Virus record (IMG/VR): IMGVR_UViG_3300045988_125651
Direction: 5' to 3' (one strand)
From: a virus
DNA: 64,000 nt
Shown: positions 1 to 64,000 of the stretch, in pieces
How the letters are laid out: each line of letters starts with the position of its first letter
How positions within the stretch are numbered: position 1 is the stretch's first letter
The notes under the pieces: model-generated
The model's input: only the letters and a program-made list of their open reading frames with translations
Told to the model about the DNA's origin: nothing
The model's database searches: none
Translations under genes and position numbers: made by a program

Positions 1-44
1 CCCTGCGAGGTCACTTTTAGACAATATTGCTTTTTATTTGATTG

Positions 45-81
45 TATCGCTAACAGCTTCTTTACCAAGCTGTTAGCGATA
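45..81. other. Perfect palindromic hairpin (15-bp arms, 7-nt loop) upstream of integrase
   Basis: TATCGCTAACAGCTT-ctttacc-AAGCTGTTAGCGATA read directly. No clean U-tract follows it, so it may be the terminator of an outside gene or a protein-binding/att-associated palindrome. Confidence 0.5.
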
Positions 82-313
82 TTATGCTTTGTGTAAGCTG
101 CTGCTAATAAACGAGTTACACCGTAAACGCGTACGTAAACAAGTTTATTTCACAACCTTCGGGTACACCAGTGTTTATCAGCTTTCTCGCGAATTTGGAC
201 GCTTTTTCGATTTGCAAGTTCTACCCTCGTTCTACCGCCATCAAGAAGTGTATTACCAAATACGTGATTGTTTTCCCGAAACATTATAAACATTTTAAAA
301 CAATTTGTGTACT

Positions 314-1453
314 ATGGCAATTTTGAAATTTAACATTGTTTATGACAGAAAGCACGTTACAAAGAATGGAAAGCAAGGTTCTGTTGAAATTCGCTTTTGT
401 ATGAATCGCAAACAGAAGTATTTTTCTACTGGCATTAAAGTCTTTGCCAACGAATGGGACAATCAGGCATGCAAGGTTATTCGCCATCCTGACAAAAATG
501 AATTTAACCAACGTCTCACGGCTATCCGAATCAAGGCTAACAAGATTGTGAACAAGGCCTATGACGATGAAGACAACTTCGACTTCAACTTACTCACTCG
601 TATGTTCAAAGGTGAGCCTGCCAAGAAAATTGATTTCCCTACCTATTGTGAGCAGCGCACAGTAGCACGTCGTGTATCTGAAAGCACAAAGACTCGTTAT
701 CGTGTCTTTACTCGCTTCTTGCACTCATGGGGTAAGATAATCTCTTTCTCGGACCTTACTGTTGCTAAGGTTCGTGCAATGGATGAATACTTGCATACTC
801 GAGAGATTGCACCTGCTACTATCTACAACTACCACAAGTATCTGAAACTTTTTATCAACGATGCAGTAATAGATAATCTTGTTCAAGAAAATCCGTATCG
901 TCGTCTTAGCTTCAAAATACCTCGTGGCGACAAGCAGTATGTCGATTGTCTCACTGTTGAGCAGTTCGAGGAAATCCGTTCCATTACCGTCTCCACTCCT
1001 CACCTCGCTAAGGTTCGCGACCTCTTCCTGTTCCAGTGTTACACCGGACTCGCCTATTCCGACCTTATGGCGTTTGACTTCAACGAATGCGACCTCGTAG
1101 ACGGAAAGTATCTCTACCACGACCGTCGTGTCAAGAATAGTGTAGACTTTGTTCTCCAACTCCTTCCCCAGGCAGTGGAGATACTTGAAAAGTACAACTA
1201 CAAACTTCCTCAGATAAGCAACCAGAAGTACAACGACTATCTTAAGGTTATAGGCTTAATGATAGGTGTCAATAATCTTCATAGTCACATGGGAAGAGCC
1301 ACAGCTGCCACCATGTTCCTCTCCAAGGGTATGCCTATCAACATTGTCTCCAAAGTCCTCGGGCATACTAATCTCCGTCAGACCCAACGCTATGCACGCA
1401 CTCTTAGCCGAGATGTTCGTGCTGCCTTCGACGCTCTTGAGAACAAAATCTAA
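314..1453 (+). CDS. int: Tyrosine recombinase (phage integrase)
   Basis: C-terminal catalytic signature (HSHMGRATAAT, LGHTNLRQTQRYA). The N-terminal region resembles Bacteroidetes arm-binding integrases. The first ATG is at 314, inside the TTG-initiated track ORF 305..1453. Confidence 0.9.
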   Translation: MAILKFNIVYDRKHVTKNGKQGSVEIRFCMNRKQKYFSTGIKVFANEWDNQACKVIRHPDKNEFNQRLTAIRIKANKIVNKAYDDEDNFDFNLLTRMFKGEPAKKIDFPTYCEQRTVARRVSESTKTRYRVFTRFLHSWGKIISFSDLTVAKVRAMDEYLHTREIAPATIYNYHKYLKLFINDAVIDNLVQENPYRRLSFKIPRGDKQYVDCLTVEQFEEIRSITVSTPHLAKVRDLFLFQCYTGLAYSDLMAFDFNECDLVDGKYLYHDRRVKNSVDFVLQLLPQAVEILEKYNYKLPQISNQKYNDYLKVIGLMIGVNNLHSHMGRATAATMFLSKGMPINIVSKVLGHTNLRQTQRYARTLSRDVRAAFDALENKI

Positions 1454-1460
1454 TATAATT

Positions 1461-1499
1461 AGGTAGCGGCTTAATTGTCGCTACCTATTTTTTATTTTT
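1461..1499 (+). terminator. Intrinsic terminator after integrase
   Basis: AGGTAGCG / CGCTACCT 8-bp stem (1461-1468, 1479-1486) followed by ATTTTTTATTTTT. Confidence 0.7.
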
Positions 1500-1500
1500 G
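1493..1500 (+). promoter_or_regulatory. Bacteroidetes-type -7 box (TAnnTTTG) for the lysis cassette
   Basis: TATTTTTG lies 26 nt upstream of the ATG at 1526. Confidence 0.45.
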
Positions 1501-1525
1501 CAAAAGACGAAATACCGAAAATCCT

Positions 1526-2029
1526 ATGCCTTTTAACATTAAATTTGCGAATAAAAGAATTATCATGATAGATACAAGGAGTGTTTTATACGCAATTACC
1601 GGGGCTTTCTTAGCCCTTCTCAGCCCAATTCGGGACTTCATGCTTGCCATGCTAATACTGTTTGTCGTTAATTTTTTCTTCGGATTGCTTGCAGACATAA
1701 AGTGTGGCGCGGATTGGTCTTGGCGCAAGGCAGGCATGTGTTTGGTCTATTGCTTCATCTTTTTTGCCACGGCTGCATCTATGTTTATCATCGGTCACTT
1801 CATGCACTCAGAAGAGCAAGCCCTTGCTTGTGTCAAATACGTTTGCTTTATAGCCATTGGTGTTTTTGGTACTAACATTTTACGCAATGCGCGAAGCCTT
1901 TGCACACCTGGTTCCTCGTGGCACAAGCTTGTTTCCGTGTTGTATTACATTCTTACCATTAAGTTTGTTGAGAATTTTAAATTTTTCAAGAATTCCGAAC
2001 CTGAACTTGAAAAGGAGGAGACAAAATGA
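1526..2029 (+). CDS. Holin
   Basis: Multiple TM helices (LAMLILFVVNFFFGLLADI, CLVYCFIFFATAASMFIIG, VCFIAIGVFGT) and a charged C-tail. Its stop overlaps the lysozyme start (ATGA). Two in-frame Met codons (1526, 1565) separated by K/R residues resemble a holin/antiholin dual start. Confidence 0.7.
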   Translation: MPFNIKFANKRIIMIDTRSVLYAITGAFLALLSPIRDFMLAMLILFVVNFFFGLLADIKCGADWSWRKAGMCLVYCFIFFATAASMFIIGHFMHSEEQALACVKYVCFIAIGVFGTNILRNARSLCTPGSSWHKLVSVLYYILTIKFVENFKFFKNSEPELEKEETK

Positions 2030-2583
2030 ACATAACCAAACAGCAGCTCTTACAGATTGTCCCTGATGCCGGAAGTCGCATCAATAAGTATATCAACTAC
2101 ATCAACGGCTATGCCGACACATTCCATATCGACACTCCTCTTCGTATGTGCCACTACCTCGCCCAGATTCTTCATGAGTCAGCAGAGCTTAAGTATACGG
2201 TAGAGCAAGGTCCTACTCATTACTTCGACAAGTACGATACAGGACGACTTGCTAAGATGCTCGGCAATACACCCAAAAAGGATGGCGATGGCTATAAATA
2301 TCGTGGTCGTGGCCTTATCCAGATTACAGGCCGTGCAAATTATTCCGCCTACAACAGCTCCAGCTACTGCAAAGGCGACGTTCTCCGTAATCCAGACCTC
2401 CTGGCAGAACCTCTTGGCGCAGTCAAATCTTCCATGTGGTTTTGGCTTACCCATAATCTCAACAAGTATGCCGACAAGGACGACATTCTTAAGATTACAA
2501 AGATTATCAACGGTGGCACCAATGGCCTTGACAAGCGCAAGATGTATCTCGAAAGGGCTAAGAAGGTTTTATTAAAACAGTAA
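2026..2583 (+). CDS. Endolysin, glycoside hydrolase family 19-like lysozyme
   Basis: Motifs YLAQILHESAEL and YRGRGLIQITGRANY are typical of GH19 phage lysozymes. It sits next to the holin. Confidence 0.85.
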   Translation: MNITKQQLLQIVPDAGSRINKYINYINGYADTFHIDTPLRMCHYLAQILHESAELKYTVEQGPTHYFDKYDTGRLAKMLGNTPKKDGDGYKYRGRGLIQITGRANYSAYNSSSYCKGDVLRNPDLLAEPLGAVKSSMWFWLTHNLNKYADKDDILKITKIINGGTNGLDKRKMYLERAKKVLLKQ

Positions 2584-2587
2584 GGAT

Positions 2588-3043
2588 ATGGTTACAAATG
2601 ATTATGATCCACGTGACAGAATACGCAAGACAATAGGCGATTTGTATTGGCTTATTGTAATAATAATTATGTACATAGTCCTTGTTTTGTGCTGCTCCAG
2701 CTGCTCTACCTCTAAGCCTGTAGTCCTCGAACGCACCTATCACGACACGGTACATATCAACAACCTTCGCCTTGATAGCGTCTACATGCACGACTCTATC
2801 TATTTCGAGTCCATCATCAAAGGCGACACAGTATACCGCACCAAGGAAATCACCCGTTGGCGCGACCGTGTCTCTATAAAGCACGATACAATCTACACTG
2901 TAAGAGAGAATAAGGCTGATATATCTGTTCCTGTCGAACGTAAACTATCTTTATGGAAGCAGTTCGCCGTACCTCTAATTTCGATAGTCCTTATGATAAC
3001 AAGTACAGTAAGCTTAATATGGCTTATACATCGTAGAAAATAA
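2588..3043 (+). CDS. Candidate unimolecular spanin
   Basis: Hydrophobic N-terminus ending in a lipobox-like LVLCCSSC, plus a C-terminal TM (VPLISIVLMITSTVSLIWLI). It sits directly after the holin and endolysin. Confidence 0.5.
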   Translation: MVTNDYDPRDRIRKTIGDLYWLIVIIIMYIVLVLCCSSCSTSKPVVLERTYHDTVHINNLRLDSVYMHDSIYFESIIKGDTVYRTKEITRWRDRVSIKHDTIYTVRENKADISVPVERKLSLWKQFAVPLISIVLMITSTVSLIWLIHRRK

Positions 3044-3046
3044 CCT

Positions 3047-3343
3047 ATGGGAGTCCTCTTAAAATCCATCCGCAAGATTCTCGTCGAACTTATCGACCGT
3101 ATCGATAGTGGCGAATGTGCCACTACTGACGAGCAAGAACGCATGTTCCTCGACCTCTGCACGATGATTGCCGACAAGGATCGTCGTGTCTCCAAATACG
3201 AGGCTTGTCGTTATCTCAATATGTCACGCGCCAAGTTCGACCGTTATGTTGCCGATGGTCGCATCCCTCGCGGACGTAAGACTGCCGGGTTTAAGGAACT
3301 TTCATGGAGTCTGTCTGAACTCGATTGTTGTAAGATTACATAA
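3047..3343 (+). CDS. Small helix-turn-helix DNA-binding protein (excisionase/AlpA-like)
   Basis: YLNMSRAKFDRYVADGRIPRGRK resembles MerR/Xis-type HTH proteins. It is near the integrase. Confidence 0.45.
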   Translation: MGVLLKSIRKILVELIDRIDSGECATTDEQERMFLDLCTMIADKDRRVSKYEACRYLNMSRAKFDRYVADGRIPRGRKTAGFKELSWSLSELDCCKIT

Positions 3344-3385
3344 TATTATTGTTTTTATATAAGATTTTTTTCATATGTCTTTGAG

Positions 3386-3416
3386 CCGTTCTGTTGTGAA
3401 ACAGGGCGGTTTTTTG
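3386..3416 (+). terminator. Intrinsic terminator
   Basis: CCGTTCTGTT-gtga-AACAGGGCGG stem (two G-U pairs) followed by TTTTTTG. Confidence 0.65.
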
Positions 3417-3475
3417 TTTCCGTGAGCATCGTTCTCCTCATTTGAGCATTGTTAGGCGCACCTCTATATAATATG

Positions 3476-3483
3476 TAAATTTG
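3476..3483 (+). promoter_or_regulatory. -7 box TAAATTTG
   Basis: Exact TAnnTTTG match about 43 nt upstream of the ATG at 3526. Confidence 0.4.
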
Positions 3484-3525
3484 CGTCAAGTCTCAATGTT
3501 GGGGCGAAATTTAAATCTTACTATT

Positions 3526-3585
3526 ATGTCTGAAACAAAAACTTATGTATTCGGCAATGACGGACAGTGTGGCGTGGCGGCATGA
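3526..3585 (+). CDS. 19-codon upstream ORF coupled to the next gene
   Basis: MSETKTYVFGNDGQCGVAA*. Its TGA overlaps the downstream ATG (ATGA at 3582-3585). Coding status is unproven. Confidence 0.25.
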   Translation: MSETKTYVFGNDGQCGVAA

Positions 3586-4475
3586 TGTCGCTTCTCGCTC
3601 CTCTTCTCCAGCGTAACGGTCTCGACCCTAACCTTCTTCTTGCCATGAACAAGAATAACAACGGATGGGGTGAAGGTGGTGGCTTTATGTGGGTTATCTT
3701 CCTCTTCTTCCTCATGGGTTGGGGTGGTAATGGTTGGGGTGGCTTCGGTGGCAATGGACGTGGTGCCATAGCCAACGAAATCAACAACGACTACGGACGC
3801 TCTCTGCTCATGGACGCTATCGGTGGCAACCGCAACGCTCTGTCTAATCTCGCTACTCAGCTCAACTGCACCGAAGGACAGATTCAGTCGGCTATTTCGG
3901 CTCTCACCTCACAGGTCCAGTCTGTAGGCAACCAGGTGGGTATGTCGGGTATGCAGACTATCAACGCTCTACAGCAGGGCAATATGCAGATTGCTCAGCA
4001 GCTTGCTAACTGTTGCTGCGAGAATCGTCTTGCTACCTGCCAGCAAACCAACACTCTTCAGTCTGCCATCAACAACGTGGCAACCGGACAGGAGCGTGGC
4101 TTCGCTAACGTGGCTTACGAGACCCAACGTCAGACTTGTGACTTGCACAACGCCATCAAGGATAGCACACAGACTCTCCTCGACGGTCAGAAGCAAGCCG
4201 AAATGCGCGAAATGCAGAGCAAGCTTGATGCTCTTCGTGAGGAGAACAGCACCTACAAGTCGTCTGCCATGACTTCACAGATTGTCGGTCAGGCTCTCGC
4301 TCCCGTCAACGCTGTTCTTGCAGGCTTGCAGAAGGAGGTCGCTGGCATCAAATGCAAGCTGCCTGAAACTGTAACTCTGAATTACTCTCAGGCAACCGCA
4401 GTCCCAAACTGTGTTGCTGCACAGATGGGACTTTACGGCTTTAATGCTTTAAACAACGGAGGTTTTTGGGGTTAA
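3582..4475 (+). CDS. Hypothetical membrane protein with Gly/Trp-rich and coiled-coil regions
   Basis: First ATG of track ORF 3567..4475. It has GWGEGGGFMWVIFLFFLMGWGGNGWGGFGGNG around one TM, then a Q/N-rich helical region. Confidence 0.5.
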   Translation: MMSLLAPLLQRNGLDPNLLLAMNKNNNGWGEGGGFMWVIFLFFLMGWGGNGWGGFGGNGRGAIANEINNDYGRSLLMDAIGGNRNALSNLATQLNCTEGQIQSAISALTSQVQSVGNQVGMSGMQTINALQQGNMQIAQQLANCCCENRLATCQQTNTLQSAINNVATGQERGFANVAYETQRQTCDLHNAIKDSTQTLLDGQKQAEMREMQSKLDALREENSTYKSSAMTSQIVGQALAPVNAVLAGLQKEVAGIKCKLPETVTLNYSQATAVPNCVAAQMGLYGFNALNNGGFWG

Positions 4476-5410
4476 TCCACATTGGTAGGATGAGTGTTCT
4501 TTGACTTGTTGATAAGAGATTCGTAGTCGGATAGAAACATCCATTTGTTTCCTTTATGAGTAAGTTGCAATCCTCTACAGCATAAAGAAACAGAAGAAGG
4601 ACAAAAACCATACTTCTTGGTTTCTTTCCCAGAGTTGTAAACTTTAATGAGTTTCTTTCCTTTTAATTGGCAGACTTTTGTAGAAAGCTTGCCGCTTGTT
4701 AAGGGATTCAAACTATTTTGGAGGTAGGTACACCATCTAAGGTTTAATACTCTATTGTCATATCTCTCAGTGTTAATATGGTCTACACAAGGCAGATTGT
4801 CATTGTTAGGAATAAATGCTGAGGCAACAAGACGATGGATATAAAACCTTTCTTTTGTACTATCTTTTACCAAAGTTACACCCAAATACTTACCATATCG
4901 TGACGGGATTAATAACCGTTGGCTATAAGAAGATTTAACTCTTCCCATAGAAGAAATCTCATACAAATCTTCATAGCCTGCAATAGGTTTCCATTCTTCT
5001 CCATCAATCGGTGGTATGCTGTAAAGTTTACGCGCTCTGGTCTTTCTTCTCCAATAAAGATTATTGGTTTTGCTATTATAGAAATTGCCATCTTTAGCTT
5101 CGAGTACATAATTTTTATCTACTTGTGGAAGAAAAAGCATAGCAACAAGACGAGGTACAGTGAACTTATAACCCTTGCCTTCCTTGAATAGTATAACACT
5201 ATGTGCCCTTCTTCCTTTTAGTTCATTCAGAGTCATCAGATGTGGCTCTTTATAAACACTTTGGAAACGGTTGTTGGTATATCGTCCTAAAGAAACGATT
5301 CTACCAAACGAGGAAACCTTGTACAAGTTTTCAAACCCGACAACATCACGCCATTCCTCACCATCTAAGGTGATACTTCTAATAAAATCTTGATTGTTCA
5401 TATCTGTCAA
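4472..5410 (-). CDS. HNH homing endonuclease with two NUMOD4-like motifs
   Basis: EEWRDVVGFENLYKVSSFGRIVS and EEWKPIAGYEDLYEISSMGRVKS (NUMOD4-like), plus VDHINTERYDNRVLNLRWCTYLQN (HNH). It is on the opposite strand to its neighbours. Confidence 0.8.
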   Translation of the reverse strand: MTDMNNQDFIRSITLDGEEWRDVVGFENLYKVSSFGRIVSLGRYTNNRFQSVYKEPHLMTLNELKGRRAHSVILFKEGKGYKFTVPRLVAMLFLPQVDKNYVLEAKDGNFYNSKTNNLYWRRKTRARKLYSIPPIDGEEWKPIAGYEDLYEISSMGRVKSSYSQRLLIPSRYGKYLGVTLVKDSTKERFYIHRLVASAFIPNNDNLPCVDHINTERYDNRVLNLRWCTYLQNSLNPLTSGKLSTKVCQLKGKKLIKVYNSGKETKKYGFCPSSVSLCCRGLQLTHKGNKWMFLSDYESLINKSKNTHPTNVD

Positions 5411-5537
5411 CTTTTTTTAGAACGTGTCAACTAAAGAAAAGGGAAGAGGCGTTGACATACCTCTTATCAATGAGTTAATTACTCTCATCTATCCCCAATG
5501 CAAAGTTAATAATTAATTTTTAAAGGAAGAAATAATT

Positions 5538-5879
5538 ATGACACCTATTTGGAATTATCCCTTCTCATGGGTCAACCGCCGTGGTTCCGCTGCAGTAGCT
5601 TCCACTGCCGTAGCGGTCTCTGCTACAGCTGTCACGTTCTCCTTCCGCAACCATGCTTTTGCATCGGTCAACTATCGCGGAACGGTCTTCGTTAAGCTGG
5701 CTCAGGCCATCCCTACTGGCACCACTGGCACGCTCCCTATTCTCTTCGAGACTAATGGAGCCACCCAAGCCGTCACTAAGTACAACGGTGCTCCTCTTAC
5801 CGTCGCCGACCTCCCTGGCACTGGCATCTACCAGTTCTGGTTCGAACGCGACACTAACACCCTTCAGCTCATGTCTTGA
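5538..5879 (+). CDS. Hypothetical protein
   Basis: 113-aa ORF with ordinary composition and an A-rich leader. Confidence 0.5.
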   Translation: MTPIWNYPFSWVNRRGSAAVASTAVAVSATAVTFSFRNHAFASVNYRGTVFVKLAQAIPTGTTGTLPILFETNGATQAVTKYNGAPLTVADLPGTGIYQFWFERDTNTLQLMS

Positions 5880-5918
5880 TGGGTATTGTCTAACCTATTC
5901 TAAAAGAAAGGATTTCTT

Positions 5919-6428
5919 ATGTTTAGCGGTTTGCGTACTAATAGTATTTTTTATGTGCTTGACAAGAGCAACGAGCCTAAATTGCAGATTGGACAGGTTG
6001 TTTCCGTTTCCAATCCTCAGCCTAAGTTCCCCACCTATCAGCCCGGACAGTTCTCTCCTCAACCGATGGAGTCTGTTGTTGATGTGCGTGTTAAGCTTAC
6101 CGATGGTGAAATGGATTTCAAGCAACTTCCTTCCAACGGTCAGATTGCCAACTCTGGCTCCCTTGTTGTGTCAGAGTCACGCGAGGCTATGTCTGCCGAG
6201 GTTGAGGCTATGCTCCGCCAGTCTCGTCAGATTCTCGAGAGTGTTGACTATCATCGTTCTGTCGTCTCTTCTTGCGAGTCCATGCTTGCCCAGCTCAACC
6301 CTCAAATAGCCGAGAAGAAAGCGCAGGAGCAGAAAATCTCACAACTCGAGACTAAGATGTCTGGCATCGAAGGTACTCTCTCCAATATCCAGGGTATGCT
6401 TGCTCAGGCTCTCAAACCTAAGGCATAA
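5919..6428 (+). CDS. Hypothetical protein with C-terminal coiled coil
   Basis: 169-aa ORF with heptad-like EKKAQEQKISQLETKMSGIEGTLSNIQ. Confidence 0.5.
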   Translation: MFSGLRTNSIFYVLDKSNEPKLQIGQVVSVSNPQPKFPTYQPGQFSPQPMESVVDVRVKLTDGEMDFKQLPSNGQIANSGSLVVSESREAMSAEVEAMLRQSRQILESVDYHRSVVSSCESMLAQLNPQIAEKKAQEQKISQLETKMSGIEGTLSNIQGMLAQALKPKA

Positions 6429-6466
6429 GGCATCCTTTCTCTTAGAAACTTAAAAACATTACGACT

Positions 6467-6736
6467 ATGAATTTTGTTGTTGAAATTACAGAGGATAAGT
6501 TCTCCGAACTCACCGAGAACGCCGAGAAAATGCTTCGCTATGGAGGCAAGGTCATGTCCTGTCTCGACTCTATCAAGCGTGAGCGATATGGCGAGCGCAG
6601 CCCTATGCCCGACTATCGCAGCTCCGACTATCGCAACCGCGACCAATATCACCCCCGTCCCGATTATCGCGAACGTGAAGACTTCGCAGACAACCGCAGA
6701 CAACGTGATCGTCGCGACTACGATAACGATTACTAA
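6467..6736 (+). CDS. Hypothetical protein with R/D/Y-rich tail
   Basis: Structured N-terminal half, then DYR-type repeats (PDYRSSDYRNRDQYHPRPDYRERED). Confidence 0.45.
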   Translation: MNFVVEITEDKFSELTENAEKMLRYGGKVMSCLDSIKRERYGERSPMPDYRSSDYRNRDQYHPRPDYREREDFADNRRQRDRRDYDNDY

Positions 6737-6746
6737 TGTATAACTC

Positions 6747-6781
6747 GAGGAGAGTGCAGCCCTATAGCTGTTACTCTCCTC
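6747..6781 (+). terminator. Strong hairpin after the stop at 6736
   Basis: GAGGAGAGT / ACTCTCCTC 9-bp stem with an inner CAGC/GCTG stem, followed by TTAATCCTATTT. Confidence 0.5.
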
Positions 6782-6798
6782 TTAATCCTATTTCACAC

Positions 6799-7215
6799 AT
6801 GAAATCTCGTCAATCTTTTTCACAATACGACTACCGTCCTCCCGAAATGCTTGCCTATCTCCGTCACTACGGCTATCATTTCTCGCGCCGTATGCACGAC
6901 TTCGCTGTCTCTCGTATGCGTCGCGACAACAAGCCTATCACTCCTTGGACTAAGGAGAAGGTCGAGCAAGTTATCCACAAGTACGGCATAACTCTCGAAA
7001 ACGCCATTGCCTACGACCATGTCTATGTCTTCAATATGGCTCTTGCCGATTTCTACGGTTCTTCCATCACCGACGAGCGTGCTCTTGCTCTCTTTGTCAA
7101 GGATTACGTCGATGACGAAGATCAGCCCGACGGTTTTATCTTCAATCGTTTCTATGCCGATTGTGCCCTTTCCGGCACGCCTATCCCATGGGAAGATATT
7201 TTAGACCCCTCATAG
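6799..7215 (+). CDS. Hypothetical protein
   Basis: I chose the ATG at 6799 because the hairpin at 6747-6781 occupies the 5' part of track ORF 6736..7215. Confidence 0.5.
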   Translation: MKSRQSFSQYDYRPPEMLAYLRHYGYHFSRRMHDFAVSRMRRDNKPITPWTKEKVEQVIHKYGITLENAIAYDHVYVFNMALADFYGSSITDERALALFVKDYVDDEDQPDGFIFNRFYADCALSGTPIPWEDILDPS

Positions 7216-7218
7216 CCT

Positions 7219-7608
7219 ATGCGCTCGCAGCAAATTTACCTTCATTCCTACGATTGGACGGTGCAGATATTTTATAATGTCCCTCCTTCAAGGGTCGATA
7301 CTATCCGCAGACATCTTCAAGCTCTCGCCTGTCACTCGCGTCCTCTTGAAGATGCCTGTATTCTTGTCTCTCAATCTACCCCCGATACTGCTTTTACCTA
7401 TACCAACATTTCTCTTCACCGCACCCTCATCGTTCTCTGTCCCTCTTCTTCTCCCTCTCAATTTCTCAACACCCTCACCCACGAACTTCTCCACACCACA
7501 ACTCACATATCCGATTACTACAACATTCCTCTCAACACCGAATCTCCCTGTTATCTCCTTGGTTCTCTTGCCCAGGCTTCTTATTCTATAGCGCAATATT
7601 ATTTGTAA
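7219..7608 (+). CDS. Hypothetical protein with HExxH motif (possible small metallopeptidase)
   Basis: LTHELLHTTTH contains HELLH. It lies in a pyrimidine-rich tract where several frames are open, so the frame call is tentative. Confidence 0.3.
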   Translation: MRSQQIYLHSYDWTVQIFYNVPPSRVDTIRRHLQALACHSRPLEDACILVSQSTPDTAFTYTNISLHRTLIVLCPSSSPSQFLNTLTHELLHTTTHISDYYNIPLNTESPCYLLGSLAQASYSIAQYYL

Positions 7609-7659
7609 ACTGGTTTACGTCTTTTAGTAATATTCCTTTGCTGTTTTACAGATATTTAG

Positions 7660-7667
7660 TACTTTTG
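7660..7667 (+). promoter_or_regulatory. -7 box TACTTTTG for the lipoprotein cluster
   Basis: Exact TAnnTTTG match 32 nt upstream of the ATG at 7699. Confidence 0.5.
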
Positions 7668-7698
7668 CAGCACGCAATAATAACTAATTTTAACAACA

Positions 7699-7917
7699 AT
7701 GAAAGTACTCTTTCTTTCCCTAATGTTCCTCGCTTGCGCTACAGGCGATGGTGTCTACATTTGCACCGGGCCACAATCCAAGCGCTACCACAAATCCGCA
7801 TCATGCAAAGGCTTGCGCAATTGCAGCCGAGAGATAAAACAAGTAACTCTCGAACAAGCTAAGAAGTTACACAAAACTCCATGTCATATTTGCTATAAAC
7901 ATGATCGTCAACAATGA
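7699..7917 (+). CDS. Small lipoprotein with Cys motif
   Basis: Signal plus lipobox MKVLFLSLMFLAC, then YHKSASCKGLRNC...PCHIC. Confidence 0.6.
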   Translation: MKVLFLSLMFLACATGDGVYICTGPQSKRYHKSASCKGLRNCSREIKQVTLEQAKKLHKTPCHICYKHDRQQ

Positions 7918-8207
7918 GAATATTTAAAGATTTGATTCCGCTTCTTGTTTTGTTATGTGCAAGTTGCCTTATGTTATCATGTGGAGAATCCAAAGAAGAG
8001 CTCCGTCAACAAATAGCAGAGCGAGAGGCTGTTATAACACGACAACAACAGGAAATTTCAGACTTGGAAGATAAGCTTCAACAAATAAACGAATACGCAT
8101 CTAACGCACAATCTTCAATAGATAATATGCGCGATTATGTTGACAGCTATGATTTAGATGATGCAGAAAGTGAAATAGATAATATATACAATGAATCAGA
8201 ATATTAA
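7914..8207 (+). CDS. Small lipoprotein with acidic coiled coil
   Basis: LVLLCASCLMLSC lipobox. ATGA overlap with the upstream gene. Confidence 0.6.
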   Translation: MRIFKDLIPLLVLLCASCLMLSCGESKEELRQQIAEREAVITRQQQEISDLEDKLQQINEYASNAQSSIDNMRDYVDSYDLDDAESEIDNIYNESEY

Positions 8208-8484
8208 AGTTTCAAAATTATCACTATTAGCAATAGCAATAATTGCAAGTGTTTCATCGTGTTCAAAAACCCGGCTCTCGGATTATATCTATTGTGAGCA
8301 CAATCCTATAACACATCAGAATATAATTCATACTAATTCTTCTTGTTCAAAAATTCGTTATGGATATAAGATTAAAATGACCTCGTACTACAAATATACA
8401 GAAGGTTATGATGTTTTTTGTCCTGAATGCTGCTATGAGCCTGATGTTATTAGAATAACTAAAGGCGAAAACTTACAAAAATAA
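8191..8484 (+). CDS. Small lipoprotein with Cys motif
   Basis: LLAIAIIASVSSC lipobox, with SSCSKIRYGY...FCPECC resembling the Cys motif of 7699..7917. Confidence 0.55.
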   Translation: MNQNIKVSKLSLLAIAIIASVSSCSKTRLSDYIYCEHNPITHQNIIHTNSSCSKIRYGYKIKMTSYYKYTEGYDVFCPECCYEPDVIRITKGENLQK

Positions 8485-8518
8485 GTATAATATATTTTAA
8501 TTTATACTAATTCTTAAT

Positions 8519-8557
8519 ACGCAAACTTGGTCACTAAACTAAGTTTGCGTATTTTTG
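8519..8557 (+). terminator. Terminator hairpin overlapping a -7 box
   Basis: ACGCAAACTT / AAGTTTGCGT 10-bp stem, followed by ATTTTTG. TATTTTTG (8550-8557) also fits TAnnTTTG. Confidence 0.6.
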
Positions 8558-8589
8558 TATCACAAAACCTCTTAAACCGTTTTCCTTGA

Positions 8590-9060
8590 ATGACAAAAAA
8601 TAATTACGATATTACCCGTTTGCAGCGCGAGGCTCTTAGAAAAGCCTACTGTGATGTATGCAAGCACTCCCGTCCGTGGAGTCAGCAAGACGCATACGTC
8701 AAGACTGCCAAGCATCCGGCTCCTCGTTATTATATCACGGCTAAAGAGGCTTACGAGAAACTTCGACGCATGGCCGTTGGCGACAACTCTATTGTCGATG
8801 CTTTAGGCGACTCAAAACGTCGGCTCTACTATTCGCTGTTCGAACGCATGAAGGAACTCTCACAGCGAAAGGAGTATGTCAACAAGTCCCTGTGGTTTCT
8901 GTGCCCTATACTTGTCTCGCTTCCGGCTCCCGAGTTCTTCTTGTCGCCACGCACGGTTAAAGATATATTTGTTAAGTACAGGCTTTATGGAAAGGATTTC
9001 CGACATCGTGAAGTGTATGGCAGTGGACGTAAAAGCAAAGCTACTGTTAACGATACTTAG
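8590..9060 (+). CDS. Hypothetical protein
   Basis: 156-aa ORF with a promoter-like box upstream. Confidence 0.5.
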   Translation: MTKNNYDITRLQREALRKAYCDVCKHSRPWSQQDAYVKTAKHPAPRYYITAKEAYEKLRRMAVGDNSIVDALGDSKRRLYYSLFERMKELSQRKEYVNKSLWFLCPILVSLPAPEFFLSPRTVKDIFVKYRLYGKDFRHREVYGSGRKSKATVNDT

Positions 9061-9499
9061 TCTCTTCGGTTCGCTTCCTTATAGAGGTATGGGGGTTCTG
9101 GCTAACGATAGCCTGATCCCCCACCTCACTTACAGCTTCCAACACGCCAACATATGGCACATGCTTGCCAATTTGTTTGTTCTGTGGAACATCAAGCAAA
9201 AGATGAATGTCGTGTCGGGCTTTTTGATTGCCGTAGCTGCGAGCTTCTTACCTATGTCTACAGATAGGTCAACTGTCGGTATGTCGGGCTTGCTCTTCGC
9301 CATGTTCGGCATTATGTGGGGCAAGCGAGGCGACTTCAAAGGATGTCTTAAGGCTGGTATGCCCGTTATCCTTATAATGATGTTGATACCAGGCATTAAT
9401 GGCCTGCTTCACCTTTATTGTTATTTGTTTGGTTACATTTGGTTTAAGTTGTTTTCATATACTAAGAAGGTCATTAGGTTAATAAAGAAAGGGTTTTAA
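9017..9499 (+). CDS. Minimal rhomboid-family intramembrane serine protease
   Basis: FQHANIWHMLANLFVLWN (TM2 H..N motif), GMSGLLFAMFG (GxSG catalytic Ser) and LLHLYCYLFGY (catalytic His). About six hydrophobic helices in about 160 aa. The start is uncertain (8987 or 9017). Confidence 0.7.
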   Translation: MAVDVKAKLLLTILSLFGSLPYRGMGVLANDSLIPHLTYSFQHANIWHMLANLFVLWNIKQKMNVVSGFLIAVAASFLPMSTDRSTVGMSGLLFAMFGIMWGKRGDFKGCLKAGMPVILIMMLIPGINGLLHLYCYLFGYIWFKLFSYTKKVIRLIKKGF

Positions 9500-9526
9500 T
9501 ACTTTTATTCATATTTTATAATTAAG

Positions 9527-9562
9527 AAGAAGGCAGTCCGTGATGGATAGCCTTCTTTTTTT
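9527..9562 (+). terminator. Terminator between convergent genes
   Basis: AAGAAGGC...GCCTTCTT stem followed by a T-run. Confidence 0.45.
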
Positions 9563-12224
9563 ATCTCATCTTTTCCGTAAATAGTGGCTGAAAATCCACA
9601 ACCGTTCCGGCAAACGCATCCGTAGCAAGCATATTGCTTAGCTTATAACTTAAGGTGTAGTATTTCCATGGCTTGCCGTGCAACGAATGTAGCTCACACC
9701 AGTTCCTACAATCGTTTGAGCCATATATACGTAGCGCTATCTTGCCGTTCGCCGTATCAAAGAGGTGCAATATCTGATGTATTGTCTTTAGCTGCAACGA
9801 CGAACCTAACTTCAGAGGACGTGTCGTAAATGTTCCGCTATATAGTGTTGTGTCGTCATTGATGTCTGGCTTCGATGTTAGTGATAGTACAGTCGCGTCA
9901 TTGAGCTGTATGATGTTGTCGGGATAGTTATTCACCACAGCAATCACCTTTCCTGGCAACGATGCCTTGGCGAAGGTTCCGTCATGTATCGAATATACAT
10001 ATTCATATTGCTCCTTGGGGTTGATGATATGCAGAAGCGAGTCACGGTAGTCGTACGCTATTAACGAATCTCTAAGGTACCCAAGGAAGTCTCCATTGCC
10101 TACTTCAAGAAATTGCGACGGGTTGCGTCCTCGTAATTTGTCCGACACACAAGTCACCTTTCCTCCCGACACAGCCATAAGACCCTTGGCCGAAGTAAAG
10201 AATACAACACTGCCCGTTGGCGTTATCGATGCAGCATTGTTGCACACCTCGCGCGATATGGGGTAACTCGCTGCATACAATCCTTCCGAACTTACCGACA
10301 TGCCATAAATGCCTTCCGTCGTGAAAACTAACAGAGGGTACTGGCCAAACTGTCCTTGTGATATTGGCTCTGTGTTGGCTACTATGCCGAGTATGTTGCC
10401 CGTGCCTACTGTGTTGTCTCCTGAGGCTTGGAAGACAAAGGGATTGTTCACTATTGAGGTGAATATCTGTGATGATAGAAACTCGTAGGCTGTTGGGTCT
10501 GGCGAAGGGCGGCTCACGTTCTCATTCGTAATCGTTGAATACAGAGGCAGTGTGCGGAATGCGTAGGCTCCATTAAGGCGCTCATGACGCTGTAGGGGTA
10601 TACGGAAGCTTGCTGCACTTTTTGAGTCGTATACTATTACCTCGGTAGCATTCGTATCGGGATAGTAGAACCATGAGTTGGCTACCTCTTTTAGTGTTTC
10701 TACCATGTCTGATACTACCCATGTGTCCATTGTGTCGCTTACGATGTGCACAAAATACTGCAACCTGCAATCTCGCTGCACTATGTCCGAGTTGGCGATG
10801 AACGACGAAAAGCCTTTGAATGGATAACGCTTTACCCCAAAGAGGTTTAGTCGTTTGTTGTACGTATACATACTCTCTGGTTTCATCGTTGTCCATCCGT
10901 AATAATCGTCTACTGACAGTTGCTCCTGTTGTAACAGTGCGCTCACTACTCCTTGCTTTATTGGCGCATCCTTCCATACTGTATTGTATATCTTATCTAT
11001 CTTTACAGAGAATAGTTTAAAGAACTGTGTCTTTGCCAGCAACTCGTCTATTATCTCGTCCTCTGTCTTGAATTTTTTGGGCAATACAATATCTCTTGCC
11101 GGGAATGTCTTGAGGTCGAACACGATTTTCTTTCTTGCATTACCTCTGAATACAGCCTCGTCATATCTCATTCCTAAGAAATCTACTACCTCTGTATTGT
11201 TTGTTTGTTCCGGATTCATGATGCTCCAATTGTCGTCTACATTAAAAGGTAGCACCTCGTCCGAAGCGAACACTACTATATCCTTCACTATGTCGCTCCA
11301 CTCGTCTATGTCTTCTCCACCTACCTGATATTGCAGTTTTACGTACGAAGGACAATAGAGTAGTTTTAACGCCGAGCCTGTATCCTCCACTACCTCATGA
11401 TTTTTCCATCCTACGGGCACAATGTAGTTGTTGCGTGTTATCGTAGGAAACACAGCCACGGGTGCCGATATACGTGCATAGGTACCGTCGAAAAGGCGTA
11501 GCGCAAATCGCACAAAAAAGGGGAATGCAAATGCGTTTTTCTCCTTGACAAGGTTTAGTATCAGGGATACATGGCCAGATATGGCTGTCTGCAAGTCGTC
11601 CACACGGTCGTCCTTTGGTCTGAATGTTTCGTATCTGGTGCCTGCTTCTAATGCGTTGCTACCAAGATGACTGAATGATCCGTCGTCGTTGTAGTAAGCA
11701 CCAACAGTCGGATGGTCTACCAGGTAGTCTATGTCGCACAATTGGCTCTTCTTGGTTACAAGCTGCTCTATGATTGGTGCTGAGGTTCGGAATTTTACCC
11801 TTGGCTTGGGCAACTCATTGCCAAGATATTTGTACGTTCCTCCTTTATATAATAGGTATGCAAAGCCTTTGTCTGTGGCCACAATAAGCGTATTGCCTAC
11901 TGACGATATATTGTTAAGGCTTTTACCTATTGGTATACTCGTCTGTTGTGTTTTGTCTATTGACGATTTTTCGAAGTCTACTTCTGCAAACGTGATATTG
12001 CCCAACACCTTATCGTATAGAATGGCATTGCAGTAGTCGGGTCCTTTGTGTATGTAGACCACTTGGTTGGTAACTTTACCTGAAAGAGGGGAAGGTAATT
12101 GTATAGGGTGCATTTCGCCTGACTTATACACCATTCCTACCAACTCTACAAGTTCCGTATCATCTGTCAACATTCCCGATGGCGATGTTGTTATTCCTTT
12201 TGAGTATGATAGCGATTTCTGCAT
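9561..12224 (-). CDS. Large hypothetical protein, probably a virion component
   Basis: 887-aa ORF directly downstream of TerL in the same operon. I recognised no motif. Confidence 0.35.
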   Translation of the reverse strand: MQKSLSYSKGITTSPSGMLTDDTELVELVGMVYKSGEMHPIQLPSPLSGKVTNQVVYIHKGPDYCNAILYDKVLGNITFAEVDFEKSSIDKTQQTSIPIGKSLNNISSVGNTLIVATDKGFAYLLYKGGTYKYLGNELPKPRVKFRTSAPIIEQLVTKKSQLCDIDYLVDHPTVGAYYNDDGSFSHLGSNALEAGTRYETFRPKDDRVDDLQTAISGHVSLILNLVKEKNAFAFPFFVRFALRLFDGTYARISAPVAVFPTITRNNYIVPVGWKNHEVVEDTGSALKLLYCPSYVKLQYQVGGEDIDEWSDIVKDIVVFASDEVLPFNVDDNWSIMNPEQTNNTEVVDFLGMRYDEAVFRGNARKKIVFDLKTFPARDIVLPKKFKTEDEIIDELLAKTQFFKLFSVKIDKIYNTVWKDAPIKQGVVSALLQQEQLSVDDYYGWTTMKPESMYTYNKRLNLFGVKRYPFKGFSSFIANSDIVQRDCRLQYFVHIVSDTMDTWVVSDMVETLKEVANSWFYYPDTNATEVIVYDSKSAASFRIPLQRHERLNGAYAFRTLPLYSTITNENVSRPSPDPTAYEFLSSQIFTSIVNNPFVFQASGDNTVGTGNILGIVANTEPISQGQFGQYPLLVFTTEGIYGMSVSSEGLYAASYPISREVCNNAASITPTGSVVFFTSAKGLMAVSGGKVTCVSDKLRGRNPSQFLEVGNGDFLGYLRDSLIAYDYRDSLLHIINPKEQYEYVYSIHDGTFAKASLPGKVIAVVNNYPDNIIQLNDATVLSLTSKPDINDDTTLYSGTFTTRPLKLGSSLQLKTIHQILHLFDTANGKIALRIYGSNDCRNWCELHSLHGKPWKYYTLSYKLSNMLATDAFAGTVVDFQPLFTEKMR

Positions 12225-12236
12225 ATCTGTTTTCTT

Positions 12237-14375
12237 TTATATTGATGCCTCTGTCTTCACTCCGTCCGAATGTCCTCTTAGTCCTTCGTCTGTTCTCCAC
12301 TTAGGCATTTCCATTTCATGTGTCGATACATATAGGGCTATGGCTGTTGACATCAGTACGTCGTCATGATTGCCCGAACCTTCGATGTTTCCAAGCGAAC
12401 CGTCTTCCTTGCGCTCGTAGATACGTAGCTCATGATACATTTCTGTGTCTGGCTCATGCCAGAGTCCATCATCCACAAAAGCCTCAAGGTTATCTATCAG
12501 CCAGCCTTTCGTTATTTTATTGGTCTGGAATCCATACTTGGCAAGTACATTGCCCGTCGTGTCCTCAGGCGACGAGCGTCTCTGATACAGATTAGGATAG
12601 TAGTCCGCTATCTCATTGATTATAGAGCCGAAGTGGTCGCCCTCTGTGTTGTTGTTCTTCTCGCGGTCGGCAGTGTTGCTCTCTATCACAAGCAGAGCAT
12701 CGTCGTAATAGTGTGCCAGGGCAGCTGCCTTCCATGCCAACACGTCATGTCTGCAATGTCCTCTGTATCTTGCCACCACACGCGGCTTGTCCTTCATCGA
12801 TGGCATCATGCCCATTCTGTCAAGCACGGTCATTACGGTATAGTCCGAAGTAGACGACTTGCCTCCGATATCCACGCTCACCACATATCTGTCTGCTACA
12901 CGCAATATCTTGTTGTTTGGCAAGCTCCATATCTTCAACTCGCCTTCTCCGTCTTCCCTTATCTTTATCTTTGCATTCTTTATAGCCTCCGTCGATTTCT
13001 CACCAGTGGTTACAATGTCTGCCATGTACTTAGGCTTCTTTACCTCGCCCTGCCTTAGGTCGTCTATTGAGTAAGGGTTGAACACAAGATTACCCGAGTT
13101 TCTAAATGCCTCTTCTTCGTCGATAGGTGCCTCGGTTGCACAGAAGGCGTGCGTCTTGAACTTGTTCCTGAAGTTTCTGTACCAGTTGATTGCCTGGAAA
13201 CATGCGCCTTTCTCCCACATTCGCCAAAAGAACTTGCCCGTCTCTCTATATCCCTTGGGACAGGTCGAGCGGTCTTTGTTCTTCAACAGCCACATCGCAA
13301 ACTCCCTCTCGTCCTCCACTGGCTCCATGTCGTTCTCAATGATAAAGCAGGGTATGAAGATGAATGCGTATGCGTCATTGTTCGATGGGTCCATTGCCAG
13401 TTGGCAACGGTCATAGAAGAAGCCCGAAGCTCCTCGTCCTGTTGACTCAAACACCTCTACGTTGTCTTCTATGTTATGTATGCCGCCCGAAATTGACGAG
13501 ATTACACCCTCTGGGTCATGCTCTGGTGTCTTCTTCCAATATGCCACCTCCGAATAGTGGGCACAGTGGAAGTTGTTACCACGCACAGCATCAAAGTTAT
13601 CGAATGAGGCTACCGTCAGCGTCGAACGTCTCAACGCCTTGTTGCCATCTGTCACAATAAAGTCGTCGGGTGAGTTTTCGTATGGCGATAGCATCAACTG
13701 TGTTCCTGGGTGTCCTATCGTCCATCCTTTCTGTCTTTCCACCGCCTTTCGGTACATCGCCTTAATCTTCTTCGATGTTCCTTTTACCTGCGACAGAACG
13801 ATAGCGTTCCAACCGTCACGCCGAAAGTCTTGAATCCACTTAATATACAGCTGCGTCAATGTTGAGCCACCCCATTGTCGTGCCTTCAGAATTACAACAC
13901 GTATTGCCTTCTTCTTGTGTCTCAGCTTCTCAAACAGATTGATAAGTCTTCTCTGCGGATAGTTTAGTCTGAACGGTATCATGTTTCCCGTTCTTTTGTC
14001 CTCAATCTTATCCGTCACAAACAGAGCAAACTCTGGGTCTTCTCTGAATCTCACCTTGAATATCTCAAAGGTCAGCAGCTGTCTTAGCTTCTGTGTTTCT
14101 TCCGATTCCTCGTCATACTCCTTATGTAGTACTTGTATCAGCACCTCCTTTATCGTGCCAAAATGCTGTAGGTTCTTATACAGCAGTGTTCGCATACACT
14201 CCTTCGGCACATACATCTTCGGAATGATGAAGTCTGGTATTTCAAGGCATATTCTGTTCTTAAAATCATAACAACCCACGCCTGTCCACGGGTCATACTC
14301 ACCGAAAATTTCATCATATCGTTTCTTATTTTCGGCAAGCAATTTATCTATGTCAAGGTCGGTTATTGTCGTCAT
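12237..14375 (-). CDS. terL: Terminase large subunit
   Basis: Walker-A-like KARQWGGSTL. RNaseH-like nuclease acidic motifs VVSVDIGGKSSTSDYTV and GNHDDVLMSTAIAL. The size and position fit. Confidence 0.8.
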   Translation of the reverse strand: MTTITDLDIDKLLAENKKRYDEIFGEYDPWTGVGCYDFKNRICLEIPDFIIPKMYVPKECMRTLLYKNLQHFGTIKEVLIQVLHKEYDEESEETQKLRQLLTFEIFKVRFREDPEFALFVTDKIEDKRTGNMIPFRLNYPQRRLINLFEKLRHKKKAIRVVILKARQWGGSTLTQLYIKWIQDFRRDGWNAIVLSQVKGTSKKIKAMYRKAVERQKGWTIGHPGTQLMLSPYENSPDDFIVTDGNKALRRSTLTVASFDNFDAVRGNNFHCAHYSEVAYWKKTPEHDPEGVISSISGGIHNIEDNVEVFESTGRGASGFFYDRCQLAMDPSNNDAYAFIFIPCFIIENDMEPVEDEREFAMWLLKNKDRSTCPKGYRETGKFFWRMWEKGACFQAINWYRNFRNKFKTHAFCATEAPIDEEEAFRNSGNLVFNPYSIDDLRQGEVKKPKYMADIVTTGEKSTEAIKNAKIKIREDGEGELKIWSLPNNKILRVADRYVVSVDIGGKSSTSDYTVMTVLDRMGMMPSMKDKPRVVARYRGHCRHDVLAWKAAALAHYYDDALLVIESNTADREKNNNTEGDHFGSIINEIADYYPNLYQRRSSPEDTTGNVLAKYGFQTNKITKGWLIDNLEAFVDDGLWHEPDTEMYHELRIYERKEDGSLGNIEGSGNHDDVLMSTAIALYVSTHEMEMPKWRTDEGLRGHSDGVKTEASI

Positions 14376-14378
14376 GTC

Positions 14379-14750
14379 TTATAATCCTTCGTATTCTTTC
14401 AGTTCCTCATAGTCCGCATCCTCTATCTTCGGCACAGGCTCTGCCCCTATAGCCAACGGATCGTCTGTCTTTGTCGTCGACAACGCCACCAATTCCTGGA
14501 AGTCCTTGTTTATGCCCACCGACACATTCACCTGCGACTGCTTCGGCACAACATGTTTCTGCATGTCATGATACAGCAGCAACCACGCTTTCGGGTCATG
14601 CTCCGCAAGCTCCTCAAACAGCTCCTCAAACTTTTCCTGATTCTTCGATAGCAAATCACGGATAAATTCCTTCTGTGCCTTTTTCCCTTTCGGCAACAGC
14701 TTCTTCCTGTTCTCCGACAAAAGAGGTATGTCGTCCAATGTCTTCACCAT
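14379..14750 (-). CDS. Putative terminase small subunit
   Basis: 123-aa helical, acidic protein immediately upstream of TerL. Called on position only. Confidence 0.4.
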   Translation of the reverse strand: MVKTLDDIPLLSENRKKLLPKGKKAQKEFIRDLLSKNQEKFEELFEELAEHDPKAWLLLYHDMQKHVVPKQSQVNVSVGINKDFQELVALSTTKTDDPLAIGAEPVPKIEDADYEELKEYEGL

Positions 14751-14786
14751 ATATTTTCCTTTCCTTCGGTGTTACAACACCTCACA

Positions 14787-15392
14787 TCAAAACGGATTCA
14801 AGTGTTTCCTAATCGTTCCCGGCAACACCCTACTGCTCAGTTCTTTTATCACCTTCTCTCCGTCCTCCAAGTTTTGTTTTCTGTCTATCGTTCTCTGGTC
14901 TCTCGATGTTAACGTGTTGGAGAGATATTCAAACAACGCCCCATCCACCACATACTTATGAATGGCTTGCACCAACGCATCATACACCGTCGCGTCCCAG
15001 TAGTCCGGCATCACCAGTATTATCTCTTTCTCCTGCCATTCTTTCAGTCCGTTCATTCTCGCTACTCCTTCTGGCTTAGCCACATAAGCCGACAGTATTC
15101 TTTCCACCGACGCTATATATTGGTCAAACCATCTGTAGAACATTGGTCTGTGCGAGTCCGCTTCCGATGTTGTCACCTCAGTCTCTTCCTGTGTCTTCCT
15201 CGTAGCCTTGTCTATCAATGATGTCACAGAGTCCACATCAAACAACAGCTGGTCTGCCTGTATATAGATGTGCTTTATGCTATGTCCGTATGCTCTCCTT
15301 GGTGGTTGTGGCTCAAGGGGGTTAGCTACTGGTATCCACCCTCTCTGTCTTGAAGCTACAAACGGATGCAATTCCGAAAAATCCTTTTTCAT
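14787..15392 (-). CDS. Hypothetical head-morphogenesis protein
   Basis: Lies between portal and terminase in the same operon. Confidence 0.35.
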   Translation of the reverse strand: MKKDFSELHPFVASRQRGWIPVANPLEPQPPRRAYGHSIKHIYIQADQLLFDVDSVTSLIDKATRKTQEETEVTTSEADSHRPMFYRWFDQYIASVERILSAYVAKPEGVARMNGLKEWQEKEIILVMPDYWDATVYDALVQAIHKYVVDGALFEYLSNTLTSRDQRTIDRKQNLEDGEKVIKELSSRVLPGTIRKHLNPF

Positions 15393-15404
15393 GTCCTTTT
15401 GTTT

Positions 15405-16193
15405 TTAATAGTACTCCTTCGACACTATCACCGTAAACTCCACATACACATTGTCTGTATGTCGTGAGAATAGTCTTATCCTCGCTACTCCCGTGTTACG
15501 TGGCACAAGCTCAAATGTCATTGGTGCTCTGTAGCGCATTATCTCCACTATGCTTGGGTCTTCCGAGCGTGCTTCAATGTCGTCTACTGCTCCTGCGTCA
15601 ATACTGTACGACACCGTGGCATTCTCGTCCACACGCATTGTTATCTCGCCCTCCGCGTCTGTTCCGTCTACCTTTGCCGTTAGTGTTGTGGGATATTTTA
15701 TTGTTGGTACTGCTGGAGCCGACAATACAAAGCAGCGTCTTATCGCAATCTCGTCCGCTGCCACTGCCGACTGATACGGTGCTGCCTGGTTTAGGTTGCC
15801 CAGTTTTACCCACCATTCGTAGCACATTGTGTCCTCTACAAACTTGGATACAAGTCTTGCCAACGTGTCTGTCAACGATCCGTTGTATCTTCGCGACACG
15901 TTTAGCGTAAACTCCACTATGTCGTTTGTCTTGTCGTTGTAGTATATGGCATTGTCGCCTATCGTCTGGGCTGTAGGCACATAGTAGTCTACAAAGATTA
16001 TCTTTGCTTTTTCGAGTGCTGTTGTCAGGTCATGGTCCAATGTGCGCTCGTGCACCTCTTCGTCTCCTGCTATCTCGAAGTATGGCGTTTTCTGCCCTGG
16101 CTGTGCTGCCTCGTCTATCTTGCCTTTAAGATAGGTCGCTGCCTTTACAGCCTCGATTATCACGGATTTTATTATCTGGAATTTTATTATCAT
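15405..16193 (-). CDS. Hypothetical structural protein with Ig-like (Big_2-like) C-terminus
   Basis: The C-terminal segment SEDPSIVEIMRYRAPMTFELVPRNTGVARIRLFS resembles bacterial Ig-like domains. Confidence 0.35.
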   Translation of the reverse strand: MIIKFQIIKSVIIEAVKAATYLKGKIDEAAQPGQKTPYFEIAGDEEVHERTLDHDLTTALEKAKIIFVDYYVPTAQTIGDNAIYYNDKTNDIVEFTLNVSRRYNGSLTDTLARLVSKFVEDTMCYEWWVKLGNLNQAAPYQSAVAADEIAIRRCFVLSAPAVPTIKYPTTLTAKVDGTDAEGEITMRVDENATVSYSIDAGAVDDIEARSEDPSIVEIMRYRAPMTFELVPRNTGVARIRLFSRHTDNVYVEFTVIVSKEYY

Positions 16194-16218
16194 GGTGACT
16201 TACTGTTTTTGTTTATAC

Positions 16219-16716
16219 CTATAGTTCAACCGAGCCTACACAGTCCGCGAGCGTCTTGTCCGCACTGCCTGGCGGTGTCTTCGTAAATATCAGTCGTGTG
16301 GCTGCAAGTAGCTGTGCCTGCACGTCCGTAGCATATTTCCCCGCAAGGTCTGGCAGCACCATCGCCAATACCGATTGCGTTACATAAGCAATGAGTAGCG
16401 ACTTTACACTGTCTTGTGCTGCTCCTGATAGTGCATCGTTGCTTCGTGTAGTGTTCACAACGAACGCTATATATTCTGCTTTCTGTCCTCCTGCCTTCTT
16501 CCCAACTTCATACCCCGACAATACTGGCGACAGGTTCGATGTCACAAGCTGCGCTCCGTCTATTATGCATTGTCGCATTACCGTGTCTTCCACACTTGAT
16601 AGTGTTGACACCGAGAACAGCGTGTCGCCCTTCTGTGTGCTATGGTGTTTTCCTATGATGGACAGTTGCCGTTTTACGGCTTCTTTCACATCTTCAATAT
16701 ATATGGCTATATCCAT
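16219..16716 (-). CDS. Hypothetical head-morphogenesis protein
   Basis: 165-aa ORF directly downstream of the portal gene. Confidence 0.35.
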   Translation of the reverse strand: MDIAIYIEDVKEAVKRQLSIIGKHHSTQKGDTLFSVSTLSSVEDTVMRQCIIDGAQLVTSNLSPVLSGYEVGKKAGGQKAEYIAFVVNTTRSNDALSGAAQDSVKSLLIAYVTQSVLAMVLPDLAGKYATDVQAQLLAATRLIFTKTPPGSADKTLADCVGSVEL

Positions 16717-16732
16717 ATTTTACATTTTTATA

Positions 16733-18724
16733 TTATTGCATCAAGTATCCTTGCGCTTGTTCTACTGCCTGTTGATTTGCCTCTGGCACTACTCCGTTCT
16801 GTGGCGCTTGCTGCCCCATTGCCTCTTGCTGCGCCCTTAGCTCTTCCATATTACTCTGCACGTCCTGCAGCAGCTTGTCTGCAAACGGCTCATTCAGGTT
16901 CTGTAGATACTGTATGATGTTGATGGCTCCCTTGTCAAACAACATGTCAAGCTTGTCGTTTACGTTGTTCTGATAGGTGGCTGTAGCAGCAGCGTTCTTG
17001 ATAGAAATCTTGAACATTATGTCTCTTGCGCCCAGTCTGTCATACTCTATCGGGTATGTGCTATCGCTATTGAAGATGGGTCGGCCGTCCTCATAGTATT
17101 GCTTTATTGTCATGCACTTCTTCTGTGCAATATTTTCAGTAAACGATTCCATGTCTTTCAGTATCGAGTAGAGCGAGGTCGAGGCATTCTGCGACTCTTG
17201 CGCATATCTCGAGGCCGATGTTCCCGCCGTTGGTGTCTTGCCTTGCAATGCGCCCGACACATTCGACACTTCGCGCATCAGGTTCAGCTCCATCTGCAAC
17301 AGCTCGTTTGTTCCAAGATTCACGGCGTTCGACGTGATAATGTCTGGCCTTGAGTTTGGCAGCGTTGCTTTTGGCGTGTAGAATATCATTCCGTCATACT
17401 CCGTCGCTTGCTCGGCAAACTCGTCTGGTGTCATTCCGTCCAATACCTGTGTAGGGATAAGCCATACACCCTTGGCCGACGAGCGTATTGCCATGTCGTT
17501 CATTATTATCAAACGGTTTATGTATCTCTGCTGGTCTATCACGTTTGCCATGAACGGATGTATTTCTCCGTTGATGTACGGATAGAGCTTTATCGTGAAT
17601 GGATGCGATTTAAAGTCGTATGGCGTCTCTCCGCTGCATAGCACGGTTCCGTCTGGTGCCATAAACGTGTAGTACCAATACTTGTCTGCCACTTTCTTTG
17701 CCGTGATATAGGCTCTGTCTTCTGGCGGTACTCCCATCAGGTCATACTGCTCCTTTCTCTTCACGTTCTTCGCGTTTAGCTCCGCTATCAACACTTTGTC
17801 GTCACATTCTATGCGGAAGTAGGCATCACTTTCGTTTTTCGCTATCGGGTCGTAGCATTGGTATCTGTATTTCGTTTCCGTCGTCCACGCTTCTATTACT
17901 CTCACGTATCGTCCGCGCTTCGACGGTATATCAAATGATATGTTCGACAGGTCGTTTGTGTCGTTGTGCATAGTTCCTTCCGTCTGACTGTCGTCTGGGT
18001 CTATGTCGAATATTCTGTTCAGGTCGTCTATGCTCAGTCCGTACTCTTCCTTTGCAAATTTCTTGTACAGGTCGTTTATAGACTCGTCATGCAGCACGCC
18101 TATCAGCGACAGGTCAAGATGTCTTGGGTCTGATCCTCCCTCCCAAAATACATAGTTTGGCTCTATGTAGTCTGTCCACGAGTCTTCTATCTCCTGTGTT
18201 CTGTCTTCGTATGTCTCTCGGCACACCATTACTCCTCCTACAAGGTAGTCTTCAAGCGCGTGCTTCAACAATATCTCCATCTGCGTGTTCTGCCAGTTGC
18301 ATTGCATGGTTGCCGACATCATATCCGAGAGTGACTGTGAAGAGCGTGTTCTTGCAAAGCACACTGGCTCTGTACCTTGCTTTGCGTACATTCCCACAAG
18401 TGTGTTCAATATCGACACCATCACATTGTTCGACAACGGCACTGAGCCTTTCCTTTTCAGGTATTCTCTTTCCGTCATGTCATAGTAGTATCCGTTCTTG
18501 TACACTCTCACTGTGTCGCCCCATTGGTCGCCGTAGCAGTATCTCTTGGCCCTGTCTCTAACCATACGCACAGCCTCCAGGTTGTTCCATGCCTGCCAAC
18601 ATCGCTGCAGCAGCTCATAGTCCGTCTTCTTGCCCGACTGTCTTTCCTTACGTCTCCGTACGGTGTCAAACGTCTTGCCCGAAGTCGGCATTACACGTGA
18701 TAAGGTGGGTATATTTTTCTGCAT
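16733..18724 (-). CDS. Portal protein (putative)
   Basis: 663 aa, first gene of the packaging operon and divergent from the scaffold/capsid genes. Called on size and synteny. Confidence 0.55.
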   Translation of the reverse strand: MQKNIPTLSRVMPTSGKTFDTVRRRKERQSGKKTDYELLQRCWQAWNNLEAVRMVRDRAKRYCYGDQWGDTVRVYKNGYYYDMTEREYLKRKGSVPLSNNVMVSILNTLVGMYAKQGTEPVCFARTRSSQSLSDMMSATMQCNWQNTQMEILLKHALEDYLVGGVMVCRETYEDRTQEIEDSWTDYIEPNYVFWEGGSDPRHLDLSLIGVLHDESINDLYKKFAKEEYGLSIDDLNRIFDIDPDDSQTEGTMHNDTNDLSNISFDIPSKRGRYVRVIEAWTTETKYRYQCYDPIAKNESDAYFRIECDDKVLIAELNAKNVKRKEQYDLMGVPPEDRAYITAKKVADKYWYYTFMAPDGTVLCSGETPYDFKSHPFTIKLYPYINGEIHPFMANVIDQQRYINRLIIMNDMAIRSSAKGVWLIPTQVLDGMTPDEFAEQATEYDGMIFYTPKATLPNSRPDIITSNAVNLGTNELLQMELNLMREVSNVSGALQGKTPTAGTSASRYAQESQNASTSLYSILKDMESFTENIAQKKCMTIKQYYEDGRPIFNSDSTYPIEYDRLGARDIMFKISIKNAAATATYQNNVNDKLDMLFDKGAINIIQYLQNLNEPFADKLLQDVQSNMEELRAQQEAMGQQAPQNGVVPEANQQAVEQAQGYLMQ

Positions 18725-18754
18725 ATTTCTATCTTACGTCATTGTCTATCAGCG

Positions 18755-18762
18755 CAAAAATA
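18755..18762 (-). promoter_or_regulatory. -7 box TATTTTTG (minus strand) for the portal operon
   Basis: The reverse complement of CAAAAATA lies 31 nt upstream of the ATG at 18724. Confidence 0.45.
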
Positions 18763-18784
18763 CTCTAAATGACAGCGCGAAATG

Positions 18785-18825
18785 CCGTGTTTCGTCTGTA
18801 CAAAAGTTGCAAGTACGAAACACGG
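18785..18825. promoter_or_regulatory. Inverted repeat CCGTGTTTCGT-N19-ACGAAACACGG in the divergent late intergenic region
   Basis: 11-bp perfect arms read directly. The same CCGTGTTTCGT recurs at 45501-45511. Confidence 0.5.
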
Positions 18826-18926
18826 AAAAACGGACGCAAAAAATCGGGATATTCGCAAGCGTAAACTAAAATATGTAGATACCCGGAAAAGGTAAAGGAT
18901 AATACACCTTATTATATATAAAAAAT

Positions 18927-19688
18927 ATGGCAGAAGAAAATAATGAAATCAAGACCGAAGCTCAGTCGCAAGCAGCGGCTACAGCTCCACCCGTAGACGA
19001 CCGACCCAACCGCAAGGCTTTCTCCGAGCGTTTCTCTAAACGTCATAAGGACATCGACTTTGAGGATAAGGAGGCTCGCTATGGTGCTATGAACGACGAT
19101 GCCGACGCTCTCTCTCGCTACGAGGAGGATGGCAAGGCTCTCAGCGAAATGTTCGACAACAACCGTTGGCTCGCAGCTATGGCTATGGACCTTAAGAAGA
19201 ATCCCGACCTTAACCCTATCGAGTGGATGGCTTCTCAGGGCATCGACATCGGTGCTGCTATGCAGGACGAGAAGATAGGCAAGGAGGTGGCTCAGCAGAT
19301 TGCCGACTTTCAGCAGAAGAAGGCCGATGAGGAAAACCACGAAAAAGAACTTGTTGCCAACCTCCAAAAGTCGGCCGATGCTATGGACGAACTTGGTCTT
19401 GACGACGACGCTAAAGCCGACCTTTGGGAGAGTTTCTTCAAGGTTATCGGCGACGCTGAGGATGGTATAGTCTCCACCGAGACGTGGCAGCTCTTCAAAA
19501 ACGCGCAAAACTACGACGCTGACGTGGCTTCGGCTCGCGAGGAGGGTGCTATGCAAGGACGTAACGAAAAGATTCAGAACAGGGTCAAGCGTTCCGAAAA
19601 GACCGAGATCCCGCCTTCTCTCAGTACTAACAGTGGTGTGTCGCCCACCAAAAAGAAGTCCAGTGGCTTCTGGGATGGTCTGGTTTAA
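18927..19688 (+). CDS. Scaffolding-like protein
   Basis: Acidic, helical 253-aa protein immediately upstream of the capsid candidate. Confidence 0.45.
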   Translation: MAEENNEIKTEAQSQAAATAPPVDDRPNRKAFSERFSKRHKDIDFEDKEARYGAMNDDADALSRYEEDGKALSEMFDNNRWLAAMAMDLKKNPDLNPIEWMASQGIDIGAAMQDEKIGKEVAQQIADFQQKKADEENHEKELVANLQKSADAMDELGLDDDAKADLWESFFKVIGDAEDGIVSTETWQLFKNAQNYDADVASAREEGAMQGRNEKIQNRVKRSEKTEIPPSLSTNSGVSPTKKKSSGFWDGLV

Positions 19689-19735
19689 AAGTAAAACACA
19701 TTTTATTATTTATTAATTTCTAAAATATCAATTAA

Positions 19736-21421
19736 ATGAAACACTATCGGTTTATTAATTTTATTAAAAGCGGACATTTCCTTACTTGGCTCTTACTCAT
19801 GCTTCTCTCCGTTGTAACTGGCGGCTCGTCGCTCATGGCTGTTGCCGACAACGTTGCGCCCCAGATTGGCGATGAGGGCAACACTCCCGCAACCGCTGCA
19901 GAGGTTGCTGAACACGAACACGTTGAGGCTGGCAAGAGCGACCTCAATAGTCCCGGTGGCAAAAAGGATGGTCAGGATTTGACGGGAACTCAGGCTTCAT
20001 CCACCCAGCTCAAAGAGGGTGGCATGATTGATGAGGAGTGGGACAGAAACATCGTAAAGTTCTATCCATACAAGACTCCGCTTCTCAGTATCGCCCGACA
20101 GGTTGCCTCTAAGGTTCCTATCAAGAACTGGACTGCCAAACACATGCGCATCGGTGGCGAGACTCTCGACGGTAAGACTACTGCCGAAATCACTGGTGGC
20201 GACACCATCGAGCTTAACTCTACCAACTTCTCTGGTTCTCTCCGTCCGTTCTACAAGTGTTCTACTGTCTTTGTTCCCGATGTTGAGGGTTACAAGGAGG
20301 GTTCTAACACCGAGCACGAGGGTATTCTTCAGCTCTATGTTATCGAGTCTAACGGCAAGAAGGTCGTTCTCCAGGCTACCAACGGCAAGGCTAAAAACAA
20401 TGGTACTCCAGCCGACGACCTTGACAGTATGACCTGCCCGGACATTCCTTCTGGCTCTGTCTTACTTGTTGGCGCAACTGCCGCAAGCGAGTCTCAGCTT
20501 ATGGTTCCTCCTGAGAACATGCAGCCTCGCGAGAAGGAGGTTTGTGTTCAGAAGAAGCTTCTCAACATTCTATTTACTACCGACTTCGAGAAGGTACAGA
20601 CCAAGGTACCTATCTCCGTCAACGACCTCAAGGCTGACGCTATCATGAAGTACAACCTCCGCGCCGAGCGTTCTTATTGGTTTGGCTCTAAGCGACGCAT
20701 TAAGACGCTCACTGAGGATGGTGCTGTTGAGGATGTTTACTTTGCCGAGGGTATCTTGCCTCAGATTACCAATAAGTATGCTATTGGCGACGTTCAGGAG
20801 TGGGCCGACTGGATTGCTCTCTCAAAGCTCCAGTTTACAGAATTTGCAGAAAATAACCATGCTTACGTCTTCGCTGGTAAGAACTTCATCGAGCGCATGG
20901 AGAAGATGAAGATTGACAAGGATGGCAAGAACGACATCATCAATCACGACGAGTTCGACCTTTCCTTCAAGCGTATCAAGGACACCTTCGGTAAATTTGA
21001 TGTTGTTTGGGATCAGACTCTCGACCTTATGCACATGGCGGACTTTGCCGTTATCGTCGACCTTAAGGCGAGTCGTCGCTACGTTCGTGTTGCCAACAAG
21101 GAGCGCACCAACGACATGTCTAAGGGTGCAGGTGCTATCCGCGACGCTAAGCGTTGGATTCACGAGGAGGCCGATTGTATCGCTCTCCGTGGCTACAACT
21201 CTATACTTGTTGGTCCTGAGGAAAAGATTTCTAAGCTTGGCGGGTCCACTCTTACCACTATCATCTCTGCTCCCAAACTCCCCGCAACTCCGTCAGCCGG
21301 CATGAAGGTTGCCCTTACCGAGGACTACGTCTCTGGCGATGTTCAGTACGACAAGGGTACCGTCTACTACTACAACGGCACCAAGTGGGAACTCTACAAG
21401 GGTCAGGACGTAGCAGCCTAA
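19736..21421 (+). CDS. Major capsid protein (putative)
   Basis: 561-aa ORF after the scaffold-like gene, followed by a strong hairpin. The start is uncertain (a later Met lies in the MAVADN segment). Confidence 0.55.
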   Translation: MKHYRFINFIKSGHFLTWLLLMLLSVVTGGSSLMAVADNVAPQIGDEGNTPATAAEVAEHEHVEAGKSDLNSPGGKKDGQDLTGTQASSTQLKEGGMIDEEWDRNIVKFYPYKTPLLSIARQVASKVPIKNWTAKHMRIGGETLDGKTTAEITGGDTIELNSTNFSGSLRPFYKCSTVFVPDVEGYKEGSNTEHEGILQLYVIESNGKKVVLQATNGKAKNNGTPADDLDSMTCPDIPSGSVLLVGATAASESQLMVPPENMQPREKEVCVQKKLLNILFTTDFEKVQTKVPISVNDLKADAIMKYNLRAERSYWFGSKRRIKTLTEDGAVEDVYFAEGILPQITNKYAIGDVQEWADWIALSKLQFTEFAENNHAYVFAGKNFIERMEKMKIDKDGKNDIINHDEFDLSFKRIKDTFGKFDVVWDQTLDLMHMADFAVIVDLKASRRYVRVANKERTNDMSKGAGAIRDAKRWIHEEADCIALRGYNSILVGPEEKISKLGGSTLTTIISAPKLPATPSAGMKVALTEDYVSGDVQYDKGTVYYYNGTKWELYKGQDVAA

Positions 21422-21440
21422 AGATTATTTTATTTCCGTA

Positions 21441-21489
21441 AAGCCCTCGCTGAGCAACGGCTTTGCTCGCTAATGTCTCAGCGAGGCTT
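21441..21489 (+). terminator. Long hairpin after the capsid gene
   Basis: CCTCGCTGAG / CTCAGCGAGG 10-bp stem with flanking extra pairs. Possible terminator or attenuator. Confidence 0.4.
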
Positions 21490-21511
21490 ATCTTTAAAAT
21501 ACCAAAACGCA

Positions 21512-21931
21512 ATGATTAAGATATATAGATTAAAAGAGGCACTAAACAATAGCCATCATACTCTCGTTGGTGCAGGTGGCAACAAGGTTCACTACGAGTT
21601 CACAGGTGGTAATATCATTACAGGCACTTGTCCCGAATTATCTCTTAAGGGCAAGTATTATCAAGACCTTCTTGAGAGCAGTAAGCTTTTCAAGTCTGGT
21701 ACTGTGGTGTTGATCCGCGAAATCAAAACCTCCGACGACAAAGACCCCGTTCCTACTACTAAGCCGACCCCCGAGAAGAACCTGGATAGTGTCGATTCTG
21801 TCACCACCCCCGACGAGCTTCTTGTCTACGTCAACACCAACTACTCCAAGAATTTCACCAGTCCTGCCAAGGCTCTCGCTTTTGCAGCTAAGGAACGCAT
21901 CGTCTTCCCCAAACTGTCCCTTGGCGAGTAG
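21512..21931 (+). CDS. Hypothetical structural protein
   Basis: First ATG after the hairpin within track ORF 21473..21931. Confidence 0.4.
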   Translation: MIKIYRLKEALNNSHHTLVGAGGNKVHYEFTGGNIITGTCPELSLKGKYYQDLLESSKLFKSGTVVLIREIKTSDDKDPVPTTKPTPEKNLDSVDSVTTPDELLVYVNTNYSKNFTSPAKALAFAAKERIVFPKLSLGE

Positions 21932-21949
21932 TTTCTTAAAGCATTAGTT

Positions 21950-22618
21950 ATGACTATCTCCGAAATCATCAACAAAGTAAAATGGTGTATCGACCACGAG
22001 ACTCATGAGGATGCCAAGCTTGCCGACAACGGTGAGGACTCCTACATGGATAATATCATACGTGCCAAAATCAACGACGCACGCCGATGGCTCGCCGTAG
22101 CCACCTCCCAATCCACCACCCTCTCCTCATCTCCAAGCTCCTCATCCTCCACCAGTGTTACAACACTCACTATCACCCCCTATGATGGCTTTACCGACAT
22201 CGCCACCATCACCATCCCCTTGTCTCTTTCCACCGTCACCTTAACTCGCGTACGTCTCTCGTCATGGCACAAGGCTGCCATACCTATTCTCGACACCTCC
22301 GACGACGCCATGCTTATGTTCGACGACACTGCAAAGGGTACTGTCAACCGACCTCTCGCCACTGTCATGCAAGGCTCTCCCACGAGAATCCTTGTTCAGC
22401 CTTACACCTCTGCCGACACTGCCGAGATTGTCTATATCGGTATAGCTTCCGACATCGACACTTCTTCTGATGATACCACCGTAGATATTCCAACCATCCA
22501 CGAGTCTGCCTTCATCTACTACATTGCCTACCTCTTGCTTACCGCCTACCAAGACCCACGTGCGCAAGCAATGTTCGCTATCGCAGTCCAGCTGACAGGC
22601 TCCAAACAGTCCGTATAG
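21950..22618 (+). CDS. Hypothetical structural protein (Ser/Thr-rich centre)
   Basis: 222-aa ORF in the head-tail region. Confidence 0.4.
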   Translation: MTISEIINKVKWCIDHETHEDAKLADNGEDSYMDNIIRAKINDARRWLAVATSQSTTLSSSPSSSSSTSVTTLTITPYDGFTDIATITIPLSLSTVTLTRVRLSSWHKAAIPILDTSDDAMLMFDDTAKGTVNRPLATVMQGSPTRILVQPYTSADTAEIVYIGIASDIDTSSDDTTVDIPTIHESAFIYYIAYLLLTAYQDPRAQAMFAIAVQLTGSKQSV

Positions 22619-22620
22619 TT

Positions 22621-22899
22621 ATGTACACTCTCACTGCATCATACTCTCCCGAAGAGCTTGCCTGGATCACTCCCGAAGTTCAGTTTAAGCGTGACATCTA
22701 CCTCATCGTCACCCTCAAACGCCCTGGCAAACTCATCATCCGGCAACGTGTTTCCGATGGTTCCAATCCGCGCGTGCCTATCCGACGTCACAAAGATATG
22801 ACCTCCTTCAAGCTCCGCCTTACCATCCTCCCCGAAACCGTCGGTCTACAAATTTTCACATCTACCGAACCAAACGAAATTAAATATGCCTACATTTAG
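22621..22899 (+). CDS. Hypothetical structural protein
   Basis: 92-aa ORF, tightly packed with its neighbours. Confidence 0.4.
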   Translation: MYTLTASYSPEELAWITPEVQFKRDIYLIVTLKRPGKLIIRQRVSDGSNPRVPIRRHKDMTSFKLRLTILPETVGLQIFTSTEPNEIKYAYI

Positions 22900-23131
22900 A
22901 GAAGACCCTAAAATCGGTTCTAAGGTCCCATTAATCAAAACTGCCGACCTTAACGACAAGTCGGTCACTGAGAAGAAGCTCGCCGACGGAAGTATAACTA
23001 AGGATAAGATTGCCACTGGTGCAATAACAAAAGACAAACTCTCAGATGATATTCTGAATGGTATTGCGATTGAGAGAATAACAGAAAAAGAAATCGAAGA
23101 AATAGTAGGAGAGAAAGGAGACATAAAATGA
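22886..23131 (+). CDS. Small tail-fibre-associated protein
   Basis: LADGSITKDKIATGAITKDKLSDD repeat typical of fibre proteins. ATGA overlap with the next gene. Confidence 0.45.
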   Translation: MPTFREDPKIGSKVPLIKTADLNDKSVTEKKLADGSITKDKIATGAITKDKLSDDILNGIAIERITEKEIEEIVGEKGDIK

Positions 23132-23937
23132 ATAAGTTTGTAGATGATAAAGGACTTAAAAGATATACTGACAATATGAAACTTCTTCTTAAGAAGAAAG
23201 TTTCTAAGAAAAGACCTTATGGTCAGATAGTTATTAGTAAGTCAATAGATCCAACATCGTATAATTGGGGAACAATATATGCTTTTCGTGGACATCCGTG
23301 TATAACAATATGGAGTGATAATGAAGTTGAGACATTTAATATAATTATTCGTGATACTACGGATAAAGATGTAAGTAATACATATCAATCATCAGGAACA
23401 GTACTTACTAACACAAAAGCTAAATATGTTCATTTTATACACTTAATAGGATATCCAAATATTTCATGTGGTTTTAAAATGTTTACTCCATATACAAAGG
23501 GAGATACTACTATACATTTACAAGAAATTAAGATTCCAGCGGATAACCTTACTGGTACTTCAAAAAACTACAGTTGGGTTAATGGAAAACGTGTGACAAG
23601 TAAAAAAGGAACTTTTAAAATAGCTTGTGAAATTTTGAGATATAGATTTGGCGAGCTTCACCGGAATATTACTGATCTTAAAGTAAAGTCTTATATAACA
23701 AATGGAGTTATTGGAGTACCATATTGGAAGCATGGTGTATTTCGAGGTAAACCTTATAGAGATAAATTTCCTAATAAAAAGAAAAAATATACAAGATTTA
23801 CGAGAAAAACTTCTGGATTAGGTGGTGGTCTATGGCTTGTACGTTTCTATGATAGAAAAAGTAAGACATATATGAATGATGTAAAAGTATATGTAAGGAA
23901 AACTAAAGAAGGAAAGCTTATTTTCAAAAGGACATAA
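23128..23937 (+). CDS. Tail fibre / receptor-binding candidate (AT-rich cassette)
   Basis: The N-terminus MNKFVDDKGLKRYTDNMK is shared with 24122 and 24669. The body is K-rich and visibly more AT-rich than the flanks. Confidence 0.45.
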   Translation: MNKFVDDKGLKRYTDNMKLLLKKKVSKKRPYGQIVISKSIDPTSYNWGTIYAFRGHPCITIWSDNEVETFNIIIRDTTDKDVSNTYQSSGTVLTNTKAKYVHFIHLIGYPNISCGFKMFTPYTKGDTTIHLQEIKIPADNLTGTSKNYSWVNGKRVTSKKGTFKIACEILRYRFGELHRNITDLKVKSYITNGVIGVPYWKHGVFRGKPYRDKFPNKKKKYTRFTRKTSGLGGGLWLVRFYDRKSKTYMNDVKVYVRKTKEGKLIFKRT

Positions 23938-24121
23938 AAAATGGGTAGCGTTAGGCAAAGAGGATACTACACCACAAGGCATGTACTTCATCAACCGTCT
24001 AACTTACCACCCATTGCAAAGATACTATATAATATTCAGTTTTGCAAGAGTTTGAGTAACAAAATAAAGATAAAATATAAAGTTTAATAAACATTAGTAA
24101 TAAATTAACAAACAAACAATT

Positions 24122-24619
24122 ATGACAAAATTTGTAGACAGTTTAGGACTAAAAAGATTAGTCACAAAGATTAAGGAAGCAGTTAGTAAGGGAACCTGGT
24201 TGCCTGTGAAAAAAGGAGCTAACTTCTATTCTATTGAGGAGGGTTATGGTACTACAGCAAATGGATATGCATCTCTTGCAGAGGGTTACTGGACTAAGGC
24301 ACGTGGTAAAGCTTCACATGCCCAAGGTTCTTATAATTATGAGGATTTATCATTTATTGATACGGTTGGTGTAGGTAACAATGATTCTCATAAAAAAAAT
24401 GCTTCTGTTATATATGTAGGAAGAGATAACAATGAGGATATTAACCTAAGTGATCCTAAAAATGGCTACCAATATCTTCTTGGTGTAGGCGGATATCAAG
24501 GTAAAAATATTGCAGAAGGTATGAAGAGTGTGCAAGAAGTGATAGCAGACCTTGAAAAAGGAGTAGCAGCATCAGAGACTATGACTGTTGAGGAGATTAG
24601 GGAAATAATGAGTGCATAG
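24122..24619 (+). CDS. Tail fibre candidate
   Basis: N-terminus MTKFVDSLGLKRLVTKIK. It has repeats of the ANGYASLAEGYWTKARGKASHAQG type. Confidence 0.5.
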   Translation: MTKFVDSLGLKRLVTKIKEAVSKGTWLPVKKGANFYSIEEGYGTTANGYASLAEGYWTKARGKASHAQGSYNYEDLSFIDTVGVGNNDSHKKNASVIYVGRDNNEDINLSDPKNGYQYLLGVGGYQGKNIAEGMKSVQEVIADLEKGVAASETMTVEEIREIMSA

Positions 24620-24668
24620 AAATAAATGAAAAGATAAATAGTAACATAAAATTTTTAAACAAATCGTT

Positions 24669-25541
24669 ATGACAAAGTATTTAGACAAGGTAGGCCTTAC
24701 AGAGTATACTAAGCTTATGAAGGCTCATGTAGCAAAGAGTACATTGAAACTTGGTGAATCATCTGGTACGGCTTATGACGGAGCAAAGGGTAAGGCAAAT
24801 GCCGACTTCATCAATGGAGTGAAAAACGGTAACCTCGCTCTTGTGTCACCAGAAATCAGAGGCAGATGGAGTGTGTTCAACGCAGCTGGTACAGTAGTGG
24901 AATCAATGGGTTCATCATCAACCTCTCTGTCACTTGAAAACGGTTATCAAGCATCATGGACAGGCTCATTCTTATATCCAGCAGCAAAGGAAGGCCAGAA
25001 AGTTCCAACAAGTGTATCTGGTAATTGGACTGCACTTCCAGCAGCAAATACATCATCTGCAACATACACAACCCCTAAGAAGGTAAAAACTGACACCACC
25101 ATCTCTGCAACCATCGCAGCTGCCAAAACTGGTCTTATGGTTGTTGGTTCAGATGTAAAGCCTGCAAGTGGCAATGACACAAAGACAGCATCTGCAAGTG
25201 TACATTTCTATCATCGCCGTTATTTTGGTTTGGCTTCAGTATCAAATATAACAGCAGATGTTATAAAGGGTTTGAGTAAGACAGACCTTAATAATTCACG
25301 CACAGCAAAGCTTGAAGGTATTTCGGCAACAGATGCTCAGTACTATGTAATAGCTTATCCAAAGATAATGGGTGAGTTGACCAAGATAGTACAGAATGGA
25401 GCCACACCATTGCTGAATGGAGGTTTTGAAAAGAGTGAGGTAACAGTGACAAATGCAGCTGGTGCTTCAATAGTTTACTTGGTATACCGTACAGTAAACC
25501 CAGGAGCATTGAAGGATAACTCATTCCTGGATATAGCATAA
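24669..25541 (+). CDS. Tail fibre candidate
   Basis: N-terminus MTKYLDKVGLTEYTKLMK shared with its neighbours. Confidence 0.5.
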   Translation: MTKYLDKVGLTEYTKLMKAHVAKSTLKLGESSGTAYDGAKGKANADFINGVKNGNLALVSPEIRGRWSVFNAAGTVVESMGSSSTSLSLENGYQASWTGSFLYPAAKEGQKVPTSVSGNWTALPAANTSSATYTTPKKVKTDTTISATIAAAKTGLMVVGSDVKPASGNDTKTASASVHFYHRRYFGLASVSNITADVIKGLSKTDLNNSRTAKLEGISATDAQYYVIAYPKIMGELTKIVQNGATPLLNGGFEKSEVTVTNAAGASIVYLVYRTVNPGALKDNSFLDIA

Positions 25542-25574
25542 ATAATTGTTTAACATTAAAAACATAAAAAAGAT

Positions 25575-26600
25575 ATGGCATTAAAACAAGCAAATACGCT
25601 GGCTCCAAGTAATGTGTCAGCAACAGGTTTTGCCTTGGCAGACGCAAGACATATTGGAGGTCATAAAGTTGTAGCAAGTCTAACGGCTTTGTATGCATTG
25701 CAGGATTGGCAGCTGCTTAATCCTGGAGAAACAGACACAGCATTGGCATTAGGTCAGCAGTGGTATGTTAAGGGAATTGGTTTTTATAGACTGACCAACT
25801 GGGCTAATCGTAAAACATCAAGTGGTTGGATAAAGGAAGTAGATCCAAATAACATTGACACTACTCTGTTTCAGATTGTTTCTGCTCTTCCTACAAGTGG
25901 TATTAATAAGAATCGTATATATCTTGTAGCTTCGGCAAACAGAGACCCTAATGGTAAAAATATATATGCCGAGTATATCTATACTGGTGATACCTCAGCC
26001 ACCTATGACGCAACCAAGTGGGAGAAAATTGGTGAATATACACCAACAGTGGACCTATCTCCTTACATGAAGTTGGAGCAGAAGGGTGTGGCTAATGGTG
26101 TAGCTACATTGGATGCAAATGGCAAGGTTACTGATGGACAGTTGTGGGATGCAACAAGCGAGAATCATGGCTTGATGTCAGAAGAAGATAAGAAAATTCT
26201 TGATACAATCAATGATGAACTATATGCGGGTAAATACTCTGATGTATGTAAGTTTGATGATATATTTACACCTATTATAGATGTGGAGATACTTCAGAAT
26301 TCACTTGCTGAGTCTGTTGTAAACTATGATATTGTCTATCTTACAACTAAAAATATGTTTGTAGCAAGACATGAGGGTAAATATTATAATAACTGGGCGC
26401 ATAGAGCAGAAACCTTTGGTGACTCAAATACTCCAGTAGAAGGTAAATTGTATTTAAAGAAAGCAGGACAGATATCAGTGGCTGATTCGATTGCATCACC
26501 TACTTTATATACGGGTGATAGTAAAGGTCTCTATCCTCTTGCTAATCAGAACGATATTCAAGTAATGTCTAATGAGGAGATTGATGCTTTGTTTGCATAA
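25575..26600 (+). CDS. Tail fibre protein
   Basis: KGVANGVATLDANGKVTDGQL matches the common phage fibre motif. Confidence 0.6.
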   Translation: MALKQANTLAPSNVSATGFALADARHIGGHKVVASLTALYALQDWQLLNPGETDTALALGQQWYVKGIGFYRLTNWANRKTSSGWIKEVDPNNIDTTLFQIVSALPTSGINKNRIYLVASANRDPNGKNIYAEYIYTGDTSATYDATKWEKIGEYTPTVDLSPYMKLEQKGVANGVATLDANGKVTDGQLWDATSENHGLMSEEDKKILDTINDELYAGKYSDVCKFDDIFTPIIDVEILQNSLAESVVNYDIVYLTTKNMFVARHEGKYYNNWAHRAETFGDSNTPVEGKLYLKKAGQISVADSIASPTLYTGDSKGLYPLANQNDIQVMSNEEIDALFA

Positions 26601-26625
26601 ACATAAGCTATAACAAGTAAACAAA

Positions 26626-26655
26626 AGTGGTGGACCCTTTAGAAGGTTCACCACT
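26626..26655. terminator. Bidirectional terminator between convergent genes
   Basis: AGTGGTGGACC-ctttagaa-GGTTCACCACT, with an A-run before it and TTTTCTTTTC after it. Confidence 0.65.
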
Positions 26656-26666
26656 TTTTCTTTTCT

Positions 26667-29600
26667 TTATTCTATCCTATCCAAATCTTCTACAGCCTCC
26701 TGCATCTTTCTATTTATCGCCTCATTCACCGCCTCAACAACGGCCTTATCTTTAGCTCTTTTCAGAATCCTGCGCTTGGCAGCAATGTATCTATCAGCAG
26801 CCTCATATATCTTCAGCTTTCTTCCGTCCTTGCTCTGCGAGAGCTTGAACTTAGTTGCCGCATTATGAATATTCTTAGCAGTATCTGGTGTATTCGTCTT
26901 CATCTGCTGCATATTGTATTTCAGCCGTTCAAGTTCGTCAGCGTAGTTATACCACTTGGATTTAGTCCTCTGCATGTCATTACCCTCCTTCGGAGTATAG
27001 TTGAACACTCTATAGAATGGAATAGTATTCGGGTCTACTTTATCCCATTCCTTATTAAAGCCTTCTGCAAAGCCTTTATCATCCTTGATGCCCGACACGA
27101 CACCCTTCGCAAACGACTTGCCTGTTTGATACATTCTACCAATCGTGGCACCAGTTCCACCAGTATAACCCTCGACGATATGCTGCAATCCATAAGGAGC
27201 AGTAAAGAAGTCTACAGCATCAGCCATCATACCACTACCTTTCAAGTCCTCGTTCGTGCTGTCGATACCGTTGAAAGTCTTGTTAGCCCACTTATTGATG
27301 GTCATGTACACATCGTTCGTGCTGTCATAGGCGCGCTTCCATCTTGGAGCCTTGTCAAGATAATCTTTGTCACGGTATATTGGTCTGCCCGTCCAATCTC
27401 TGTTGAAAGCAAGTTCAAATTCTGGCTTCGCTATTGTCGGAATCACAGAGAGAGCAACATCTTCGCCCAACTCTTTTATTCCGCTCGATGGAGAATGATG
27501 TCCCAGGAAGTCTGAGGCAGGAACAAGCTGTGCCATCTGTCCGATAATGTCCCATCCTATTTGAACGTCACTCTTTAGGCTTTCGTCAACGACATACCCG
27601 GCTGCAATATCACCCAAGCCATAGAATGCTCTAAGCTCTATACCCATAGGTATAGTCTTGAACTTACCGCCTCCCCAATATATACATATATTATTGCGAC
27701 GTTTCCATTCTGGCAATTCCGCGTATGGATTCTTTACGCCATTGCGTTTTTTCTCGTCCTCTCTACCAATACGCCATAGATTGAATAATGCAACAGCAAG
27801 ACTCAGTCCAAAAGGCATTGCGCCAAAAGCAATCGCGGTTGTTTTTGTATTATTGTAAAGATTCTTGGCAAAAAGGTTTGCACCCTGCACACCTGCATTA
27901 TAGAACATAGTGTGATTCTTCATCCAACTGTTGAACCATCCTACAGGCTTTCTGAATGCAGTATCCGTCTTTCCATCATACCCTGTCTTCAAGCTCTTTA
28001 TTGCATCGCCCGAACCATGACGGTTGAAGTTTGAAGAAACCTCCTTAGCGTCATAGATACTCTTGCCTATGCTTCTACCGCGCTTTCTTGATACACAGTA
28101 AGTGGAGTAGCGAGCTACGTTTTCTACAACCTCATTCGCCAATTCGATGAACGCACCGCCTTCTTTCAGCTTTTTCATAAGCCATCGGTCGCCTTCTTTA
28201 TTTCCTGTCTTTACAAGGTTCTCATATTCTTTTATTATGTCCTCGTATTTCTTTAACGAAACAAAACCTGTCTCACCGCCATTGTCCATGAACTCCTTAA
28301 ACCAACGTTCTTTCTGATTGTTTGCATCCAAGCGTCCATCCTTGTAGCGTCTGAACATTCCAAGATAACCGCCATCAAAGCCGCCATCCTTTCGTCTTAC
28401 CATAGACCCCCAGTTTTTCGCATACTCCATGCAGAAGTCCCAAGTATAACCCATTCCTTCCTTTACCACCAAGTTTGCCGACCCAGCGGTCAGGTCTCGT
28501 ACAAGGTTTGAAGACACAAAGTCCGGATTAAGCGAAGTGTTCAACTGGGCGCAATATCTGTTCAGTTTTGCCGACTGTTCCGTTGCCCAATGTTGTGTGC
28601 CCGAGTCTCTGAGCAATCCATTAATAGCTTGTGCTGCTCTTGGGTTTCCCTGGCAAACAAATCTGCGCACTCTGCCGTTCACGTATACATTAACTATATG
28701 TTGGTTCATGTCGCTGCTGCGCTCAAACTTATAGCCAATGTCGCTTTTCCTTCTCGCTATCTTTGCCTCGCCATGAGCTTGCTTTGCCTTCATGGTGTCC
28801 TCAAAGGTGTTCAATATATCGTTGATCTGCTCTTGGGTTGAGTTTTCGGGAATGTTCGGCATTACTTCCTCCCATACCTCATTACCGTCAACGGTATGCT
28901 TCTCCACCCAAGGCTGAATCTCCACGAATATTCTATCCTTAGCGTCCCCCTTCTCATAGGCTTCCACAAAGCGCATGAAGTGTTGTTTCTCCACATTCTT
29001 GCCACCGTTCAATATGGACGATTTTGCCAAGGCTGATATTTGTGCCAATACGTTCACGTCACTAAGGCTCTCACGTCCTCTTGCCTTTTCAATCACAGAA
29101 CCTATGTAGTTCTTTGTGTCGCTACCCGATATGTAGCCGTACACATCTTCGGCAACTGTATCGTCGAATTTTCTTAATGGAACATACCAGTCGAACATTT
29201 CTTTCAAATGGTCTCTTCCGTTTTTATCCATGAATCCGTTGGCATACACTTGGTCTATAGTGAAGTCGGTAGCTTTCTTCTTGGCATCCCAAAAGCTCTT
29301 CACCAAGTCTGCCCCAAGCTGGCTTTCCGTGCTCATCACCTCGTCTATAACGTTGGCATCGTCATACTCCTCGCCTTTCTTCACGTCATAGATTCCGTGC
29401 ATACCCGAATAGTCATGCTCCTCAGCCTTGAAGTCCTTGTCCAAGTTCTGCACAATCCACTCGTCCATCTGACGATAATACTCTCTCAAGTCTATCTGTC
29501 CAGAGTCAAGCTTCTGTCTAAGGTCGCTTCTCTCGCCCTTCCAAGCAGTCTCCAAAGCATCAATACTATCGGATTCTTCACTCTTCACTTTTCGTTCTTC

Positions 29601-32600
29601 CCTTATCTTGTCTCTTACGAATAGTACTCTGTTTCTCTCCAAACCATGCTTCTTTATAAAGTATAGATTGGCGTTTCGTGTCTGCTCTGCTCCGTCCTTG
29701 CCGGGCATTGCCGACACCACTTTCTTGAAGGCGTCACCTAATGGCTCGGTGTATTCTCTGTCGTATCTCTCGCACATCTGCATAACCATACTGCCCATTC
29801 TGTTATGGCATTGCAATGGATTGAAGGCCGAAGGAATATCTGCATAAGCATCCTTCACACCCGAGATTATCTGCATGGCTTCCTGCAAAGACTGCATATC
29901 GTCCACGGTACTCTCCTTGAATGCGTACCATTTTGTGCTCAATCGTCTGTTGTATTCCTCAATTTTCGATGCTGTCATTGGCGAGGTTCTATAGTGTACA
30001 TGTCCGTCTGTAGCCTCGTCAAAATCTTTCTTGTTAAGGTCCAACAGCCCATGCTTCTTGCCGTTGTTGTCGTACATCATACCGTTCTCTTCTACAACGG
30101 ATAATGTCTTCTCATGCTCTATCTTCCACCTCACAGCCTCAGCTCTCATCTTCCACAGCGGACTGTCTCCATGCTTCTGCACGTTCTTCGCAAGCCACAG
30201 CATATACTTCACGTCCTTCACGTTAGGCGAAACTCTGTAGCCTATCTCATGCAGGGCATCTGTCACCTTATTCTTAATGTAGTTCCAGAATCCAGGCTCA
30301 CCCTTTCCGTCCTCTGCGCTCTTGGCGATAAACTCCTCAATAGCGTCATAGAATCCAAGGTGATTCATGTTCATCTTTTCCTTCACATAAGCTCTCAGCT
30401 CAGCATTGATAGGGTTATCCAAGTCCATCCAAAGACTTCTCATGTAGTCATTGAATTTATCTCCAAGCAGCCCTCTCATGCCCTTGTGTCCTACGGTCTC
30501 GTGCCATACGGTTTTCTCCGCGGTATACGAGTCATGGATATTAGGCATATACAGATGCACTTCGCCCGTCTTCTCGTCATACCAGCCAGTCACCTGCTTG
30601 CCGTTCTCTATGTCCTTGCGCACCTTCGGGTTCTCAATCTCCTCAACCGAGTTCACCATCTTCACCTTGCCTCCAGTTCTCTTGGCAACCTTCTCCACGG
30701 TCTTGATGATACGCTCGCTCACAGCATTCGAAGTCCCCGAAGTCTTCTCAGGTGTTACAACACCATCGCCTTCTTTTCTAAAGAAAGTCTCCCCATCTGT
30801 TAAATTTTTACTCTCATCAAGCAATTTTTTGCCCGAATCGTAGGATTTCTCAACTCCTTGCAGTAACTTTGCGGTTGAAATATAACCGTTGGTTGTACTG
30901 TTCAAAGGGAGACTGTCGGATTCGTTCGCTTTCTCGGAACCTTCCGACGTTATATTTTTAGAGTTGCTTGGTGTCGTGTCCAAAGGGGAACTGTCGGGTA
31001 ACACCGCTGTGCCAGGAGCGTCAGGCAGCTCTATCTTATTATCAATAGAGTTGTTTGATGCATCCGAAGGTGGTCTGTCGGGATTTTCTCGCTTTCCAGG
31101 GGAGTCAAGCAGCTCTATTTTTGTTACCTCATAGCTGTGAGGTTTGTTTTCTTCTCCTCCTCTGAACTCTTGCATAGTAGTCTTCACACGGTATATCTTA
31201 CCGTCCATCTCTACTGCGCCATAAAGTCTATGTACAAGGATATTGTTTCCATATCCAAGCTCGGCTTTTCTTTTTCCGGTTTCGTCCTTTACGTTATAAT
31301 CCGCGTGAATCTCAGCCTCGATGCTCTCATGGATAACATCTGTAAGTTTGGGAAGTACCGAAAGATGAATGTCAAGATTCTCACTTTTACGAACAGCACT
31401 TTCTGAAAGATATTTTTCAACAGCCCTTTTGCTGATTGTATAAGATGTACCATCGCGCATAATAGGCATTTCTGTCTTTCCCGTTGTTACAAGGTTTTCT
31501 TTTGCCCATTCTCTGGCATTTTTTAAAGAAGTTTCAATATTGTCACCAAAGGGAGATTTCTCAACCTCTACCACCTTCACCTTCTCCTTATTCAGATTAG
31601 GCATAACGATTCCTTTCTCCTCCACAGCTCTGTCTCTCACAGCGTCAAAGTGTTCCTTGCTGTCTGAGAAGGTATCGCCAAGCTCCATGCGGTAATGGGC
31701 ATTTGCCTTTCCATACACCTCTGCAGCATGCTCCATTCTGTACATCACACCCTTGCCATCGTTCTGTTTCTTCAAGTATCGTTGCATTTCCTCCTCGGTC
31801 ATGCCAGCCAACTTGCAAGTCAGTTTCTTTAGCTCCGCAATCACAGCCTGGCTTGTCTCGTCTCTCGTATAACGCTCATACTCCTCAAATCTCTCGTATG
31901 TACCCGAAAGAATACTCTTTCTCTGCTCAGCGTTATATTCACCCAAGTCAAACATAATAGAGTAATCGTTGCGGTCTCCTCTCACATGCACATTAATACC
32001 ATGCTCGTTCAAGTTCACCGTCACGTCTTTCAGTTCCTTCAAGTCCTTGGCTGTCTGCTTGCTCTTCTTCTGCATTATCGTATTGGTGTCGATAATGCGG
32101 TCAGGCATTTCTATATCGCGCAAATCCTCAAAGAAATCCTCTATCTTATCGTAGTGACCACCCAAGTTCACTTTCTCTACGCTGCCAGCCTTGGCTCGCA
32201 TAGCCTCGTTGCTTATCTTGTCCACTACTACCACACGGCATACTACATTGGTACCTGCCTGTTTGAACACGATGTCTGGCAACTCCACCTCGGCACGCAT
32301 TACGGCTGTCTTCTCACCATTAATCCACTTCTCAAACTTCTTGTCCGTTGAACCTCTCGGTATAATAGCTACCACACGACCGCCTTCCTCCAAGTGTTTG
32401 AATGCCTTACCCAAGTGGGCAATGGCTGTCGCTCCTGCCGTACCAAACGGTGGGTTCATTACTACAACATCATGCTTGTTGCTGATGTCGTAGTTCTCGA
32501 ATATGGTGTTCACGAACTTTCTACCCAGTCCACCTGCCTTCAACTGCAACTTGGCAAACAGACTCTGACTTGGTTCTATTGCCACCATCTGATTGCCCTT

Positions 32601-35600
32601 TGGAGCATATCGTGCTATCGCTCCATGTCCGGCACTCGGCTCCATTACGGTGTCACCCTCGCCCATGTTCGCCCATTCCATCATCTTATAGCCTAATGGT
32701 TCAGGTGTTGGGAAGTAGTCTACACCCTCTCTGTTGCGGGAGTTCAACTTCTGGTTCGAGTAGTAGTCAAGCACTGCATTGTCAAATCCGTCCGTGCTTT
32801 GGTCTTTAGGCGCGTCAAATTCCTTGCCTCCTACTCCTTGTTGATCGATAGGCACCACTCCGCTATGCTCCAATATACCGTTGGCGAAACTGTCTCTCAA
32901 ACTTCTTGCCTGACTTCCAAGCGCAAGGTTCTCAGTTGTCGATACCTGGTTGTTGAACTTCTGTCCGAACAGCATCATTTCTGAGTTCAGTCCCAATATC
33001 GGGTACTCAAATATGGCGTTGCTCTTGTTACCGATACGGTAGGTTCGTCCCTCTATCTGCAAGGCTGTGATAGGACTCTGAGGCAGAGCCAATGTTATGC
33101 ACACTCGCTGATGCTCGCCCGTCTTGTCATGCAGGGAGATTCCCTCCTTGCCGCTCGCCTCCTGTATCACGATGATGTTCTTGCCGCTGTTGTCGTCGTT
33201 GAAGATGTCCACAGCCTTGTCCTTCACCTTAGAGCTTTCCTTTCCGCTGAAGAACAGCACATTGTCCTTGCCGAACACCTTGGCTATCTGCTCACGAGGC
33301 ATACTGTAGTCAAGGGTCTGCTCCCACTTCAGCAAGTCGGCATACTTCTTTCTGAAATCTCTTACAGCCTGCGCAGCCTCCTTCTTATCCTTGCCTTCGC
33401 TCATTATCGAAACCAAGTGGTTGGCTTGCTCCAACATCAAGGCGAACGGCGGCTTCAATGGTTCCTTAGTCTCCACGCGACGATGGAATATCACAACCTT
33501 GCGTCCTGCATCCAAATGGGCCTTTATGCGCTCGATAATGTTAGCCACCTTCATAGTCTCAAACAGCGCGCTACCATAATTGTAGTCGCCAATCGTCCTG
33601 CGGTAAGCGTCTGCCAACACTCCGTGTCCTCTTACGGCATCCTGCACAGCTTGGTTGAACTGCTCCGCATGGTCGGGCGATACCGTCGGGAAGTCTCTTG
33701 AATAGTCATACGGACTGTCTATAATGCGTCCGCTCATGGTTCCCAACGTGTCTTGCAGATAGTCAGAGAAGGCTATCTCCTGCTTGGCTACTGCCTCTGG
33801 GTTGCTTGTGCTCTGCTCCAGTCTGTTGTAACGGAATTTGTATGCCGAACCAAAGTTGTCCAGATAGAACTGTGTGCGTCCGCTTATTCTTCCGCCCTTC
33901 TCTACTTCGGGATACTTGAAAATGTAACCCTCCACATAGTCAAGATTCTCGCGAGTGTTGAATGGTGTGGCCGAAAGGAAGATGGTCTTTGTGTCCTTCC
34001 ATTCAGCTTTTGCCTGTGCCTTAAGCTTTGGCTCCACAATGCTATTGTAGTGTCTTACGGCGTTTACATATTCAGCATGTATCTTGCCAAGCTTCGGGTA
34101 GTCGGCATATTCTCTAAAGCTTTGTATATCCTTCGGCAACATTCTTCTTATGGCATAGGCCACGTCACTTGCTGTTGCGCTCGGATGGCTCACCTTATAC
34201 TCTTTGCGTATACGCTCCACCTCCTTCTCGCGCTCAGCGTCAAACTGTTCGCCAAGACTCTTCATCTTCTGATAGTCCTTGTTCGTCTCCTGCAATCTCA
34301 GGAAGCAATGACGCTCGTCACGGTTCGTCACCATGTAGTGCTGTATACTGCGTGCCGTGTCCGCGCCCTTCTTGTTCTCCATGATACGGTGGCTCTCGTC
34401 GTATATCACAGCGTCCCAGTTCTCTTCCAACAGCTTCTTGTTCACTCCGAAGTTGGCGAATGTGGTGATCACCACGCCCTCGCCGCTTTCCGTCGTAGCC
34501 GTTGTGCCACGCTCCTTGGCTATGCTGTCAAGGTCGCGAATCTCCATGTTCAGGTTGCGTCCGTCCTTTATCCAGTCGCTCACCTTCTTCTGGCTCGGGG
34601 TCACAATGAGTATTCGTCCCTTGCCCTGCTTCACAAGTCGCTTGGCAATGCCAAGTCCCGTAAACGTCTTGCCCGTCCCCGTGCCATTGGTGAACATGTA
34701 GCCCTTGCCGTAGGCGTGCTCTCTGTCCGCGTGCTCATTGCCGAAGAACTGTGTCTCTGCTTTCAGCACGTCCTCCTGCTGTTGGGGCAGAAGATATGGT
34801 AGGGTTTCCTCGATATTCTTCTTGTCGCCTATCTTCACCTTGATAGGCTCGGCATCCATCTGTCTCTGATACTTATCGTTCAGAGGCTCTGAAAGCTTGT
34901 TTCTCAGCTCCTCGTTTCCGTGGATGCCTGCCCATTCGCCGATGGTATGGGTCTCACCGTCCATCTGGTAAGGAGTGTTCCAATAGTCTTCGATGAATCT
35001 GTCAACATCATCATCGCTGAGGCCTATCATCTTCAACTCCTCGCCTTCCTCGGCGCGCATAGCTGCCTTCCATTCGTTGAATTTGTAGATGCCTTCCTTT
35101 ATTTTCAGCACAGCTCCATTAAGGTGCATCTTGAACAACTCGGGGAGCATTTCTATCTGCTCGGGCGAAAGATTCAGCTTCTTGAAGGGAGTCAAGGCTA
35201 TCTTAACATATCCTTGCCCTGCCTTCTTCCATCTTTCCCAAAAGTCCTTTTTCTTCTGCTCGTATTCGGCGCGCTCCTGCTTTAGTCGCTCAGATGTACT
35301 ATTTGGGAAATGAGTTCCTTGCTTGGCTGCAGGCTTCCGTCCTGCATTCGGGTCAAGAGGTCCATTGCCGCCGCCTTGTCCTCCTCGCTTAGGTACATTT
35401 CCCTCATTGCCAGCTCCACCGCCTCCTCGGGTGTCAGTACTTCCGGCAGATACGGCATCCATTCCGGGTGTATTTCCTTCACCTTTGTCAACGCGCGGTT
35501 TTCCAGTAGATACAGGAGTGTCGTTCTCACCGCCCGTTCCGCTCTCTCGCTCTCCGGGTGTAGTTCGTTCGCTGTCTGTTCTATCCACTGGTCCATCAGG

Positions 35601-38600
35601 TCCTCCGCCTTTTCGTCCTCGTCCCAATCCCAATTCTTGGCTGCCTCCAGTATTGGGAACATCCAGCTGTGTTCCGTCTTTTGTTCCGCTATTATCGGGA
35701 ACATTCTCATGTCTACTTCTAACATCGTTCCAAATTTTAAAGTAAGAAATTGCGTTAATTATATTGCCCTTGTCGCCACGCAAGTATGCGAGTGCGGCAG
35801 GTATCAACTCTCTGTTCTCCTTAGAAGTCAGCTCGTTTATCTCTGTTTCCGTAAGAGGATTCTTCGACGACACGGCTTCTCGTTCCTCCAAGTCCATCTG
35901 TTCCCAAGGCTTGTTTACCTTCTCGGCTTCTGCCTTGCCTACTTCCTTGCCAAGAATCTTTCCTAACTCTCGACCGATAATTCTGCGTCGCTCCACTAAG
36001 CCGATACCGTTTCCTCTCAGCTTAGTTTCCATCGCCTGTTTCATCTTCTCTGTAGCACGCTTAATATCAGAAGCGTCGCCGCTCTCCTTGGCAGCAGTCA
36101 GTTCCTTACGCGCCTTCTGTATCTGCTCGTCCTTGAACATTTCTGCAGTATGCGCCAACCAAGCCAACGGATTTGTCTTTGGGGGTTCCTCACCCTCAAC
36201 CTTAGTATCGGATTTTTCACTTTTCTCTTTTCCCTTTTCACTCTTCAAGGGGTTCGCTCCCTTAGCCCAGTCTGCCAGCACCTTGTCTGCCACATCGCTA
36301 CCCCTAATCTCACCCTCAGTCAAAGGATGGTCTTTCTTGTAGTTCTCCGCAGCTTTCACTATCGGATTAAGCGTATTCTCTTCTTTCTTAGGAAGGATTG
36401 AAAGCGGTTCTTTATTCAGTTCTTCTTTTTCTGTATATTCGTTGTATCTCTCGCCTTCCTCTATTACGGATTTAATAATACGTGCCGCATCTGCCACATT
36501 ATCCAATGTAATTTGTGGCAGCTTTGCAATAGGGTCGTTTTCTTTAATCTGGCTTATATTACGGTAGTCATTATCCAATGCCTTCAACTGGGCATACCAA
36601 GGGCTGTTCTTGTCGGCATATATCCAGCCGTCTCCGTTTTCACCGTAAGAAAGATGGACTCCTTCAAGTCCTGCATCTTTCAATGCAGAATCTAAGGCAC
36701 TCTCGATAGTCTTAATAACTTCCGTTAAAGGTTTTATGAGTGCCTTATTAACATTATAGCTTTTATCGTTTTTCTTTGTATTCTTACAAATTGACAAATA
36801 AGACGAAAGATAGCCATGGCCAAGTGGGCTCGCAAGGATAGCTTCCACCAAATCTTTCTGTGCGTTCTTTATACGCTTCTTATCGCCACTCTCAACGGCT
36901 TCTTTCAAAGCCTTAGCAACAGGCGAAACCTGTTTCAAACCTTGGTCGCGAGACTCTATGTAAGCCTTGAATTTATTTTGAGGCGCAAGGTCTCCTTCTA
37001 TTTCTTTCGTTCTTGGAAGTTCACCTTCTCTTTCCTCTCCCTTCGGCTTAGTCGGCTCCACAGGCTCCACAGGCTCAGTAAGGGCCAGTGAGGCCTCGTG
37101 AGGCTTATCACTTTTCTCTTCCTCAGCCTTGTCTACTTCTCGCTGTCCTTCTGTTGGTTCGTCTCCTCCTGGTGCTTGCGGTTCAGTTCCCTCAGAGCTG
37201 CCAGCATCGCCATTTCCTTCTTTGCTTGAATGTCTTGTTTCATAGTCTTTCCAGTTTCTAAGTTTCAAAAATTCCTTTATAAACTCTTCATTCGTAGGTC
37301 TCTCGCCGAACATTTCCATCTGGTTGGCATCTGCATAAGGAGCAGCATTTCTGTTATACGCCATCATCAGCTCACGGAAGTCCTCAGCCTTACCCTCCAG
37401 AGCAAGAGCAATAGCCTGCGAGATAGGGTCAAATCTGTCAGCTGCGTTCTCGCCAAACATAGCAGGAGTGCGCAAGTATGCGTCCACACCGCTTCCGCCT
37501 TGACGAGCTTCGTACAGCAACTGCACTGCCTGGTCTATCTCCTTCATCAGAGCATAGTCGCCAAGTTTCATATTGTCCGTCACAGCACGGATGCCGTTCA
37601 GAGCCTTGGTTTTCAGCATAGCGTCAGCGCCCATCATGCGGATGGTGTTCTCCGAGAACACACTGCCCAATAGCAGGTTCTTCACGAAGTCCTTGCCTGC
37701 TGCCGAAAGCTTGTCCTCGCCCTCACGCAATCCCGCTATCTCGTTCAGACCAATCACGCCCTTATCAATTAAACGCTTTAGCAACGAGTTTATTGCAGTA
37801 GGATTGTTAAAGAATGCGTCAAGACTACCGCTTCCCTCTATCTCTGATATAATAGTGCCTATCTCGTCTGCAGAAAGCTTCTTCGAGTTCGCCACTGCCT
37901 GCTGAGTATTGCCCTGCGATTTCTTCTCGTTCTTGTTGAACTTGGCAAAGGTTGCCGTGTCATACTTCATCGGCTCGTCACTCACAAGCACAAGGCGCGG
38001 ATGCTTTATACCACTCTGCTCAATCTGCTCTGCGGTGAAGCCGTAATTCTCTGCATTCTCCTTCAATGCTTCAAGATAAGCACTGTCGGTACCGTTCTTT
38101 GCTGCCTTCTGTCCCGCCATCGTTCTGCCGTTACCGTCAACAACAATGCCGTCAGATGTCACAACCGGAACCTGGTCTACTGCCTGTCCGTCATACTTCA
38201 TGGCTATCATATCCGTTACCATCTGAGCCTGCTTGTCATTCTCATAGTCACGGTCATTGATAGTCCTGCCTTCTTCGTTCACGGGGAAACCCTCACTCTT
38301 CTTATATCCGTCGTTGGCATTATGCGAAGGTGTCAGACTGTCTGCTTCAACAATCTCATAGTGTCCTCTTAGCTTGCTTCCGTCAGCCAATGTACGTGTA
38401 CGCTTGTTGCCCACAATACGCTTACCGCTTTCAAACTTCTCACGAACAGCGCCTAAATTACCTGCTTCACTTACCGAACCTTCTTCACCTACACTACCTA
38501 CCTTCTCCATTCCAGCCTTAACCTTATTCGCGGTCATTACCTTCTTGATATTGGTATATAGCTCCAGCTCTGCTTTGGCGGCATCAACTGCCTTCGCCTT

Positions 38601-41600
38601 CTGAGCCTCAGCTTCCTTGGCGTCGTTCAAGTCGCCCGTGTAATCCACCTTTATCATTTCGGCTTCCTTCAGCATTTTCTCGGCTCTCTTTATCTGTCCG
38701 TCTACAGCAGCTTCTGCGTTCTCGCCAAACTGCGAAGACATCCACTCCGCTCCATGTTCGGGTGTCATCTGCGAGTAGTCAGCAGTCTCACGGCCTTTCG
38801 TGTCCTTCATCATCGGCACAGGTGAGCCATCGGCAAATGTTAAAGTCTCGTTACTTCCATTGCCATTATCGGATGGATTCTTTTTTTCTCCTTCCCCTAT
38901 AGGCTTTACATCTTCAACTCCAGGCGCCGACGCGCCCTCCTTCGGTGTTACAACACTCTCAGTCTTAGTATCGGATTCTTCACTTTTCTCTTTTCCCTTT
39001 TCACTTTCAGCGTAAGCCCCTGAGTTCAACTCCTCCAACTTCGTTTGATAGGCCTTGGCATAGTCCTCCGTCTTTTCCACATGGTCAAGCTGCACGTCCT
39101 TCTTGCTCACGAAGTCCATCTCCTTTGTATTCGGGTCAAGCACGCTAAGCATGTCGCCAACGCTTTCTCTCGCTCTACCCTCATTATCAAAGGCAACATC
39201 GCCCGCTCCAACAATAAGCAGTCTGCCATTGTTGTCCTTCACGAACAACATCTGGCCGCCCTCTTGCTTCTCACCGTTCAGCCCGCCCTTGTAGCTCCAT
39301 TGCTCCACATGCTTCTGCACGGTCTCAGCAATCTTCTGTTCAGTTCCGCGATACATGCCCACAGCCTTAGCCTTGGTGTTGATATAGTCGGCAAAAGGTA
39401 CAAGCTGTTCCTGCGTCAGTCCCGAGTTTATCAGCTCCATGTATATCTGAGGTTCCGAGAGACCTTCCTTTGTTAGTCTCTCATACTCCTGCTTCAACAC
39501 ATCGTTACTTTCCAAGGCTGCATTAAACGCCTTTTCGGCATTATTCATGTTGTTCAGCACCTCAGCCACAGCCTCGTTGTTAGGATTCTCCGTGCCAAGG
39601 TTATTTTCCTCAACCACGTCCTTGCCCTCTGTCTGCGACTGGTCGGGATGCAACGTTCCTTCCGGGAACTGCTCTCCCTCATAAGCCTTTCTCAGAGCCA
39701 CGCAAGCGTTCTGTTCTTCCTCGCTGCGCTTCAACGGGTCTTTGTCCATAGCTGCCTTCAACTGTTCAGCAGTAAAGCCAAACGTCTCAGCTACAGTCTC
39801 CAATGTTTCTTGTGCCGCCTTCTCGTCCTTTATCTGAGCTGCGCCATAGGCATTACTCAAACGTTGGTTTTCCTTTTTCGCCCCAAGATTGTATTTGATT
39901 GAAACGTATTCGTCGGCTGTCTTATAGCGGTTCTTTGAGAGCAACTCTCCATAAAGGCTATACTCACCCACATACGCTCCTCTTTCGTCACGCTCTATCG
40001 CTATATGGTCCATCATCGGACGTGCCGAAGGAACAGTTCCCATAACCAAAGCAGAGAACTTAGCCTTTGTGTCCCAAGGGATAGTTTCATCTGCCATTAT
40101 CTCGTCATAGGCAGTCTTCACAAACTCAGTGTCTGTGTCCTTATACGACTCCTCGCCTTTCCCTTTGGCTGCGGTCTTCTTAGTTCGCATCGCCCAAGAT
40201 GTCAGACTCTCTTTTCTCGTCAGCGGATTGTCGTGTACGTCATATCCGTAGAGCGTCTCTTCGCGCTTTGGCGCCTTGTCGCTTCCGAACAGCTGCTCTT
40301 TCTCCTCATTGGTAAAAACATATCCACCAAAGGTCGCTCTCTGTCCGTCAGATGTCATAAGGTTTTTAATATTTCTCGCCACCATATCAAGGTAGCCTTC
40401 CTTTTTGCCATCATTCACCTGACGCTTAGGCAGTCTTGCGTGTGTCAGCTTCAAGGCTACAACATTGGCACAAGCCTCAAGTGTGCCTTCAACGCTCCAG
40501 AAGTCGGTATCATGTCCCTCTATCATCTTGGCGACATTGCCACCGACGTGCATACCCCAACCTTCCATCGCTATTTGGAACACCTTGGCAGGGATGCGCT
40601 TCACGCCACTTACATTATAGATTCCTGCACCTACAGCACCGCCAATGCCACCCATAGTAGCCCAGCTTGCGCCCTCAGAAAGACCGCCCATAGTCATAAG
40701 CTTCACGGTATTGCCAATAGAGGTATCATCACCCGTTGAGTAATTCTGAACAGCAGCATTCGTCGAACCATAAAGCACACCCGTTACACCTTGACTTACG
40801 GCTCCAGTACCAACCATTCGACCTATGCGCCCTGCAAGACTCGTGTTAGCAATCCTTGCTGCCTGTGCCACACCATTGCCGAAAGCCTTGCCTGCGACCC
40901 ATGCACCGCCCTTGCCAAGCACACCAAATACTGGGCCATCAGCACCAAAGCCTAATGTGCCTCGTGCCACTCTCGCTCCCATACCCGGCTTAACATAAGG
41001 ATTTTCCCCGTTATCGGTCATAGCCATTCCTTGCTGAGCATACTGTCTCTGCTTCTTCGACATCATACCCATCGACAAGATAGTGCCTATCATCGAGTCG
41101 TTGACACCACGGATGATATATTCTGCCGTACTCTTAGGCATATTACGGCTCAATTCGCTCTTCTCAAACTCCTCAGCTATCTTTGCTTGCAAGCCAGGAG
41201 CTATATAATTCTTTACATAATCCTCTGGGTCGATACCTAACGAAGCTGCCTTTTCTGCTATTTCCTTCTGCATCTTCGGGTCGGAGAACAACCCAGCCAT
41301 GTCTTTCTCGGCATTCTTGCTGAGCTGATTCATTAGCTTGTCAGGATCAAGGGCTTCATTGTAAGCCTTACCTGCTGCCATATATGCAAATGGAGAGGCC
41401 TTGCTCAAAGCATCTTCTGCTGCAACACCTTTAACTGTCGCATCCTTAAACATCTTTTGGATACTATTGTTTATATATCCGCCAAGCTGTTTGTCAACAA
41501 GCTGTCTGCTGCTTTCTTCCAACTCATCCTCCAACTGCCCCCTTGTCTTCACAATATTGTTGTTCACGTCCTCGTTCCCAAGGTCAAAGGCTGGAGCATT

Positions 41601-42206
41601 CCTTCGTCTTATCTCACCCTCAGCATTTCTACCAGCCTCTTGTCCAGCCTGTTCCATTCTACGCTCCAGTGACTTCTGTGCTCTTCTCACACCGCCTACC
41701 ATCTGTTTTACAGCACCCGGCTTTGTATAGTCTATAGGCATCTGCTCCTCGTCGCGCTTTCTAATCATATCAGCAGCGCGCAAGCCCTTCACTAGCTCGC
41801 TTTCCTTACCCGTAGTGCCACCGTTCCAATCATCCAATGTCACAGCATTCCTCTTCGGTGCTGAAACATTCTCAGATGTCGTAGTGTTCTCATGTGTTAC
41901 AACACCACCGCCCCACTTCTCTTGCGCCACACTCTGTTGCGCGCGTCCAAGTGCCGAGCTATTGGGTTTCCCCTTTCCTCTTGTTATCGTTCTTCCCGTA
42001 AACAGATGAGCACCAAAGTCACCAACACGACTCGCATCCTTTACGCTCACATCGCCTCTTCGCCCTGTCTTTCGGTCTATTACCTCCATTCGAGCACCAG
42101 GGAATGCTTTTGCAAATCCCATCGGGTCCTTGTCATACGCTGTCTTGTCTACCGTATGCCTGTTACCTTTCGCATCCTTGAAATAATAATATCTATTGTC
42201 TGCCAT
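26667..42206 (-). CDS. Giant multi-domain polyvalent protein (5,179 aa)
   Basis: A single uninterrupted ORF. It contains ParB-like, SF2 helicase, N6-adenine-type methyltransferase and HExxH motifs, plus Gly-rich and TM segments (listed as sub-features below). Confidence 0.85.
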   Translation of the reverse strand: MADNRYYYFKDAKGNRHTVDKTAYDKDPMGFAKAFPGARMEVIDRKTGRRGDVSVKDASRVGDFGAHLFTGRTITRGKGKPNSSALGRAQQSVAQEKWGGGVVTHENTTTSENVSAPKRNAVTLDDWNGGTTGKESELVKGLRAADMIRKRDEEQMPIDYTKPGAVKQMVGGVRRAQKSLERRMEQAGQEAGRNAEGEIRRRNAPAFDLGNEDVNNNIVKTRGQLEDELEESSRQLVDKQLGGYINNSIQKMFKDATVKGVAAEDALSKASPFAYMAAGKAYNEALDPDKLMNQLSKNAEKDMAGLFSDPKMQKEIAEKAASLGIDPEDYVKNYIAPGLQAKIAEEFEKSELSRNMPKSTAEYIIRGVNDSMIGTILSMGMMSKKQRQYAQQGMAMTDNGENPYVKPGMGARVARGTLGFGADGPVFGVLGKGGAWVAGKAFGNGVAQAARIANTSLAGRIGRMVGTGAVSQGVTGVLYGSTNAAVQNYSTGDDTSIGNTVKLMTMGGLSEGASWATMGGIGGAVGAGIYNVSGVKRIPAKVFQIAMEGWGMHVGGNVAKMIEGHDTDFWSVEGTLEACANVVALKLTHARLPKRQVNDGKKEGYLDMVARNIKNLMTSDGQRATFGGYVFTNEEKEQLFGSDKAPKREETLYGYDVHDNPLTRKESLTSWAMRTKKTAAKGKGEESYKDTDTEFVKTAYDEIMADETIPWDTKAKFSALVMGTVPSARPMMDHIAIERDERGAYVGEYSLYGELLSKNRYKTADEYVSIKYNLGAKKENQRLSNAYGAAQIKDEKAAQETLETVAETFGFTAEQLKAAMDKDPLKRSEEEQNACVALRKAYEGEQFPEGTLHPDQSQTEGKDVVEENNLGTENPNNEAVAEVLNNMNNAEKAFNAALESNDVLKQEYERLTKEGLSEPQIYMELINSGLTQEQLVPFADYINTKAKAVGMYRGTEQKIAETVQKHVEQWSYKGGLNGEKQEGGQMLFVKDNNGRLLIVGAGDVAFDNEGRARESVGDMLSVLDPNTKEMDFVSKKDVQLDHVEKTEDYAKAYQTKLEELNSGAYAESEKGKEKSEESDTKTESVVTPKEGASAPGVEDVKPIGEGEKKNPSDNGNGSNETLTFADGSPVPMMKDTKGRETADYSQMTPEHGAEWMSSQFGENAEAAVDGQIKRAEKMLKEAEMIKVDYTGDLNDAKEAEAQKAKAVDAAKAELELYTNIKKVMTANKVKAGMEKVGSVGEEGSVSEAGNLGAVREKFESGKRIVGNKRTRTLADGSKLRGHYEIVEADSLTPSHNANDGYKKSEGFPVNEEGRTINDRDYENDKQAQMVTDMIAMKYDGQAVDQVPVVTSDGIVVDGNGRTMAGQKAAKNGTDSAYLEALKENAENYGFTAEQIEQSGIKHPRLVLVSDEPMKYDTATFAKFNKNEKKSQGNTQQAVANSKKLSADEIGTIISEIEGSGSLDAFFNNPTAINSLLKRLIDKGVIGLNEIAGLREGEDKLSAAGKDFVKNLLLGSVFSENTIRMMGADAMLKTKALNGIRAVTDNMKLGDYALMKEIDQAVQLLYEARQGGSGVDAYLRTPAMFGENAADRFDPISQAIALALEGKAEDFRELMMAYNRNAAPYADANQMEMFGERPTNEEFIKEFLKLRNWKDYETRHSSKEGNGDAGSSEGTEPQAPGGDEPTEGQREVDKAEEEKSDKPHEASLALTEPVEPVEPTKPKGEEREGELPRTKEIEGDLAPQNKFKAYIESRDQGLKQVSPVAKALKEAVESGDKKRIKNAQKDLVEAILASPLGHGYLSSYLSICKNTKKNDKSYNVNKALIKPLTEVIKTIESALDSALKDAGLEGVHLSYGENGDGWIYADKNSPWYAQLKALDNDYRNISQIKENDPIAKLPQITLDNVADAARIIKSVIEEGERYNEYTEKEELNKEPLSILPKKEENTLNPIVKAAENYKKDHPLTEGEIRGSDVADKVLADWAKGANPLKSEKGKEKSEKSDTKVEGEEPPKTNPLAWLAHTAEMFKDEQIQKARKELTAAKESGDASDIKRATEKMKQAMETKLRGNGIGLVERRRIIGRELGKILGKEVGKAEAEKVNKPWEQMDLEEREAVSSKNPLTETEINELTSKENRELIPAALAYLRGDKGNIINAISYFKIWNDVRSRHENVPDNSGTKDGTQLDVPNTGGSQELGLGRGRKGGGPDGPVDRTDSERTTPGERESGTGGENDTPVSTGKPRVDKGEGNTPGMDAVSAGSTDTRGGGGAGNEGNVPKRGGQGGGNGPLDPNAGRKPAAKQGTHFPNSTSERLKQERAEYEQKKKDFWERWKKAGQGYVKIALTPFKKLNLSPEQIEMLPELFKMHLNGAVLKIKEGIYKFNEWKAAMRAEEGEELKMIGLSDDDVDRFIEDYWNTPYQMDGETHTIGEWAGIHGNEELRNKLSEPLNDKYQRQMDAEPIKVKIGDKKNIEETLPYLLPQQQEDVLKAETQFFGNEHADREHAYGKGYMFTNGTGTGKTFTGLGIAKRLVKQGKGRILIVTPSQKKVSDWIKDGRNLNMEIRDLDSIAKERGTTATTESGEGVVITTFANFGVNKKLLEENWDAVIYDESHRIMENKKGADTARSIQHYMVTNRDERHCFLRLQETNKDYQKMKSLGEQFDAEREKEVERIRKEYKVSHPSATASDVAYAIRRMLPKDIQSFREYADYPKLGKIHAEYVNAVRHYNSIVEPKLKAQAKAEWKDTKTIFLSATPFNTRENLDYVEGYIFKYPEVEKGGRISGRTQFYLDNFGSAYKFRYNRLEQSTSNPEAVAKQEIAFSDYLQDTLGTMSGRIIDSPYDYSRDFPTVSPDHAEQFNQAVQDAVRGHGVLADAYRRTIGDYNYGSALFETMKVANIIERIKAHLDAGRKVVIFHRRVETKEPLKPPFALMLEQANHLVSIMSEGKDKKEAAQAVRDFRKKYADLLKWEQTLDYSMPREQIAKVFGKDNVLFFSGKESSKVKDKAVDIFNDDNSGKNIIVIQEASGKEGISLHDKTGEHQRVCITLALPQSPITALQIEGRTYRIGNKSNAIFEYPILGLNSEMMLFGQKFNNQVSTTENLALGSQARSLRDSFANGILEHSGVVPIDQQGVGGKEFDAPKDQSTDGFDNAVLDYYSNQKLNSRNREGVDYFPTPEPLGYKMMEWANMGEGDTVMEPSAGHGAIARYAPKGNQMVAIEPSQSLFAKLQLKAGGLGRKFVNTIFENYDISNKHDVVVMNPPFGTAGATAIAHLGKAFKHLEEGGRVVAIIPRGSTDKKFEKWINGEKTAVMRAEVELPDIVFKQAGTNVVCRVVVVDKISNEAMRAKAGSVEKVNLGGHYDKIEDFFEDLRDIEMPDRIIDTNTIMQKKSKQTAKDLKELKDVTVNLNEHGINVHVRGDRNDYSIMFDLGEYNAEQRKSILSGTYERFEEYERYTRDETSQAVIAELKKLTCKLAGMTEEEMQRYLKKQNDGKGVMYRMEHAAEVYGKANAHYRMELGDTFSDSKEHFDAVRDRAVEEKGIVMPNLNKEKVKVVEVEKSPFGDNIETSLKNAREWAKENLVTTGKTEMPIMRDGTSYTISKRAVEKYLSESAVRKSENLDIHLSVLPKLTDVIHESIEAEIHADYNVKDETGKRKAELGYGNNILVHRLYGAVEMDGKIYRVKTTMQEFRGGEENKPHSYEVTKIELLDSPGKRENPDRPPSDASNNSIDNKIELPDAPGTAVLPDSSPLDTTPSNSKNITSEGSEKANESDSLPLNSTTNGYISTAKLLQGVEKSYDSGKKLLDESKNLTDGETFFRKEGDGVVTPEKTSGTSNAVSERIIKTVEKVAKRTGGKVKMVNSVEEIENPKVRKDIENGKQVTGWYDEKTGEVHLYMPNIHDSYTAEKTVWHETVGHKGMRGLLGDKFNDYMRSLWMDLDNPINAELRAYVKEKMNMNHLGFYDAIEEFIAKSAEDGKGEPGFWNYIKNKVTDALHEIGYRVSPNVKDVKYMLWLAKNVQKHGDSPLWKMRAEAVRWKIEHEKTLSVVEENGMMYDNNGKKHGLLDLNKKDFDEATDGHVHYRTSPMTASKIEEYNRRLSTKWYAFKESTVDDMQSLQEAMQIISGVKDAYADIPSAFNPLQCHNRMGSMVMQMCERYDREYTEPLGDAFKKVVSAMPGKDGAEQTRNANLYFIKKHGLERNRVLFVRDKIREERKVKSEESDSIDALETAWKGERSDLRQKLDSGQIDLREYYRQMDEWIVQNLDKDFKAEEHDYSGMHGIYDVKKGEEYDDANVIDEVMSTESQLGADLVKSFWDAKKKATDFTIDQVYANGFMDKNGRDHLKEMFDWYVPLRKFDDTVAEDVYGYISGSDTKNYIGSVIEKARGRESLSDVNVLAQISALAKSSILNGGKNVEKQHFMRFVEAYEKGDAKDRIFVEIQPWVEKHTVDGNEVWEEVMPNIPENSTQEQINDILNTFEDTMKAKQAHGEAKIARRKSDIGYKFERSSDMNQHIVNVYVNGRVRRFVCQGNPRAAQAINGLLRDSGTQHWATEQSAKLNRYCAQLNTSLNPDFVSSNLVRDLTAGSANLVVKEGMGYTWDFCMEYAKNWGSMVRRKDGGFDGGYLGMFRRYKDGRLDANNQKERWFKEFMDNGGETGFVSLKKYEDIIKEYENLVKTGNKEGDRWLMKKLKEGGAFIELANEVVENVARYSTYCVSRKRGRSIGKSIYDAKEVSSNFNRHGSGDAIKSLKTGYDGKTDTAFRKPVGWFNSWMKNHTMFYNAGVQGANLFAKNLYNNTKTTAIAFGAMPFGLSLAVALFNLWRIGREDEKKRNGVKNPYAELPEWKRRNNICIYWGGGKFKTIPMGIELRAFYGLGDIAAGYVVDESLKSDVQIGWDIIGQMAQLVPASDFLGHHSPSSGIKELGEDVALSVIPTIAKPEFELAFNRDWTGRPIYRDKDYLDKAPRWKRAYDSTNDVYMTINKWANKTFNGIDSTNEDLKGSGMMADAVDFFTAPYGLQHIVEGYTGGTGATIGRMYQTGKSFAKGVVSGIKDDKGFAEGFNKEWDKVDPNTIPFYRVFNYTPKEGNDMQRTKSKWYNYADELERLKYNMQQMKTNTPDTAKNIHNAATKFKLSQSKDGRKLKIYEAADRYIAAKRRILKRAKDKAVVEAVNEAINRKMQEAVEDLDRIE
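27770..27845 (-). other. TM helix in the C-terminal part of the giant protein
   Basis: TTAIAFGAMPFGLSLAVALFNLWRIG. Confidence 0.6.
30486..30503 (-). other. Zincin HExxH motif of the giant protein
   Basis: WHETVGHKG (codons CAC GAG ACC GTA GGA CAC). Confidence 0.55.
32215..32725 (-). other. N6-adenine-type DNA methyltransferase domain of the giant protein
   Basis: VMEPSAGHGAI (SAM-binding motif I) and VVMNPPFG (motif IV; NPPF codons at 32445-32456). Confidence 0.75.
32990..34760 (-). other. SF2 (SNF2/DExH-like) helicase domain of the giant protein
   Basis: FTNGTGTGKTFTG (Walker A), VIYDESHRI (DExH) and QIEGRTYRIGN (motif VI). Confidence 0.75.
35282..35725 (-). CDS. Candidate overlapping gene in the +1 frame of the giant ORF (147 aa)
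   Basis: ATG-initiated ORF with a globular-looking acidic helical translation. It overlaps a Gly/Arg/Asp-rich linker of the host frame. The local T-poor composition could also explain the open frame. Confidence 0.3.
   Translation of the reverse strand: MLEVDMRMFPIIAEQKTEHSWMFPILEAAKNWDWDEDEKAEDLMDQWIEQTANELHPESERAERAVRTTLLYLLENRALTKVKEIHPEWMPYLPEVLTPEEAVELAMREMYLSEEDKAAAMDLLTRMQDGSLQPSKELISQIVHLSD
36201..36243. repeat. Copy A of a 42-bp direct repeat inside the giant ORF
   Basis: CTTAGTATCGGATTTTTCACTTTTCTCTTTTCCCTTTTCACT. It encodes SEKGKEKSEKSDTK. Confidence 0.85.
37985..38375 (-). other. ParB/Srx-like nuclease-fold segment of the giant protein
   Basis: GHYEIVEADSLTPSHNANDG ... VVDGNGRTMAG resembles the ParB DGxxR core. 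Confidence 0.5.
38964..39005. repeat. Copy B of the 42-bp direct repeat inside the giant ORF
   Basis: Identical to copy A except for one T/C difference. It lies 2,763 bp (921 codons) from copy A. Confidence 0.85.
40600..40990 (-). other. Gly-rich hydrophobic (glycine-zipper-like) segment of the giant protein
   Basis: GFGADGPVFGVLGKGGAWVAGKAFGNG ... MGGIGGAVGAGIYNVSG. Confidence 0.5.
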
Positions 42207-42237
42207 ATTTATTTATCGTGTTTTTATCTTTTTATGT

Positions 42238-43680
42238 CTACTTCACATACTGACTCCAGTTCGTTCCTTTACCAGTAGATGTACCACCTTTGGCTTGTGC
42301 CTTCGGCTTACTGCCAGAGCCTTGCCATCTTATAGGATTGGCGCCCTTGCGCTGTTCCCTAATCTGTTTAGCCTGACTCTTCGATACGGTCTTCGTCACA
42401 TTGCGCACCTTCTTCTTACCCGAAGTATTCACGCCACGCTGGGCTGTATTGCTCGTTCTCACGTCTGTATAGCCAAATCCGTCCCTGAACGTCTTCCTAA
42501 GCGACTCGCCACGGCTTGAAGCGTCAAGCAAGCCATAACTTATAGCATCCTGAATAATCTGACGTGCTCGATTTGAACTTGGACTCACCATCTTGCCGTC
42601 ACTTCCCTCATATCCATTCATGGCACGGTCAAGCTCCCTCTGCTTCTGAGGAGTAATCATTCCAAGGTTACGCATCTCGTTCCAAGCCTGTGCCTCTTGC
42701 TGTGGAGTAAGCTCGTTCTTGCTTGCCAATCTTCCGTAAGGTGTAGCATAGCCGTAACCTCCATTTGCACCTCCAGAACCCTTAGCTCCGCTTCCGCTAC
42801 CACCTCTTGCAGCCCTCGATTGTGCCAAGGCAAGTATGCTCGCACTTGGTCTTTCAGTAGCTTGGTTGTGGCGTTTGGTTTCGTCTAACTTCTCACCTGC
42901 CAACTTCAAGTTGCCTTCTTGTACCCCAAGCAAACCATCGCGATATGCCTTCAAGTCCTTAGCGTTCTGGTCTGCTCTCTTGTCAGCACTTTTCTTAAGC
43001 TCAACCATCTGCCCTTTATAAGCTCTGTCTGCATCTGCTGCATCCATCTTTATCTGCAAGTTGGCATTCTTATACGCAGCGTCAGCCTCAGCAGCAGCTT
43101 TTCTCGCACGTTCTGCCTTTCTCTTGTCAAGGTCTGCTTGCATCTCAGCAGTCGGACTATTAAACTTCTGTAGCGCAGCTCCCTTGGAAGTATTATAGAT
43201 GTTCCCCATGTGTCGTATTGCGTCAGCTAAAGTGGCTATGCGCATATTGTTTCTCGTCATGCGCTCGTCATAATCATCATCACTCTCGCCCTCACGCCTT
43301 CCTGGTCGCTTCTTCGACAATCCGCCAAGCCACTTAAAGAAACCACCATCCCTTTGACTATCGTCCTTCTCAAACACAGGAGCCGAAGGAGCTTCACCAC
43401 CCAAAGGCTTAGAGTTAAGAGCGTAAGCGGCTGGCATACTTCCCTCCATATTACTTGGGTTTGATGTCTGCCACGATTGCTGAGCATTGCTGCCCTCATT
43501 CACTGGCTTACCGTAAGGTGACCATCCTACAGTAACTGGCATATTCTCAAACGTAGTAGGTCGTTTACCGCTAAACACATTAGCTGGTTGCTGAGGCTGT
43601 GCCAAAACACCAGGAGCCACAACACCAGGCTGTGTTACAACACCCTCCCTCTTCTCCTTATCGTCCAATACTGTGTTCAT
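42238..43680 (-). CDS. Low-complexity basic/coiled-coil protein, possibly an internal virion or ejection protein
   Basis: 480 aa, directly upstream of the giant ORF in the same operon. Confidence 0.4.
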   Translation of the reverse strand: MNTVLDDKEKREGVVTQPGVVAPGVLAQPQQPANVFSGKRPTTFENMPVTVGWSPYGKPVNEGSNAQQSWQTSNPSNMEGSMPAAYALNSKPLGGEAPSAPVFEKDDSQRDGGFFKWLGGLSKKRPGRREGESDDDYDERMTRNNMRIATLADAIRHMGNIYNTSKGAALQKFNSPTAEMQADLDKRKAERARKAAAEADAAYKNANLQIKMDAADADRAYKGQMVELKKSADKRADQNAKDLKAYRDGLLGVQEGNLKLAGEKLDETKRHNQATERPSASILALAQSRAARGGSGSGAKGSGGANGGYGYATPYGRLASKNELTPQQEAQAWNEMRNLGMITPQKQRELDRAMNGYEGSDGKMVSPSSNRARQIIQDAISYGLLDASSRGESLRKTFRDGFGYTDVRTSNTAQRGVNTSGKKKVRNVTKTVSKSQAKQIREQRKGANPIRWQGSGSKPKAQAKGGTSTGKGTNWSQYVK

Positions 43681-44149
43681 AATCCTCCACGTTTTTCTTC
43701 AACAAGTCAAACGCCTGACCAAGGGTATTGACAAACTTCTCTGCCTTTTCCCTACGCTTGTACTGAAATTCTATCTCCTTGTTCAGTACAGCAATCACCT
43801 CGCACTTCTCTGACATGCGCTTAGCGTTCTTCTTCTTTATCCTCTCTATCACCTTGTCCTTATACGCCAAAGCATTCTCGGCCGACTTCAAGCAAGCGGC
43901 AAGATTGTCACGCTCGGCACACAAGCCGTCAAAATGCGCAGCAAGGCTCTTATAATCCTCTTGAAGTTTCTCCAACGCCAAGTGATAACGCTCTGCAAGC
44001 TCCTCATTCATCTTCAACGACTTCTCCAATATCTTTATCTTCTTTGCTTGCTCGTCAACAACAGAATCCTTCAACAAACCCGCAGCCTCCATCACACGAT
44101 CAACGTCTACACCTTTCTTCGCGTTTATATCAATCTTTTTCTTTCCCAT
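43658..44149 (-). CDS. Coiled-coil protein
   Basis: 163 aa with heptad-rich sequence, in the same operon. Confidence 0.4.
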   Translation of the reverse strand: MGKKKIDINAKKGVDVDRVMEAAGLLKDSVVDEQAKKIKILEKSLKMNEELAERYHLALEKLQEDYKSLAAHFDGLCAERDNLAACLKSAENALAYKDKVIERIKKKNAKRMSEKCEVIAVLNKEIEFQYKRREKAEKFVNTLGQAFDLLKKNVEDYEHSIGR

Positions 44150-44194
44150 AGTATAATCTTTTTTATTATTTTCCTACATGCGTTACAACGCTTC

Positions 44195-44869
44195 CTACAC
44201 TCCAGTCACATTCTTCAACAACTTATCGCCAAAGTAGTCACTCGCTGTCTTTTCTCCAGCAACACCAGATGCACCTACATCTGTTTTACCTTTCCCCGGA
44301 CCATCCAACGCCGATGCTGCACTCATCATCGCATTACTCATATTCTGAGCGGCTGCAGCCGTAGTCTCTGCCTGCTGATTATAAATATCCTCTCTCTGCT
44401 TAGAAAGACTCTGCTCGTTCCTCATGTGCTGATCCGAAACACTCGCCTTTCTCGCTGTGTCATTGGCGCCAATATTCGCAATAGTATTACCCATCGTCCT
44501 ATTTGCTGCCTCCTTTGCCATAGCTGTACTCGCGGCTGTTCCACCGCCAACTGCTGCAGCTCCATCCGCCTTACGAATGTAATTGTCCTGAACCTCCTGA
44601 GCCCTACGCATCAAGTTCTGACCAGCCTTTGTATCCAGGTAGTCCGTATTATACTCCTTGTCATACCAAGCCTTCTCCGCATTCGTGCGATATTTCTGCT
44701 CGGCCAATGCTCTCTTGGCTGCCTTACGCGACTTAAGACCTCCAAACAACGAACTACCTACACTCAAACCTAAACTGGCTGCACCAAGCAAACCTATCAT
44801 CGGATTATTCGCACCCGACAACTCATTAAAGCCTAATGGCAACCTAAAGAATCTGCAAATGTCTGTCAT
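44195..44869 (-). CDS. Ala/Gly/Asn-rich protein with hydrophobic N-terminus, possibly an ejection or pilot protein
   Basis: GLLGAASLGLSVGSSLFGG followed by a low-complexity helical region. First gene of the operon. Confidence 0.4.
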   Translation of the reverse strand: MTDICRFFRLPLGFNELSGANNPMIGLLGAASLGLSVGSSLFGGLKSRKAAKRALAEQKYRTNAEKAWYDKEYNTDYLDTKAGQNLMRRAQEVQDNYIRKADGAAAVGGGTAASTAMAKEAANRTMGNTIANIGANDTARKASVSDQHMRNEQSLSKQREDIYNQQAETTAAAAQNMSNAMMSAASALDGPGKGKTDVGASGVAGEKTASDYFGDKLLKNVTGV

Positions 44870-44898
44870 ATCTACTGTATTTTTTAATAACCATAACT

Positions 44899-45051
44899 AA
44901 CATCCTTTCTCTCCAGTACCTTTTCCAGGAAATATACTAACGACCTCCTTTCTGTGGAGTACCTTTTCTGGGGAAAATGATGATGACCTCCTTTGAGAAC
45001 AGTACCTTTTTATACCTATGCTTTTATCTACTATAATTCGCAGCCAGTACC
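44899..45051. repeat. Three about 28-bp direct repeats at 43-bp phasing, plus a fourth half-site
   Basis: CCTTTC(N5-6)AGTACCTTTT at 44904, 44947 and 44990. AGTACC at 44915, 44958, 45001 and 45046. Confidence 0.8.
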
Positions 45052-45060
45052 TAAGCCCCC

Positions 45061-45330
45061 ACCCCCTTTGGGTCGTTCATCATCCACCTATGCCTCATCG
45101 CTTCCTTATCCTCGCCATCATGCTCTAACCTCTCCAACACGCCAACGCTCCAATCTATCCTCCCATATCACCCACCATGCCACATACCACTCATGCCATT
45201 ATCGCCACCCCTCCACATCATCAAGAGCAATCATCTTTCCCTCGTATTACCTACCATGCGTCTACCAAAGCCACTTTACAACCTCATAACTCCCTATCTA
45301 TCAGCCATTTACCCCTTTGGACTATGACCC
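45061..45330. other. G-depleted, C-rich noncoding tract
   Basis: By hand count, about 19 G in 240 nt (45061-45300). The ORFs on the track here translate to low-complexity P/S/T/H strings. Confidence 0.7.
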
Positions 45331-45489
45331 CGCAAGGGTCATGTCAAGTAACACAACATTTGGAAGTCGAAAAAGGCAAGGACAGAAAGCCAAAGAGCGC
45401 ATCCAAGAACCATAAAGCCATTACAACAAGCCAAAAGCCACAAAAAAGCCATAGAAGTCCTTAGTAACGTCAAATTTAAGGAGAAAAGC

Positions 45490-45511
45490 AACACGTTTTG
45501 CCGTGTTTCGT
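45490..45511. promoter_or_regulatory. AACACG-N6-CCGTGTTTCGT motif (second copy of the late-region motif)
   Basis: CCGTGTTTCGT at 45501-45511 is identical to the left arm of the 18785-18825 palindrome. Confidence 0.45.
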
Positions 45512-45891
45512 TCCGTGACAATATTTGCATTTTTCACGCCAACCTCTTTGTCGGGGCTTTTACCTAAAAAATCCGACATTTAGAACAACCAAAACGGTCT
45601 AAACCCCGTGATTTTTGAGACCAAGGGTAGCAGTAAAGTGAAATATAGAACAATCAAAAAACATAGAGATGTACGCACGAGAAAGCCAATATTTGCTCAA
45701 AATTTCACTCTAAATAGAAGGATAGAACAAAAGGAAACTTGCCAAATATCGTAAAAACGCCAAATCAAGCGGAAAAACACGCAAAAACAACCTCAAAACA
45801 CCAAACAAGCCAATCCGACTTGCACGAAAAAAGGCTGCAAACGCACAAATCACGCTTACAGCCTATCAAAAGGACTCTTGTCCAGGTATTC

Positions 45892-45927
45892 TACTCTCTT
45901 AGCTCTTCTATAGCTAATAGGAGAGTA
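45892..45927 (+). terminator. Imperfect hairpin followed by a T-rich run
   Basis: TACTCTC+TTAGCT / AGCTAA+GAGAGTA, then GTTTTCTCTTT. Confidence 0.35.
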
Positions 45928-45999
45928 ATGAGGGTGTTTTCTCTTTATGTAGAGTGTTGTATGGGTGTATTGGAGAATGAGGGAACAAGGGGAAGATAA

Positions 46000-46016
46000 G
46001 GGGGCGTGCCGCCCCC
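46000..46016. terminator. GC-rich mini-hairpin (family member A)
   Basis: GGGGGCG-tgc-CGCCCCC, 42 nt downstream of the minus-strand stop at 46058. Confidence 0.5.
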
Positions 46017-46057
46017 AAGGGCTGACGCCCTCCCCTCCGCTGCGCCTTGAATGGACG

Positions 46058-46180
46058 TTACAAATATTTCCACAACGTGTCGACTGCCCATTTGCCAAAC
46101 ATATACATAACGACAAAGGATACGGCTGAAACGATGAATACCACGGCACGTATCAATAGTTCTGTTACTTTCTTTTTCAT
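46058..46180 (-). CDS. 40-aa single-TM peptide coupled to the repressor gene
   Basis: MKKKVTELLIRAVVFIVSAVSFVVMYMFGKWAVDTLWKYL. Its ATG overlaps the repressor TGA (ATGA at 46177-46180). It is below the track's size cutoff. Confidence 0.5.
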   Translation of the reverse strand: MKKKVTELLIRAVVFIVSAVSFVVMYMFGKWAVDTLWKYL

Positions 46181-46503
46181 TTTGATATACTTTTTATTTC
46201 TTCCACAATCTTGTTGAACTCTTCGAGGGTGTCGGCAGTGTAGTGGACACCATTGAAGCGGATGAAGGCTGCAAAGTCCGTATTGGTTTTCGCTTCTTCC
46301 GTTTCTTCTCCTAAGAGTTGTACGACAGACACGCCAAGTACTTTCGCTATCTTATAAAGCGTGCCTATACTTGGAGTTGTCTTGTTGTTTATGAGATTAC
46401 TTGCCGTTACTTCTGTTACTCCTATTTGCGCTGCAAATTCCTTAGAAGACATAGACAAATGTTCTTTTATATGCAATTTAATATCGGTCTGCTTGAACGC
46501 CAT
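46177..46503 (-). CDS. XRE/CI-type helix-turn-helix repressor
   Basis: SKEFAAQIGVTEVTASNLINNKTTPSIGTLYKIAKVLGVSVVQLL is a classic HTH_3 pattern. It is divergent from the early genes. Confidence 0.85.
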   Translation of the reverse strand: MAFKQTDIKLHIKEHLSMSSKEFAAQIGVTEVTASNLINNKTTPSIGTLYKIAKVLGVSVVQLLGEETEEAKTNTDFAAFIRFNGVHYTADTLEEFNKIVEEIKSISK

Positions 46504-46720
46504 ATAATATTACCTTAATGTTTTAGTCTGCAAAGATACAATAATTAAAGTAATATTTGTATTAATAACTGTGAATTTAAGGTAGAATTATATTTATTAA
46601 CGTTAAAATAAAGGTAATATTTTACCAAAAGCTTGTTTTTGTTATAATTTTACCTTAACTTTGCAATCGTAATCAAGAGATTACTTCAACATTAGTATTA
46701 ACATTCTAAACTCATACACT
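46504..46720. promoter_or_regulatory. Divergent promoter/operator region
   Basis: -7 boxes TATCTTTG (minus strand, 46531-46538) and TAACTTTG (plus strand, 46656-46663). TACCTTAA/TTAAGGTA sites at 46511-46518, 46577-46584 and 46651-46658. Near-palindrome GGTAATATTTTACC at 46613-46626. Confidence 0.6.
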
Positions 46721-46897
46721 ATGGAAGAGAAAACAGTAACACTAACAAGCGATGATGTCACCAATATTACATTCTTGATATTTGATGAGATAGATCTTCT
46801 TGATTCTCGCATAAAAGTTTTAGGCGAAAAGAGCGCACCGCTATTAGTTGAAAAAAGAGAGGTTCTTCGTGCCCTCTTTAAGAAATTGACTAAGTAA
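46721..46897 (+). CDS. 58-aa hypothetical early protein
   Basis: First ATG after the rightward -7 box. It is just below the track's size cutoff. Confidence 0.45.
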   Translation: MEEKTVTLTSDDVTNITFLIFDEIDLLDSRIKVLGEKSAPLLVEKREVLRALFKKLTK

Positions 46898-46924
46898 CAT
46901 ATAACAATTAAAACACATACAATT

Positions 46925-47254
46925 ATGGAGATTTACAAAATTAAGAGAAACGAATGCGAGGTAAATGTAATATTTACAGGTAAGCAATACATCTTCCACA
47001 ACTCATACTTCGGTATACTCGCTGTGGCAACACGAAAAGGCTATAAGGATGAAGAAATGCACACCTTTATTCTTGAGTACGGAAACGAAAACACGTTAGG
47101 AGGTTCATTTGGTGATAGCTATTGCGAAACAATGGCAAAGCAGTTCATCAACAAGACAGAATCACAATACGTGAAGTGTAAAACTTATTACGAAGTTGTG
47201 AAAGTTGACGTGAACATAAAATATTATATAGATATATTGGCAAAGGAACGCTAA
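46925..47254 (+). CDS. Hypothetical early protein
   Basis: 109-aa ORF followed by a GC hairpin. Confidence 0.5.
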   Translation: MEIYKIKRNECEVNVIFTGKQYIFHNSYFGILAVATRKGYKDEEMHTFILEYGNENTLGGSFGDSYCETMAKQFINKTESQYVKCKTYYEVVKVDVNIKYYIDILAKER

Positions 47255-47264
47255 TTGAAGATAA

Positions 47265-47283
47265 GGAGGGGCGTTGCCCCTCC
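47265..47283. terminator. GC-rich mini-hairpin (family member C)
   Basis: GGAGGGGC-gtt-GCCCCTCC, 11 nt after the stop at 47254. Confidence 0.5.
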
Positions 47284-47366
47284 AATAACCACACCACAGC
47301 CGTGACCGAGAGAAAGGCAAGCGGAGCGAGACCGCACACGGCACAAACTTTTAAAAACATACAGAT

Positions 47367-47456
47367 ATGATAGAACTTATAATTGTAGTTATGCTTGTAT
47401 CTTATATATCAGGCATTTACGTCGGCAGACATTGGCACGAATTCACACAGGAATAA
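47367..47456 (+). CDS. 29-aa hydrophobic peptide (tentative)
   Basis: MIELIIVVMLVSYISGIYVGRHWHEFTQE, followed 13 nt later by GC hairpin B. Confidence 0.25.
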   Translation: MIELIIVVMLVSYISGIYVGRHWHEFTQE

Positions 47457-47468
47457 ATCGGAAGACAA

Positions 47469-47484
47469 GGGGGCTGCCGCCCCC
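47469..47484. terminator. GC-rich mini-hairpin (family member B)
   Basis: GGGGGC-tgcc-GCCCCC, with AAGG/CCAA flanks like member A. Confidence 0.45.
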
Positions 47485-47508
47485 AACGCTTCGCCAAACT
47501 TAAAAATT

Positions 47509-47697
47509 ATGGCAAAGACACGTATCGCCACATTGACACCGATAGACGCTTTATTATTGCGTGAGGTATTCAACGAGTATATAGAGAGCAAACAAAAACT
47601 CCTTAAACACAAGAACCTCGCCCCCATAACACGTCATTTCATCCAAGAGAGAATAGACAACATTACAGAACTCAAAATTAAAATATTCAAGCAATGA
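47509..47697 (+). CDS. Hypothetical early protein
   Basis: ATG (MAKTRIATL) within track ORF 47395..47697. The upstream part is occupied by the hairpin. Confidence 0.45.
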   Translation: MAKTRIATLTPIDALLLREVFNEYIESKQKLLKHKNLAPITRHFIQERIDNITELKIKIFKQ

Positions 47698-47924
47698 ACA
47701 AAGTATTTTTAATCCTACTTATAGCAAGCGCAGCACTTGCAGTAGTACAGGCACACCAACTCGCAGAAGCGCAGTACGACAGAGAGCAGATAAAAGAAGA
47801 TGTACGTTTACTTATGAACGACATCGACGAGTACGGAGATATCGACACCTACACAGGCTCAGACCATTTCGAGCGTCTGTACGAGTGGTCGCACAACATC
47901 AAGCGCAATGATAAAGATAAATAA
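47694..47924 (+). CDS. Small protein with N-terminal signal/TM
   Basis: MNKVFLILLIASAALAVVQA. ATGA overlap with the upstream gene. Confidence 0.5.
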   Translation: MNKVFLILLIASAALAVVQAHQLAEAQYDREQIKEDVRLLMNDIDEYGDIDTYTGSDHFERLYEWSHNIKRNDKDK

Positions 47925-48126
47925 CGTCACGTACGATGTGGGCTTGACAGACGACGATGTGGCAGGCATAATGTGGTACTTCCGCTGCAATGCGAGAATC
48001 CGACTATTTTGGACGAAGCAAGACCTTGTTGCCCACGTCCGCAAGATACAGAACAAGATAGTCAAGCGTGAGGTGCTTGCGATGATATCCAAGCTACACG
48101 GCAGAGCTGTCTGTTACGCACGTTAG
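47908..48126 (+). CDS. Hypothetical early protein
   Basis: 72-aa ORF overlapping the upstream gene by 17 nt. Confidence 0.4.
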   Translation: MIKINNVTYDVGLTDDDVAGIMWYFRCNARIRLFWTKQDLVAHVRKIQNKIVKREVLAMISKLHGRAVCYAR

Positions 48127-48204
48127 CAACCATCCGTTGGGGAAAAGAAACCATTTCGGAGCGACACCGACAACGGAGCAATATAAACTTTAAACATTAC
48201 AATT

Positions 48205-48552
48205 ATGAAGACAAGCATTATTCCATGTCCTATCAACGAGAAAGACTTATGCAGCGACACCCTATTTGACGGTCTATTTGATAATAGTCAGTACGTAGAG
48301 AAAGGAAACAGATATGTCGGTTTTATCTGCGACCAAGTCGCAAAGATTGAGTATGACAACAACTTCGTTCACATGTCATTCGAAAGCACAATACACGATA
48401 GAGAGACAAAGCAAATCGAAGAGTGGGCACGTGAGATAGAAGACAGCTACAACGAAAATCTGATAGACGAAGATGTGCGGTTAAATGTACGCTTTAAAGT
48501 CTTTGCGAAGTCTTGCGATGTATACTTCGAATATTTCATCAACGAGAAGTAA
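48205..48552 (+). CDS. Hypothetical acidic early protein
   Basis: 115-aa ORF. Confidence 0.5.
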   Translation: MKTSIIPCPINEKDLCSDTLFDGLFDNSQYVEKGNRYVGFICDQVAKIEYDNNFVHMSFESTIHDRETKQIEEWAREIEDSYNENLIDEDVRLNVRFKVFAKSCDVYFEYFINEK

Positions 48553-48642
48553 CCCCACAGGCTGAATGTGGTTCAAGCCACTCCACTTCGATGCAAGGTC
48601 GGAGCAGCCACCAATATTAATAACAATTTAAATCATACTATT

Positions 48643-48831
48643 ATGGCAAAGTACAAAGTATTGGTTGTTGAAACCTTAAGAAAAGAGGTTGTTATCGAGG
48701 CTAATAGCGCAAAAGAGGCAAAGGCTATCGCTAACGATATACGCAGCAAAGGAGAGCTAATCCTTACGGCTGATGATTTTGATAGCTTCTCAATCCATTG
48801 TTGTGAAACTTGTAAAATTAACGAAAAATAG
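48643..48831 (+). CDS. Hypothetical small protein
   Basis: ATG (MAKYKVLVVE) within track ORF 48568..48831. Confidence 0.45.
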   Translation: MAKYKVLVVETLRKEVVIEANSAKEAKAIANDIRSKGELILTADDFDSFSIHCCETCKINEK

Positions 48832-48838
48832 AAGCACT

Positions 48839-49207
48839 ATGACATTACAGGAATATCTTGAAACCAAGTTGGGCAAAATGGCAAGCCAAGACCCCAATTT
48901 CCGTGAACGCTACAACGACAAGCAGAAGTCCATAACCGATTGCATCCGCTACATTACACAACAGGCACGCAAGCAAGCGGTTAATAACTGCGCTGCCATA
49001 TCCGATGAAGATATACTTCAGATGGCAGTCCACTATTACCAAGAGAAGGACGTCAATCCAACTAAGGACACACCTAAGGCTAAGGTAGTGGCAGCAGCAC
49101 CCAAGCAAGACAAGCCACAGCCTGTCCTTATCCCCAAGCCACAACCCAAGAAAAAGGCTAAGAAAGTAGACAACTCATTACAACTTGATTTATTTGGAGA
49201 ATTTTAA
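48839..49207 (+). CDS. PcfK-like protein
   Basis: YLETK...SITDCIRYITQQARK...ISDEDILQMAVHYYQEKDV...LQLDLFGEF matches my recollection of PcfK-like proteins from Bacteroides mobile elements. Confidence 0.5.
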   Translation: MTLQEYLETKLGKMASQDPNFRERYNDKQKSITDCIRYITQQARKQAVNNCAAISDEDILQMAVHYYQEKDVNPTKDTPKAKVVAAAPKQDKPQPVLIPKPQPKKKAKKVDNSLQLDLFGEF

Positions 49208-49208
49208 T

Positions 49209-50405
49209 ATGAAACCACGCAACAAGATAGAACAAGAGGTCGTTAACCTCTCACACAAGTTAGGCGAGATAGGCAAACGTGACAACGCTCGTCTAATCCG
49301 CAATACATACGGCTCTTGCAAGTTCGAGGATATGTACAACCGATGCTATGCCGTTATCAACCAATCTTACAAAGGTTGGCAAGTGCTCAGATATTTCCGT
49401 ATCGACCGTCACGGCAAGCGTGATATTTCCTATAGTACATGGGAGGTTTTCCAACTATGGAACAAGGTAGGCGAAAAGCAGATACTTATAGCACGTCAGA
49501 GAGCGTTCCATTATTACGTAGACGCTTTCCTCCTTTCCTCCCCAATGGAGATACGGCAAAACCCCAAATACTGCGCATCGTGGCTGCACTTCACCGATGT
49601 AGGCTTTTCCTACATGTACGACAAGTCCATCGACGGCACATACAAGTATTGCGACAGCCTCATACCCACCAACGAGCGCAAGCAGTGGTATCGTTTCCTG
49701 TCCGTAGACAAGTTTGCCGAGACAATCCTCAAGCAGCGTCACGAACTTGCCGAGTACATGCTTACCAACAACATCACCGACAAGGCATACATACAGGCAG
49801 TCCGCATTATGTTCCGACACAACTATGTGCCAATGAACGAAGGGCACACGGCATACAATATCTACTTCGACATGCTACAAAACATGAAGTATATAGGTTG
49901 CGACCTCTCTAACCCTCATTTCGTGTGTCCCGACAATCTCATGCACACGCACGACTGGGCATTGCACACTCGCCAAGCTCTTGAAGCCAAGCGCAAGTCT
50001 AAAGCCGAGCACGAAAAGGAGATACAGCGCATCAAGTGCGCTATGGATAAGAACGAGAAGTACATCAAGGCTCGTAGCTGCTTCTTCGACATGAACATCA
50101 GCGACAATCTAATCTCGTGCCACGTCCTACAATCGGTAGACGAGTTCTACGAGGAAGGCACAGCCATGCACCATTGCGTATATGCCAACAAGTATTACGA
50201 CAAGCCTAACTCGCTTATTCTTTCCGCTCGTATCAACGACAAGCGTATTGAGACAGTAGAGGTAGACCTTAAGCAGATGAAGGTAGTTCAGTGCTACGGT
50301 GCTTGCGACAAGTTCACGCTCTATCACGACCGCATTGTCAATCTCGTCAACAACAATATGGATACAATAAAACAATGTCTAACATCTAAACAAATAGCAA
50401 TATGA
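49209..50405 (+). CDS. PcfJ-like protein
   Basis: C-terminal EEGTAMHHCVYANKYYDKPNSLILSARINDKRIETVEV resembles the PcfJ-like domain. It is adjacent to the PcfK-like gene, as in conjugative elements. Confidence 0.5.
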   Translation: MKPRNKIEQEVVNLSHKLGEIGKRDNARLIRNTYGSCKFEDMYNRCYAVINQSYKGWQVLRYFRIDRHGKRDISYSTWEVFQLWNKVGEKQILIARQRAFHYYVDAFLLSSPMEIRQNPKYCASWLHFTDVGFSYMYDKSIDGTYKYCDSLIPTNERKQWYRFLSVDKFAETILKQRHELAEYMLTNNITDKAYIQAVRIMFRHNYVPMNEGHTAYNIYFDMLQNMKYIGCDLSNPHFVCPDNLMHTHDWALHTRQALEAKRKSKAEHEKEIQRIKCAMDKNEKYIKARSCFFDMNISDNLISCHVLQSVDEFYEEGTAMHHCVYANKYYDKPNSLILSARINDKRIETVEVDLKQMKVVQCYGACDKFTLYHDRIVNLVNNNMDTIKQCLTSKQIAI

Positions 50406-50800
50406 CAAGACAAGAAATCTACAAATCACGCTTTCGTTCACTTAACACGGCTGAGAAGAAACGTATTCTCAGCCGACTTTTCCCCGACGGCTACATTGAG
50501 TGCAAGGACGATTTGCCCGACGAGCAGACTTTTGCCGGTTACACCGAGGATTACGGACTTATCGAAGTCAGATTTTCCCTGTTCGACAGCCGTATAGACA
50601 TATCACGTAATTTCGAGACGGACAGAGAAAAGTGGCTGTTCATCAACGACATCACCAACAGAGCCCTTGCCAAGGACAATGTCTACACCAAGGATGTCCA
50701 TAAGTTTCCGTTCGACAACAACTCCAACTACTTCGTAGCGGATATGAACAAACGAGCGTTCTTCATTGGACTAAACCCAAACAAATTACAAGCAAATTAA
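50402..50800 (+). CDS. Hypothetical protein
   Basis: 132-aa ORF. ATGA overlap with the upstream gene. Confidence 0.5.
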   Translation: MTRQEIYKSRFRSLNTAEKKRILSRLFPDGYIECKDDLPDEQTFAGYTEDYGLIEVRFSLFDSRIDISRNFETDREKWLFINDITNRALAKDNVYTKDVHKFPFDNNSNYFVADMNKRAFFIGLNPNKLQAN

Positions 50801-50813
50801 AACCATATAAATT

Positions 50814-51086
50814 ATGAAAAAGCAAACATTCACTTTTCAGTTCCCTTTATCAGGAGAAACAATCACACGTGAACTCAACCTACTCGCAGTAAAGGACGCT
50901 ACTATCAAATATCTCCGCAAGCAGTCGGAAGTTCGTGGGGACATTTGTCTTGTGTCTGACGAGAAAGGCGAGATTGTGGCAATGGCGCACATCGACGAAC
51001 ACATGAAGGTGAAGTTCTTCACCGAGGACGACAGCGTTTCAGACATCAAAGCCATAGGGGATATTTCCCTTGAAGCCAACACCTAA
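50814..51086 (+). CDS. Hypothetical protein
   Basis: 90-aa ORF. Confidence 0.5.
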   Translation: MKKQTFTFQFPLSGETITRELNLLAVKDATIKYLRKQSEVRGDICLVSDEKGEIVAMAHIDEHMKVKFFTEDDSVSDIKAIGDISLEANT

Positions 51087-51100
51087 CCGTAAATTTTTAT

Positions 51101-51108
51101 TAACTTTG
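51101..51108 (+). promoter_or_regulatory. -7 box TAACTTTG
   Basis: Exact TAnnTTTG match 25 nt upstream of the mini-ORF ATG. Confidence 0.45.
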
Positions 51109-51132
51109 CAAAACAGAAAGGAGGTATCCATT

Positions 51133-51195
51133 ATGAACGCTAAAGAATGGTGCATAGTAATAGTATTTATCTTAGCTTTGATACTTGCCTGTTAG
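51133..51195 (+). CDS. 20-aa hydrophobic peptide mini-gene
   Basis: MNAKEWCIVIVFILALILAC, preceded by AAAGGAGGT 7 nt upstream and followed by a hairpin plus a T-rich run. Confidence 0.4.
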   Translation: MNAKEWCIVIVFILALILAC

Positions 51196-51208
51196 GGCAT
51201 AACCAATG

Positions 51209-51245
51209 GCGAGTCATGACAATCTTGTGGCTCGCTATTTCTTTC
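51209..51245 (+). terminator. Hairpin and T-rich tail after the mini-gene
   Basis: GCGAGTCA / TGGCTCGC (one G-U pair), then TATTTCTTTC. Confidence 0.4.
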
Positions 51246-51267
51246 AACACCAAACACTCTTAATCAT

Positions 51268-51963
51268 ATGAAATCAATAATAGTAATATACGACGACCTC
51301 TTCGAACTCGACCGCACCGAGGTTGCCTATCAAGGCGAGACGCAACTGAAGTCAATCGTCAAGTCTCTCATGTCCGACTATCCTGAGAGTGAGAAAGCGG
51401 AAGTCTACAACAAAATTACACAGAACCTCATACTTGCCTATCGACGTGACAGCAAAGGCAACCTTGTTGAGATAGAGCGATACGTCCGCAAGCGAGCCGT
51501 TAGCCACGCCCCTCGCAACACCGTCAAGCTATACACGCAGCGCATGACGTTTTGGATGGAGCCAGCTGTCTACGAGCGACTTGATGCGCTAAGAGGAAAG
51601 CGAGCTAAGTATGTTCGTGATGCAGTAGTCGAGAAGTTGGAGCGTGAAGGCAATCCACTTCCTCCCGACCCATGTCCCAAGGCAGAAGGACACCCCGACC
51701 GTCGCTATCATCGAATGTTCAAGAACTTGCCTCAAAGCATACGCACATACGATGCACGTGTCACCTACCGCTCACCGCTCACCATCACCAAGACCCCCGA
51801 AAATCTTTGGCGAGTGTCCTATGGAGAATACTCCACCCTACAAGGCGCACCATCCACCGAAAACAAAGACCTTCTCTCGGCTCTCGAATGGCTCGACATG
51901 TGGATTAAGAAATACGGCAACAAATGGATTGTCGGAAAAGTGATAGAGGATGAGGAGAAATAA
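51268..51963 (+). CDS. Hypothetical protein with central ribbon-helix-helix-like segment
   Basis: MTFWMEPAVYERLDALRGKRAKYVRDAVVEKLERE resembles CopG/Arc RHH. Confidence 0.4.
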   Translation: MKSIIVIYDDLFELDRTEVAYQGETQLKSIVKSLMSDYPESEKAEVYNKITQNLILAYRRDSKGNLVEIERYVRKRAVSHAPRNTVKLYTQRMTFWMEPAVYERLDALRGKRAKYVRDAVVEKLEREGNPLPPDPCPKAEGHPDRRYHRMFKNLPQSIRTYDARVTYRSPLTITKTPENLWRVSYGEYSTLQGAPSTENKDLLSALEWLDMWIKKYGNKWIVGKVIEDEEK

Positions 51964-51995
51964 CCTCCCCATCTTTTTTACTTTTTAATAGATAC

Positions 51996-52565
51996 ATGTC
52001 AATAAAACGTACATTTGTTTACAAACTCTTTATAAACTCTTTCATCTTGTTATTATTTTCGCTATATTTACGTTTTTCTGAAACAATAAGGCTTATGAAA
52101 GAGTTTCCCAAACAAACAACAACAGAGGTGAGCGTAGTTCTCAACCGCTCAATCTTCTTCTTTTACGAGAAGTCTCTAAGATACGTGCCTGTCTTCCTCA
52201 TGCTATGCCATTGGTATGGAGTATACAGCTTTCACGACAATCCACGCGAGATACTCATAGACATTCGTGAGAACGAGGAATGCATTGCCTACCTATATTT
52301 CATGGTTTACGTATTCCCCGTTGTCTTCATGCTCCCTGCAAGCCACTTCTTCAAGCTATGTTGGATATGGCGCATACCTTTTATTTACATCATCGGCACC
52401 AATGCCATACGGCTCTATTACGGCTCATGGCTCATAACTAACGAAATGTACGATGCCGACTTCATCCTTATCCTCATGACCTTGGCTCTGTATGTCTGTG
52501 CCTTCGTACAGGTGACATGCCGCATCTTCCGACACAACAGAACGTCTAACACTAAAACCAAATAA
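51996..52565 (+). CDS. Multi-pass membrane protein
   Basis: Several hydrophobic helices. An alternative start is at 52095. Confidence 0.5.
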   Translation: MSIKRTFVYKLFINSFILLLFSLYLRFSETIRLMKEFPKQTTTEVSVVLNRSIFFFYEKSLRYVPVFLMLCHWYGVYSFHDNPREILIDIRENEECIAYLYFMVYVFPVVFMLPASHFFKLCWIWRIPFIYIIGTNAIRLYYGSWLITNEMYDADFILILMTLALYVCAFVQVTCRIFRHNRTSNTKTK

Positions 52566-52567
52566 CT

Positions 52568-53032
52568 ATGAATGTACGCAACTTACTTGCTGACGCTTTC
52601 GATAGCGCAGCTTCACGCATCCGCAACAACTCATGCGGAATGACAGACCAAGAAATGGAGGCAGCTCTACACAAAATGCTCTATCTGCTCGACTCCGACC
52701 ATCATTTCAACGAAGACAACGCACGTGCTGCCATCGCCCAAATGTACTACTTCTATGACGACACGCACAAGCGTTATGCACCGTTCTTCCCCTACGAGGA
52801 TATACGTGCAGCTTACGACAAGATGTATCTTTCCTTGCCCGACGATTACAATTTCTGGGATTTCTGCGTCACCGTCAACCTCATGTACTCAAACCACATC
52901 GAAACACTCCGCTCATGGTTTCGTGACCGCAGCCGACTGCTACAGAAGTCTTGCGAACTCGCACGCAGCTTTCTCCTTGACGAGGATACCGACCACCCAT
53001 CTGATAAAATTTGGTGGTATGTGAACTCTTGA
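52568..53032 (+). CDS. Hypothetical protein
   Basis: 154-aa ORF, the last gene of the rightward early block. Confidence 0.5.
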   Translation: MNVRNLLADAFDSAASRIRNNSCGMTDQEMEAALHKMLYLLDSDHHFNEDNARAAIAQMYYFYDDTHKRYAPFFPYEDIRAAYDKMYLSLPDDYNFWDFCVTVNLMYSNHIETLRSWFRDRSRLLQKSCELARSFLLDEDTDHPSDKIWWYVNS

Positions 53033-53041
53033 TGATAAACG

Positions 53042-53090
53042 AAAAAGCGGATGGTGTAGGGGTTTTGCTTCCCTCTCCATCCGCTTTTTT
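53042..53090. terminator. Bidirectional intrinsic terminator
   Basis: AAAAAGCGGATGG...CCATCCGCTTTTTT: a 9-bp stem flanked by an A-run and a T-run, between convergent blocks. Confidence 0.8.
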
Positions 53091-53095
53091 ATGCA

Positions 53096-53791
53096 TCAAG
53101 CCTCCATATACTTCTCCACAATGTCCATGTTCAAGTCAGCTGCATATTTGCAAGCCTCCTCATACATTTCTATGTCTGCCAACTTCCTACATATTATGTC
53201 GCCAGCCAACACACAGTTGCTGTCCTTGTTGCAGTCTATGTTTCCGCCACCGCACCTCATTATCGGTGCTACAGCCTTATCCCAGTTCGCCTTTACAGCA
53301 GCAAACGAACTCTCTGCCTTGAACATTTCCGTCAAGTCAACGCCAATGTTTTTCGAACCGTCACGCAAGAACTTCCCGAACGTGTTCTCCGCAATGTCGT
53401 TCAGCGTAGATGCAGTCAGAAGATAAGATTTCAGTGTGTGCTCCTCTATTTTCTCTCTCATAAGCAGTGCGTCATAGCTCCACCTCAATTTTTGCACGTC
53501 CACCTTCATTTTGTCCGCAACAGCGTCCGACACATCAAGCCACATCTGGTACTTGTCCCACAGCTTCATCTTCATCTTGCTGTTCCAACTTTCGTATGCG
53601 CCCAGAGCAGCGTTCGCATCCTTCTTCACCTCGAACTTCCAAAATCTGCTTTCCTTCAGCAACGGCATTGCGTCTACCATCGCACTCTGTGCCAAGTTAT
53701 ATACCGAGCCTATTATTATGTAGTACATTGAACAACGCTCGTCAATGTCTTTAAGTACTCTTCGAGCAACATCAGGATGCACTGCCAACAT
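53096..53791 (-). CDS. Hypothetical helical protein
   Basis: I chose the ATG at 53791, which avoids overlap with the upstream stop at 53796. The track ORF extends to 53827. Confidence 0.45.
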   Translation of the reverse strand: MLAVHPDVARRVLKDIDERCSMYYIIIGSVYNLAQSAMVDAMPLLKESRFWKFEVKKDANAALGAYESWNSKMKMKLWDKYQMWLDVSDAVADKMKVDVQKLRWSYDALLMREKIEEHTLKSYLLTASTLNDIAENTFGKFLRDGSKNIGVDLTEMFKAESSFAAVKANWDKAVAPIMRCGGGNIDCNKDSNCVLAGDIICRKLADIEMYEEACKYAADLNMDIVEKYMEA

Positions 53792-53795
53792 ATTT

Positions 53796-54149
53796 CTACC
53801 TATTCTTGCCATACTTCTTATAATCATTACATTTCTTTCTCAAAAACGACTCTATATTTTGTTTCTCCTCCATGAGTCGCTTCTTGCTTTCGAAACTTAA
53901 AACATTTGGCTCTGCTGTGCTTACCTTACTAGTATATTTGTTGCGCACATGAATGTGAGGGTAGACTTTGTATGTGTATTTGTCAGGCAATGGGATTATA
54001 CCGAACAGCTTTCTTTGTGAGCTACGCAATATATGCCCAATCAGGAAAACCTTCTTCACCTCCTCTCCGCAAATCTTCATTTCTTTTTCTACTTCCAACA
54101 TCATGTTGCTAACAGAAACCTCTGTGCTGTAGATAATTCTTTTCTCCAT
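53796..54149 (-). CDS. Hypothetical protein
   Basis: 117-aa ORF. Confidence 0.45.
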   Translation of the reverse strand: MEKRIIYSTEVSVSNMMLEVEKEMKICGEEVKKVFLIGHILRSSQRKLFGIIPLPDKYTYKVYPHIHVRNKYTSKVSTAEPNVLSFESKKRLMEEKQNIESFLRKKCNDYKKYGKNR

Positions 54150-54200
54150 AGTGTGTTTTGCTTAATGATACAACTTAATTCCCGGTCTAACAGATTGCCG

Positions 54201-54611
54201 TTATAGACTCTCCATCTTACTGGATATTGAAAAATCTGCCTTTCCATTACTGTTTCCTTCCTTACCGCTTTGCTTGACGAACACTTGTTGTATAAATTGT
54301 TCCAACACCCTGTTGTGTCGTGCAATTCTTCTTTCCATTCGTTTTGTTTCAATAGCATCCAAAAGGGACTGTGTATACTTCGGCAAACGAAGAATAGCCT
54401 CATCAAGCCGCATGTCATAGCTTTTTAACCAGTATAAGACACGACGGTGTTTCACTTTTGTACCCTTTGAGGCATACATCCAACCTGCACGAAAGACCCA
54501 TCGTCTAAACCAATAAGGATAACGTTTGTGTCTTTTACCTCTACATTCCAGGCTATAAAGCTCATAGAAGTCACTCGCCTTAATTATCTTCTTTGCCAAT
54601 CTTGCTTTCAT
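54201..54611 (-). CDS. Hypothetical basic protein (paralog of 57380..57625)
   Basis: It shares the N-terminus MKARLAKKI(I/V)KAS and a W/R/Y-rich continuation. Confidence 0.5.
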   Translation of the reverse strand: MKARLAKKIIKASDFYELYSLECRGKRHKRYPYWFRRWVFRAGWMYASKGTKVKHRRVLYWLKSYDMRLDEAILRLPKYTQSLLDAIETKRMERRIARHNRVLEQFIQQVFVKQSGKEGNSNGKADFSISSKMESL

Positions 54612-54614
54612 AGG

Positions 54615-55070
54615 CTATTCTTTTTTGATGTTCAACTTCTGCCATTCGGGGTCGTGGACGTTGCCTATCACCTCGAAGTTACTACACCATAACTGATTGA
54701 TGTCTAAATGGACTCCTTCGAAATACTTGTCAACACTTAGTTTTTTGTTTGTGTGGCAGAGCATGAAATACTTCCCTCCGACTTCATCCCACACAATAGT
54801 ACCGAAACGCAAATCACGACACGTTTTTTCTTCGTTTATAAAACTAAAAGGAAAAATATCCGACCGTAATACGTCGCCCTCATAAATCTCCTTGCCGTTC
54901 TTGTCGAAGAGACCTGTGTTACTGCCTACAGTCTCTGGATCAACCTCATACCCACCAACCATTGTACGAGGTTCTAAGCCTGTTGTTGTCACTTTTTTGT
55001 TGTGAACCAAGTCACCATATCGCCAAGCGTCTGTGAAGACGTCTTTGCCACGAAATTTGATTGTTCTCAT
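54615..55070 (-). CDS. YopX-like protein
   Basis: IKFRGKD... near the N-terminus and FEVIGNVHDPEW at the C-terminus are typical of the YopX family. Confidence 0.65.
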   Translation of the reverse strand: MRTIKFRGKDVFTDAWRYGDLVHNKKVTTTGLEPRTMVGGYEVDPETVGSNTGLFDKNGKEIYEGDVLRSDIFPFSFINEEKTCRDLRFGTIVWDEVGGKYFMLCHTNKKLSVDKYFEGVHLDINQLWCSNFEVIGNVHDPEWQKLNIKKE

Positions 55071-55073
55071 AAA

Positions 55074-55448
55074 TTATTCCTCCTTTATACCAAAGGCTGT
55101 ACCATCGATAAATTTATACATATTAAACATATATTCATAATCAAGCCAATTGTTATTTGTACCAAAATTTATCTTGTCATTCATAATACCTATAATATTG
55201 AAATATCCATGAGATGCTTTAATCCATCCAAACGGCTGGTGCTTCTGCATTTCCTGCCAACACTCTACTGCGTCCTTGAATGGGCGGTACTTGGGTTCTG
55301 TCTTGATACGGTATCTTAGCGGATTTAAATTAAAACCAGCATCATCGCCCAGATAACGCCAATCAATATCTTCTTGTACCAGTATAGTTTTACCTTCTGC
55401 AAATGCCTGTATAATAGGCAGCAGTTCTTTTGCTTGTTGTCTGTTCAT
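55074..55448 (-). CDS. Hypothetical protein
   Basis: 124-aa ORF with a GGAGG box 6 nt upstream. Confidence 0.5.
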   Translation of the reverse strand: MNRQQAKELLPIIQAFAEGKTILVQEDIDWRYLGDDAGFNLNPLRYRIKTEPKYRPFKDAVECWQEMQKHQPFGWIKASHGYFNIIGIMNDKINFGTNNNWLDYEYMFNMYKFIDGTAFGIKEE

Positions 55449-55623
55449 TGTTAATCCTCCTATCTTTTTAGTGATTCTTTAATACGTTTTTTTATTTAGT
55501 CTTGTATTTCCATGTTATCTTTATATTATTAGCTTTTCTTAATTCAGTTACAATTTTATTTATTGAATCAATAATTTTATGTTTATCTACAATGTTTTTA
55601 TTTGTTTTCATTATTATTTGTAT

Positions 55624-55801
55624 TTATGGTTTAATACGGTATTTATACAAATGTGTATTAAAGGATGGATCACGAGTTATTTCCCAATCATCATCAAAAC
55701 CATCCCACTCTTCAATATCTTTTGAGCTATATTGAATTTCTTTGCCTTCAATAAAAGCTTGTATAATAGGTACATAACTCTTTTGCTTCTTTTCTATTCA
55801 T
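55624..55801 (-). pseudogene. Frameshifted, truncated paralog of the N-terminal part of 55074..55448
   Basis: MNRKEAKEL, then one extra nt, then VPIIQAFIEGKEIQYSS..., which aligns with MNRQQAKELLPIIQAFAEGKTILVQ. The ATG frame stops after 17 codons. Confidence 0.55.
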
Positions 55802-55803
55802 AC

Positions 55804-55971
55804 TCAATCCTCCAATTTTATATTATGTTCATTTGCGATACTATCTTCTGCCTCTTCGCAAAACTGACCTTCGCAAAGTGATTCTGGGAGTGCTCTGCTA
55901 GTATAATACTCTCGGTGGCATAGTCCACAGATTTCTTTTTCGAACTGATATCTTAACTCTTCTCTAGTCAT
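55804..55971 (-). CDS. 55-aa Cys-rich small protein
   Basis: MTREELRYQFEKEICGLCHREYYTSRALPESLCEGQFCEE... (CxxC...CxxxxC). Its start overlaps the upstream stop (TAATG). Confidence 0.45.
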   Translation of the reverse strand: MTREELRYQFEKEICGLCHREYYTSRALPESLCEGQFCEEAEDSIANEHNIKLED

Positions 55972-56126
55972 TACTCATTCTCCTCTCTGACTAAATAATC
56001 ATACATAGGTTCACAATTTCTGAGATATTCTTTACGTATCTTTTCTGCCTCTTCCTTTGTATCACAAGTTGCTACAACTCCATCGGGATATGTGTCCCAA
56101 TATCTAACTACTTTAAATTTTATCAT
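55971..56126 (-). CDS. 51-aa hypothetical protein
   Basis: ATG (MIKFKVVRYWD) preceded by GGAGGATTGAT. The track ORF starts at a TTG at 56171. Confidence 0.45.
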   Translation of the reverse strand: MIKFKVVRYWDTYPDGVVATCDTKEEAEKIRKEYLRNCEPMYDYLVREENE

Positions 56127-56127
56127 A

Positions 56128-56259
56128 TCAATCCTCCAACTCTTTAAGAGCTCCTTCCAAGTAACCAACAATCATTTTTTCTTCAAATTTTGAATAATAG
56201 TTACCATTCATATAACGAATGGTCTTTTCAATAGCTGATTTTATTTTTTCTTTGTTCAT
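56128..56259 (-). CDS. 43-aa hypothetical protein
   Basis: MNKEKIKSAIEKTIRYMNGNYYSKFEEKMIVGYLEGALKELED, preceded by AAAGGAGGATAATCA. Confidence 0.4.
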   Translation of the reverse strand: MNKEKIKSAIEKTIRYMNGNYYSKFEEKMIVGYLEGALKELED

Positions 56260-56276
56260 TGATTATCCTCCTTTCT

Positions 56277-56561
56277 TTATTCAATTTTGGTGATTTTACC
56301 AAAATAATACTGTTCACGCTTTGAACGTGAGCCATCTTTGTTCTGATAATTAACCATGCAAGGTACATTTATTGAATTGGGTGTGGCAAGAATTAATCTG
56401 CTAATCCAATACACTTTACCTTCGCTATCTATACATTTATCGTTTGGCTGTATAGGATAACTGGAAAGGTATTCGTTTTGCAGATTCTTTATTTCTCGTT
56501 CAATTGCCATTCTTTTGCCTTTCAACACGCTCATGCGCTTTTCAAATTCTTCTTGTGTCAT
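56277..56561 (-). CDS. Hypothetical protein
   Basis: 94-aa ORF with AGGAGA upstream. Confidence 0.5.
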   Translation of the reverse strand: MTQEEFEKRMSVLKGKRMAIEREIKNLQNEYLSSYPIQPNDKCIDSEGKVYWISRLILATPNSINVPCMVNYQNKDGSRSKREQYYFGKITKIE

Positions 56562-56573
56562 ATTGTTGTTCTC

Positions 56574-56912
56574 CTACATAAAGTTTTTAATAAATTCTCG
56601 AACTTCTTTCAAGTACTGTCCTCCACAATCCTTTTCAAGCTCAATCATTTTTTGCTTGCTAAAGTTTGCGACTTTTATCATTTCGACGGTTGGCACATCT
56701 TCAAGTTTCTGTATTATTCGGGACTGTATTAACAACCACGAACCTCTCTCAAAGTCTGTAATACGGCTTTTCCCAATTTCTTTTTCAGCTTTCCTACACA
56801 AACCACATAATTCGCGCATTTCTTTTTCCAACTGCTCAAAGGTGTATTGCCTCCAATGATAGCTAAGATACGAGCCTTTATTTACAGCGTCTTTTAATAT
56901 TTCTTCGTTCAT
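56574..56912 (-). CDS. Hypothetical protein
   Basis: 112-aa ORF with GGAGGAAGAAAA upstream. ATGA-type overlap. Confidence 0.5.
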   Translation of the reverse strand: MNEEILKDAVNKGSYLSYHWRQYTFEQLEKEMRELCGLCRKAEKEIGKSRITDFERGSWLLIQSRIIQKLEDVPTVEMIKVANFSKQKMIELEKDCGGQYLKEVREFIKNFM

Positions 56913-57181
56913 TTTTCTTCCTCCAATTCTTTATTGATTTCTTCAAGCAAATCGCCAGTTGCCTTAATCTCAATAGCGGTTTTATTGTCGAAATTGATAT
57001 ACATAGTGTCTGTCTTGTTTTCTACGCAGAATTGACGTAACTTCCACTTTATAATACCAAAGATTTCTGTATCTGTGATGATACGTCTGTCATCAAGCAT
57101 AAGGTTTGGGTTTCGTTTAGAAACCTTTGCGAGAAACACGTTGAAGCAAGCTGGGCATATTTTATAATCATGTGCTGACAT
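56909..57181 (-). CDS. Hypothetical protein
   Basis: 90-aa ORF. Confidence 0.5.
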   Translation of the reverse strand: MSAHDYKICPACFNVFLAKVSKRNPNLMLDDRRIITDTEIFGIIKWKLRQFCVENKTDTMYINFDNKTAIEIKATGDLLEEINKELEEEK

Positions 57182-57183
57182 AG

Positions 57184-57327
57184 TTATTTTCTTTTACGTT
57201 TTTTGTTTTGCAGATACTGTCCGTATTCTTTTGGTGAGCTTGTAAATATTGGACCGCAAGCTTCTATAAGCACAGGCTTGTTGTAATAAAGTCTGTATAT
57301 GTTTTCTATCTGTTCTATATTATTCAT
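57184..57327 (-). CDS. 47-aa hypothetical protein
   Basis: MNNIEQIENIYRLYYNKPVLIEACGPIF...KKRKRK. Its stop lies 2 nt before the next ATG. Confidence 0.35.
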   Translation of the reverse strand: MNNIEQIENIYRLYYNKPVLIEACGPIFTSSPKEYGQYLQNKKRKRK

Positions 57328-57379
57328 GTTTTGCTATTATAATCTCTCCCTGCTACAAGGGAGATGATGGTTCATTTGT

Positions 57380-57625
57380 TTATATTAGTGTTTTACGAGA
57401 TTGTATTTTATAGGAAATAAACCGGCAGTATACATCCGCTTTGCGTGAAGCTACAAGTAGACGATAATCAGCTTTCTCTTCCTGATGATAGATAACTATA
57501 CGTTGCCATATTTCCCATTTTTGCAACCAATACCTATTTTTACATAGCTTTTTATCGTATATATGGCAATACCAGTTATATAAAGGGCTTGCCTTCACGA
57601 TTTTCTTTGCTAATCTTGCTTTCAT
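57380..57625 (-). CDS. Hypothetical basic protein (paralog of 54201..54611)
   Basis: MKARLAKKIVKAS N-terminus. Confidence 0.5.
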   Translation of the reverse strand: MKARLAKKIVKASPLYNWYCHIYDKKLCKNRYWLQKWEIWQRIVIYHQEEKADYRLLVASRKADVYCRFISYKIQSRKTLI

Positions 57626-57636
57626 AAGCTTGATTT

Positions 57637-58248
57637 TTAATGCTCTGTTATTCCGTAGATTTCGGGCAACTTGCAGATTACATCACCTCCGTAACTACAC
57701 TTTGTTAATTCGATAAACTCACGGACTGTTGTGGTGCCATCAAGGTCTATACCCTTAGATAGACAGAAACTCTCGCGCCCCATTCGACATGAGCCAGTAA
57801 GTACGTGATGATAGGCGAAGAGGTCTCGGTTAGGATAAGGTGTGTCGTACTCGGGGAACTTCTTGCGGAATGCCTCGATACGTTCTTCCTCTGTACTGCC
57901 GTCATATAAATTCTCTTGCAGAGCGGTGAAAGCGTCATGTAGAGTGTCGCCATGTGCGAACTTGTTTTGCTCCTTGACAATGTAGCAAGGTTCTAACGTC
58001 AAATCATTTTGCAGGATAAAGCCTTGCGCAATGTTGTCACGAACAGACTTGATAATTGTCTGTATTCCATCTACAATATAGACATGGTTACCATTTATAT
58101 CTTTTACGCCACAGTTATCGCCAAATCCACAGTCAGAGCCAGAGCCATAGCCATAGCCAGAACTATAATCATGGCCAGAACTATAGTCATGGCCATGGTC
58201 ATTGCTAAGACTTAGGAAGTTTTTAATTTTTGTCTCTAACGCTTCCAT
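57637..58248 (-). CDS. Hypothetical protein with N-terminal GHDYSS/GYGYGSGS repeats
   Basis: ATG at 58248 preceded by AGAGGAGGT. There is an 18-bp tandem duplication at 58157-58192. Confidence 0.5.
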   Translation of the reverse strand: MEALETKIKNFLSLSNDHGHDYSSGHDYSSGYGYGSGSDCGFGDNCGVKDINGNHVYIVDGIQTIIKSVRDNIAQGFILQNDLTLEPCYIVKEQNKFAHGDTLHDAFTALQENLYDGSTEEERIEAFRKKFPEYDTPYPNRDLFAYHHVLTGSCRMGRESFCLSKGIDLDGTTTVREFIELTKCSYGGDVICKLPEIYGITEH

Positions 58249-58532
58249 TCTCTTACCTCCTCTATAGACTTGATAGCCTTGTCTGTACAAGGTATAATCT
58301 CTATTGCATCAAGTATCGTGATACTATCAATTGTGACTGTAAACTTGCAATTGGCAGGACATGACGTTCCATCCTTGGAAAGCTGTGATAATGTAGCTGC
58401 TCCATCCCAAAACCACAGACGACGAGCGTTGTGTAATGTCACTTCTCTGCCATTCTGTGCTACAAGTGTTCCGAACTCTACTCCGCTACGATCGCCACGA
58501 ATGATTACTTTTTTGTTGATGTTTGTTTCCAT
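58236..58532 (-). CDS. Hypothetical protein
   Basis: 98-aa ORF. Confidence 0.5.
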   Translation of the reverse strand: METNINKKVIIRGDRSGVEFGTLVAQNGREVTLHNARRLWFWDGAATLSQLSKDGTSCPANCKFTVTIDSITILDAIEIIPCTDKAIKSIEEVREWKR

Positions 58533-58598
58533 TGTTTCTATTTTTATATTGTTAGTGTATTAATGTTTGTTTTTCTTTGCGAGTATTTAGCTTTTTAT

Positions 58599-59180
58599 TT
58601 AAATAAGTCCAAACTCGTAGACGAAGACGTAGGGGTTGCTCTCCCATGTGCCTTTTCCTGCGATCTTGTCAATGAGCAGGGAGTATGGTTTTTTGGCTGT
58701 CCCATAGGTGGCAGATTCATCTGTGATGCTGTAAAAATGCGCCTTGTTTATTCTGCTATCAAAATCCACGATACCCTCAGCCAAACAGTCCTCTTCGCTG
58801 ATGTCTTGCAAGCGTTCAGCACGTATGTCAGTGATGCGGATACGATGCAGCATTTTGTCTGCCCGAACAAACATCTTATTAGTGTAACCTTTAGAGTTCC
58901 TTAATTTATTGATTTCTTCTTCGTTGTAGCCAGCTTCACTTACTAATTCGCAGTATGCTTGTGCTACGGCAACTTCCTCACCTATGCAGTAACGTGAATG
59001 GGCTATTTCATCAATTCCTCGAAAGAGGGTTGCCCTTCCGATATTTTTTGGTTCGACGCAAATACCACAATCAATAATGGTGGCATTGCCAGTGTAGGCA
59101 ATACGTCTTGTCTGTGTCTTGCGACCTTCAAGTACGGCTTGGGTGAGTCCGTACTTGTTATTGAACATTATTTTCTTCAT
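58599..59180 (-). CDS. ASCH-like domain protein
   Basis: LTQAVLEGRKTQTRRI and ERLQDISEEDCLAEGI resemble ASCH-family phage proteins. Confidence 0.5.
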   Translation of the reverse strand: MKKIMFNNKYGLTQAVLEGRKTQTRRIAYTGNATIIDCGICVEPKNIGRATLFRGIDEIAHSRYCIGEEVAVAQAYCELVSEAGYNEEEINKLRNSKGYTNKMFVRADKMLHRIRITDIRAERLQDISEEDCLAEGIVDFDSRINKAHFYSITDESATYGTAKKPYSLLIDKIAGKGTWESNPYVFVYEFGLI

Positions 59181-59212
59181 AATTACATTCCATTAATATG
59201 AATAACTTTTAC

Positions 59213-59398
59213 TCACTTGTGATACTCGTCCTTAATTGGTTCAACCTTGAATCTTTTATAGGATTTACTTCCCATAAGCTCATCACCACTGCCGAGGCCG
59301 AGATAATCCTCGACAATTTCTTTGACTTCATCTTGTGTGTAATCATCACCTTCTTCAAGAGTGATTGTTACCTTGAATGAATATTGTTTCTCTCTCAT
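59213..59398 (-). CDS. Hypothetical acidic small protein
   Basis: 61-aa ORF. Confidence 0.45.
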   Translation of the reverse strand: MREKQYSFKVTITLEEGDDYTQDEVKEIVEDYLGLGSGDELMGSKSYKRFKVEPIKDEYHK

Positions 59399-59427
59399 TC
59401 TCTAATACTTTTAGTGCTTTGTTTAAA

Positions 59428-59880
59428 TTATACTTTAAGTTCCGCGTCCAAGCCCAATGCCCAAAGTATATGCTGTAGCTCGTGGACGTAATTAATATTT
59501 TTCAATTCTTGTATTTCCTTGCCAACAGAAAACGGAACTTTATCATCATAACTATCATAGGCAATTCGAACACTACAACCTTTTTTACGAAATAACGCCC
59601 ACGGAAGTCCCTTATGGGAAATGCGTTTCCACCCGTTCTTTTTGAGAATATCGGGAGTTAAGGGAATTGGGGATATATATTTGCACCAAACACCCCAAGA
59701 AATGTTACAATGGTTTACTTCAAACTCAATAAGATTAGCACACCCTTTCAAATTCATTTCTTCAAAAGATTTTTCGGGATCTATTGCTACAACCTTGCAC
59801 ATGGTACCTTTGGGTACCATACAACCTACCTCGTTTACCTTTACGAGGTCTCCTATCCTCAAGTCTTCCGCTTTAATCAT
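59428..59880 (-). CDS. Hypothetical protein
   Basis: 150-aa ORF with AAAGGAGGTGACAA upstream. Confidence 0.5.
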   Translation of the reverse strand: MIKAEDLRIGDLVKVNEVGCMVPKGTMCKVVAIDPEKSFEEMNLKGCANLIEFEVNHCNISWGVWCKYISPIPLTPDILKKNGWKRISHKGLPWALFRKKGCSVRIAYDSYDDKVPFSVGKEIQELKNINYVHELQHILWALGLDAELKV

Positions 59881-60494
59881 TTGTCACCTCCTTTCGGCAT
59901 CTTCATGAACGCCATCCAAATAGTATTGTTTTTTATTGTTGTGCGATGACCGAATACTGGTCTATAGTCGGTGATAGCATTTAAAACATCATTGACTTTT
60001 ATCTGTTGCTCGTTCCACTTGAATATCAAGACACCGTAATCAGCCAACACTCTCATACACTCGTGTATGGAGTCGTTTATGAACTGCTGCCAATTCTCAG
60101 GGAGTTTCCCATATTTCTTGCAAAGCCAGGATTTTTCGCCTACTCTTGCGAGGTGAGGAGGGTCAAATATAACCATACGGAATTTTCCATCTTGAAATGG
60201 CATATCAGTACAATCCGCTATCATATCCGGCTGGATATCAAGCTTACGACCATCACAAAGTGTCTCGTGCAATTCCCTAATATCCGTAAAGAGAACATTT
60301 GGATCATACTTATCAAAGTAGAACATACGAGAACCACAGCAACAGTCAAGGATTGGTTTTGTTGAAATTATTTTTTGCATTTCTCTTATATCTTTAAGTT
60401 TGTGCTTAATGGTTAAAACTTCTCTCTTAGCTGTACCTCCTTTCACATTCCCAAAAATTCTATTTTCCCGTTGGTCTTTCTTCGTCAGTTCCAT
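59877..60494 (-). CDS. SAM-dependent (probably DNA) methyltransferase
   Basis: ILDCCCGSRMF (motif I-like) and VIFDPPH (DPPH motif IV). An alternative start is at 60380. Confidence 0.6.
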   Translation of the reverse strand: MELTKKDQRENRIFGNVKGGTAKREVLTIKHKLKDIREMQKIISTKPILDCCCGSRMFYFDKYDPNVLFTDIRELHETLCDGRKLDIQPDMIADCTDMPFQDGKFRMVIFDPPHLARVGEKSWLCKKYGKLPENWQQFINDSIHECMRVLADYGVLIFKWNEQQIKVNDVLNAITDYRPVFGHRTTIKNNTIWMAFMKMPKGGDK

Positions 60495-60708
60495 GCGTAA
60501 TAGAATCGTATTGTCTGCAAATCTGCTTGTACACCAGCTCGCACCATTCGTCGGCAGACTTGCCGTTTAGGCTGTCAGCATACTCTTTGATGATAGTAAG
60601 AGCCTGATATGCGCCAAAGCAAGCGCTATTTAAATTGCTCTGATGTATCTCGTTTTCTGTCACTCCACCCAGAAGGTGTATGAGCCATATCTTGATTATT
60701 CTTTTCAT
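60460..60708 (-). CDS. Hypothetical protein
   Basis: 82-aa ORF. Confidence 0.4.
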   Translation of the reverse strand: MKRIIKIWLIHLLGGVTENEIHQSNLNSACFGAYQALTIIKEYADSLNGKSADEWCELVYKQICRQYDSITHGTDEERPTGK

Positions 60709-60722
60709 AGTTGTATTGTTTT

Positions 60723-60932
60723 TTAGTTTCTTAATAAGTGAACTTTGACTAACTTGTGTACAGCACGTGGCTGCGCCTTGTTAAAATCATTAACTATACG
60801 ACGTTCAAGTTCTGTGTGCCATACAGGTTTGTCGGTGCCAGGAAGAGTGATTTCGGCACGGACTCGCTGACCGTTGTCAAAAGAAAGGATAGCTGTGCGC
60901 TGCTCACGAGGTACAAATGGATTGTGTTTCAT
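60723..60932 (-). CDS. Hypothetical protein
   Basis: 69-aa ORF. Confidence 0.4.
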   Translation of the reverse strand: MKHNPFVPREQRTAILSFDNGQRVRAEITLPGTDKPVWHTELERRIVNDFNKAQPRAVHKLVKVHLLRN

Positions 60933-61050
60933 TTCGCACTCCTTTCTGAAGATTGTATCGTTTTGTTATTTTTTTACTTTGATGTTTATAGGAGTATCTT
61001 CTTTGAAGTATTCCCATGATGTATACTCTTCCTTCATAGTTCTGTTGTTT

Positions 61051-61683
61051 TTATCGTTTCTTTACAGCCTCGTACAACTCCACGATTTCCTCGTCTGTCA
61101 AATCGCCTTCCTTGTCCAATCCATACAAAAAGAATTTTTCCTTAGAGATGCATGTTACTCCTGCCTGTGCAGCAAACACCGATATACCTCTTAGCGTTCC
61201 TGTCTTGCGGAATATGTCCACTATCTTGCGTACGTAGGCTATGAAGTTCTGTGTCTGCTTGTCGTAGACTACTTTGCCCGGCATTTCTTCGGATACTTCT
61301 ACCTTACTGTCAAACAGGGCTTCTATGTCGCTGATATTAATTCCTGCCTTGTGCAGCTGTTTGCTGTACGCTCTAAATAGACCGCATAGGTTCTTCACTA
61401 CCTCCACCGTATAGCGTGCGCCCTTCAGTTTCTCATTCTCCTCATTGAGATTGTCGTACTGTTTTTTCAGGTGCTTGTATTCGCCCTCAATGGCGCTTTG
61501 CTTGTTCTTCGCCTCCATACGCTCAAGCATATTGCGATAGAGCACGTCCTTCTGCTCTACGAGCATGTTCAGACGTTCGTTCTCCTTTTTTAGCTCATCG
61601 CGCTCTGCCACCACCTTGTCGTAGTTGCGCAGTATTATACGTGCCTGGTCTATAGGCGAGAGGTCTTTGTTGAATGTTGCCAT
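61051..61683 (-). CDS. Coiled-coil protein
   Basis: 210 aa with a long heptad region. Confidence 0.45.
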   Translation of the reverse strand: MATFNKDLSPIDQARIILRNYDKVVAERDELKKENERLNMLVEQKDVLYRNMLERMEAKNKQSAIEGEYKHLKKQYDNLNEENEKLKGARYTVEVVKNLCGLFRAYSKQLHKAGINISDIEALFDSKVEVSEEMPGKVVYDKQTQNFIAYVRKIVDIFRKTGTLRGISVFAAQAGVTCISKEKFFLYGLDKEGDLTDEEIVELYEAVKKR

Positions 61684-61696
61684 AATTGTAATAGTT

Positions 61697-61993
61697 TTAT
61701 TGCTTATTGTTATTCGATTCTACTATGCAACTCAGCTGTTCCACCTGCTGCTGCAACTTAAACATCTCCTTGCTCGCATGGTCTCTCTCCATTCTTGCCT
61801 CTGCTACAAGTACCGAACCTACAACCACGCTCGCTATCAGCACCACTGCTACGCATACCCACGGCAGCCTGTGTGCAAATGTGTTCACGTCCTTACAGGC
61901 TCCCTTGGCAAAAGCCCAACCATACTTCAATGTGTACATGCCAGCCTCCTTCGTACTGACATTATCCACAAAGTCTATTCTTGTTGTCTTCAT
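61697..61993 (-). CDS. Single-TM protein
   Basis: LPWVCVAVVLIASVVVGSVLV. Confidence 0.45.
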   Translation of the reverse strand: MKTTRIDFVDNVSTKEAGMYTLKYGWAFAKGACKDVNTFAHRLPWVCVAVVLIASVVVGSVLVAEARMERDHASKEMFKLQQQVEQLSCIVESNNNKQ

Positions 61994-62010
61994 ATTTCTT
62001 TATGTTTTAG

Positions 62011-62613
62011 TTATTTTCTTAATGATTTCCCCCTGAACACGATTTTCTTAGTTATCGCCCTCAGTCTGTCTACGGTTCGCTCCCCATATTTCTCCACCAT
62101 CTTCTCTTGCGACAGATTGGTCGTAAACATCAGCAGCTTGCCTTTCTTTTCCGCCTCGTCTACAATGTCTGGGAACCTGAGGTTTCTGTTGCCATAATTT
62201 ACATCCACCGATTCCTTGCCCACATCATCTATATATATAATGTGTTTCTTTACGATGTCGTCGAATTTACTGTTCAAGTCTTTCGCGTCATATAGAGAGA
62301 TTATTTTGCGAGGGAAGTGATAAAAGTTAAACAGCACCGGGAGAATCTTTGCGCCTATCAGCGTCTTGCCTCTTCCACACTCGCCACAAAGCCACAGGCC
62401 ACGCCCCTTGTTGTCCGTCAGCCATTCCGCCACTTCCTCGTATTCCGGCTGCCATACAGCGCCCTCACCGCAATAGTATTTCAGCCCGTTACACAGCAAC
62501 AACTTTGCGTTGTCAATGTGTATGCTTACCTTCTTCGGCGACCCAAAGAAGCCTGTGCCTTGCAGCGCCAGCTCGTATTCCTCCCACACGGTTTTTATGT
62601 CTTTTCCTACCAT
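62011..62613 (-). CDS. DnaC/IstB-like AAA+ helicase loader
   Basis: Walker A GECGRGKT and Walker B IIYIDDVG. Confidence 0.75.
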   Translation of the reverse strand: MVGKDIKTVWEEYELALQGTGFFGSPKKVSIHIDNAKLLLCNGLKYYCGEGAVWQPEYEEVAEWLTDNKGRGLWLCGECGRGKTLIGAKILPVLFNFYHFPRKIISLYDAKDLNSKFDDIVKKHIIYIDDVGKESVDVNYGNRNLRFPDIVDEAEKKGKLLMFTTNLSQEKMVEKYGERTVDRLRAITKKIVFRGKSLRK

Positions 62614-63185
62614 GTTTCTTCGTTTTTAAATTCGTCCTCCTCCTTATGATACACCATTCCGATGTCCTGCGAAGCCTTACGCGACAACTTCCTCTCGTCA
62701 TCGTTCCGCTTCCACCTTGCCAGTCTCTTTGCTATCTCAAACGTCTTTTCCTTCTCAAAGCGCATCTTCCTTCCTCCTTCTTTTACCTCTGTCCAATAGT
62801 CGTAAAACTCTGCAAGCATCGGTCTTGGGTAAGTTCCGCTGAAAGGTTTGAGCTGCATTCCAAACGCCAACTTTCTGTCTTTAAGTTCCTGCTCGGGTGT
62901 CCGTTTGGTGTCCGTTTGGTGTCCGCCGACGCTATCTAACCCCTTGGGGTTCAGCGTAATAAGTGTCCGTTTGGTGTCCGTTTGGTGTCCGTTGGTATAC
63001 AAAACCTTAAGATCATACAGTTCCGTGAGATACCTGCTTGTCGTTGGTCTTGTAAGTCCAAAGCGCTCGCCCAATTCCTTCATTGACACGTCACATTCAC
63101 CAGCCTTACCGCATTTTCTCTTGATGTAGATGTACATGCCTATCTTCACCAAGTCAAGGTCAAGTATCTCATCGGGAATAGTCAT
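62607..63185 (-). CDS. Replication initiator / replisome organiser with HTH
   Basis: N-terminal MKELGERFGLTRPTTSRYLTEL (wHTH-like). It has internal iterons and lies upstream of the loader. Confidence 0.55.
   Translation of the reverse strand: MTIPDEILDLDLVKIGMYIYIKRKCGKAGECDVSMKELGERFGLTRPTTSRYLTELYDLKVLYTNGHQTDTKRTLITLNPKGLDSVGGHQTDTKRTPEQELKDRKLAFGMQLKPFSGTYPRPMLAEFYDYWTEVKEGGRKMRFEKEKTFEIAKRLARWKRNDDERKLSRKASQDIGMVYHKEEDEFKNEETW
62897..62994. repeat. Iteron clusters (11-bp unit GTGTCCGTTTG) inside the initiator gene
   Basis: Cluster 1 at 62897-62925 and cluster 2 at 62963-62994, each with about 2.6-2.9 units. The cluster starts are 66 bp (6 x 11) apart. Confidence 0.8.
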
Positions 63186-63186
63186 A

Positions 63187-63465
63187 TTACAGCTTCATAA
63201 GATTATACCCGGTCACCGCATTAAACCACCGACCTTGCCACTCTCTTGTGTCAATGCTTATGTCGCATCTCACAGCGTCACCATTGCCAAGTTGGTTCAC
63301 CACGTCCACTTGCGCTCCTCTAAACGTCACTACCACATTCTTCGGATATTGCAAGCTCGTCACATGCTCTATCACCACCTCACGTTCTCTCCACTCTCTG
63401 CCCGACTGGCTTATGCCGCTCTTCTCGGGCAGAATCTTTATTATCGGTCCTTCTATATGTATCAT
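63187..63465 (-). CDS. DUF3127-like small OB-fold-type protein
   Basis: ISQSGREWREREVVIEH...YPKNVVVTF...GDAVRCDISIDTREWQGRWFN fits the Bacteroidetes DUF3127 pattern as I recall it. Confidence 0.55.
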   Translation of the reverse strand: MIHIEGPIIKILPEKSGISQSGREWREREVVIEHVTSLQYPKNVVVTFRGAQVDVVNQLGNGDAVRCDISIDTREWQGRWFNAVTGYNLMKL

Positions 63466-63526
63466 CTTAATTCAAAATTTATTAATTCAAAATCGGCAAA
63501 GCCGACAATTCCTAACTCGTAATTCC

Positions 63527-63946
63527 CTACACCCACCCTGCGCCACCGCTCGCCAGCTCTGCCTTTGCGCTTCTCAGTCCCCTCTCGTCGTCCTTGTCTG
63601 GTATTATCACCTCGCTCATCGACGCATAATCCAGGAAGTTCCTTATCACGCTCGACATTTCCGCTGTAGTCAGATAGCACAACTTTTTCGGCTTCTTGCT
63701 ATCCTCCGCGAGAAATATATGCGGACACACGTCCTGCTGTATCGTCCGTAGCACACTATAGAATGTCTCGCCCTGCTTGTATCCGTAGTAACTGATTATG
63801 AAGTTCAGATAAGCCATCTGCTTGTTCGTAGCCACCTCTCTGTGCTTCACTATGTCTATCGCATACCCGCAGTCGCGAGCCTTGTCTATCTCTCTCATAG
63901 CAGCCATATACTGCCTCGGGTCATTCAGCCTCTCAAAAGTCGCCAT
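63527..63946 (-). CDS. Hypothetical protein
   Basis: 139-aa ORF. Confidence 0.45.
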   Translation of the reverse strand: MATFERLNDPRQYMAAMREIDKARDCGYAIDIVKHREVATNKQMAYLNFIISYYGYKQGETFYSVLRTIQQDVCPHIFLAEDSKKPKKLCYLTTAEMSSVIRNFLDYASMSEVIIPDKDDERGLRSAKAELASGGAGWV

Positions 63947-64000
63947 ACCCCCTTACCCCCTTTCAAATTTATTTCATTCTTAATGCATCAAAATAGCACC

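Follow-up and report, generated by a model that had tools for sequence, protein, structure and literature searches.

The virus record IMGVR_UViG_3300045988_125651 in IMG/VR raises the question of what is encoded by one minus-strand open reading frame (ORF; 26667..42206) that takes up 24.3% of the analysed stretch of 64,000 nucleotides (hereafter the window). The ORF list and translation gave a protein of 5,179 aa from ATG to stop (hereafter the giant), in agreement with the single uninterrupted ORF of ~15.5 kb, ~24% of the window, described in the initial annotation. The second-longest ORF in the window encodes 887 aa, and the ORFs overlapping the giant in other frames do not exceed 349 aa. 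The initial annotation had allowed for an assembly chimera, to which a decaying pseudogene still open by chance may be added; one relative contig (L012) carries a single in-frame stop, and no support for either was found otherwise. On the other side, the ORF was unbroken in 17 related contigs from separate assemblies (4,821-5,882 aa), and the frame upstream of the C-terminal module described below was open at 80 genome loci, mostly across the whole 10 kb fetched. Moreover, the ORF is under purifying selection along its full length, with dN/dS of 0.08-0.36 against the relative L013 in each 400-codon window, and likewise against L019 in all windows with estimable dS. The related assemblies, the dN/dS values below 0.4 and the homologues of 5,391 and 5,553 aa in cultured phages refute the chimera or pseudogene reading, to which we attach practically no probability.

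To find out what such a protein consists of, its N-terminal ~3,800 residues were searched with profiles and motifs. A Gly-rich, mildly hydrophobic segment (aa ~408-535; 40602..40985, minus strand) was recognized by composition: the stretch aa ~400-560 contains 20% Gly and has a mean Kyte-Doolittle value of +0.1, compared with about -0.8 elsewhere. In 24 giant representatives of the family, with identities down to 24%, it is conserved equally far from the N-terminus (aa ~350-600). The Gly-zipper-like hydrophobic segment initially suggested here holds as to glycine content and hydrophobicity but not as to the zipper, as small-xxx-small patterns are present and the strict GxxxGxxxG pattern is absent from aa ~408-535. 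The next module (aa 1274-1640; 37287..38387, minus strand) resembles DdrB of phage P1. Its ParB/Srx-type domain (aa 1275-1397) matched Pfam ddrB-ParB PF18763 at E 8e-15 (55.5 bits, cut-off 27.6), and BLASTP aligned the module to P1 DdrB aa 35-397 at E 1.2e-9, by which it is identified as a true homologue of this part of DdrB.

The following SF2 helicase/translocase (aa 2489-3070; 32997..34742, minus strand) matched ResIII (E 9e-12), DEAD and Helicase_C over the Pfam cut-offs within aa 2489-3059, while AAA_34, SNF2-rel and Helicase_C_4 fell slightly short of theirs. A Walker A motif, GTGTGKT, is located at aa 2508, and DESH and QIEGRTYR were seen in the translation; the enzyme is possibly of the SNF2 or the Strawberry-notch-like type. 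It is followed by a gamma-class N6-adenine DNA methyltransferase (aa ~3156-3335; 32202..32741, minus strand), with motifs in the order FPTP, EPSAGHG and NPPF (aa 3251). Three PHROG DNA methyltransferase families matched this region (E 2.7e-28, 8e-19 and 3e-9), and Pfam MTS scored 18 bits, under its cut-off. The helicase-methyltransferase unit aligns over 96% of its length, at 36% identity, with a segment of a 3,292-aa protein from Vibrio phage 1.232.O. Finally, an LPD3 domain (aa 3561-3685; 31152..31526, minus strand) matched Pfam PF18798 at E 1.9e-8 to 1.8e-9 (34.9-38.2 bits, cut-off 27). Hence, the ParB/Srx-like segment (PF18763), the SF2 helicase (three Pfam families and Walker A) and the N6-adenine-type methyltransferase (PHROG families and motifs, with Pfam MTS below cut-off) named in the initial annotation were all recovered by Pfam or PHROG profiles, the zincin being the exception.

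The zincin had been proposed from an HExxH motif. The segment in question, WHETVGH, reads H-E-T-V-G-H (H3902, E3903, H3907), which makes the motif HExxxH, and no HExxH occurs anywhere in the 5,179 aa. It belongs to a domain (aa ~3831-4030; 30117..30716, minus strand) that starts the conserved C-terminal module. The motif residues H, E and H, together with E3958 and E3965 further downstream, do not vary among 31 homologues, and the predicted structure consists of a helix, three strands and a long helix bearing the motif (pLDDT ~70-85). A profile of the domain matched aa 1507-1663 of p72 of phage 933W at E 4e-10, where the motif is HEIIH. The domain gave no Pfam match even at E 5 and no Foldseek match to the PDB below E 0.9, so that neither confirmed the zincin fold. 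An HEXXXH peptidase variant has been explicitly described for polyvalent proteins (Iyer et al., J Bacteriol 2017), and we regard the domain as a candidate zincin-like metallopeptidase.

The remaining part of the module (aa ~4031-5179; 26670..30116, minus strand) is mostly helical. It contains LPD38 (aa 4826-5033; 27108-27731, minus strand), which matched Pfam PF18857 at E 7.6e-29 (101.6 bits, cut-off 27), and a hydrophobic helix (aa 4789-4811; 27774-27842, minus strand) whose hydrophobic character is kept in Bacteroidales relatives and absent from 933W p72. What had been called a membrane-spanning module with a TM helix thus comes down to this one strongly hydrophobic helix. Foldseek against BFVD matched the module to LPD38 proteins with E down to 5e-33, some of which have a lytic transglycosylase, RelA/SpoT or methylase domain in their annotation, and these differing annotations show varied cargo on one chassis. 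No PDB relative of the module was found by sequence or fold; the comparison with the N4 vRNAP (gp50) gave E 4 with each of three profiles in hmmsearch, and that with T7 gp16 gave a probability of 0.8% in hhalign.

The module defines a large family, with 3,539 cluster representatives matching at E<=1e-3. In the best 150 of these it lies at the C-terminus, ending at most about 300 residues, and usually far fewer, from the end of the protein. Among the same 150, 110 reach 3,000 aa or more (the longest 6,927 aa), and the module was found in all 110. The size and domain combination, initially judged unusual, are therefore common in this family, and cultured Bacteroides phages of 64-65 kb carry proteins of 5,391 and 5,553 aa. 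The module was encoded at all 80 genome loci kept from 96 confirmed matches, at most of which, in gut Bacteroidales prophages, the frame stays open over 4,400 codons or more; these loci show how widespread the giants are in such prophages. Some public gene catalogues cut giant proteins of the family short. In plasmids, the module was matched in seven of 72,556 records, all seven non-mobilizable, and the distribution of matches marks the family as phage-restricted. The alignments further divide its members into a constant C-terminal and a variable N-terminal part.

Since one ORF joins ParB, SF2 helicase, methyltransferase, LPD3 and LPD38, the domain profiles assign the giant to the phage-type polyvalent proteins as defined by Iyer et al. 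(2017), LPD38 class. Three class-specific domains, ddrB-ParB, LPD3 and LPD38, scored above the Pfam cut-offs, which bears out the class membership proposed at first, and DdrB-ParB and LPD38 are listed by these authors as phage-only polyvalent domains. Like the members treated by Iyer, Burroughs, Anand, de Souza and Aravind, the giant has many unrelated effector domains and a late-gene context, the methylase-SNF2 pairing is common to both, and its HExxxH motif matches the HEXXXH variant mentioned above. The difference is that its helicase precedes its methyltransferase, reversing the order that "nearly always" holds according to Iyer et al. The giant belongs, as an ordinary member, to a large family that has been described before. 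The find itself is not new, because the class has been known since 2017, members have meanwhile proved to be essential or virion-associated, and a homologue from a cultured Bacteroides phage is already annotated.

The initial annotation had compared the giant with DarB of phage P1. P1 DarB (2,255 aa) likewise holds a methyltransferase and a helicase in one polypeptide, but in the opposite order (methyltransferase aa 20-184, helicase aa ~857-1520; giant helicase aa 2489-3070, methyltransferase aa 3156-3335). The similarity is marginal (BLASTP E 0.002 and 0.005, phmmer E 0.0085), with BLASTP aligning DarB aa 20-184 in the methyltransferase and aa 1463-1523 in the helicase, and a tblastn search at 1e-5 did not return P1. 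P1 DarB has an N-terminal LPD36 (Iyer et al., 2017), a domain that Pfam did not detect in the giant. The architecture of P1 DarB, as first claimed, can thus not be upheld. P1 DdrB (995 aa, ParB plus metallopeptidase) offers a closer likeness through the homologous ParB module, and it has a His-Glu-His metal-site motif downstream of ParB, as does the giant. In P1, a myovirus, the enzyme classes reside on separate capsid-packaged Dar proteins lacking the LPD38 module, whereas the giant combines them in one protein; the same enzyme classes would in both cases be put together for a capsid-delivered function, which for the giant is presumed.

To place the giant in its genetic context, its neighbourhood was analysed. 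Four minus-strand genes (44195..44869, 43658..44149, 42238..43680 and 26667..42206), with intergenic gaps of 45 and 31 nt and an overlap of 23 nt, form a late unit in which the giant comes last. A computed terminator-like hairpin lies upstream of the unit (45864-45832, minus strand). Past the stop codon of the giant, a consensus scan gave a 14-bp hairpin with A-run and T-run flanks (26623..26658); situated before the convergent gene 25575..26600, it is a candidate bidirectional terminator. The gene layout and the hairpins at both ends agree with the original description of the giant as the last gene of a four-gene unit. The first gene (44195..44869) encodes a 224-aa protein with a Gly-rich N-terminus, which matched Pfam T7_gp14 at E 9e-5 (22.9 bits, cut-off 27) over 157 of 187 profile positions; eight of the 11 members of its family, all eight closely related, match T7_gp14. 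Jackhmmer ties it to BKO1-TP3 gp57 and BS-TP4 gp1 of Bacteroides phages, and hhalign of the family with T7 gp14 itself gave a probability of 0.2%; the protein is possibly T7 gp14-like. The second gene (43658..44149) encodes a 163-aa protein conserved in close relatives, with weak matches to TMP_3 (E 0.001, far under the cut-off) and phrog_6550. The third (42238..43680) encodes a 480-aa protein, and every close relative has a homologue of it immediately upstream of the giant. The 480-aa protein gave no Pfam or PHROG match and no detectable similarity to its positional counterparts in JC1 (gp68, 510 aa) and Sp5 (ORF79), the former virion-associated and the latter essential. Its comparison by hhalign with the corresponding Bacteroides-phage proteins (371-420 aa) gave a probability of 89% (E 2e-6).

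The upstream products had been said to look like internal virion proteins. That appearance goes back to the T7_gp14 match below cut-off and the weak TMP_3 match, and the hhalign comparisons with T7 gp14 and gp16 were negative. The likeness to the gp14-gp15-gp16 genes of T7 is one of layout, in that a short-tailed phage carries genes of rising size for internal or ejected proteins with the largest last, and a similar run is found here; apart from the weak T7_gp14 profile match of the first gene, there is no detectable homology to gp14 or gp16 proper. The window also encodes an integrase and a portal protein (phrog_156 at 6e-58; P22_portal in relatives), and its source is a temperate, short-tailed gut Bacteroidales phage with a P22-type portal.

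Comparisons with other LPD38 giants provided evidence on the virion. In profile searches with hmmsearch, the C-terminal module matched 933W p72 (2,806 aa) at E 1e-136, and BKO1-TP3 gp55 and BS-TP4 gp3 at 1e-247 to 1e-262. The homologous module of p72, ~1,300 residues with the HExx(x)H domain and LPD38, also stands at the extreme C-terminus; nothing beyond it is shared, and the N-terminal cargo differs. Deletion of ORF80 (2,793 aa) of Sp5 abolishes infectivity, and the DNA-filled heads bind no tail-fibre antibody. The phi24B protein gp47 (2,811 aa, LPD5/LPD38) is an abundant virion protein that the cryo-EM map does not show, and a function in ejection has been proposed for it. JC1 gp69 (4,515 aa, LPD38, annotated as a "DarB-like antirestriction protein") was detected with 51 unique peptides by mass spectrometry of CsCl-purified virions, and both its upstream neighbours are virion proteins too. 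In the 933W/GP4/Bcep22-like podoviruses as in the window, a late unit ends with the giant gene, its largest, which is preceded by a protein of 400-510 aa and one or more of about 80-245 aa. LPD38 giants occupy 20-27% of the phage genome, with 22% in JC1. The differences are that those hosts are Pseudomonadota and the host here is a member of the Bacteroidota; that JC1 gp69 carries a lytic transglycosylase, with its methyltransferase ahead of its helicase, whereas the giant has the helicase first, together with a DdrB-like ParB and LPD3; and that the upstream genes resemble those of 933W and JC1 in position and size only, with no similarity to the 933W proteins detected by BLASTP or hhalign.

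The nearest cultured relatives are the Bacteroides temperate phages BKO1-TP3, BS-TP4 and BF1-TP2 (Gut Microbes 2025, PMC12694917), whose giant proteins were not discussed in that report. They share with the source phage a temperate lifestyle, genome sizes of 64-68 kb, portals 34-38% identical to that of the window, and an upstream protein of ~370-390 aa and a small gp14-like protein homologous to the neighbours of the giant. The homologues in BKO1-TP3 (gp55, 5,553 aa, annotated as "DarB-like antirestriction") and BS-TP4 (gp3, 5,391 aa) are 26% identical in the C-terminal module and also share the ParB module. Their middle parts cannot be aligned with the giant by BLASTP, the helicase region being different or absent and the methyltransferase common to BS-TP4 only. 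In these phages the portal gene follows straight after the giant gene on the same strand, unlike in the window, where the two are separated by ten genes clustered on the opposite strand.

The homologues in Sp5, phi24B and JC1, with the p72 match, thus support the virion or ejection role suggested at the outset, and the giant is probably packed in the virion and injected with the DNA. With reasonable though not high confidence, we propose a two-part LPD38-class polyvalent protein, in which a C-terminal packaging and ejection chassis bears exchangeable anti-restriction cargo. The constant chassis would be the last ~1,300 residues, with the HExxxH domain, the helical domain with its hydrophobic helix, and LPD38; it would bring the protein into the capsid at assembly and become part of the ejection apparatus as the short-tailed virion opens. 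The swappable cargo would be the first ~3,800 residues, namely the Gly-rich region, the DdrB-like ParB, the SF2 translocase-methyltransferase and LPD3; it would enter the cell with the leading DNA, where the translocase-methyltransferase and ParB may act on the incoming genome ahead of host restriction, analogously to P1 Dar. Packaging and essentiality are presumed for the giant from its homologues, and anti-restriction, ejection and processing from domain chemistry and the P1 precedent.

Alternatively, the giant might be chiefly a structural or ejection component, a trans-envelope conduit or a tail-assembly factor, whose enzymes serve genome delivery, the translocase pulling the DNA in, ParB holding the DNA end and the peptidase cutting peptidoglycan or maturing the virion. 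Sp5 ORF80 is indeed essential and its loss blocks tail completion, so that the unbound tail fibres could mean a role in tail assembly instead of ejection. The authors of the phi24B study likewise propose a transperiplasmic conduit and a metallopeptidase degrading peptidoglycan, and lytic transglycosylase domains in some family members, as in T7 gp16, and the weak T7_gp14 match of the first gene point the same way. Nevertheless, it is not obvious what an N6-adenine methyltransferase would do in translocation, and only about a third of the giants in the family have the helicase-methyltransferase and ParB modules, so that these cannot be required for core delivery; 933W p72 does without them, yet its Sp5 homologue is essential. 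We consider this reading unlikely. Still more improbable, in our opinion, is that the giant stays unpackaged as a late cytoplasmic enzyme complex, methylating or processing the progeny DNA either ahead of packaging or while it proceeds, and that it is encoded in the structural module by coincidence. The methyltransferase and the translocase could work on replicating phage DNA, but two homologues with the LPD38 module were found in purified virions, the module is phage-restricted by its matches and always beside portal or structural genes, and a stand-alone enzyme would need no conserved C-terminal module of 1,300 residues.

The separation of exchangeable cargo from a constant module, the latter probably for packaging and ejection, allows tests of anti-restriction to be kept apart from tests of infectivity, and co-injected anti-defence cargo matters for host-range prediction and for phage engineering against Bacteroides and Prevotella. 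The modules are joined by linkers rich in Lys, Glu, Ser and Thr, which, speculatively, may be cleavage sites of the HExxxH peptidase. It is a tentative and rather doubtful extension of the two-part reading that the chassis is a general virion-loading and ejection module and that the linkers serve both as short DNA homologies by which phages swap whole anti-defence modules and as sites where the peptidase would cut the giant into separate effectors after delivery; if true, human gut Bacteroidales phages would abound in a natural plug-and-play system for protein injection. Linkers at breakpoints give a testable handle on how giant proteins are rebuilt and perhaps processed.

A small new point is that, in the alignments with relatives, repeated linker motifs (SEKGKEKSExSDTK...VVTPK and GxGVVT[HP]E) fall exactly on the recombination breakpoints between modules. 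One linker repeat occurs in two copies on the minus strand, SEKGKEKSEESDTKTESVVTPKEG (aa ~1068-1090; 38940..39005) and SEKGKEKSEKSDTKVEG (aa ~1989-2010; 36177..36242), which form a direct DNA repeat of 85% identity. The peptide motif of the first copy coincides with mosaic breakpoints, and a breakpoint near the second (q1971-1990) is present in most relatives. A further linker, GDGVVTPEKTSGTSNAV (aa ~3812-3828; 30725..30770, minus strand), marks the N-terminal edge of the C-terminal module and has a related copy at 41867-41912 (aa ~99-113), with which it forms a direct repeat of 78% identity. A breakpoint at q3815 was found in four relatives (L005, L009, L015 and L019), and the motif of this linker occurs at the corresponding breakpoints in nine relatives. 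Between the mosaic blocks of the giant gene, dS ranged from about 0.1 to more than 1.5.

The giant ORF runs on the minus strand from an ATG at 42206 to a stop at 26667, a length of 5,179 codons that makes up 24.3% of the window; the second-longest ORF of the window encodes 887 aa, and the longest ORF overlapping the giant in other frames encodes 349 aa. The single frame reported in the initial annotation was upheld by 17 open homologues in other assemblies, namely a 4,821-aa homologue without interruption in the ENA contig L001 (59-73% identity across three aligned blocks) and uninterrupted giant ORFs of 4,860-5,882 aa in 16 IMG/VR contigs. Furthermore, dN/dS, domain-less stretches included, was 0.08-0.29 in all 400-codon windows against the homologue in locus L013 and 0.08-0.53 against that in locus L019, where the last window was saturated at synonymous sites. 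The open homologues and the low dN/dS argue that the giant ORF is not an assembly accident. The giant ORF of locus L012 contains one in-frame stop (10247-10249) dividing it into parts of 2,698 and 2,655 codons, the stop may have arisen by sequencing error or by recent nonsense mutation, or the gene may naturally exist as two in this relative, and the homologue in L021 is cut by the contig end. No DNA near-identical to the window was found among GenBank phages. Of the 4,821-aa ORF (L001:1562-16027), a public gene catalogue includes the C-terminal 2,008 aa only, and it places three small genes (36, 152 and 248 aa; one antisense, the other two on the strand of the ORF) in the remaining 8.4 kb. 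Most matches in the collection of that catalogue (proteins P0001-P0066) are 1,000-2,300-aa fragments, some of them contig-end cuts, which together with the shortened L001 call implies that giant polyvalent genes are under-called there; a 50%-cluster library contains full-length versions of 5,000-6,900 aa.

An exhaustive HMMER scan with the C-terminal module (aa 3980-5179) detected 3,539 cluster representatives at E<=1e-3, 936 of them at E<=1e-30. Among the best 150 of the 3,539 representatives, the match reached the C-terminal end every time, and 110 proteins were at least 3,000 aa long, the longest being 6,927 aa; the size and domain combination, initially considered unusual for such a phage, is thus not so. 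All 110 giants share query aa ~4100-4700 and most share aa ~3850-5100, while the N-terminal region or the helicase-methyltransferase block is common to only about one third of them. The part that stays constant across the family is its last ~1,300 residues, and the giant is a routine member, of normal size, of a large family already described and partly characterised. The module contains Pfam LPD38 (aa 4826-5033, E 7.6e-29, over cut-off), and its profile matched the last ~1,300-1,450 residues of 933W p72 (2,806 aa) at E 1e-136. As modelled by AlphaFold, aa 4300-5179 are mostly helical, with moderate confidence (pLDDT 66, pTM 0.47), and the model matched many viral models annotated LPD38 in BFVD, with E down to 5e-33, including proteins annotated with a lytic transglycosylase, RelA/SpoT or methylase domain. 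The profile of the module gave chance-level matches only against PDB chains, and Foldseek against the PDB with the models of aa 3830-4330 and aa 4300-5179 gave nothing under E 0.4; a match to the "cyanophage A4 pre-ejectosome" was dismissed as meaningless (E 5.6). The C-terminal region of N4 vRNAP, which the module profiles do not detect, and T7 gp16, by hhalign, were both rejected as homologues of the module. The description of the module as membrane-spanning was qualified: the only strongly hydrophobic segment of the giant (aa 4789-4811) lies here and keeps its character in Bacteroidales relatives, but 933W p72 has no equivalent segment. The module core also matches ~100 Vibrio phages, 20 Ralstonia phages and ~180 Stx or E. 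coli phages, as well as the archaeal Methanosarcina virus MetMV (MK170447.1 40633-42333; 24% identity, 53% of query, E 1e-20), a match by which the module crosses the divide between bacteria and archaea.

The nearest cultured relatives are the Bacteroides temperate phages BS-TP4, BKO1-TP3 and BF1-TP2, whose portals are 34-38% identical to that of the window. BS-TP4 gp3 has 5,391 aa and BKO1-TP3 gp55, annotated as "DarB-like antirestriction", 5,553 aa; giant proteins are not discussed in the paper describing these phages (PMC12694917). Characterised members are known elsewhere. In Stx2 phage Sp5, ORF80 (2,793 aa), the counterpart of 933W p72, is essential, its deletion yielding DNA-filled heads that bind no tail-fibre antibody, and ORF79 directly upstream is essential too (PMC5155283). 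phi24B gp47 (2,811 aa; LPD5, LPD1, LPD38 and a MuF-C peptidase) was detected by proteomics as an abundant virion protein, is missing from the cryo-EM map and was proposed by the authors to be an encapsidated ejection protein (bioRxiv 10.64898/2026.04.10.717836). Gp69 of the Burkholderia podovirus JC1 (4,515 aa; lytic transglycosylase, methylase, HepA helicase and LPD38), which takes up 22% of the genome, was virion-associated by mass spectrometry, as were gp67 (196 aa) and gp68 (510 aa) upstream of it (PMC9144972). The operon of the window, encoding in order products of 224 aa (44195..44869), 163 aa (43658..44149), 480 aa (42238..43680) and 5,179 aa, parallels the arrangement in Sp5, phi24B and JC1. 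The initial reading as a virion-type polyvalent protein ending a late operon stands as to protein class and operon position; packaging, like essentiality, would be expected by analogy with these homologues.

Jackhmmer related the 224-aa protein to BKO1-TP3 gp57 and BS-TP4 gp1, and hhalign related the 480-aa protein to 371-420-aa upstream proteins of Bacteroides phages (89% probability, E 2e-6). No similarity was detected between the three upstream proteins and 933W p68, p69 and p71. The 224-aa protein scored 22.9 bits with Pfam T7_gp14, under the cut-off of 27, and this match was present in eight of 11 family members, all eight close relatives; homology to T7 gp14 was rejected, hhalign against T7 gp14 itself being negative. 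Upstream of the operon, two tandem copies of a 43-nt unit (44900-44985, 72% identical) lie 31 nt before the start codon at 44869, in a ~1-kb stretch without a minus-strand ORF of at least 80 aa. These units, which have no match in Rfam or to the Bacteroides-type promoter consensus, may be a regulatory element. This consensus had four matches in the window against 1.7 expected and none near 44870-45900, the sigma-70 scan stayed at chance level, and the Rfam and tRNA scans of the window were empty. On the same strand as the giant, beyond a ten-gene plus-strand cluster (18927-26600), lies a module of the portal, a 712-aa and an 887-aa protein. Window 9561-26600 was compared with L001, L003, L102 and L104: the portal module of L001 and L003 has the opposite orientation to the giant, from which two small ORFs alone separate it, and in cultured Bacteroides phages the portal gene comes directly after the giant. 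These differences show a structural region rearranged around the giant. The 887-aa protein (9561-12224, minus strand) matches phrog_32516 over its full length (E 6e-88) and weakly phrog_511, "internal virion protein" (E 2e-4), and is perhaps another candidate for an ejection or tail protein, with its gene outside the operon.

The zincin motif HExxH of the initial annotation was a misreading: HExxH occurs nowhere in the giant, and the real motif is HExxxH (H3902, E3903, H3907). Across 31 homologues, its H, E and H and two glutamates further downstream do not vary. The AlphaFold model of aa 3830-4330 (pLDDT 74) places the motif on a long helix that follows one helix and three strands, and an HMM of the domain matched 933W p72 aa 1507-1663 (E 4e-10), where the motif is HEIIH. 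HEXXXH is the motif of one set of polyvalent-protein peptidases (Iyer et al.). The residues, the model and the p72 match favour a candidate peptidase, whereas the HExxxH tile gave no Pfam match even at E<=5 and Foldseek with this model no PDB match under E 0.9; the assignment is plausible but unproven.

The giant, whose N-terminal ~3,800 residues would be the cargo part, was searched module by module, and Pfam domains were accepted at scores above the curated cut-offs. The ParB/Srx-like segment, the SF2 helicase and the N6-adenine methyltransferase proposed from the sequence were all recovered. Pfam placed ddrB-ParB at aa 1275-1397 (E 8e-15), ResIII and DEAD at aa 2489-2625, Helicase_C at aa 2980-3059 and LPD3 at aa 3561-3685, all over their cut-offs. 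SNF2-related, AAA_34 and the Strawberry-notch Helicase_C_4 scored slightly under theirs, so that the helicase subfamily is suggested rather than assigned. The Pfam MTS match was weak (18 bits); PHROG DNA-methyltransferase families matched at 2.7e-28 and 8e-19, and the motif order FPTP, EPSAGHG, NPPF is that of the gamma class of N6-adenine enzymes, a predicted assignment that these two lines make clear despite the weak Pfam score. A capping "TP" motif of methyltransferases has also been described (Iyer et al.). The segment at aa ~400-560, initially called Gly-zipper-like and hydrophobic, is a real Gly-rich region kept in position in 24 giant relatives, but strict GxxxGxxxG is absent and the mean hydropathy is near zero. 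Elsewhere, the first 600 aa had no Pfam match at E<=5 and two further unassigned stretches only chance-level ones, PDB chains searched by sequence with the N-terminal 2,483 aa and the middle 1,535 aa gave chance-level matches only, and the NCBIfam scan returned a trivial Walker-region match only.

The ParB module (aa 1274-1640) aligned with aa 35-397 of P1 DdrB at E 1.2e-9 and is, judged by this alignment, a genuine DdrB homologue. The architecture of P1 DarB, which the initial annotation had recognised in the giant, applies only loosely. In BLASTP with P1 DarB, the methyltransferase scored E 0.002 and a segment of the helicase C-domain E 0.005, and the methyltransferase of DarB (aa 20-184) precedes the helicase, whereas in the giant the order is reversed. 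The methylase has been described as "nearly always" N-terminal to the helicase, with LPD36 ahead of the methylase (Iyer et al.); LPD36 was not detected in the giant. The helicase-then-methyltransferase unit matched a stretch of a 3,292-aa protein of Vibrio phage 1.232.O at 36% identity, with 96% of the unit covered, and gave full-length alignments with PHROG families 10691 and 5143; on sequence grounds, it is a travelling cassette. On these grounds, "DarB-like" is a fair functional analogy and a wrong family membership. An anti-restriction action of the giant would fit its domain chemistry and the P1 precedent.

BLASTP against relatives split the giant into blocks at aa ~84, ~1073, ~1756-1990 and ~3501-3815, with identity jumping between blocks: with L019, identity falls from 87% and 89% in the first two blocks to 51% in the C-terminal block, and the blocks of L005 are 81%, 80% and 93% identical. 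Synonymous divergence between blocks ranged from ~0.1 to >1.5. Linker sequences that recur along the giant lie at these breakpoints. SEKGKEKSE(E/K)SDTK, at aa 1070 and 1991, is encoded by a 66-nt direct repeat (36177-36242 / 38940-39005, 85% identical). The motif VVT[PH] is present three times (aa 102, 1085 and 3816), with its first and third copies inside a 46-nt DNA repeat (30725-30770 / 41867-41912). The linker motifs were found at matching breakpoints in nine close relatives and were absent from more distant ones. We read the repeated linkers as recombination junctions; a further role as peptidase cleavage sites is speculative. Related Bacteroides phages have diversity-generating retroelements, and the repeat scan contained no template/variable repeat pair of such an element. 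In the best-supported model, the constant C-terminal packaging/ejection module would carry exchangeable early-acting cargo, here the DdrB-like ParB module and a translocase-methyltransferase pair.

Scanning one genome per species gave 96 confirmed matches; the 80 loci retained come nearly all from Bacteroidales, including Segatella copri, Leyella stercorea, Phocaeicola massiliensis DSM 17679, Bacteroides congonensis and B. neonati; in most of the 80 the reading frame is open across the full 10 kb fetched upstream. Seven loci (L026, L034, L042, L054, L072, L080 and L086) bear titles from non-Bacteroidota, e.g. Faecalibacterium, Agathobaculum, Staphylococcus sp. and Lachnobacterium; metagenome-assembled genomes or binned isolates make up most of them, and either mis-binning of phage contigs or true spread past Bacteroidales could account for the titles. 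An origin from a conjugative element was rejected on genomic context and on the plasmid records, of which seven in 72,556 matched, all seven non-mobilizable. The host is probably a member of Prevotellaceae, as the closest genome matches (Segatella and Leyella) and one source name, "Prevotella sp.", suggest. The phage is temperate, since it carries an integrase gene (305..1453, plus strand; phrog_1, E 2e-36) and its relatives lie inside megabase-scale chromosomal contigs. Near the integrase gene, an HNH endonuclease gene (4472-5410, minus strand; phrog_59, E 5e-51) is encoded on the strand opposite to its neighbours.

Follow-up and report, generated by a model that had tools for sequence, protein, structure and literature searches.

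A conserved small gene predicted in the +1 frame of a giant gene for a polyvalent protein in a temperate Bacteroidota phage

The giant gene and the open reading frame nested in it

The window, i.e. the whole stretch of 64,000 nucleotides analysed here, comes from a temperate Bacteroidota phage and carries a giant gene near virion genes (Table 1). Its product combines conflict-related domains with the DdrB-like ParB and LPD38 domains, and PF00271 and PF18798 were matched as well. DdrB-ParB and LPD38 are phage-specific markers of large polyvalent proteins (Iyer et al. 2017, PMC5512222), and on this combination the gene was assigned to the phage-type large polyvalent proteins.

Table 1. Features of the giant gene and of the nested small gene in the window
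Feature	Coordinates	Strand	Remarks
Giant host gene, phage-type large polyvalent protein, 5,179 aa	26667..42206	(-)	Pfam: ddrB-ParB, ResIII/SNF2 helicase, Helicase_C, weak methyltransferase, LPD3, LPD38
DdrB-like ParB domain, aa 1275-1397	38016..38384	(-)	PF18763, E = 1.5e-14
A/U-rich, structure-free stretch	35726..35765	(-)	Directly upstream of the ATG, within the giant coding sequence; inferred internal translation-initiation region
Nested small gene	35282..35725	(-)	ATG to TAA, 147 aa; predicted acidic, nine-helix globular protein of an undescribed family
Nested-gene start codon ATG	35723..35725	(-)	Straddles host codons [D/N](xAT)-V(Gtt); kept in every locus
Nested-gene stop codon TAA	35282..35284	(-)	Overlaps host codons L(cTA)-K(Aag), where the next conserved host domain begins
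Host-frame linker, about 149 Gly/Arg/Asp/Thr/Ser-rich codons	35280..35727	(-)	Open in all relatives, sequence unconstrained
'Domain X', aa about 2310-2490	34737..35279	(-)	Leads into the helicase; conserved in all lineages including L049 and L047
SF2 (ResIII/SNF2-type) helicase N-terminal lobe, aa 2489-2623	34338..34742	(-)	PF04851, E = 3.6e-11
Methyltransferase-like segment, weak	32355..32588	(-)	PF05175, E = 0.0034, 17.5 bits vs cut-off 23
LPD38 domain, phage-type polyvalent marker	27108..27731	(-)	PF18857, E = 1.1e-28

The original prediction had drawn attention to an ATG-initiated ORF of 147 codons inside the giant ORF. The ORF was found with the translation given for it, and recomputation of its offset yielded the same value (42206 - 35725 = 6481 nt = 3 x 2160 + 1), so that 2,160 host codons precede it and it lies in the +1 frame. 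The same nucleotides are occupied by two long same-strand ORFs that differ in frame, and the dual-coding stretch comprises 444 bases. The translation of the host frame over these bases agrees with the Gly/Arg/Asp/Thr-rich stretch described earlier, and the two open antisense frames that had been reported are both in the ORF list (35310..35966, 218 aa; 35323..35745, 140 aa).

The longest +1 open run of the giant gene in this genome (158 codons; the runner-up has 65) lies at the nested ORF. When the host codons were permuted, the +1 frame was open in 0.065% of trials; when the host amino acids were fixed and synonymous codons resampled, it was open in 8.3%. The latter figure and the two open antisense frames favour the view that a purine-rich, T-poor linker is stop-free in several frames by composition and that the +1 ORF is no gene. 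For the single sequence this caveat, raised with the original prediction, was a fair one, but it was overturned by the comparative data described below.

Conservation of and selection on the two frames

The nested ORF is intact at 147-152 aa in 41 of the 41 relatives fetched (42-99% amino acid identity; the L040 copy is cut off by the contig end), and neither the ATG nor the position of the stop differs. None of them has a stop in the small frame or in the host frame, while the third sense frame contains 12-19 stops and the antisense frames, with 0-4 stops across relatives, are not consistently open. The position homologous to the nested-gene TAA is occupied by TAA or TAG in all lineages, and indels among nested copies comprise whole codons. 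Stops or indels in the +1 frame, which had been named as evidence against a gene, were therefore not encountered in the alignment of homologues. The same nesting with the same frame relation was found in three distant lineages of 25-30% identity (L049, L047 and L043). In L049 the nested copy starts 2,118 codons into a host ORF of more than 5,588 codons, and in L047 the host frame runs on into the domain X/helicase region of the giant. Across diverged relatives both frames are thus maintained and the control frames are not.

Using simplified estimators on sequences that are partly non-independent (many contigs stem from one IMG/VR project), we obtained a dNN/dNS of 0.31 for the small frame (13 independent pairs; binomial p = 4e-27) and a dNN/dSN of 1.02, not significant, for the host frame over the same bases (13 pairs); for pN/pS, the small frame gave 0.09-0.57 and the flank 0.075-0.59, as against 1.3-2.0 for the host frame; and variability was 0.26/0.22/0.39 by small-frame codon position and 0.32/0.25/0.52 in the host frame of the downstream flank, which is a normal codon-position pattern. 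As judged from these comparisons, the small-frame protein is under purifying selection when the other frame is held constant, and the host frame evolves neutrally.

These data bear directly on the suggestion that the ORF is a dead relic, i.e. a former small gene swallowed by the fusion of two large genes, the +1 ORF of which persists by inertia. The host-frame segment does resemble young, unconstrained sequence, and free-standing homologues exist, so an independent gene could have pre-existed. However, a relic should have acquired stops or frameshifts, and none were seen over a divergence to 25-42% identity; the whole-codon indels and the dNN/dNS of 0.31 point the same way, as does the direction from nested to free-standing in the pair L044 and L049 (see below). 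The fusion-relic reading is extremely improbable, and it was abandoned because the small gene is still under selection.

The nested protein is acidic, with a pI of 4.4 and 33 D+E versus 14 K+R. AlphaFold2 with a 57-sequence alignment predicted a nine-helix globule (pLDDT 95.1, pTM 0.89), a confident fold where the lack of one would have counted against the original prediction. The family comprises 87 clusters at 50% identity; most members have 120-155 aa and start at residue 1, and most begin at the same Met ('ML[E/G]I'). Foldseek searches of the PDB with this model gave no match (best E > 2), and neither did a Foldseek search of BFVD with an earlier model of lower confidence or a sequence and profile search against PDB chains. 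No sequence match was found in Pfam, PHROGs, NCBIfam or PADLOC: the best Pfam entry was RTC4, below the cut-off (E = 0.09), with no LPD match; a Pfam scan of 41 family members gave only five matches, scattered, each in a single member and outside the LPD families; and no PADLOC model matched the window protein, P0096, P0105 or P0080. Comparison with known DNA-mimic anti-restriction proteins and anti-CRISPRs of solved structure revealed no similarity in fold or sequence. Going by the structural model, the nested gene encodes a folded protein, small and acidic, that belongs to an undescribed family.

Codon usage reflects the overlap. When synonymous codons of the small gene were resampled 20,000 times, the host frame was open in 0 of the trials, and the resampled versions had 10 host-frame stops on average. 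Third-position T amounts to 3-9% in nested copies, compared with 25% elsewhere in the giant gene and 25-36% in free-standing copies. Likewise, NNT|AA/AG/GA contexts number 0 of about 50 in every nested copy but 11/45 and 15/44 in free-standing ones. Since the T-poverty of the nested copies is absent in free-standing homologues, it is a result of the overlap and not its cause. The pattern of codon use indicates that the host frame over the nested gene is kept open actively and that selection there forbids stop codons only. A mere composition artefact has a practically negligible probability: ORF, ATG and stop persist in all 41 relatives, at identities as low as 42%, and at about 25% in the distant lineages, the +1 frame is under purifying selection and its product has a very confident predicted fold, the antisense frames are not conserved, and homologues outside the giant gene lack the T-poverty.

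The same avoidance argues against a 'giant gene' that consists in reality of two genes with the small gene between them, in which case the frame-0 read-through would never be made. The giant ORF is split or truncated elsewhere in four loci (L001, L002, L020 and L034), and L042 has an in-frame fusion of the small domain with the downstream domain, both of which favour two genes. However, frame 0 is stop-free across the overlap in all nested loci, where about 10 stops would be expected, and the overlap borders show no conserved start or stop in the host frame. Nested copies strictly avoid T-ending codons before AA/AG/GA, which free-standing copies do not, and this is explained only by frame-0 translation through the overlap. 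We consider two separate genes very unlikely.

Start signal and free-standing copies

If some ribosomes made a programmed +1 frameshift near codon 2160, a folded 147-aa segment would become an alternative tail of the N-terminal 2,160 aa, as the original prediction had also considered. The two frames share a strand, in the window the ATG is preceded by 33 nt of open +1 frame, and in some lineages a T_TTA_AAA heptamer, which may be read as a slippery site, is located nearby. This heptamer would shift ribosomes by -1, however, and not by +1; it is missing in the window, L027, L047 and L049, and no shift motif is conserved across lineages. In most lineages the alternative frame is not open, because a small-frame TAA 12 nt upstream of the ATG leaves four codons in which to shift. 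Furthermore, the ATG does not vary, and it is the start used by most of the family, including free-standing genes without an upstream ORF. With the upstream TAA, the lack of a conserved slippery motif and the ATG shared by free-standing copies, the frameshift tail was rejected as highly improbable.

An own start of the nested gene is indicated by sequence signatures only, namely the invariant ATG and an unstructured, A/U-rich pocket. In 50-nt windows centred at -30 to 0 the mean MFE was about -2.2 to -3.2 kcal/mol, compared with -8.9 +/- 2.3 over +/-400 nt, and the AT content near the ATG was about 0.70 versus about 0.47. Within +/-400 nt, the ATG of 12 lineages, the distant L049 among them, lies in the least structured and most AT-rich segment, which in each lineage falls into the 94th-99th percentile of least structure. 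A/U-rich, structure-free start signals are of the kind used by the Shine-Dalgarno-poor Bacteroidota. The promoter near-match 'TAAAATTTG' noted earlier upstream of the ATG is not an exact TAnnTTTG, and in none of the 14 nested loci examined did the 200 nt upstream contain an exact TAnnTTTG box; the scan covered this box, and other types of internal promoter may exist. Since nested copies lack the box and their ATG lies in the least structured, A/U-rich spot, the sequences suggest that their translation starts internally on the giant mRNA.

Three copies of the family are free-standing (L046, L058 and L044). They use the same ATG as the nested copies, and two of the three have T-rich third positions and an exact TAnnTTTG box, at -41 in L046 and -35 in L058. 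After L046 come a type II MTase and a type IIG RE-MTase. L058 adjoins a type III R-M system plus DndD/DndH-like genes; it is divergently oriented with a gap of 630 nt, and its association with these R-M neighbours is loose. L044 adjoins cas9-cas1-cas2 and an array in a bacterial chromosome without a polyvalent gene, and hence a role tied strictly to the giant protein is not obligatory.

The L044 gene is 92% identical to the nested copy of phage L049, but the homology is limited to the gene itself plus 3 nt ahead of the ATG and 15 nt past the stop. The 31 differences are distributed 7/5/19 over the codon positions (pN/pS 0.20). By this confinement of homology, the small gene appears as an autonomous unit, and in this pair, the only case with a readable direction, the sequences point from nested to free-standing. 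The overlap itself may have originated by fusion or by de novo birth in the linker.

Among the three readings offered by the original prediction, the overprinted small gene, which it listed first, is the one supported, by selection, the conserved Met, the predicted fold and the free-standing copies. On the comparative sequence evidence, the 147-codon ORF is to be regarded as a genuine, separately started and widely conserved gene.

Proposed mechanism and comparison with known systems

As the comparative data indicate, ribosomes in frame 0 pass through the overlap and produce a disordered linker of about 149 aa. On its N-terminal side this linker would connect to about 2,160 aa with the DdrB-like ParB domain, on the other side to domain X and the part that contains helicase, methyltransferase and LPD38. 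Frame +1 is an independent gene with a conserved start and stop, held by purifying selection and predicted to encode a compact acidic nine-helix protein of 147 aa. Without a promoter of their own, nested copies would start internally on the giant mRNA at the A/U-rich, structure-free pocket, and the small protein would consequently be made together with the giant protein. Dual coding with both readings used and internal initiation on the giant mRNA, taken jointly, are very probably correct as read from the sequences.

The weakest step concerns function. The nested gene lies directly upstream of the SF2 helicase and the weak methyltransferase-like match, and the small protein might act in the same phage-host DNA conflict as this adjoining P1 DarB-like helicase-methyltransferase module, either as an accessory protein (a packaging, chaperone or regulatory partner) or as an anti-defence effector by itself. 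We put forward such a link to the module only tentatively.

Small acidic anti-defence proteins, which the original prediction had brought up with DNA mimics as a candidate role, include the DNA mimics Ocr and ArdA and anti-CRISPRs. Like these, the nested protein is small, strongly acidic and phage-encoded, it lies inside a counter-defence gene, and its free-standing copies adjoin R-M and CRISPR-Cas loci. Unlike them, it has no fold or sequence similarity to any solved structure.

With respect to gene arrangement, the spanin gene Rz1 of phage lambda lies wholly inside Rz in the +1 frame; its product is a lipoprotein of about 60 aa that partners with Rz, the protein encoded by the embedding gene, and both frames are constrained. 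The present case resembles Rz/Rz1, both of which are made, in that a larger gene of a dsDNA phage contains, on the same strand and entirely within its +1 frame, a gene with its own start. The present case differs in its polyvalent host of 5,179 aa, its soluble helical product of 147 aa and its unconstrained host linker; Rz1 and the nested protein have no sequence or fold relationship, and a partnership with the giant protein is putative here. Overprinted genes are also present in phiX174 (B in A, E in D). As in such small-virus pairs, one stretch is read in two frames, one ordered and conserved, the other disordered and fast-evolving; this overprinting pattern in small viruses is treated in reviews (PMC8227390, PMC3494269). 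In our case, however, the short nested ORF is the ordered partner and the segment of the long host gene the disordered one. Coding compression is also a weaker argument in a phage genome of more than 60 kb, and the family exists in free-standing form.

The host gene shares the defining multi-domain make-up of the polyvalent proteins (PMC5512222), i.e. DdrB-ParB, SF2 helicase, LPD3, LPD38 and a weak methyltransferase-like match. In a term search, that paper contained neither 'overlapping' nor 'frameshift', and its sole use of 'reading frame' concerns neighbouring ORFs. None of the Pfam LPD families was matched by the small protein. The Dar system of phage P1 comprises the helicase-methyltransferase DarB, DdrB and the partners Hdf, DarA, DdrA and Ulx, and packaging of the other Dar proteins, DarB among them, depends on Hdf and DarA (PMC12810830). 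Our host gene is likewise of the large helicase-methyltransferase type with a DdrB-like ParB domain, whereas the P1 partners are encoded by separate, non-overlapping genes, and no homology of the 147-aa protein to any Dar protein was found. As a lead, the P1 Dar partners may provide a functional analogy for the small protein.

The nested reading frame and its conservation

According to the ORF listing of the window, an ATG-initiated ORF of 147 codons lies inside a gene for a protein of 5,179 aa on the same strand. The two starts are 6481 nt apart (42206 − 35725 = 3 × 2160 + 1), which places the small ORF in the +1 frame of the giant gene. This confirms the original prediction of a nested +1 ORF, whose translation is identical to the listed one, and translation of the same bases in the host frame gave the Gly/Arg/Asp/Thr-rich stretch that had been described. 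Pfam matches of the giant protein (DdrB-like ParB, SF2 helicase (ResIII/SNF2/Helicase_C), LPD3, LPD38 and a weak methyltransferase match) identify it, as judged from its domains, as a phage-type large polyvalent protein. The presence of integrase, HNH endonuclease, terminase-like and portal genes indicates a temperate tailed phage. Deposited phages contained no match to the DNA of the overlap (blastn), and neither deposited phages nor PLSDB plasmids contained a match to the small protein (tblastn).

Coordinates of features in the window and in related loci (L numbers designate fetched contigs with relatives)
Feature	Locus	Position (strand)	Remarks
Small nested ORF	window	35282-35725 (-)	147 aa
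Giant (host) gene	window	26667-42206 (-)	5,179 aa
Antisense ORFs across giant gene	window	26865-41730 (+)	100-350 aa
Integrase	window	305-1453 (+)	
HNH endonuclease	window	4472-5410 (-)	
Terminase-like	window	12237-14375 (-)	
Portal	window	16733-18724 (-)	
Giant ORF split or shortened	L001	1-9107	
Giant ORF split or shortened	L002	27-7406	
Giant ORF split or shortened	L020		host ORF ends at 11856
Giant ORF split or shortened	L034		host ORF ends at 11037
T_TTA_AAA heptamer	L014	9983-10007	equivalents in L003, L016, L021, L023, L037, L039
Free-standing copy at type II CRISPR array	L044	5774-7382	also L045, L050, L051, L052; ~15 repeats, period ~65 nt
Free-standing copy preceded by 303-aa ORF	L054	1-912	also L056
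Small domain at N-terminus of 342-aa ORF	L042	204-1355	MAG contig

Many antisense ORFs run across the giant gene, and the public gene calls on two related contigs (L002 and L003) miss the giant ORF and give many antisense ORFs instead. Probably these are artefacts of the composition of the sense strand, which has an A+G content of about 61%.

Within the window, the open +1 run of 158 codons is the longest in the giant gene (runner-up, 65 codons; mean, 13.6). The +1 frame remained open in 0.065% of trials when the host codons of the segment were permuted and in 8.3% when the host peptide was fixed and synonymous codons were resampled. The latter value makes a single sequence insufficient, and comparative data were therefore needed. 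A search of the protein collection yielded 68 clusters, mostly of exactly 147 aa and down to 56% identity, with conservative replacements. We fetched 41 loci, comprising IMG/VR viral contigs of 37–85 kb and genome or MAG contigs labelled Leyella stercorea, Alistipes, Oscillospiraceae and one unclassified bacterium. All of them retain an intact small ORF (147–152 aa, 42–99% amino acid identity to the window) except L040, where a contig end cuts it to 73 aa. ATG and stop position do not vary between the loci, and in each the host frame stays open across the ORF. Disruption of the +1 ORF in relatives was looked for and not found: across the span neither the small nor the host frame contains a stop, and indels comprise whole codons. 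The third sense frame has 12–19 stops and the antisense frames 0–4, the latter being open in some loci but not consistently.

In four loci the giant ORF is split or shortened at various points, all of them downstream of the overlap and none inside it; sequencing errors, pseudogenes or true splits could account for this. Two short contigs of Leyella stercorea strain An906 (L036 and L041) each carry a family member nested in an open host frame, with 97% and 44% identity to the protein of the window. This isolate genome thus seems to harbour two distinct prophages of the group, and a cultivable host is named.

Selection on the two frames

Pairwise variability at codon positions 1/2/3 was 0.26/0.22/0.39 in the small frame, and the pattern is inverted in the host frame over the same bases (0.39/0.26/0.22). 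The upstream and downstream host flanks gave 0.35/0.29/0.52, a normal pattern, and 0.32/0.25/0.52 respectively. Nei–Gojobori pN/pS values were 0.09–0.57 for the small frame, 1.3–2.0 for the host frame and 0.075–0.59 for the downstream host flank. Since ordinary estimators are biased for overlapping genes, differences in 13 phylogenetically independent pairs were assigned to joint classes, with the class of the other frame kept constant, following the idea of PMC4316641. By this approach dNN/dNS of the small frame was 0.31 (binomial p = 4e-27), and dNN/dSN of the host frame was 1.02, which is not significant. The small frame evolves as a protein, and the host frame over the overlap evolves as if only stops were forbidden.

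When the small protein was held fixed and its codons were resampled, the host frame stayed open in none of 20,000 trials and contained on average 10 stops. Nested copies have few third-position T residues and avoid codons of the type NNT before AA, AG or GA. The poverty in T is thus the footprint of dual coding rather than something that independently keeps the frame open; the caveat that composition alone might keep the frame open was reasonable for a single sequence, but did not hold as an explanation of the ORF. The codon usage of the small gene is distorted by avoidance of host-frame stops.

Third-position T and NNT codons in nested and free-standing copies
Copies	T at small-frame third positions	NNT before AA/AG/GA
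Nested (9 lineages)	3-9%	0 of ~50
L044 (recently freed)	12%	2 of 46
L046 (free-standing)	25%	11 of 45
L058 (free-standing)	36%	15 of 44
Giant gene outside overlap (its own third positions)	25%	

The avoidance of such NNT codons in nested copies further shows that ribosomes must cross the whole overlap in frame 0. This passage argues against two arrangements, namely a giant gene consisting of two separate genes, and a shift into the small frame and back out again.

Distant and free-standing copies, and the start of the nested gene

Nested members were also found at 25–30% identity (loci L049, L047 and L043). In the phage contig L049, a copy 93% identical to the family protein P0080 lies 2,118 codons into an ORF of more than 5,588 codons, in the same frame relation. 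The host frame is open across the whole contig in L047 and L043, which carry copies of family proteins P0130 and P0070, and in L047 it continues into the region of the helicase and of domain X, a conserved domain of the giant protein just downstream of the overlap. When single distant proteins were searched for in viral, genome and metagenome contigs, no locus was obtained except for P0080 in viral contigs.

Other copies are free-standing. The L046 copy is organized as an ordinary gene, and its −1 frame contains 10 stops; after it come genes for a type II methyltransferase and for a type IIG RE-MTase. Its flanks gave no match to the giant protein (tblastn) or to domain X (HMM). The L058 copy (P0096, 353 aa) adjoins a type III R-M system and DndD- and DndH/HerA-like genes. 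L044 and nine further contigs, together from different metagenomes, carry an identical copy approximately 240 nt past the last repeat of a cas9-cas1-cas2 array; rimP and nusA downstream of the L044 copy indicate a bacterial chromosome. L044 and phage L049 are 92% identical from 3 nt before the ATG to 15 nt after the stop, and nowhere else. Their 31 differences are distributed 7/5/19 over the small-frame codon positions. For the small frame pN/pS is 0.20; for the host-like frame, in which two stops have already arisen, it is 1.97. This pair represents a natural excision of exactly the small ORF, and the bounded homology marks the ORF as an autonomous unit.

It is puzzling that a phage gene was captured right where a CRISPR array ends. 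In two other samples (L054 and L056) the same copy is preceded by a 303-aa ORF and not by the array, and L044 retains just the last ~140 nt of the 3′ end of this ORF; either the CRISPR–Cas locus or the 303-aa ORF was thus inserted or deleted between strains. The 303-aa ORF was considered as a relative of the giant protein and dismissed, as it has no similarity to it. In L042 the small domain forms the N-terminus of an ORF that continues in the same frame into a domain X homologue, and in the host-like −1 frame the open stretch ends after 229 codons. This is either a frame-switching rearrangement or an assembly indel.

The nested ATG is invariant and spans host codons for [D/N]-V, so that alternation of GAT and AAT in the host frame leaves it untouched. 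Most lineages have a TAA of the small frame 12 nt before it, which leaves essentially no room for a frameshift fusion; the alternative that the ORF is a +1 frameshift tail of the N-terminal part of the giant protein was dropped on this ground. A T_TTA_AAA heptamer (host frame TAT TTA AAA) occurs 12–18 nt upstream of the ATG in many lineages. A −1 slip at this heptamer, with a stop at the TAG in ATGTTAG, where it overlaps the start of the small gene, and re-initiation at the ATG, was rejected because the heptamer is not conserved, being absent from the window, L027, L047 and L049.

Folding energies for 12 lineages, L049 among them, place the least structured part of the surrounding ±400 nt just before the ATG, in 50-nt windows centred at 30 to 0 nt upstream (mean MFE of about −2.2 to −3.2 kcal/mol, compared with −8.9 ± 2.3 overall); these windows are also the most AT-rich (~0.70 versus 0.47). 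Bacteroidota make little use of Shine–Dalgarno pairing, and low structure and A/U richness are the expected start signals. The near-match to TAnnTTTG had been noted as a possible promoter; the exact Bacteroidota −7 box was absent from the 200 nt upstream in the 14 nested loci examined, and this assignment was abandoned. The box is present at −41 in L046 and −35 in L058, and was not found upstream of the recently freed L044 copy. Judging from these sequence features, the nested gene would be translated by internal initiation on the mRNA of the giant gene, and such initiation would make co-expression of the small with the giant protein obligatory.

The protein family, its possible role and its origin

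A profile search of 1.84 billion cluster representatives retrieved 87 clusters, 46 of them at E ≤ 1e-10. Members are mostly 120–155 aa long, align from residue 1 and share the motifs ML[E/G]I, T.HSW, W, R.VR, LLE.EAI, P.V..P.EA and G.L.P. The few longer matches have the domain at their own N-terminus, with the exception of the weak C-terminal matches P0140 and P0145; none has it as an in-frame internal domain of a giant protein. In P0140 (552 aa) the conserved domain follows about 450 residues of Arg-rich low-complexity sequence, which may reflect an out-of-frame read-through call in a high-GC relative. P0147 (422 aa, E = 6e-4) was not accepted as a member owing to its ordinary chromosomal context and too weak match. 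The contigs carrying the family in the protein database are mostly short, a few reaching 40–70 kb.

AlphaFold2 gave a pLDDT of 78.9 with an alignment of close relatives only. With 57 diverse members, the structure prediction proposed as a check returned a confident fold of nine helices without a low-confidence segment (pLDDT 95.1, pTM 0.89). The protein is acidic as described (pI 4.4; 33 D+E versus 14 K+R). Neither it nor family members matched Pfam, PHROGs, NCBIfam or PADLOC, and no source gives the family a name other than 'hypothetical protein'. Sequence and profile searches of the PDB with the small protein gave no match, and Foldseek searches of its models found nothing at E < 1 in the PDB (two models) or BFVD. 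The small ORF encodes a genuine folded protein, and the family to which it belongs is wide. Of the readings first considered, an overprinted small gene is therefore the one supported, by selection on the small frame, by its integrity in the 41 loci and by the predicted fold.

Polyvalent proteins are proposed to enter the cell together with the DNA and to act against host defence (PMC5512222). The Dar system of phage P1 needs several separate proteins, and packaging of the others, among them the large DarB, depends on Hdf and DarA (PMC12810830). In the window, the small gene adjoins a helicase and methyltransferase-type module; the free-standing contexts comprise R-M genes (L046, L058) and a CRISPR–Cas9 locus (L044). 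Nesting in such giant genes together with free-standing copies beside R-M and CRISPR–Cas genes makes the protein a candidate new anti-defence or Dar-type accessory protein. It might act as an accessory of a DarB-like module (packaging, chaperone or regulator) or as an anti-defence effector in its own right, which is our best guess, at somewhat over one chance in three. As for the chromosomal copies, they may have been captured as decoys or be left over from mobile elements. Giant genes of this class are thought to encode counter-defence weapons that are injected; the nested gene would supply that system with a further component, co-expressed and folding on its own.

As to origin, a fusion reading through an older gene would have run into about 10 stops in the host frame. 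Had the gene arisen de novo in the permissive linker, where an open frame has the 8.3% chance obtained by synonymous resampling, a very well-folded protein would have had to result. The sole transfer with a readable direction went from nested (phage L049) to free-standing (chromosomal L044). We consider it rather unlikely, at about one chance in four, that the family was born de novo by overprinting in the linker and escaped more than once to stand free beside defence loci (type II/III R-M, CRISPR–Cas9), where it would counter defence or, captured by the host, serve as a decoy against the injected helicase–methyltransferase protein of the phage.

With its 87 clusters of 50% identity, the family is widespread in gut-type Bacteroidota phages. 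Standard gene callers normally do not report a gene wholly inside another on the same strand, so members of the family may be missing from the annotation of complete phage genomes. The nested gene can be knocked out host-synonymously, which opens its function to direct test. As a natural example of dual coding in a large dsDNA phage it is unusually clean: one frame encodes a folded protein and the other is constrained solely to stay open. The cost of the overlap is directly visible as lost third-position T, and the free-standing copies are natural controls for the sequence without overlap.

No report of an overlapping gene within a polyvalent protein gene turned up in a literature search. The lambda Rz/Rz1 and phiX174 overlaps are known examples of such nesting, and the arrangement seen here is of the same kind. 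Overlaps usually pair one ordered with one disordered partner, as reviewed in PMC8227390 and PMC3494269, and the small and giant genes fit this pattern. What is new here is that the host is a giant polyvalent-protein gene, that the family is undescribed and without a fold match, and that clean natural controls exist.
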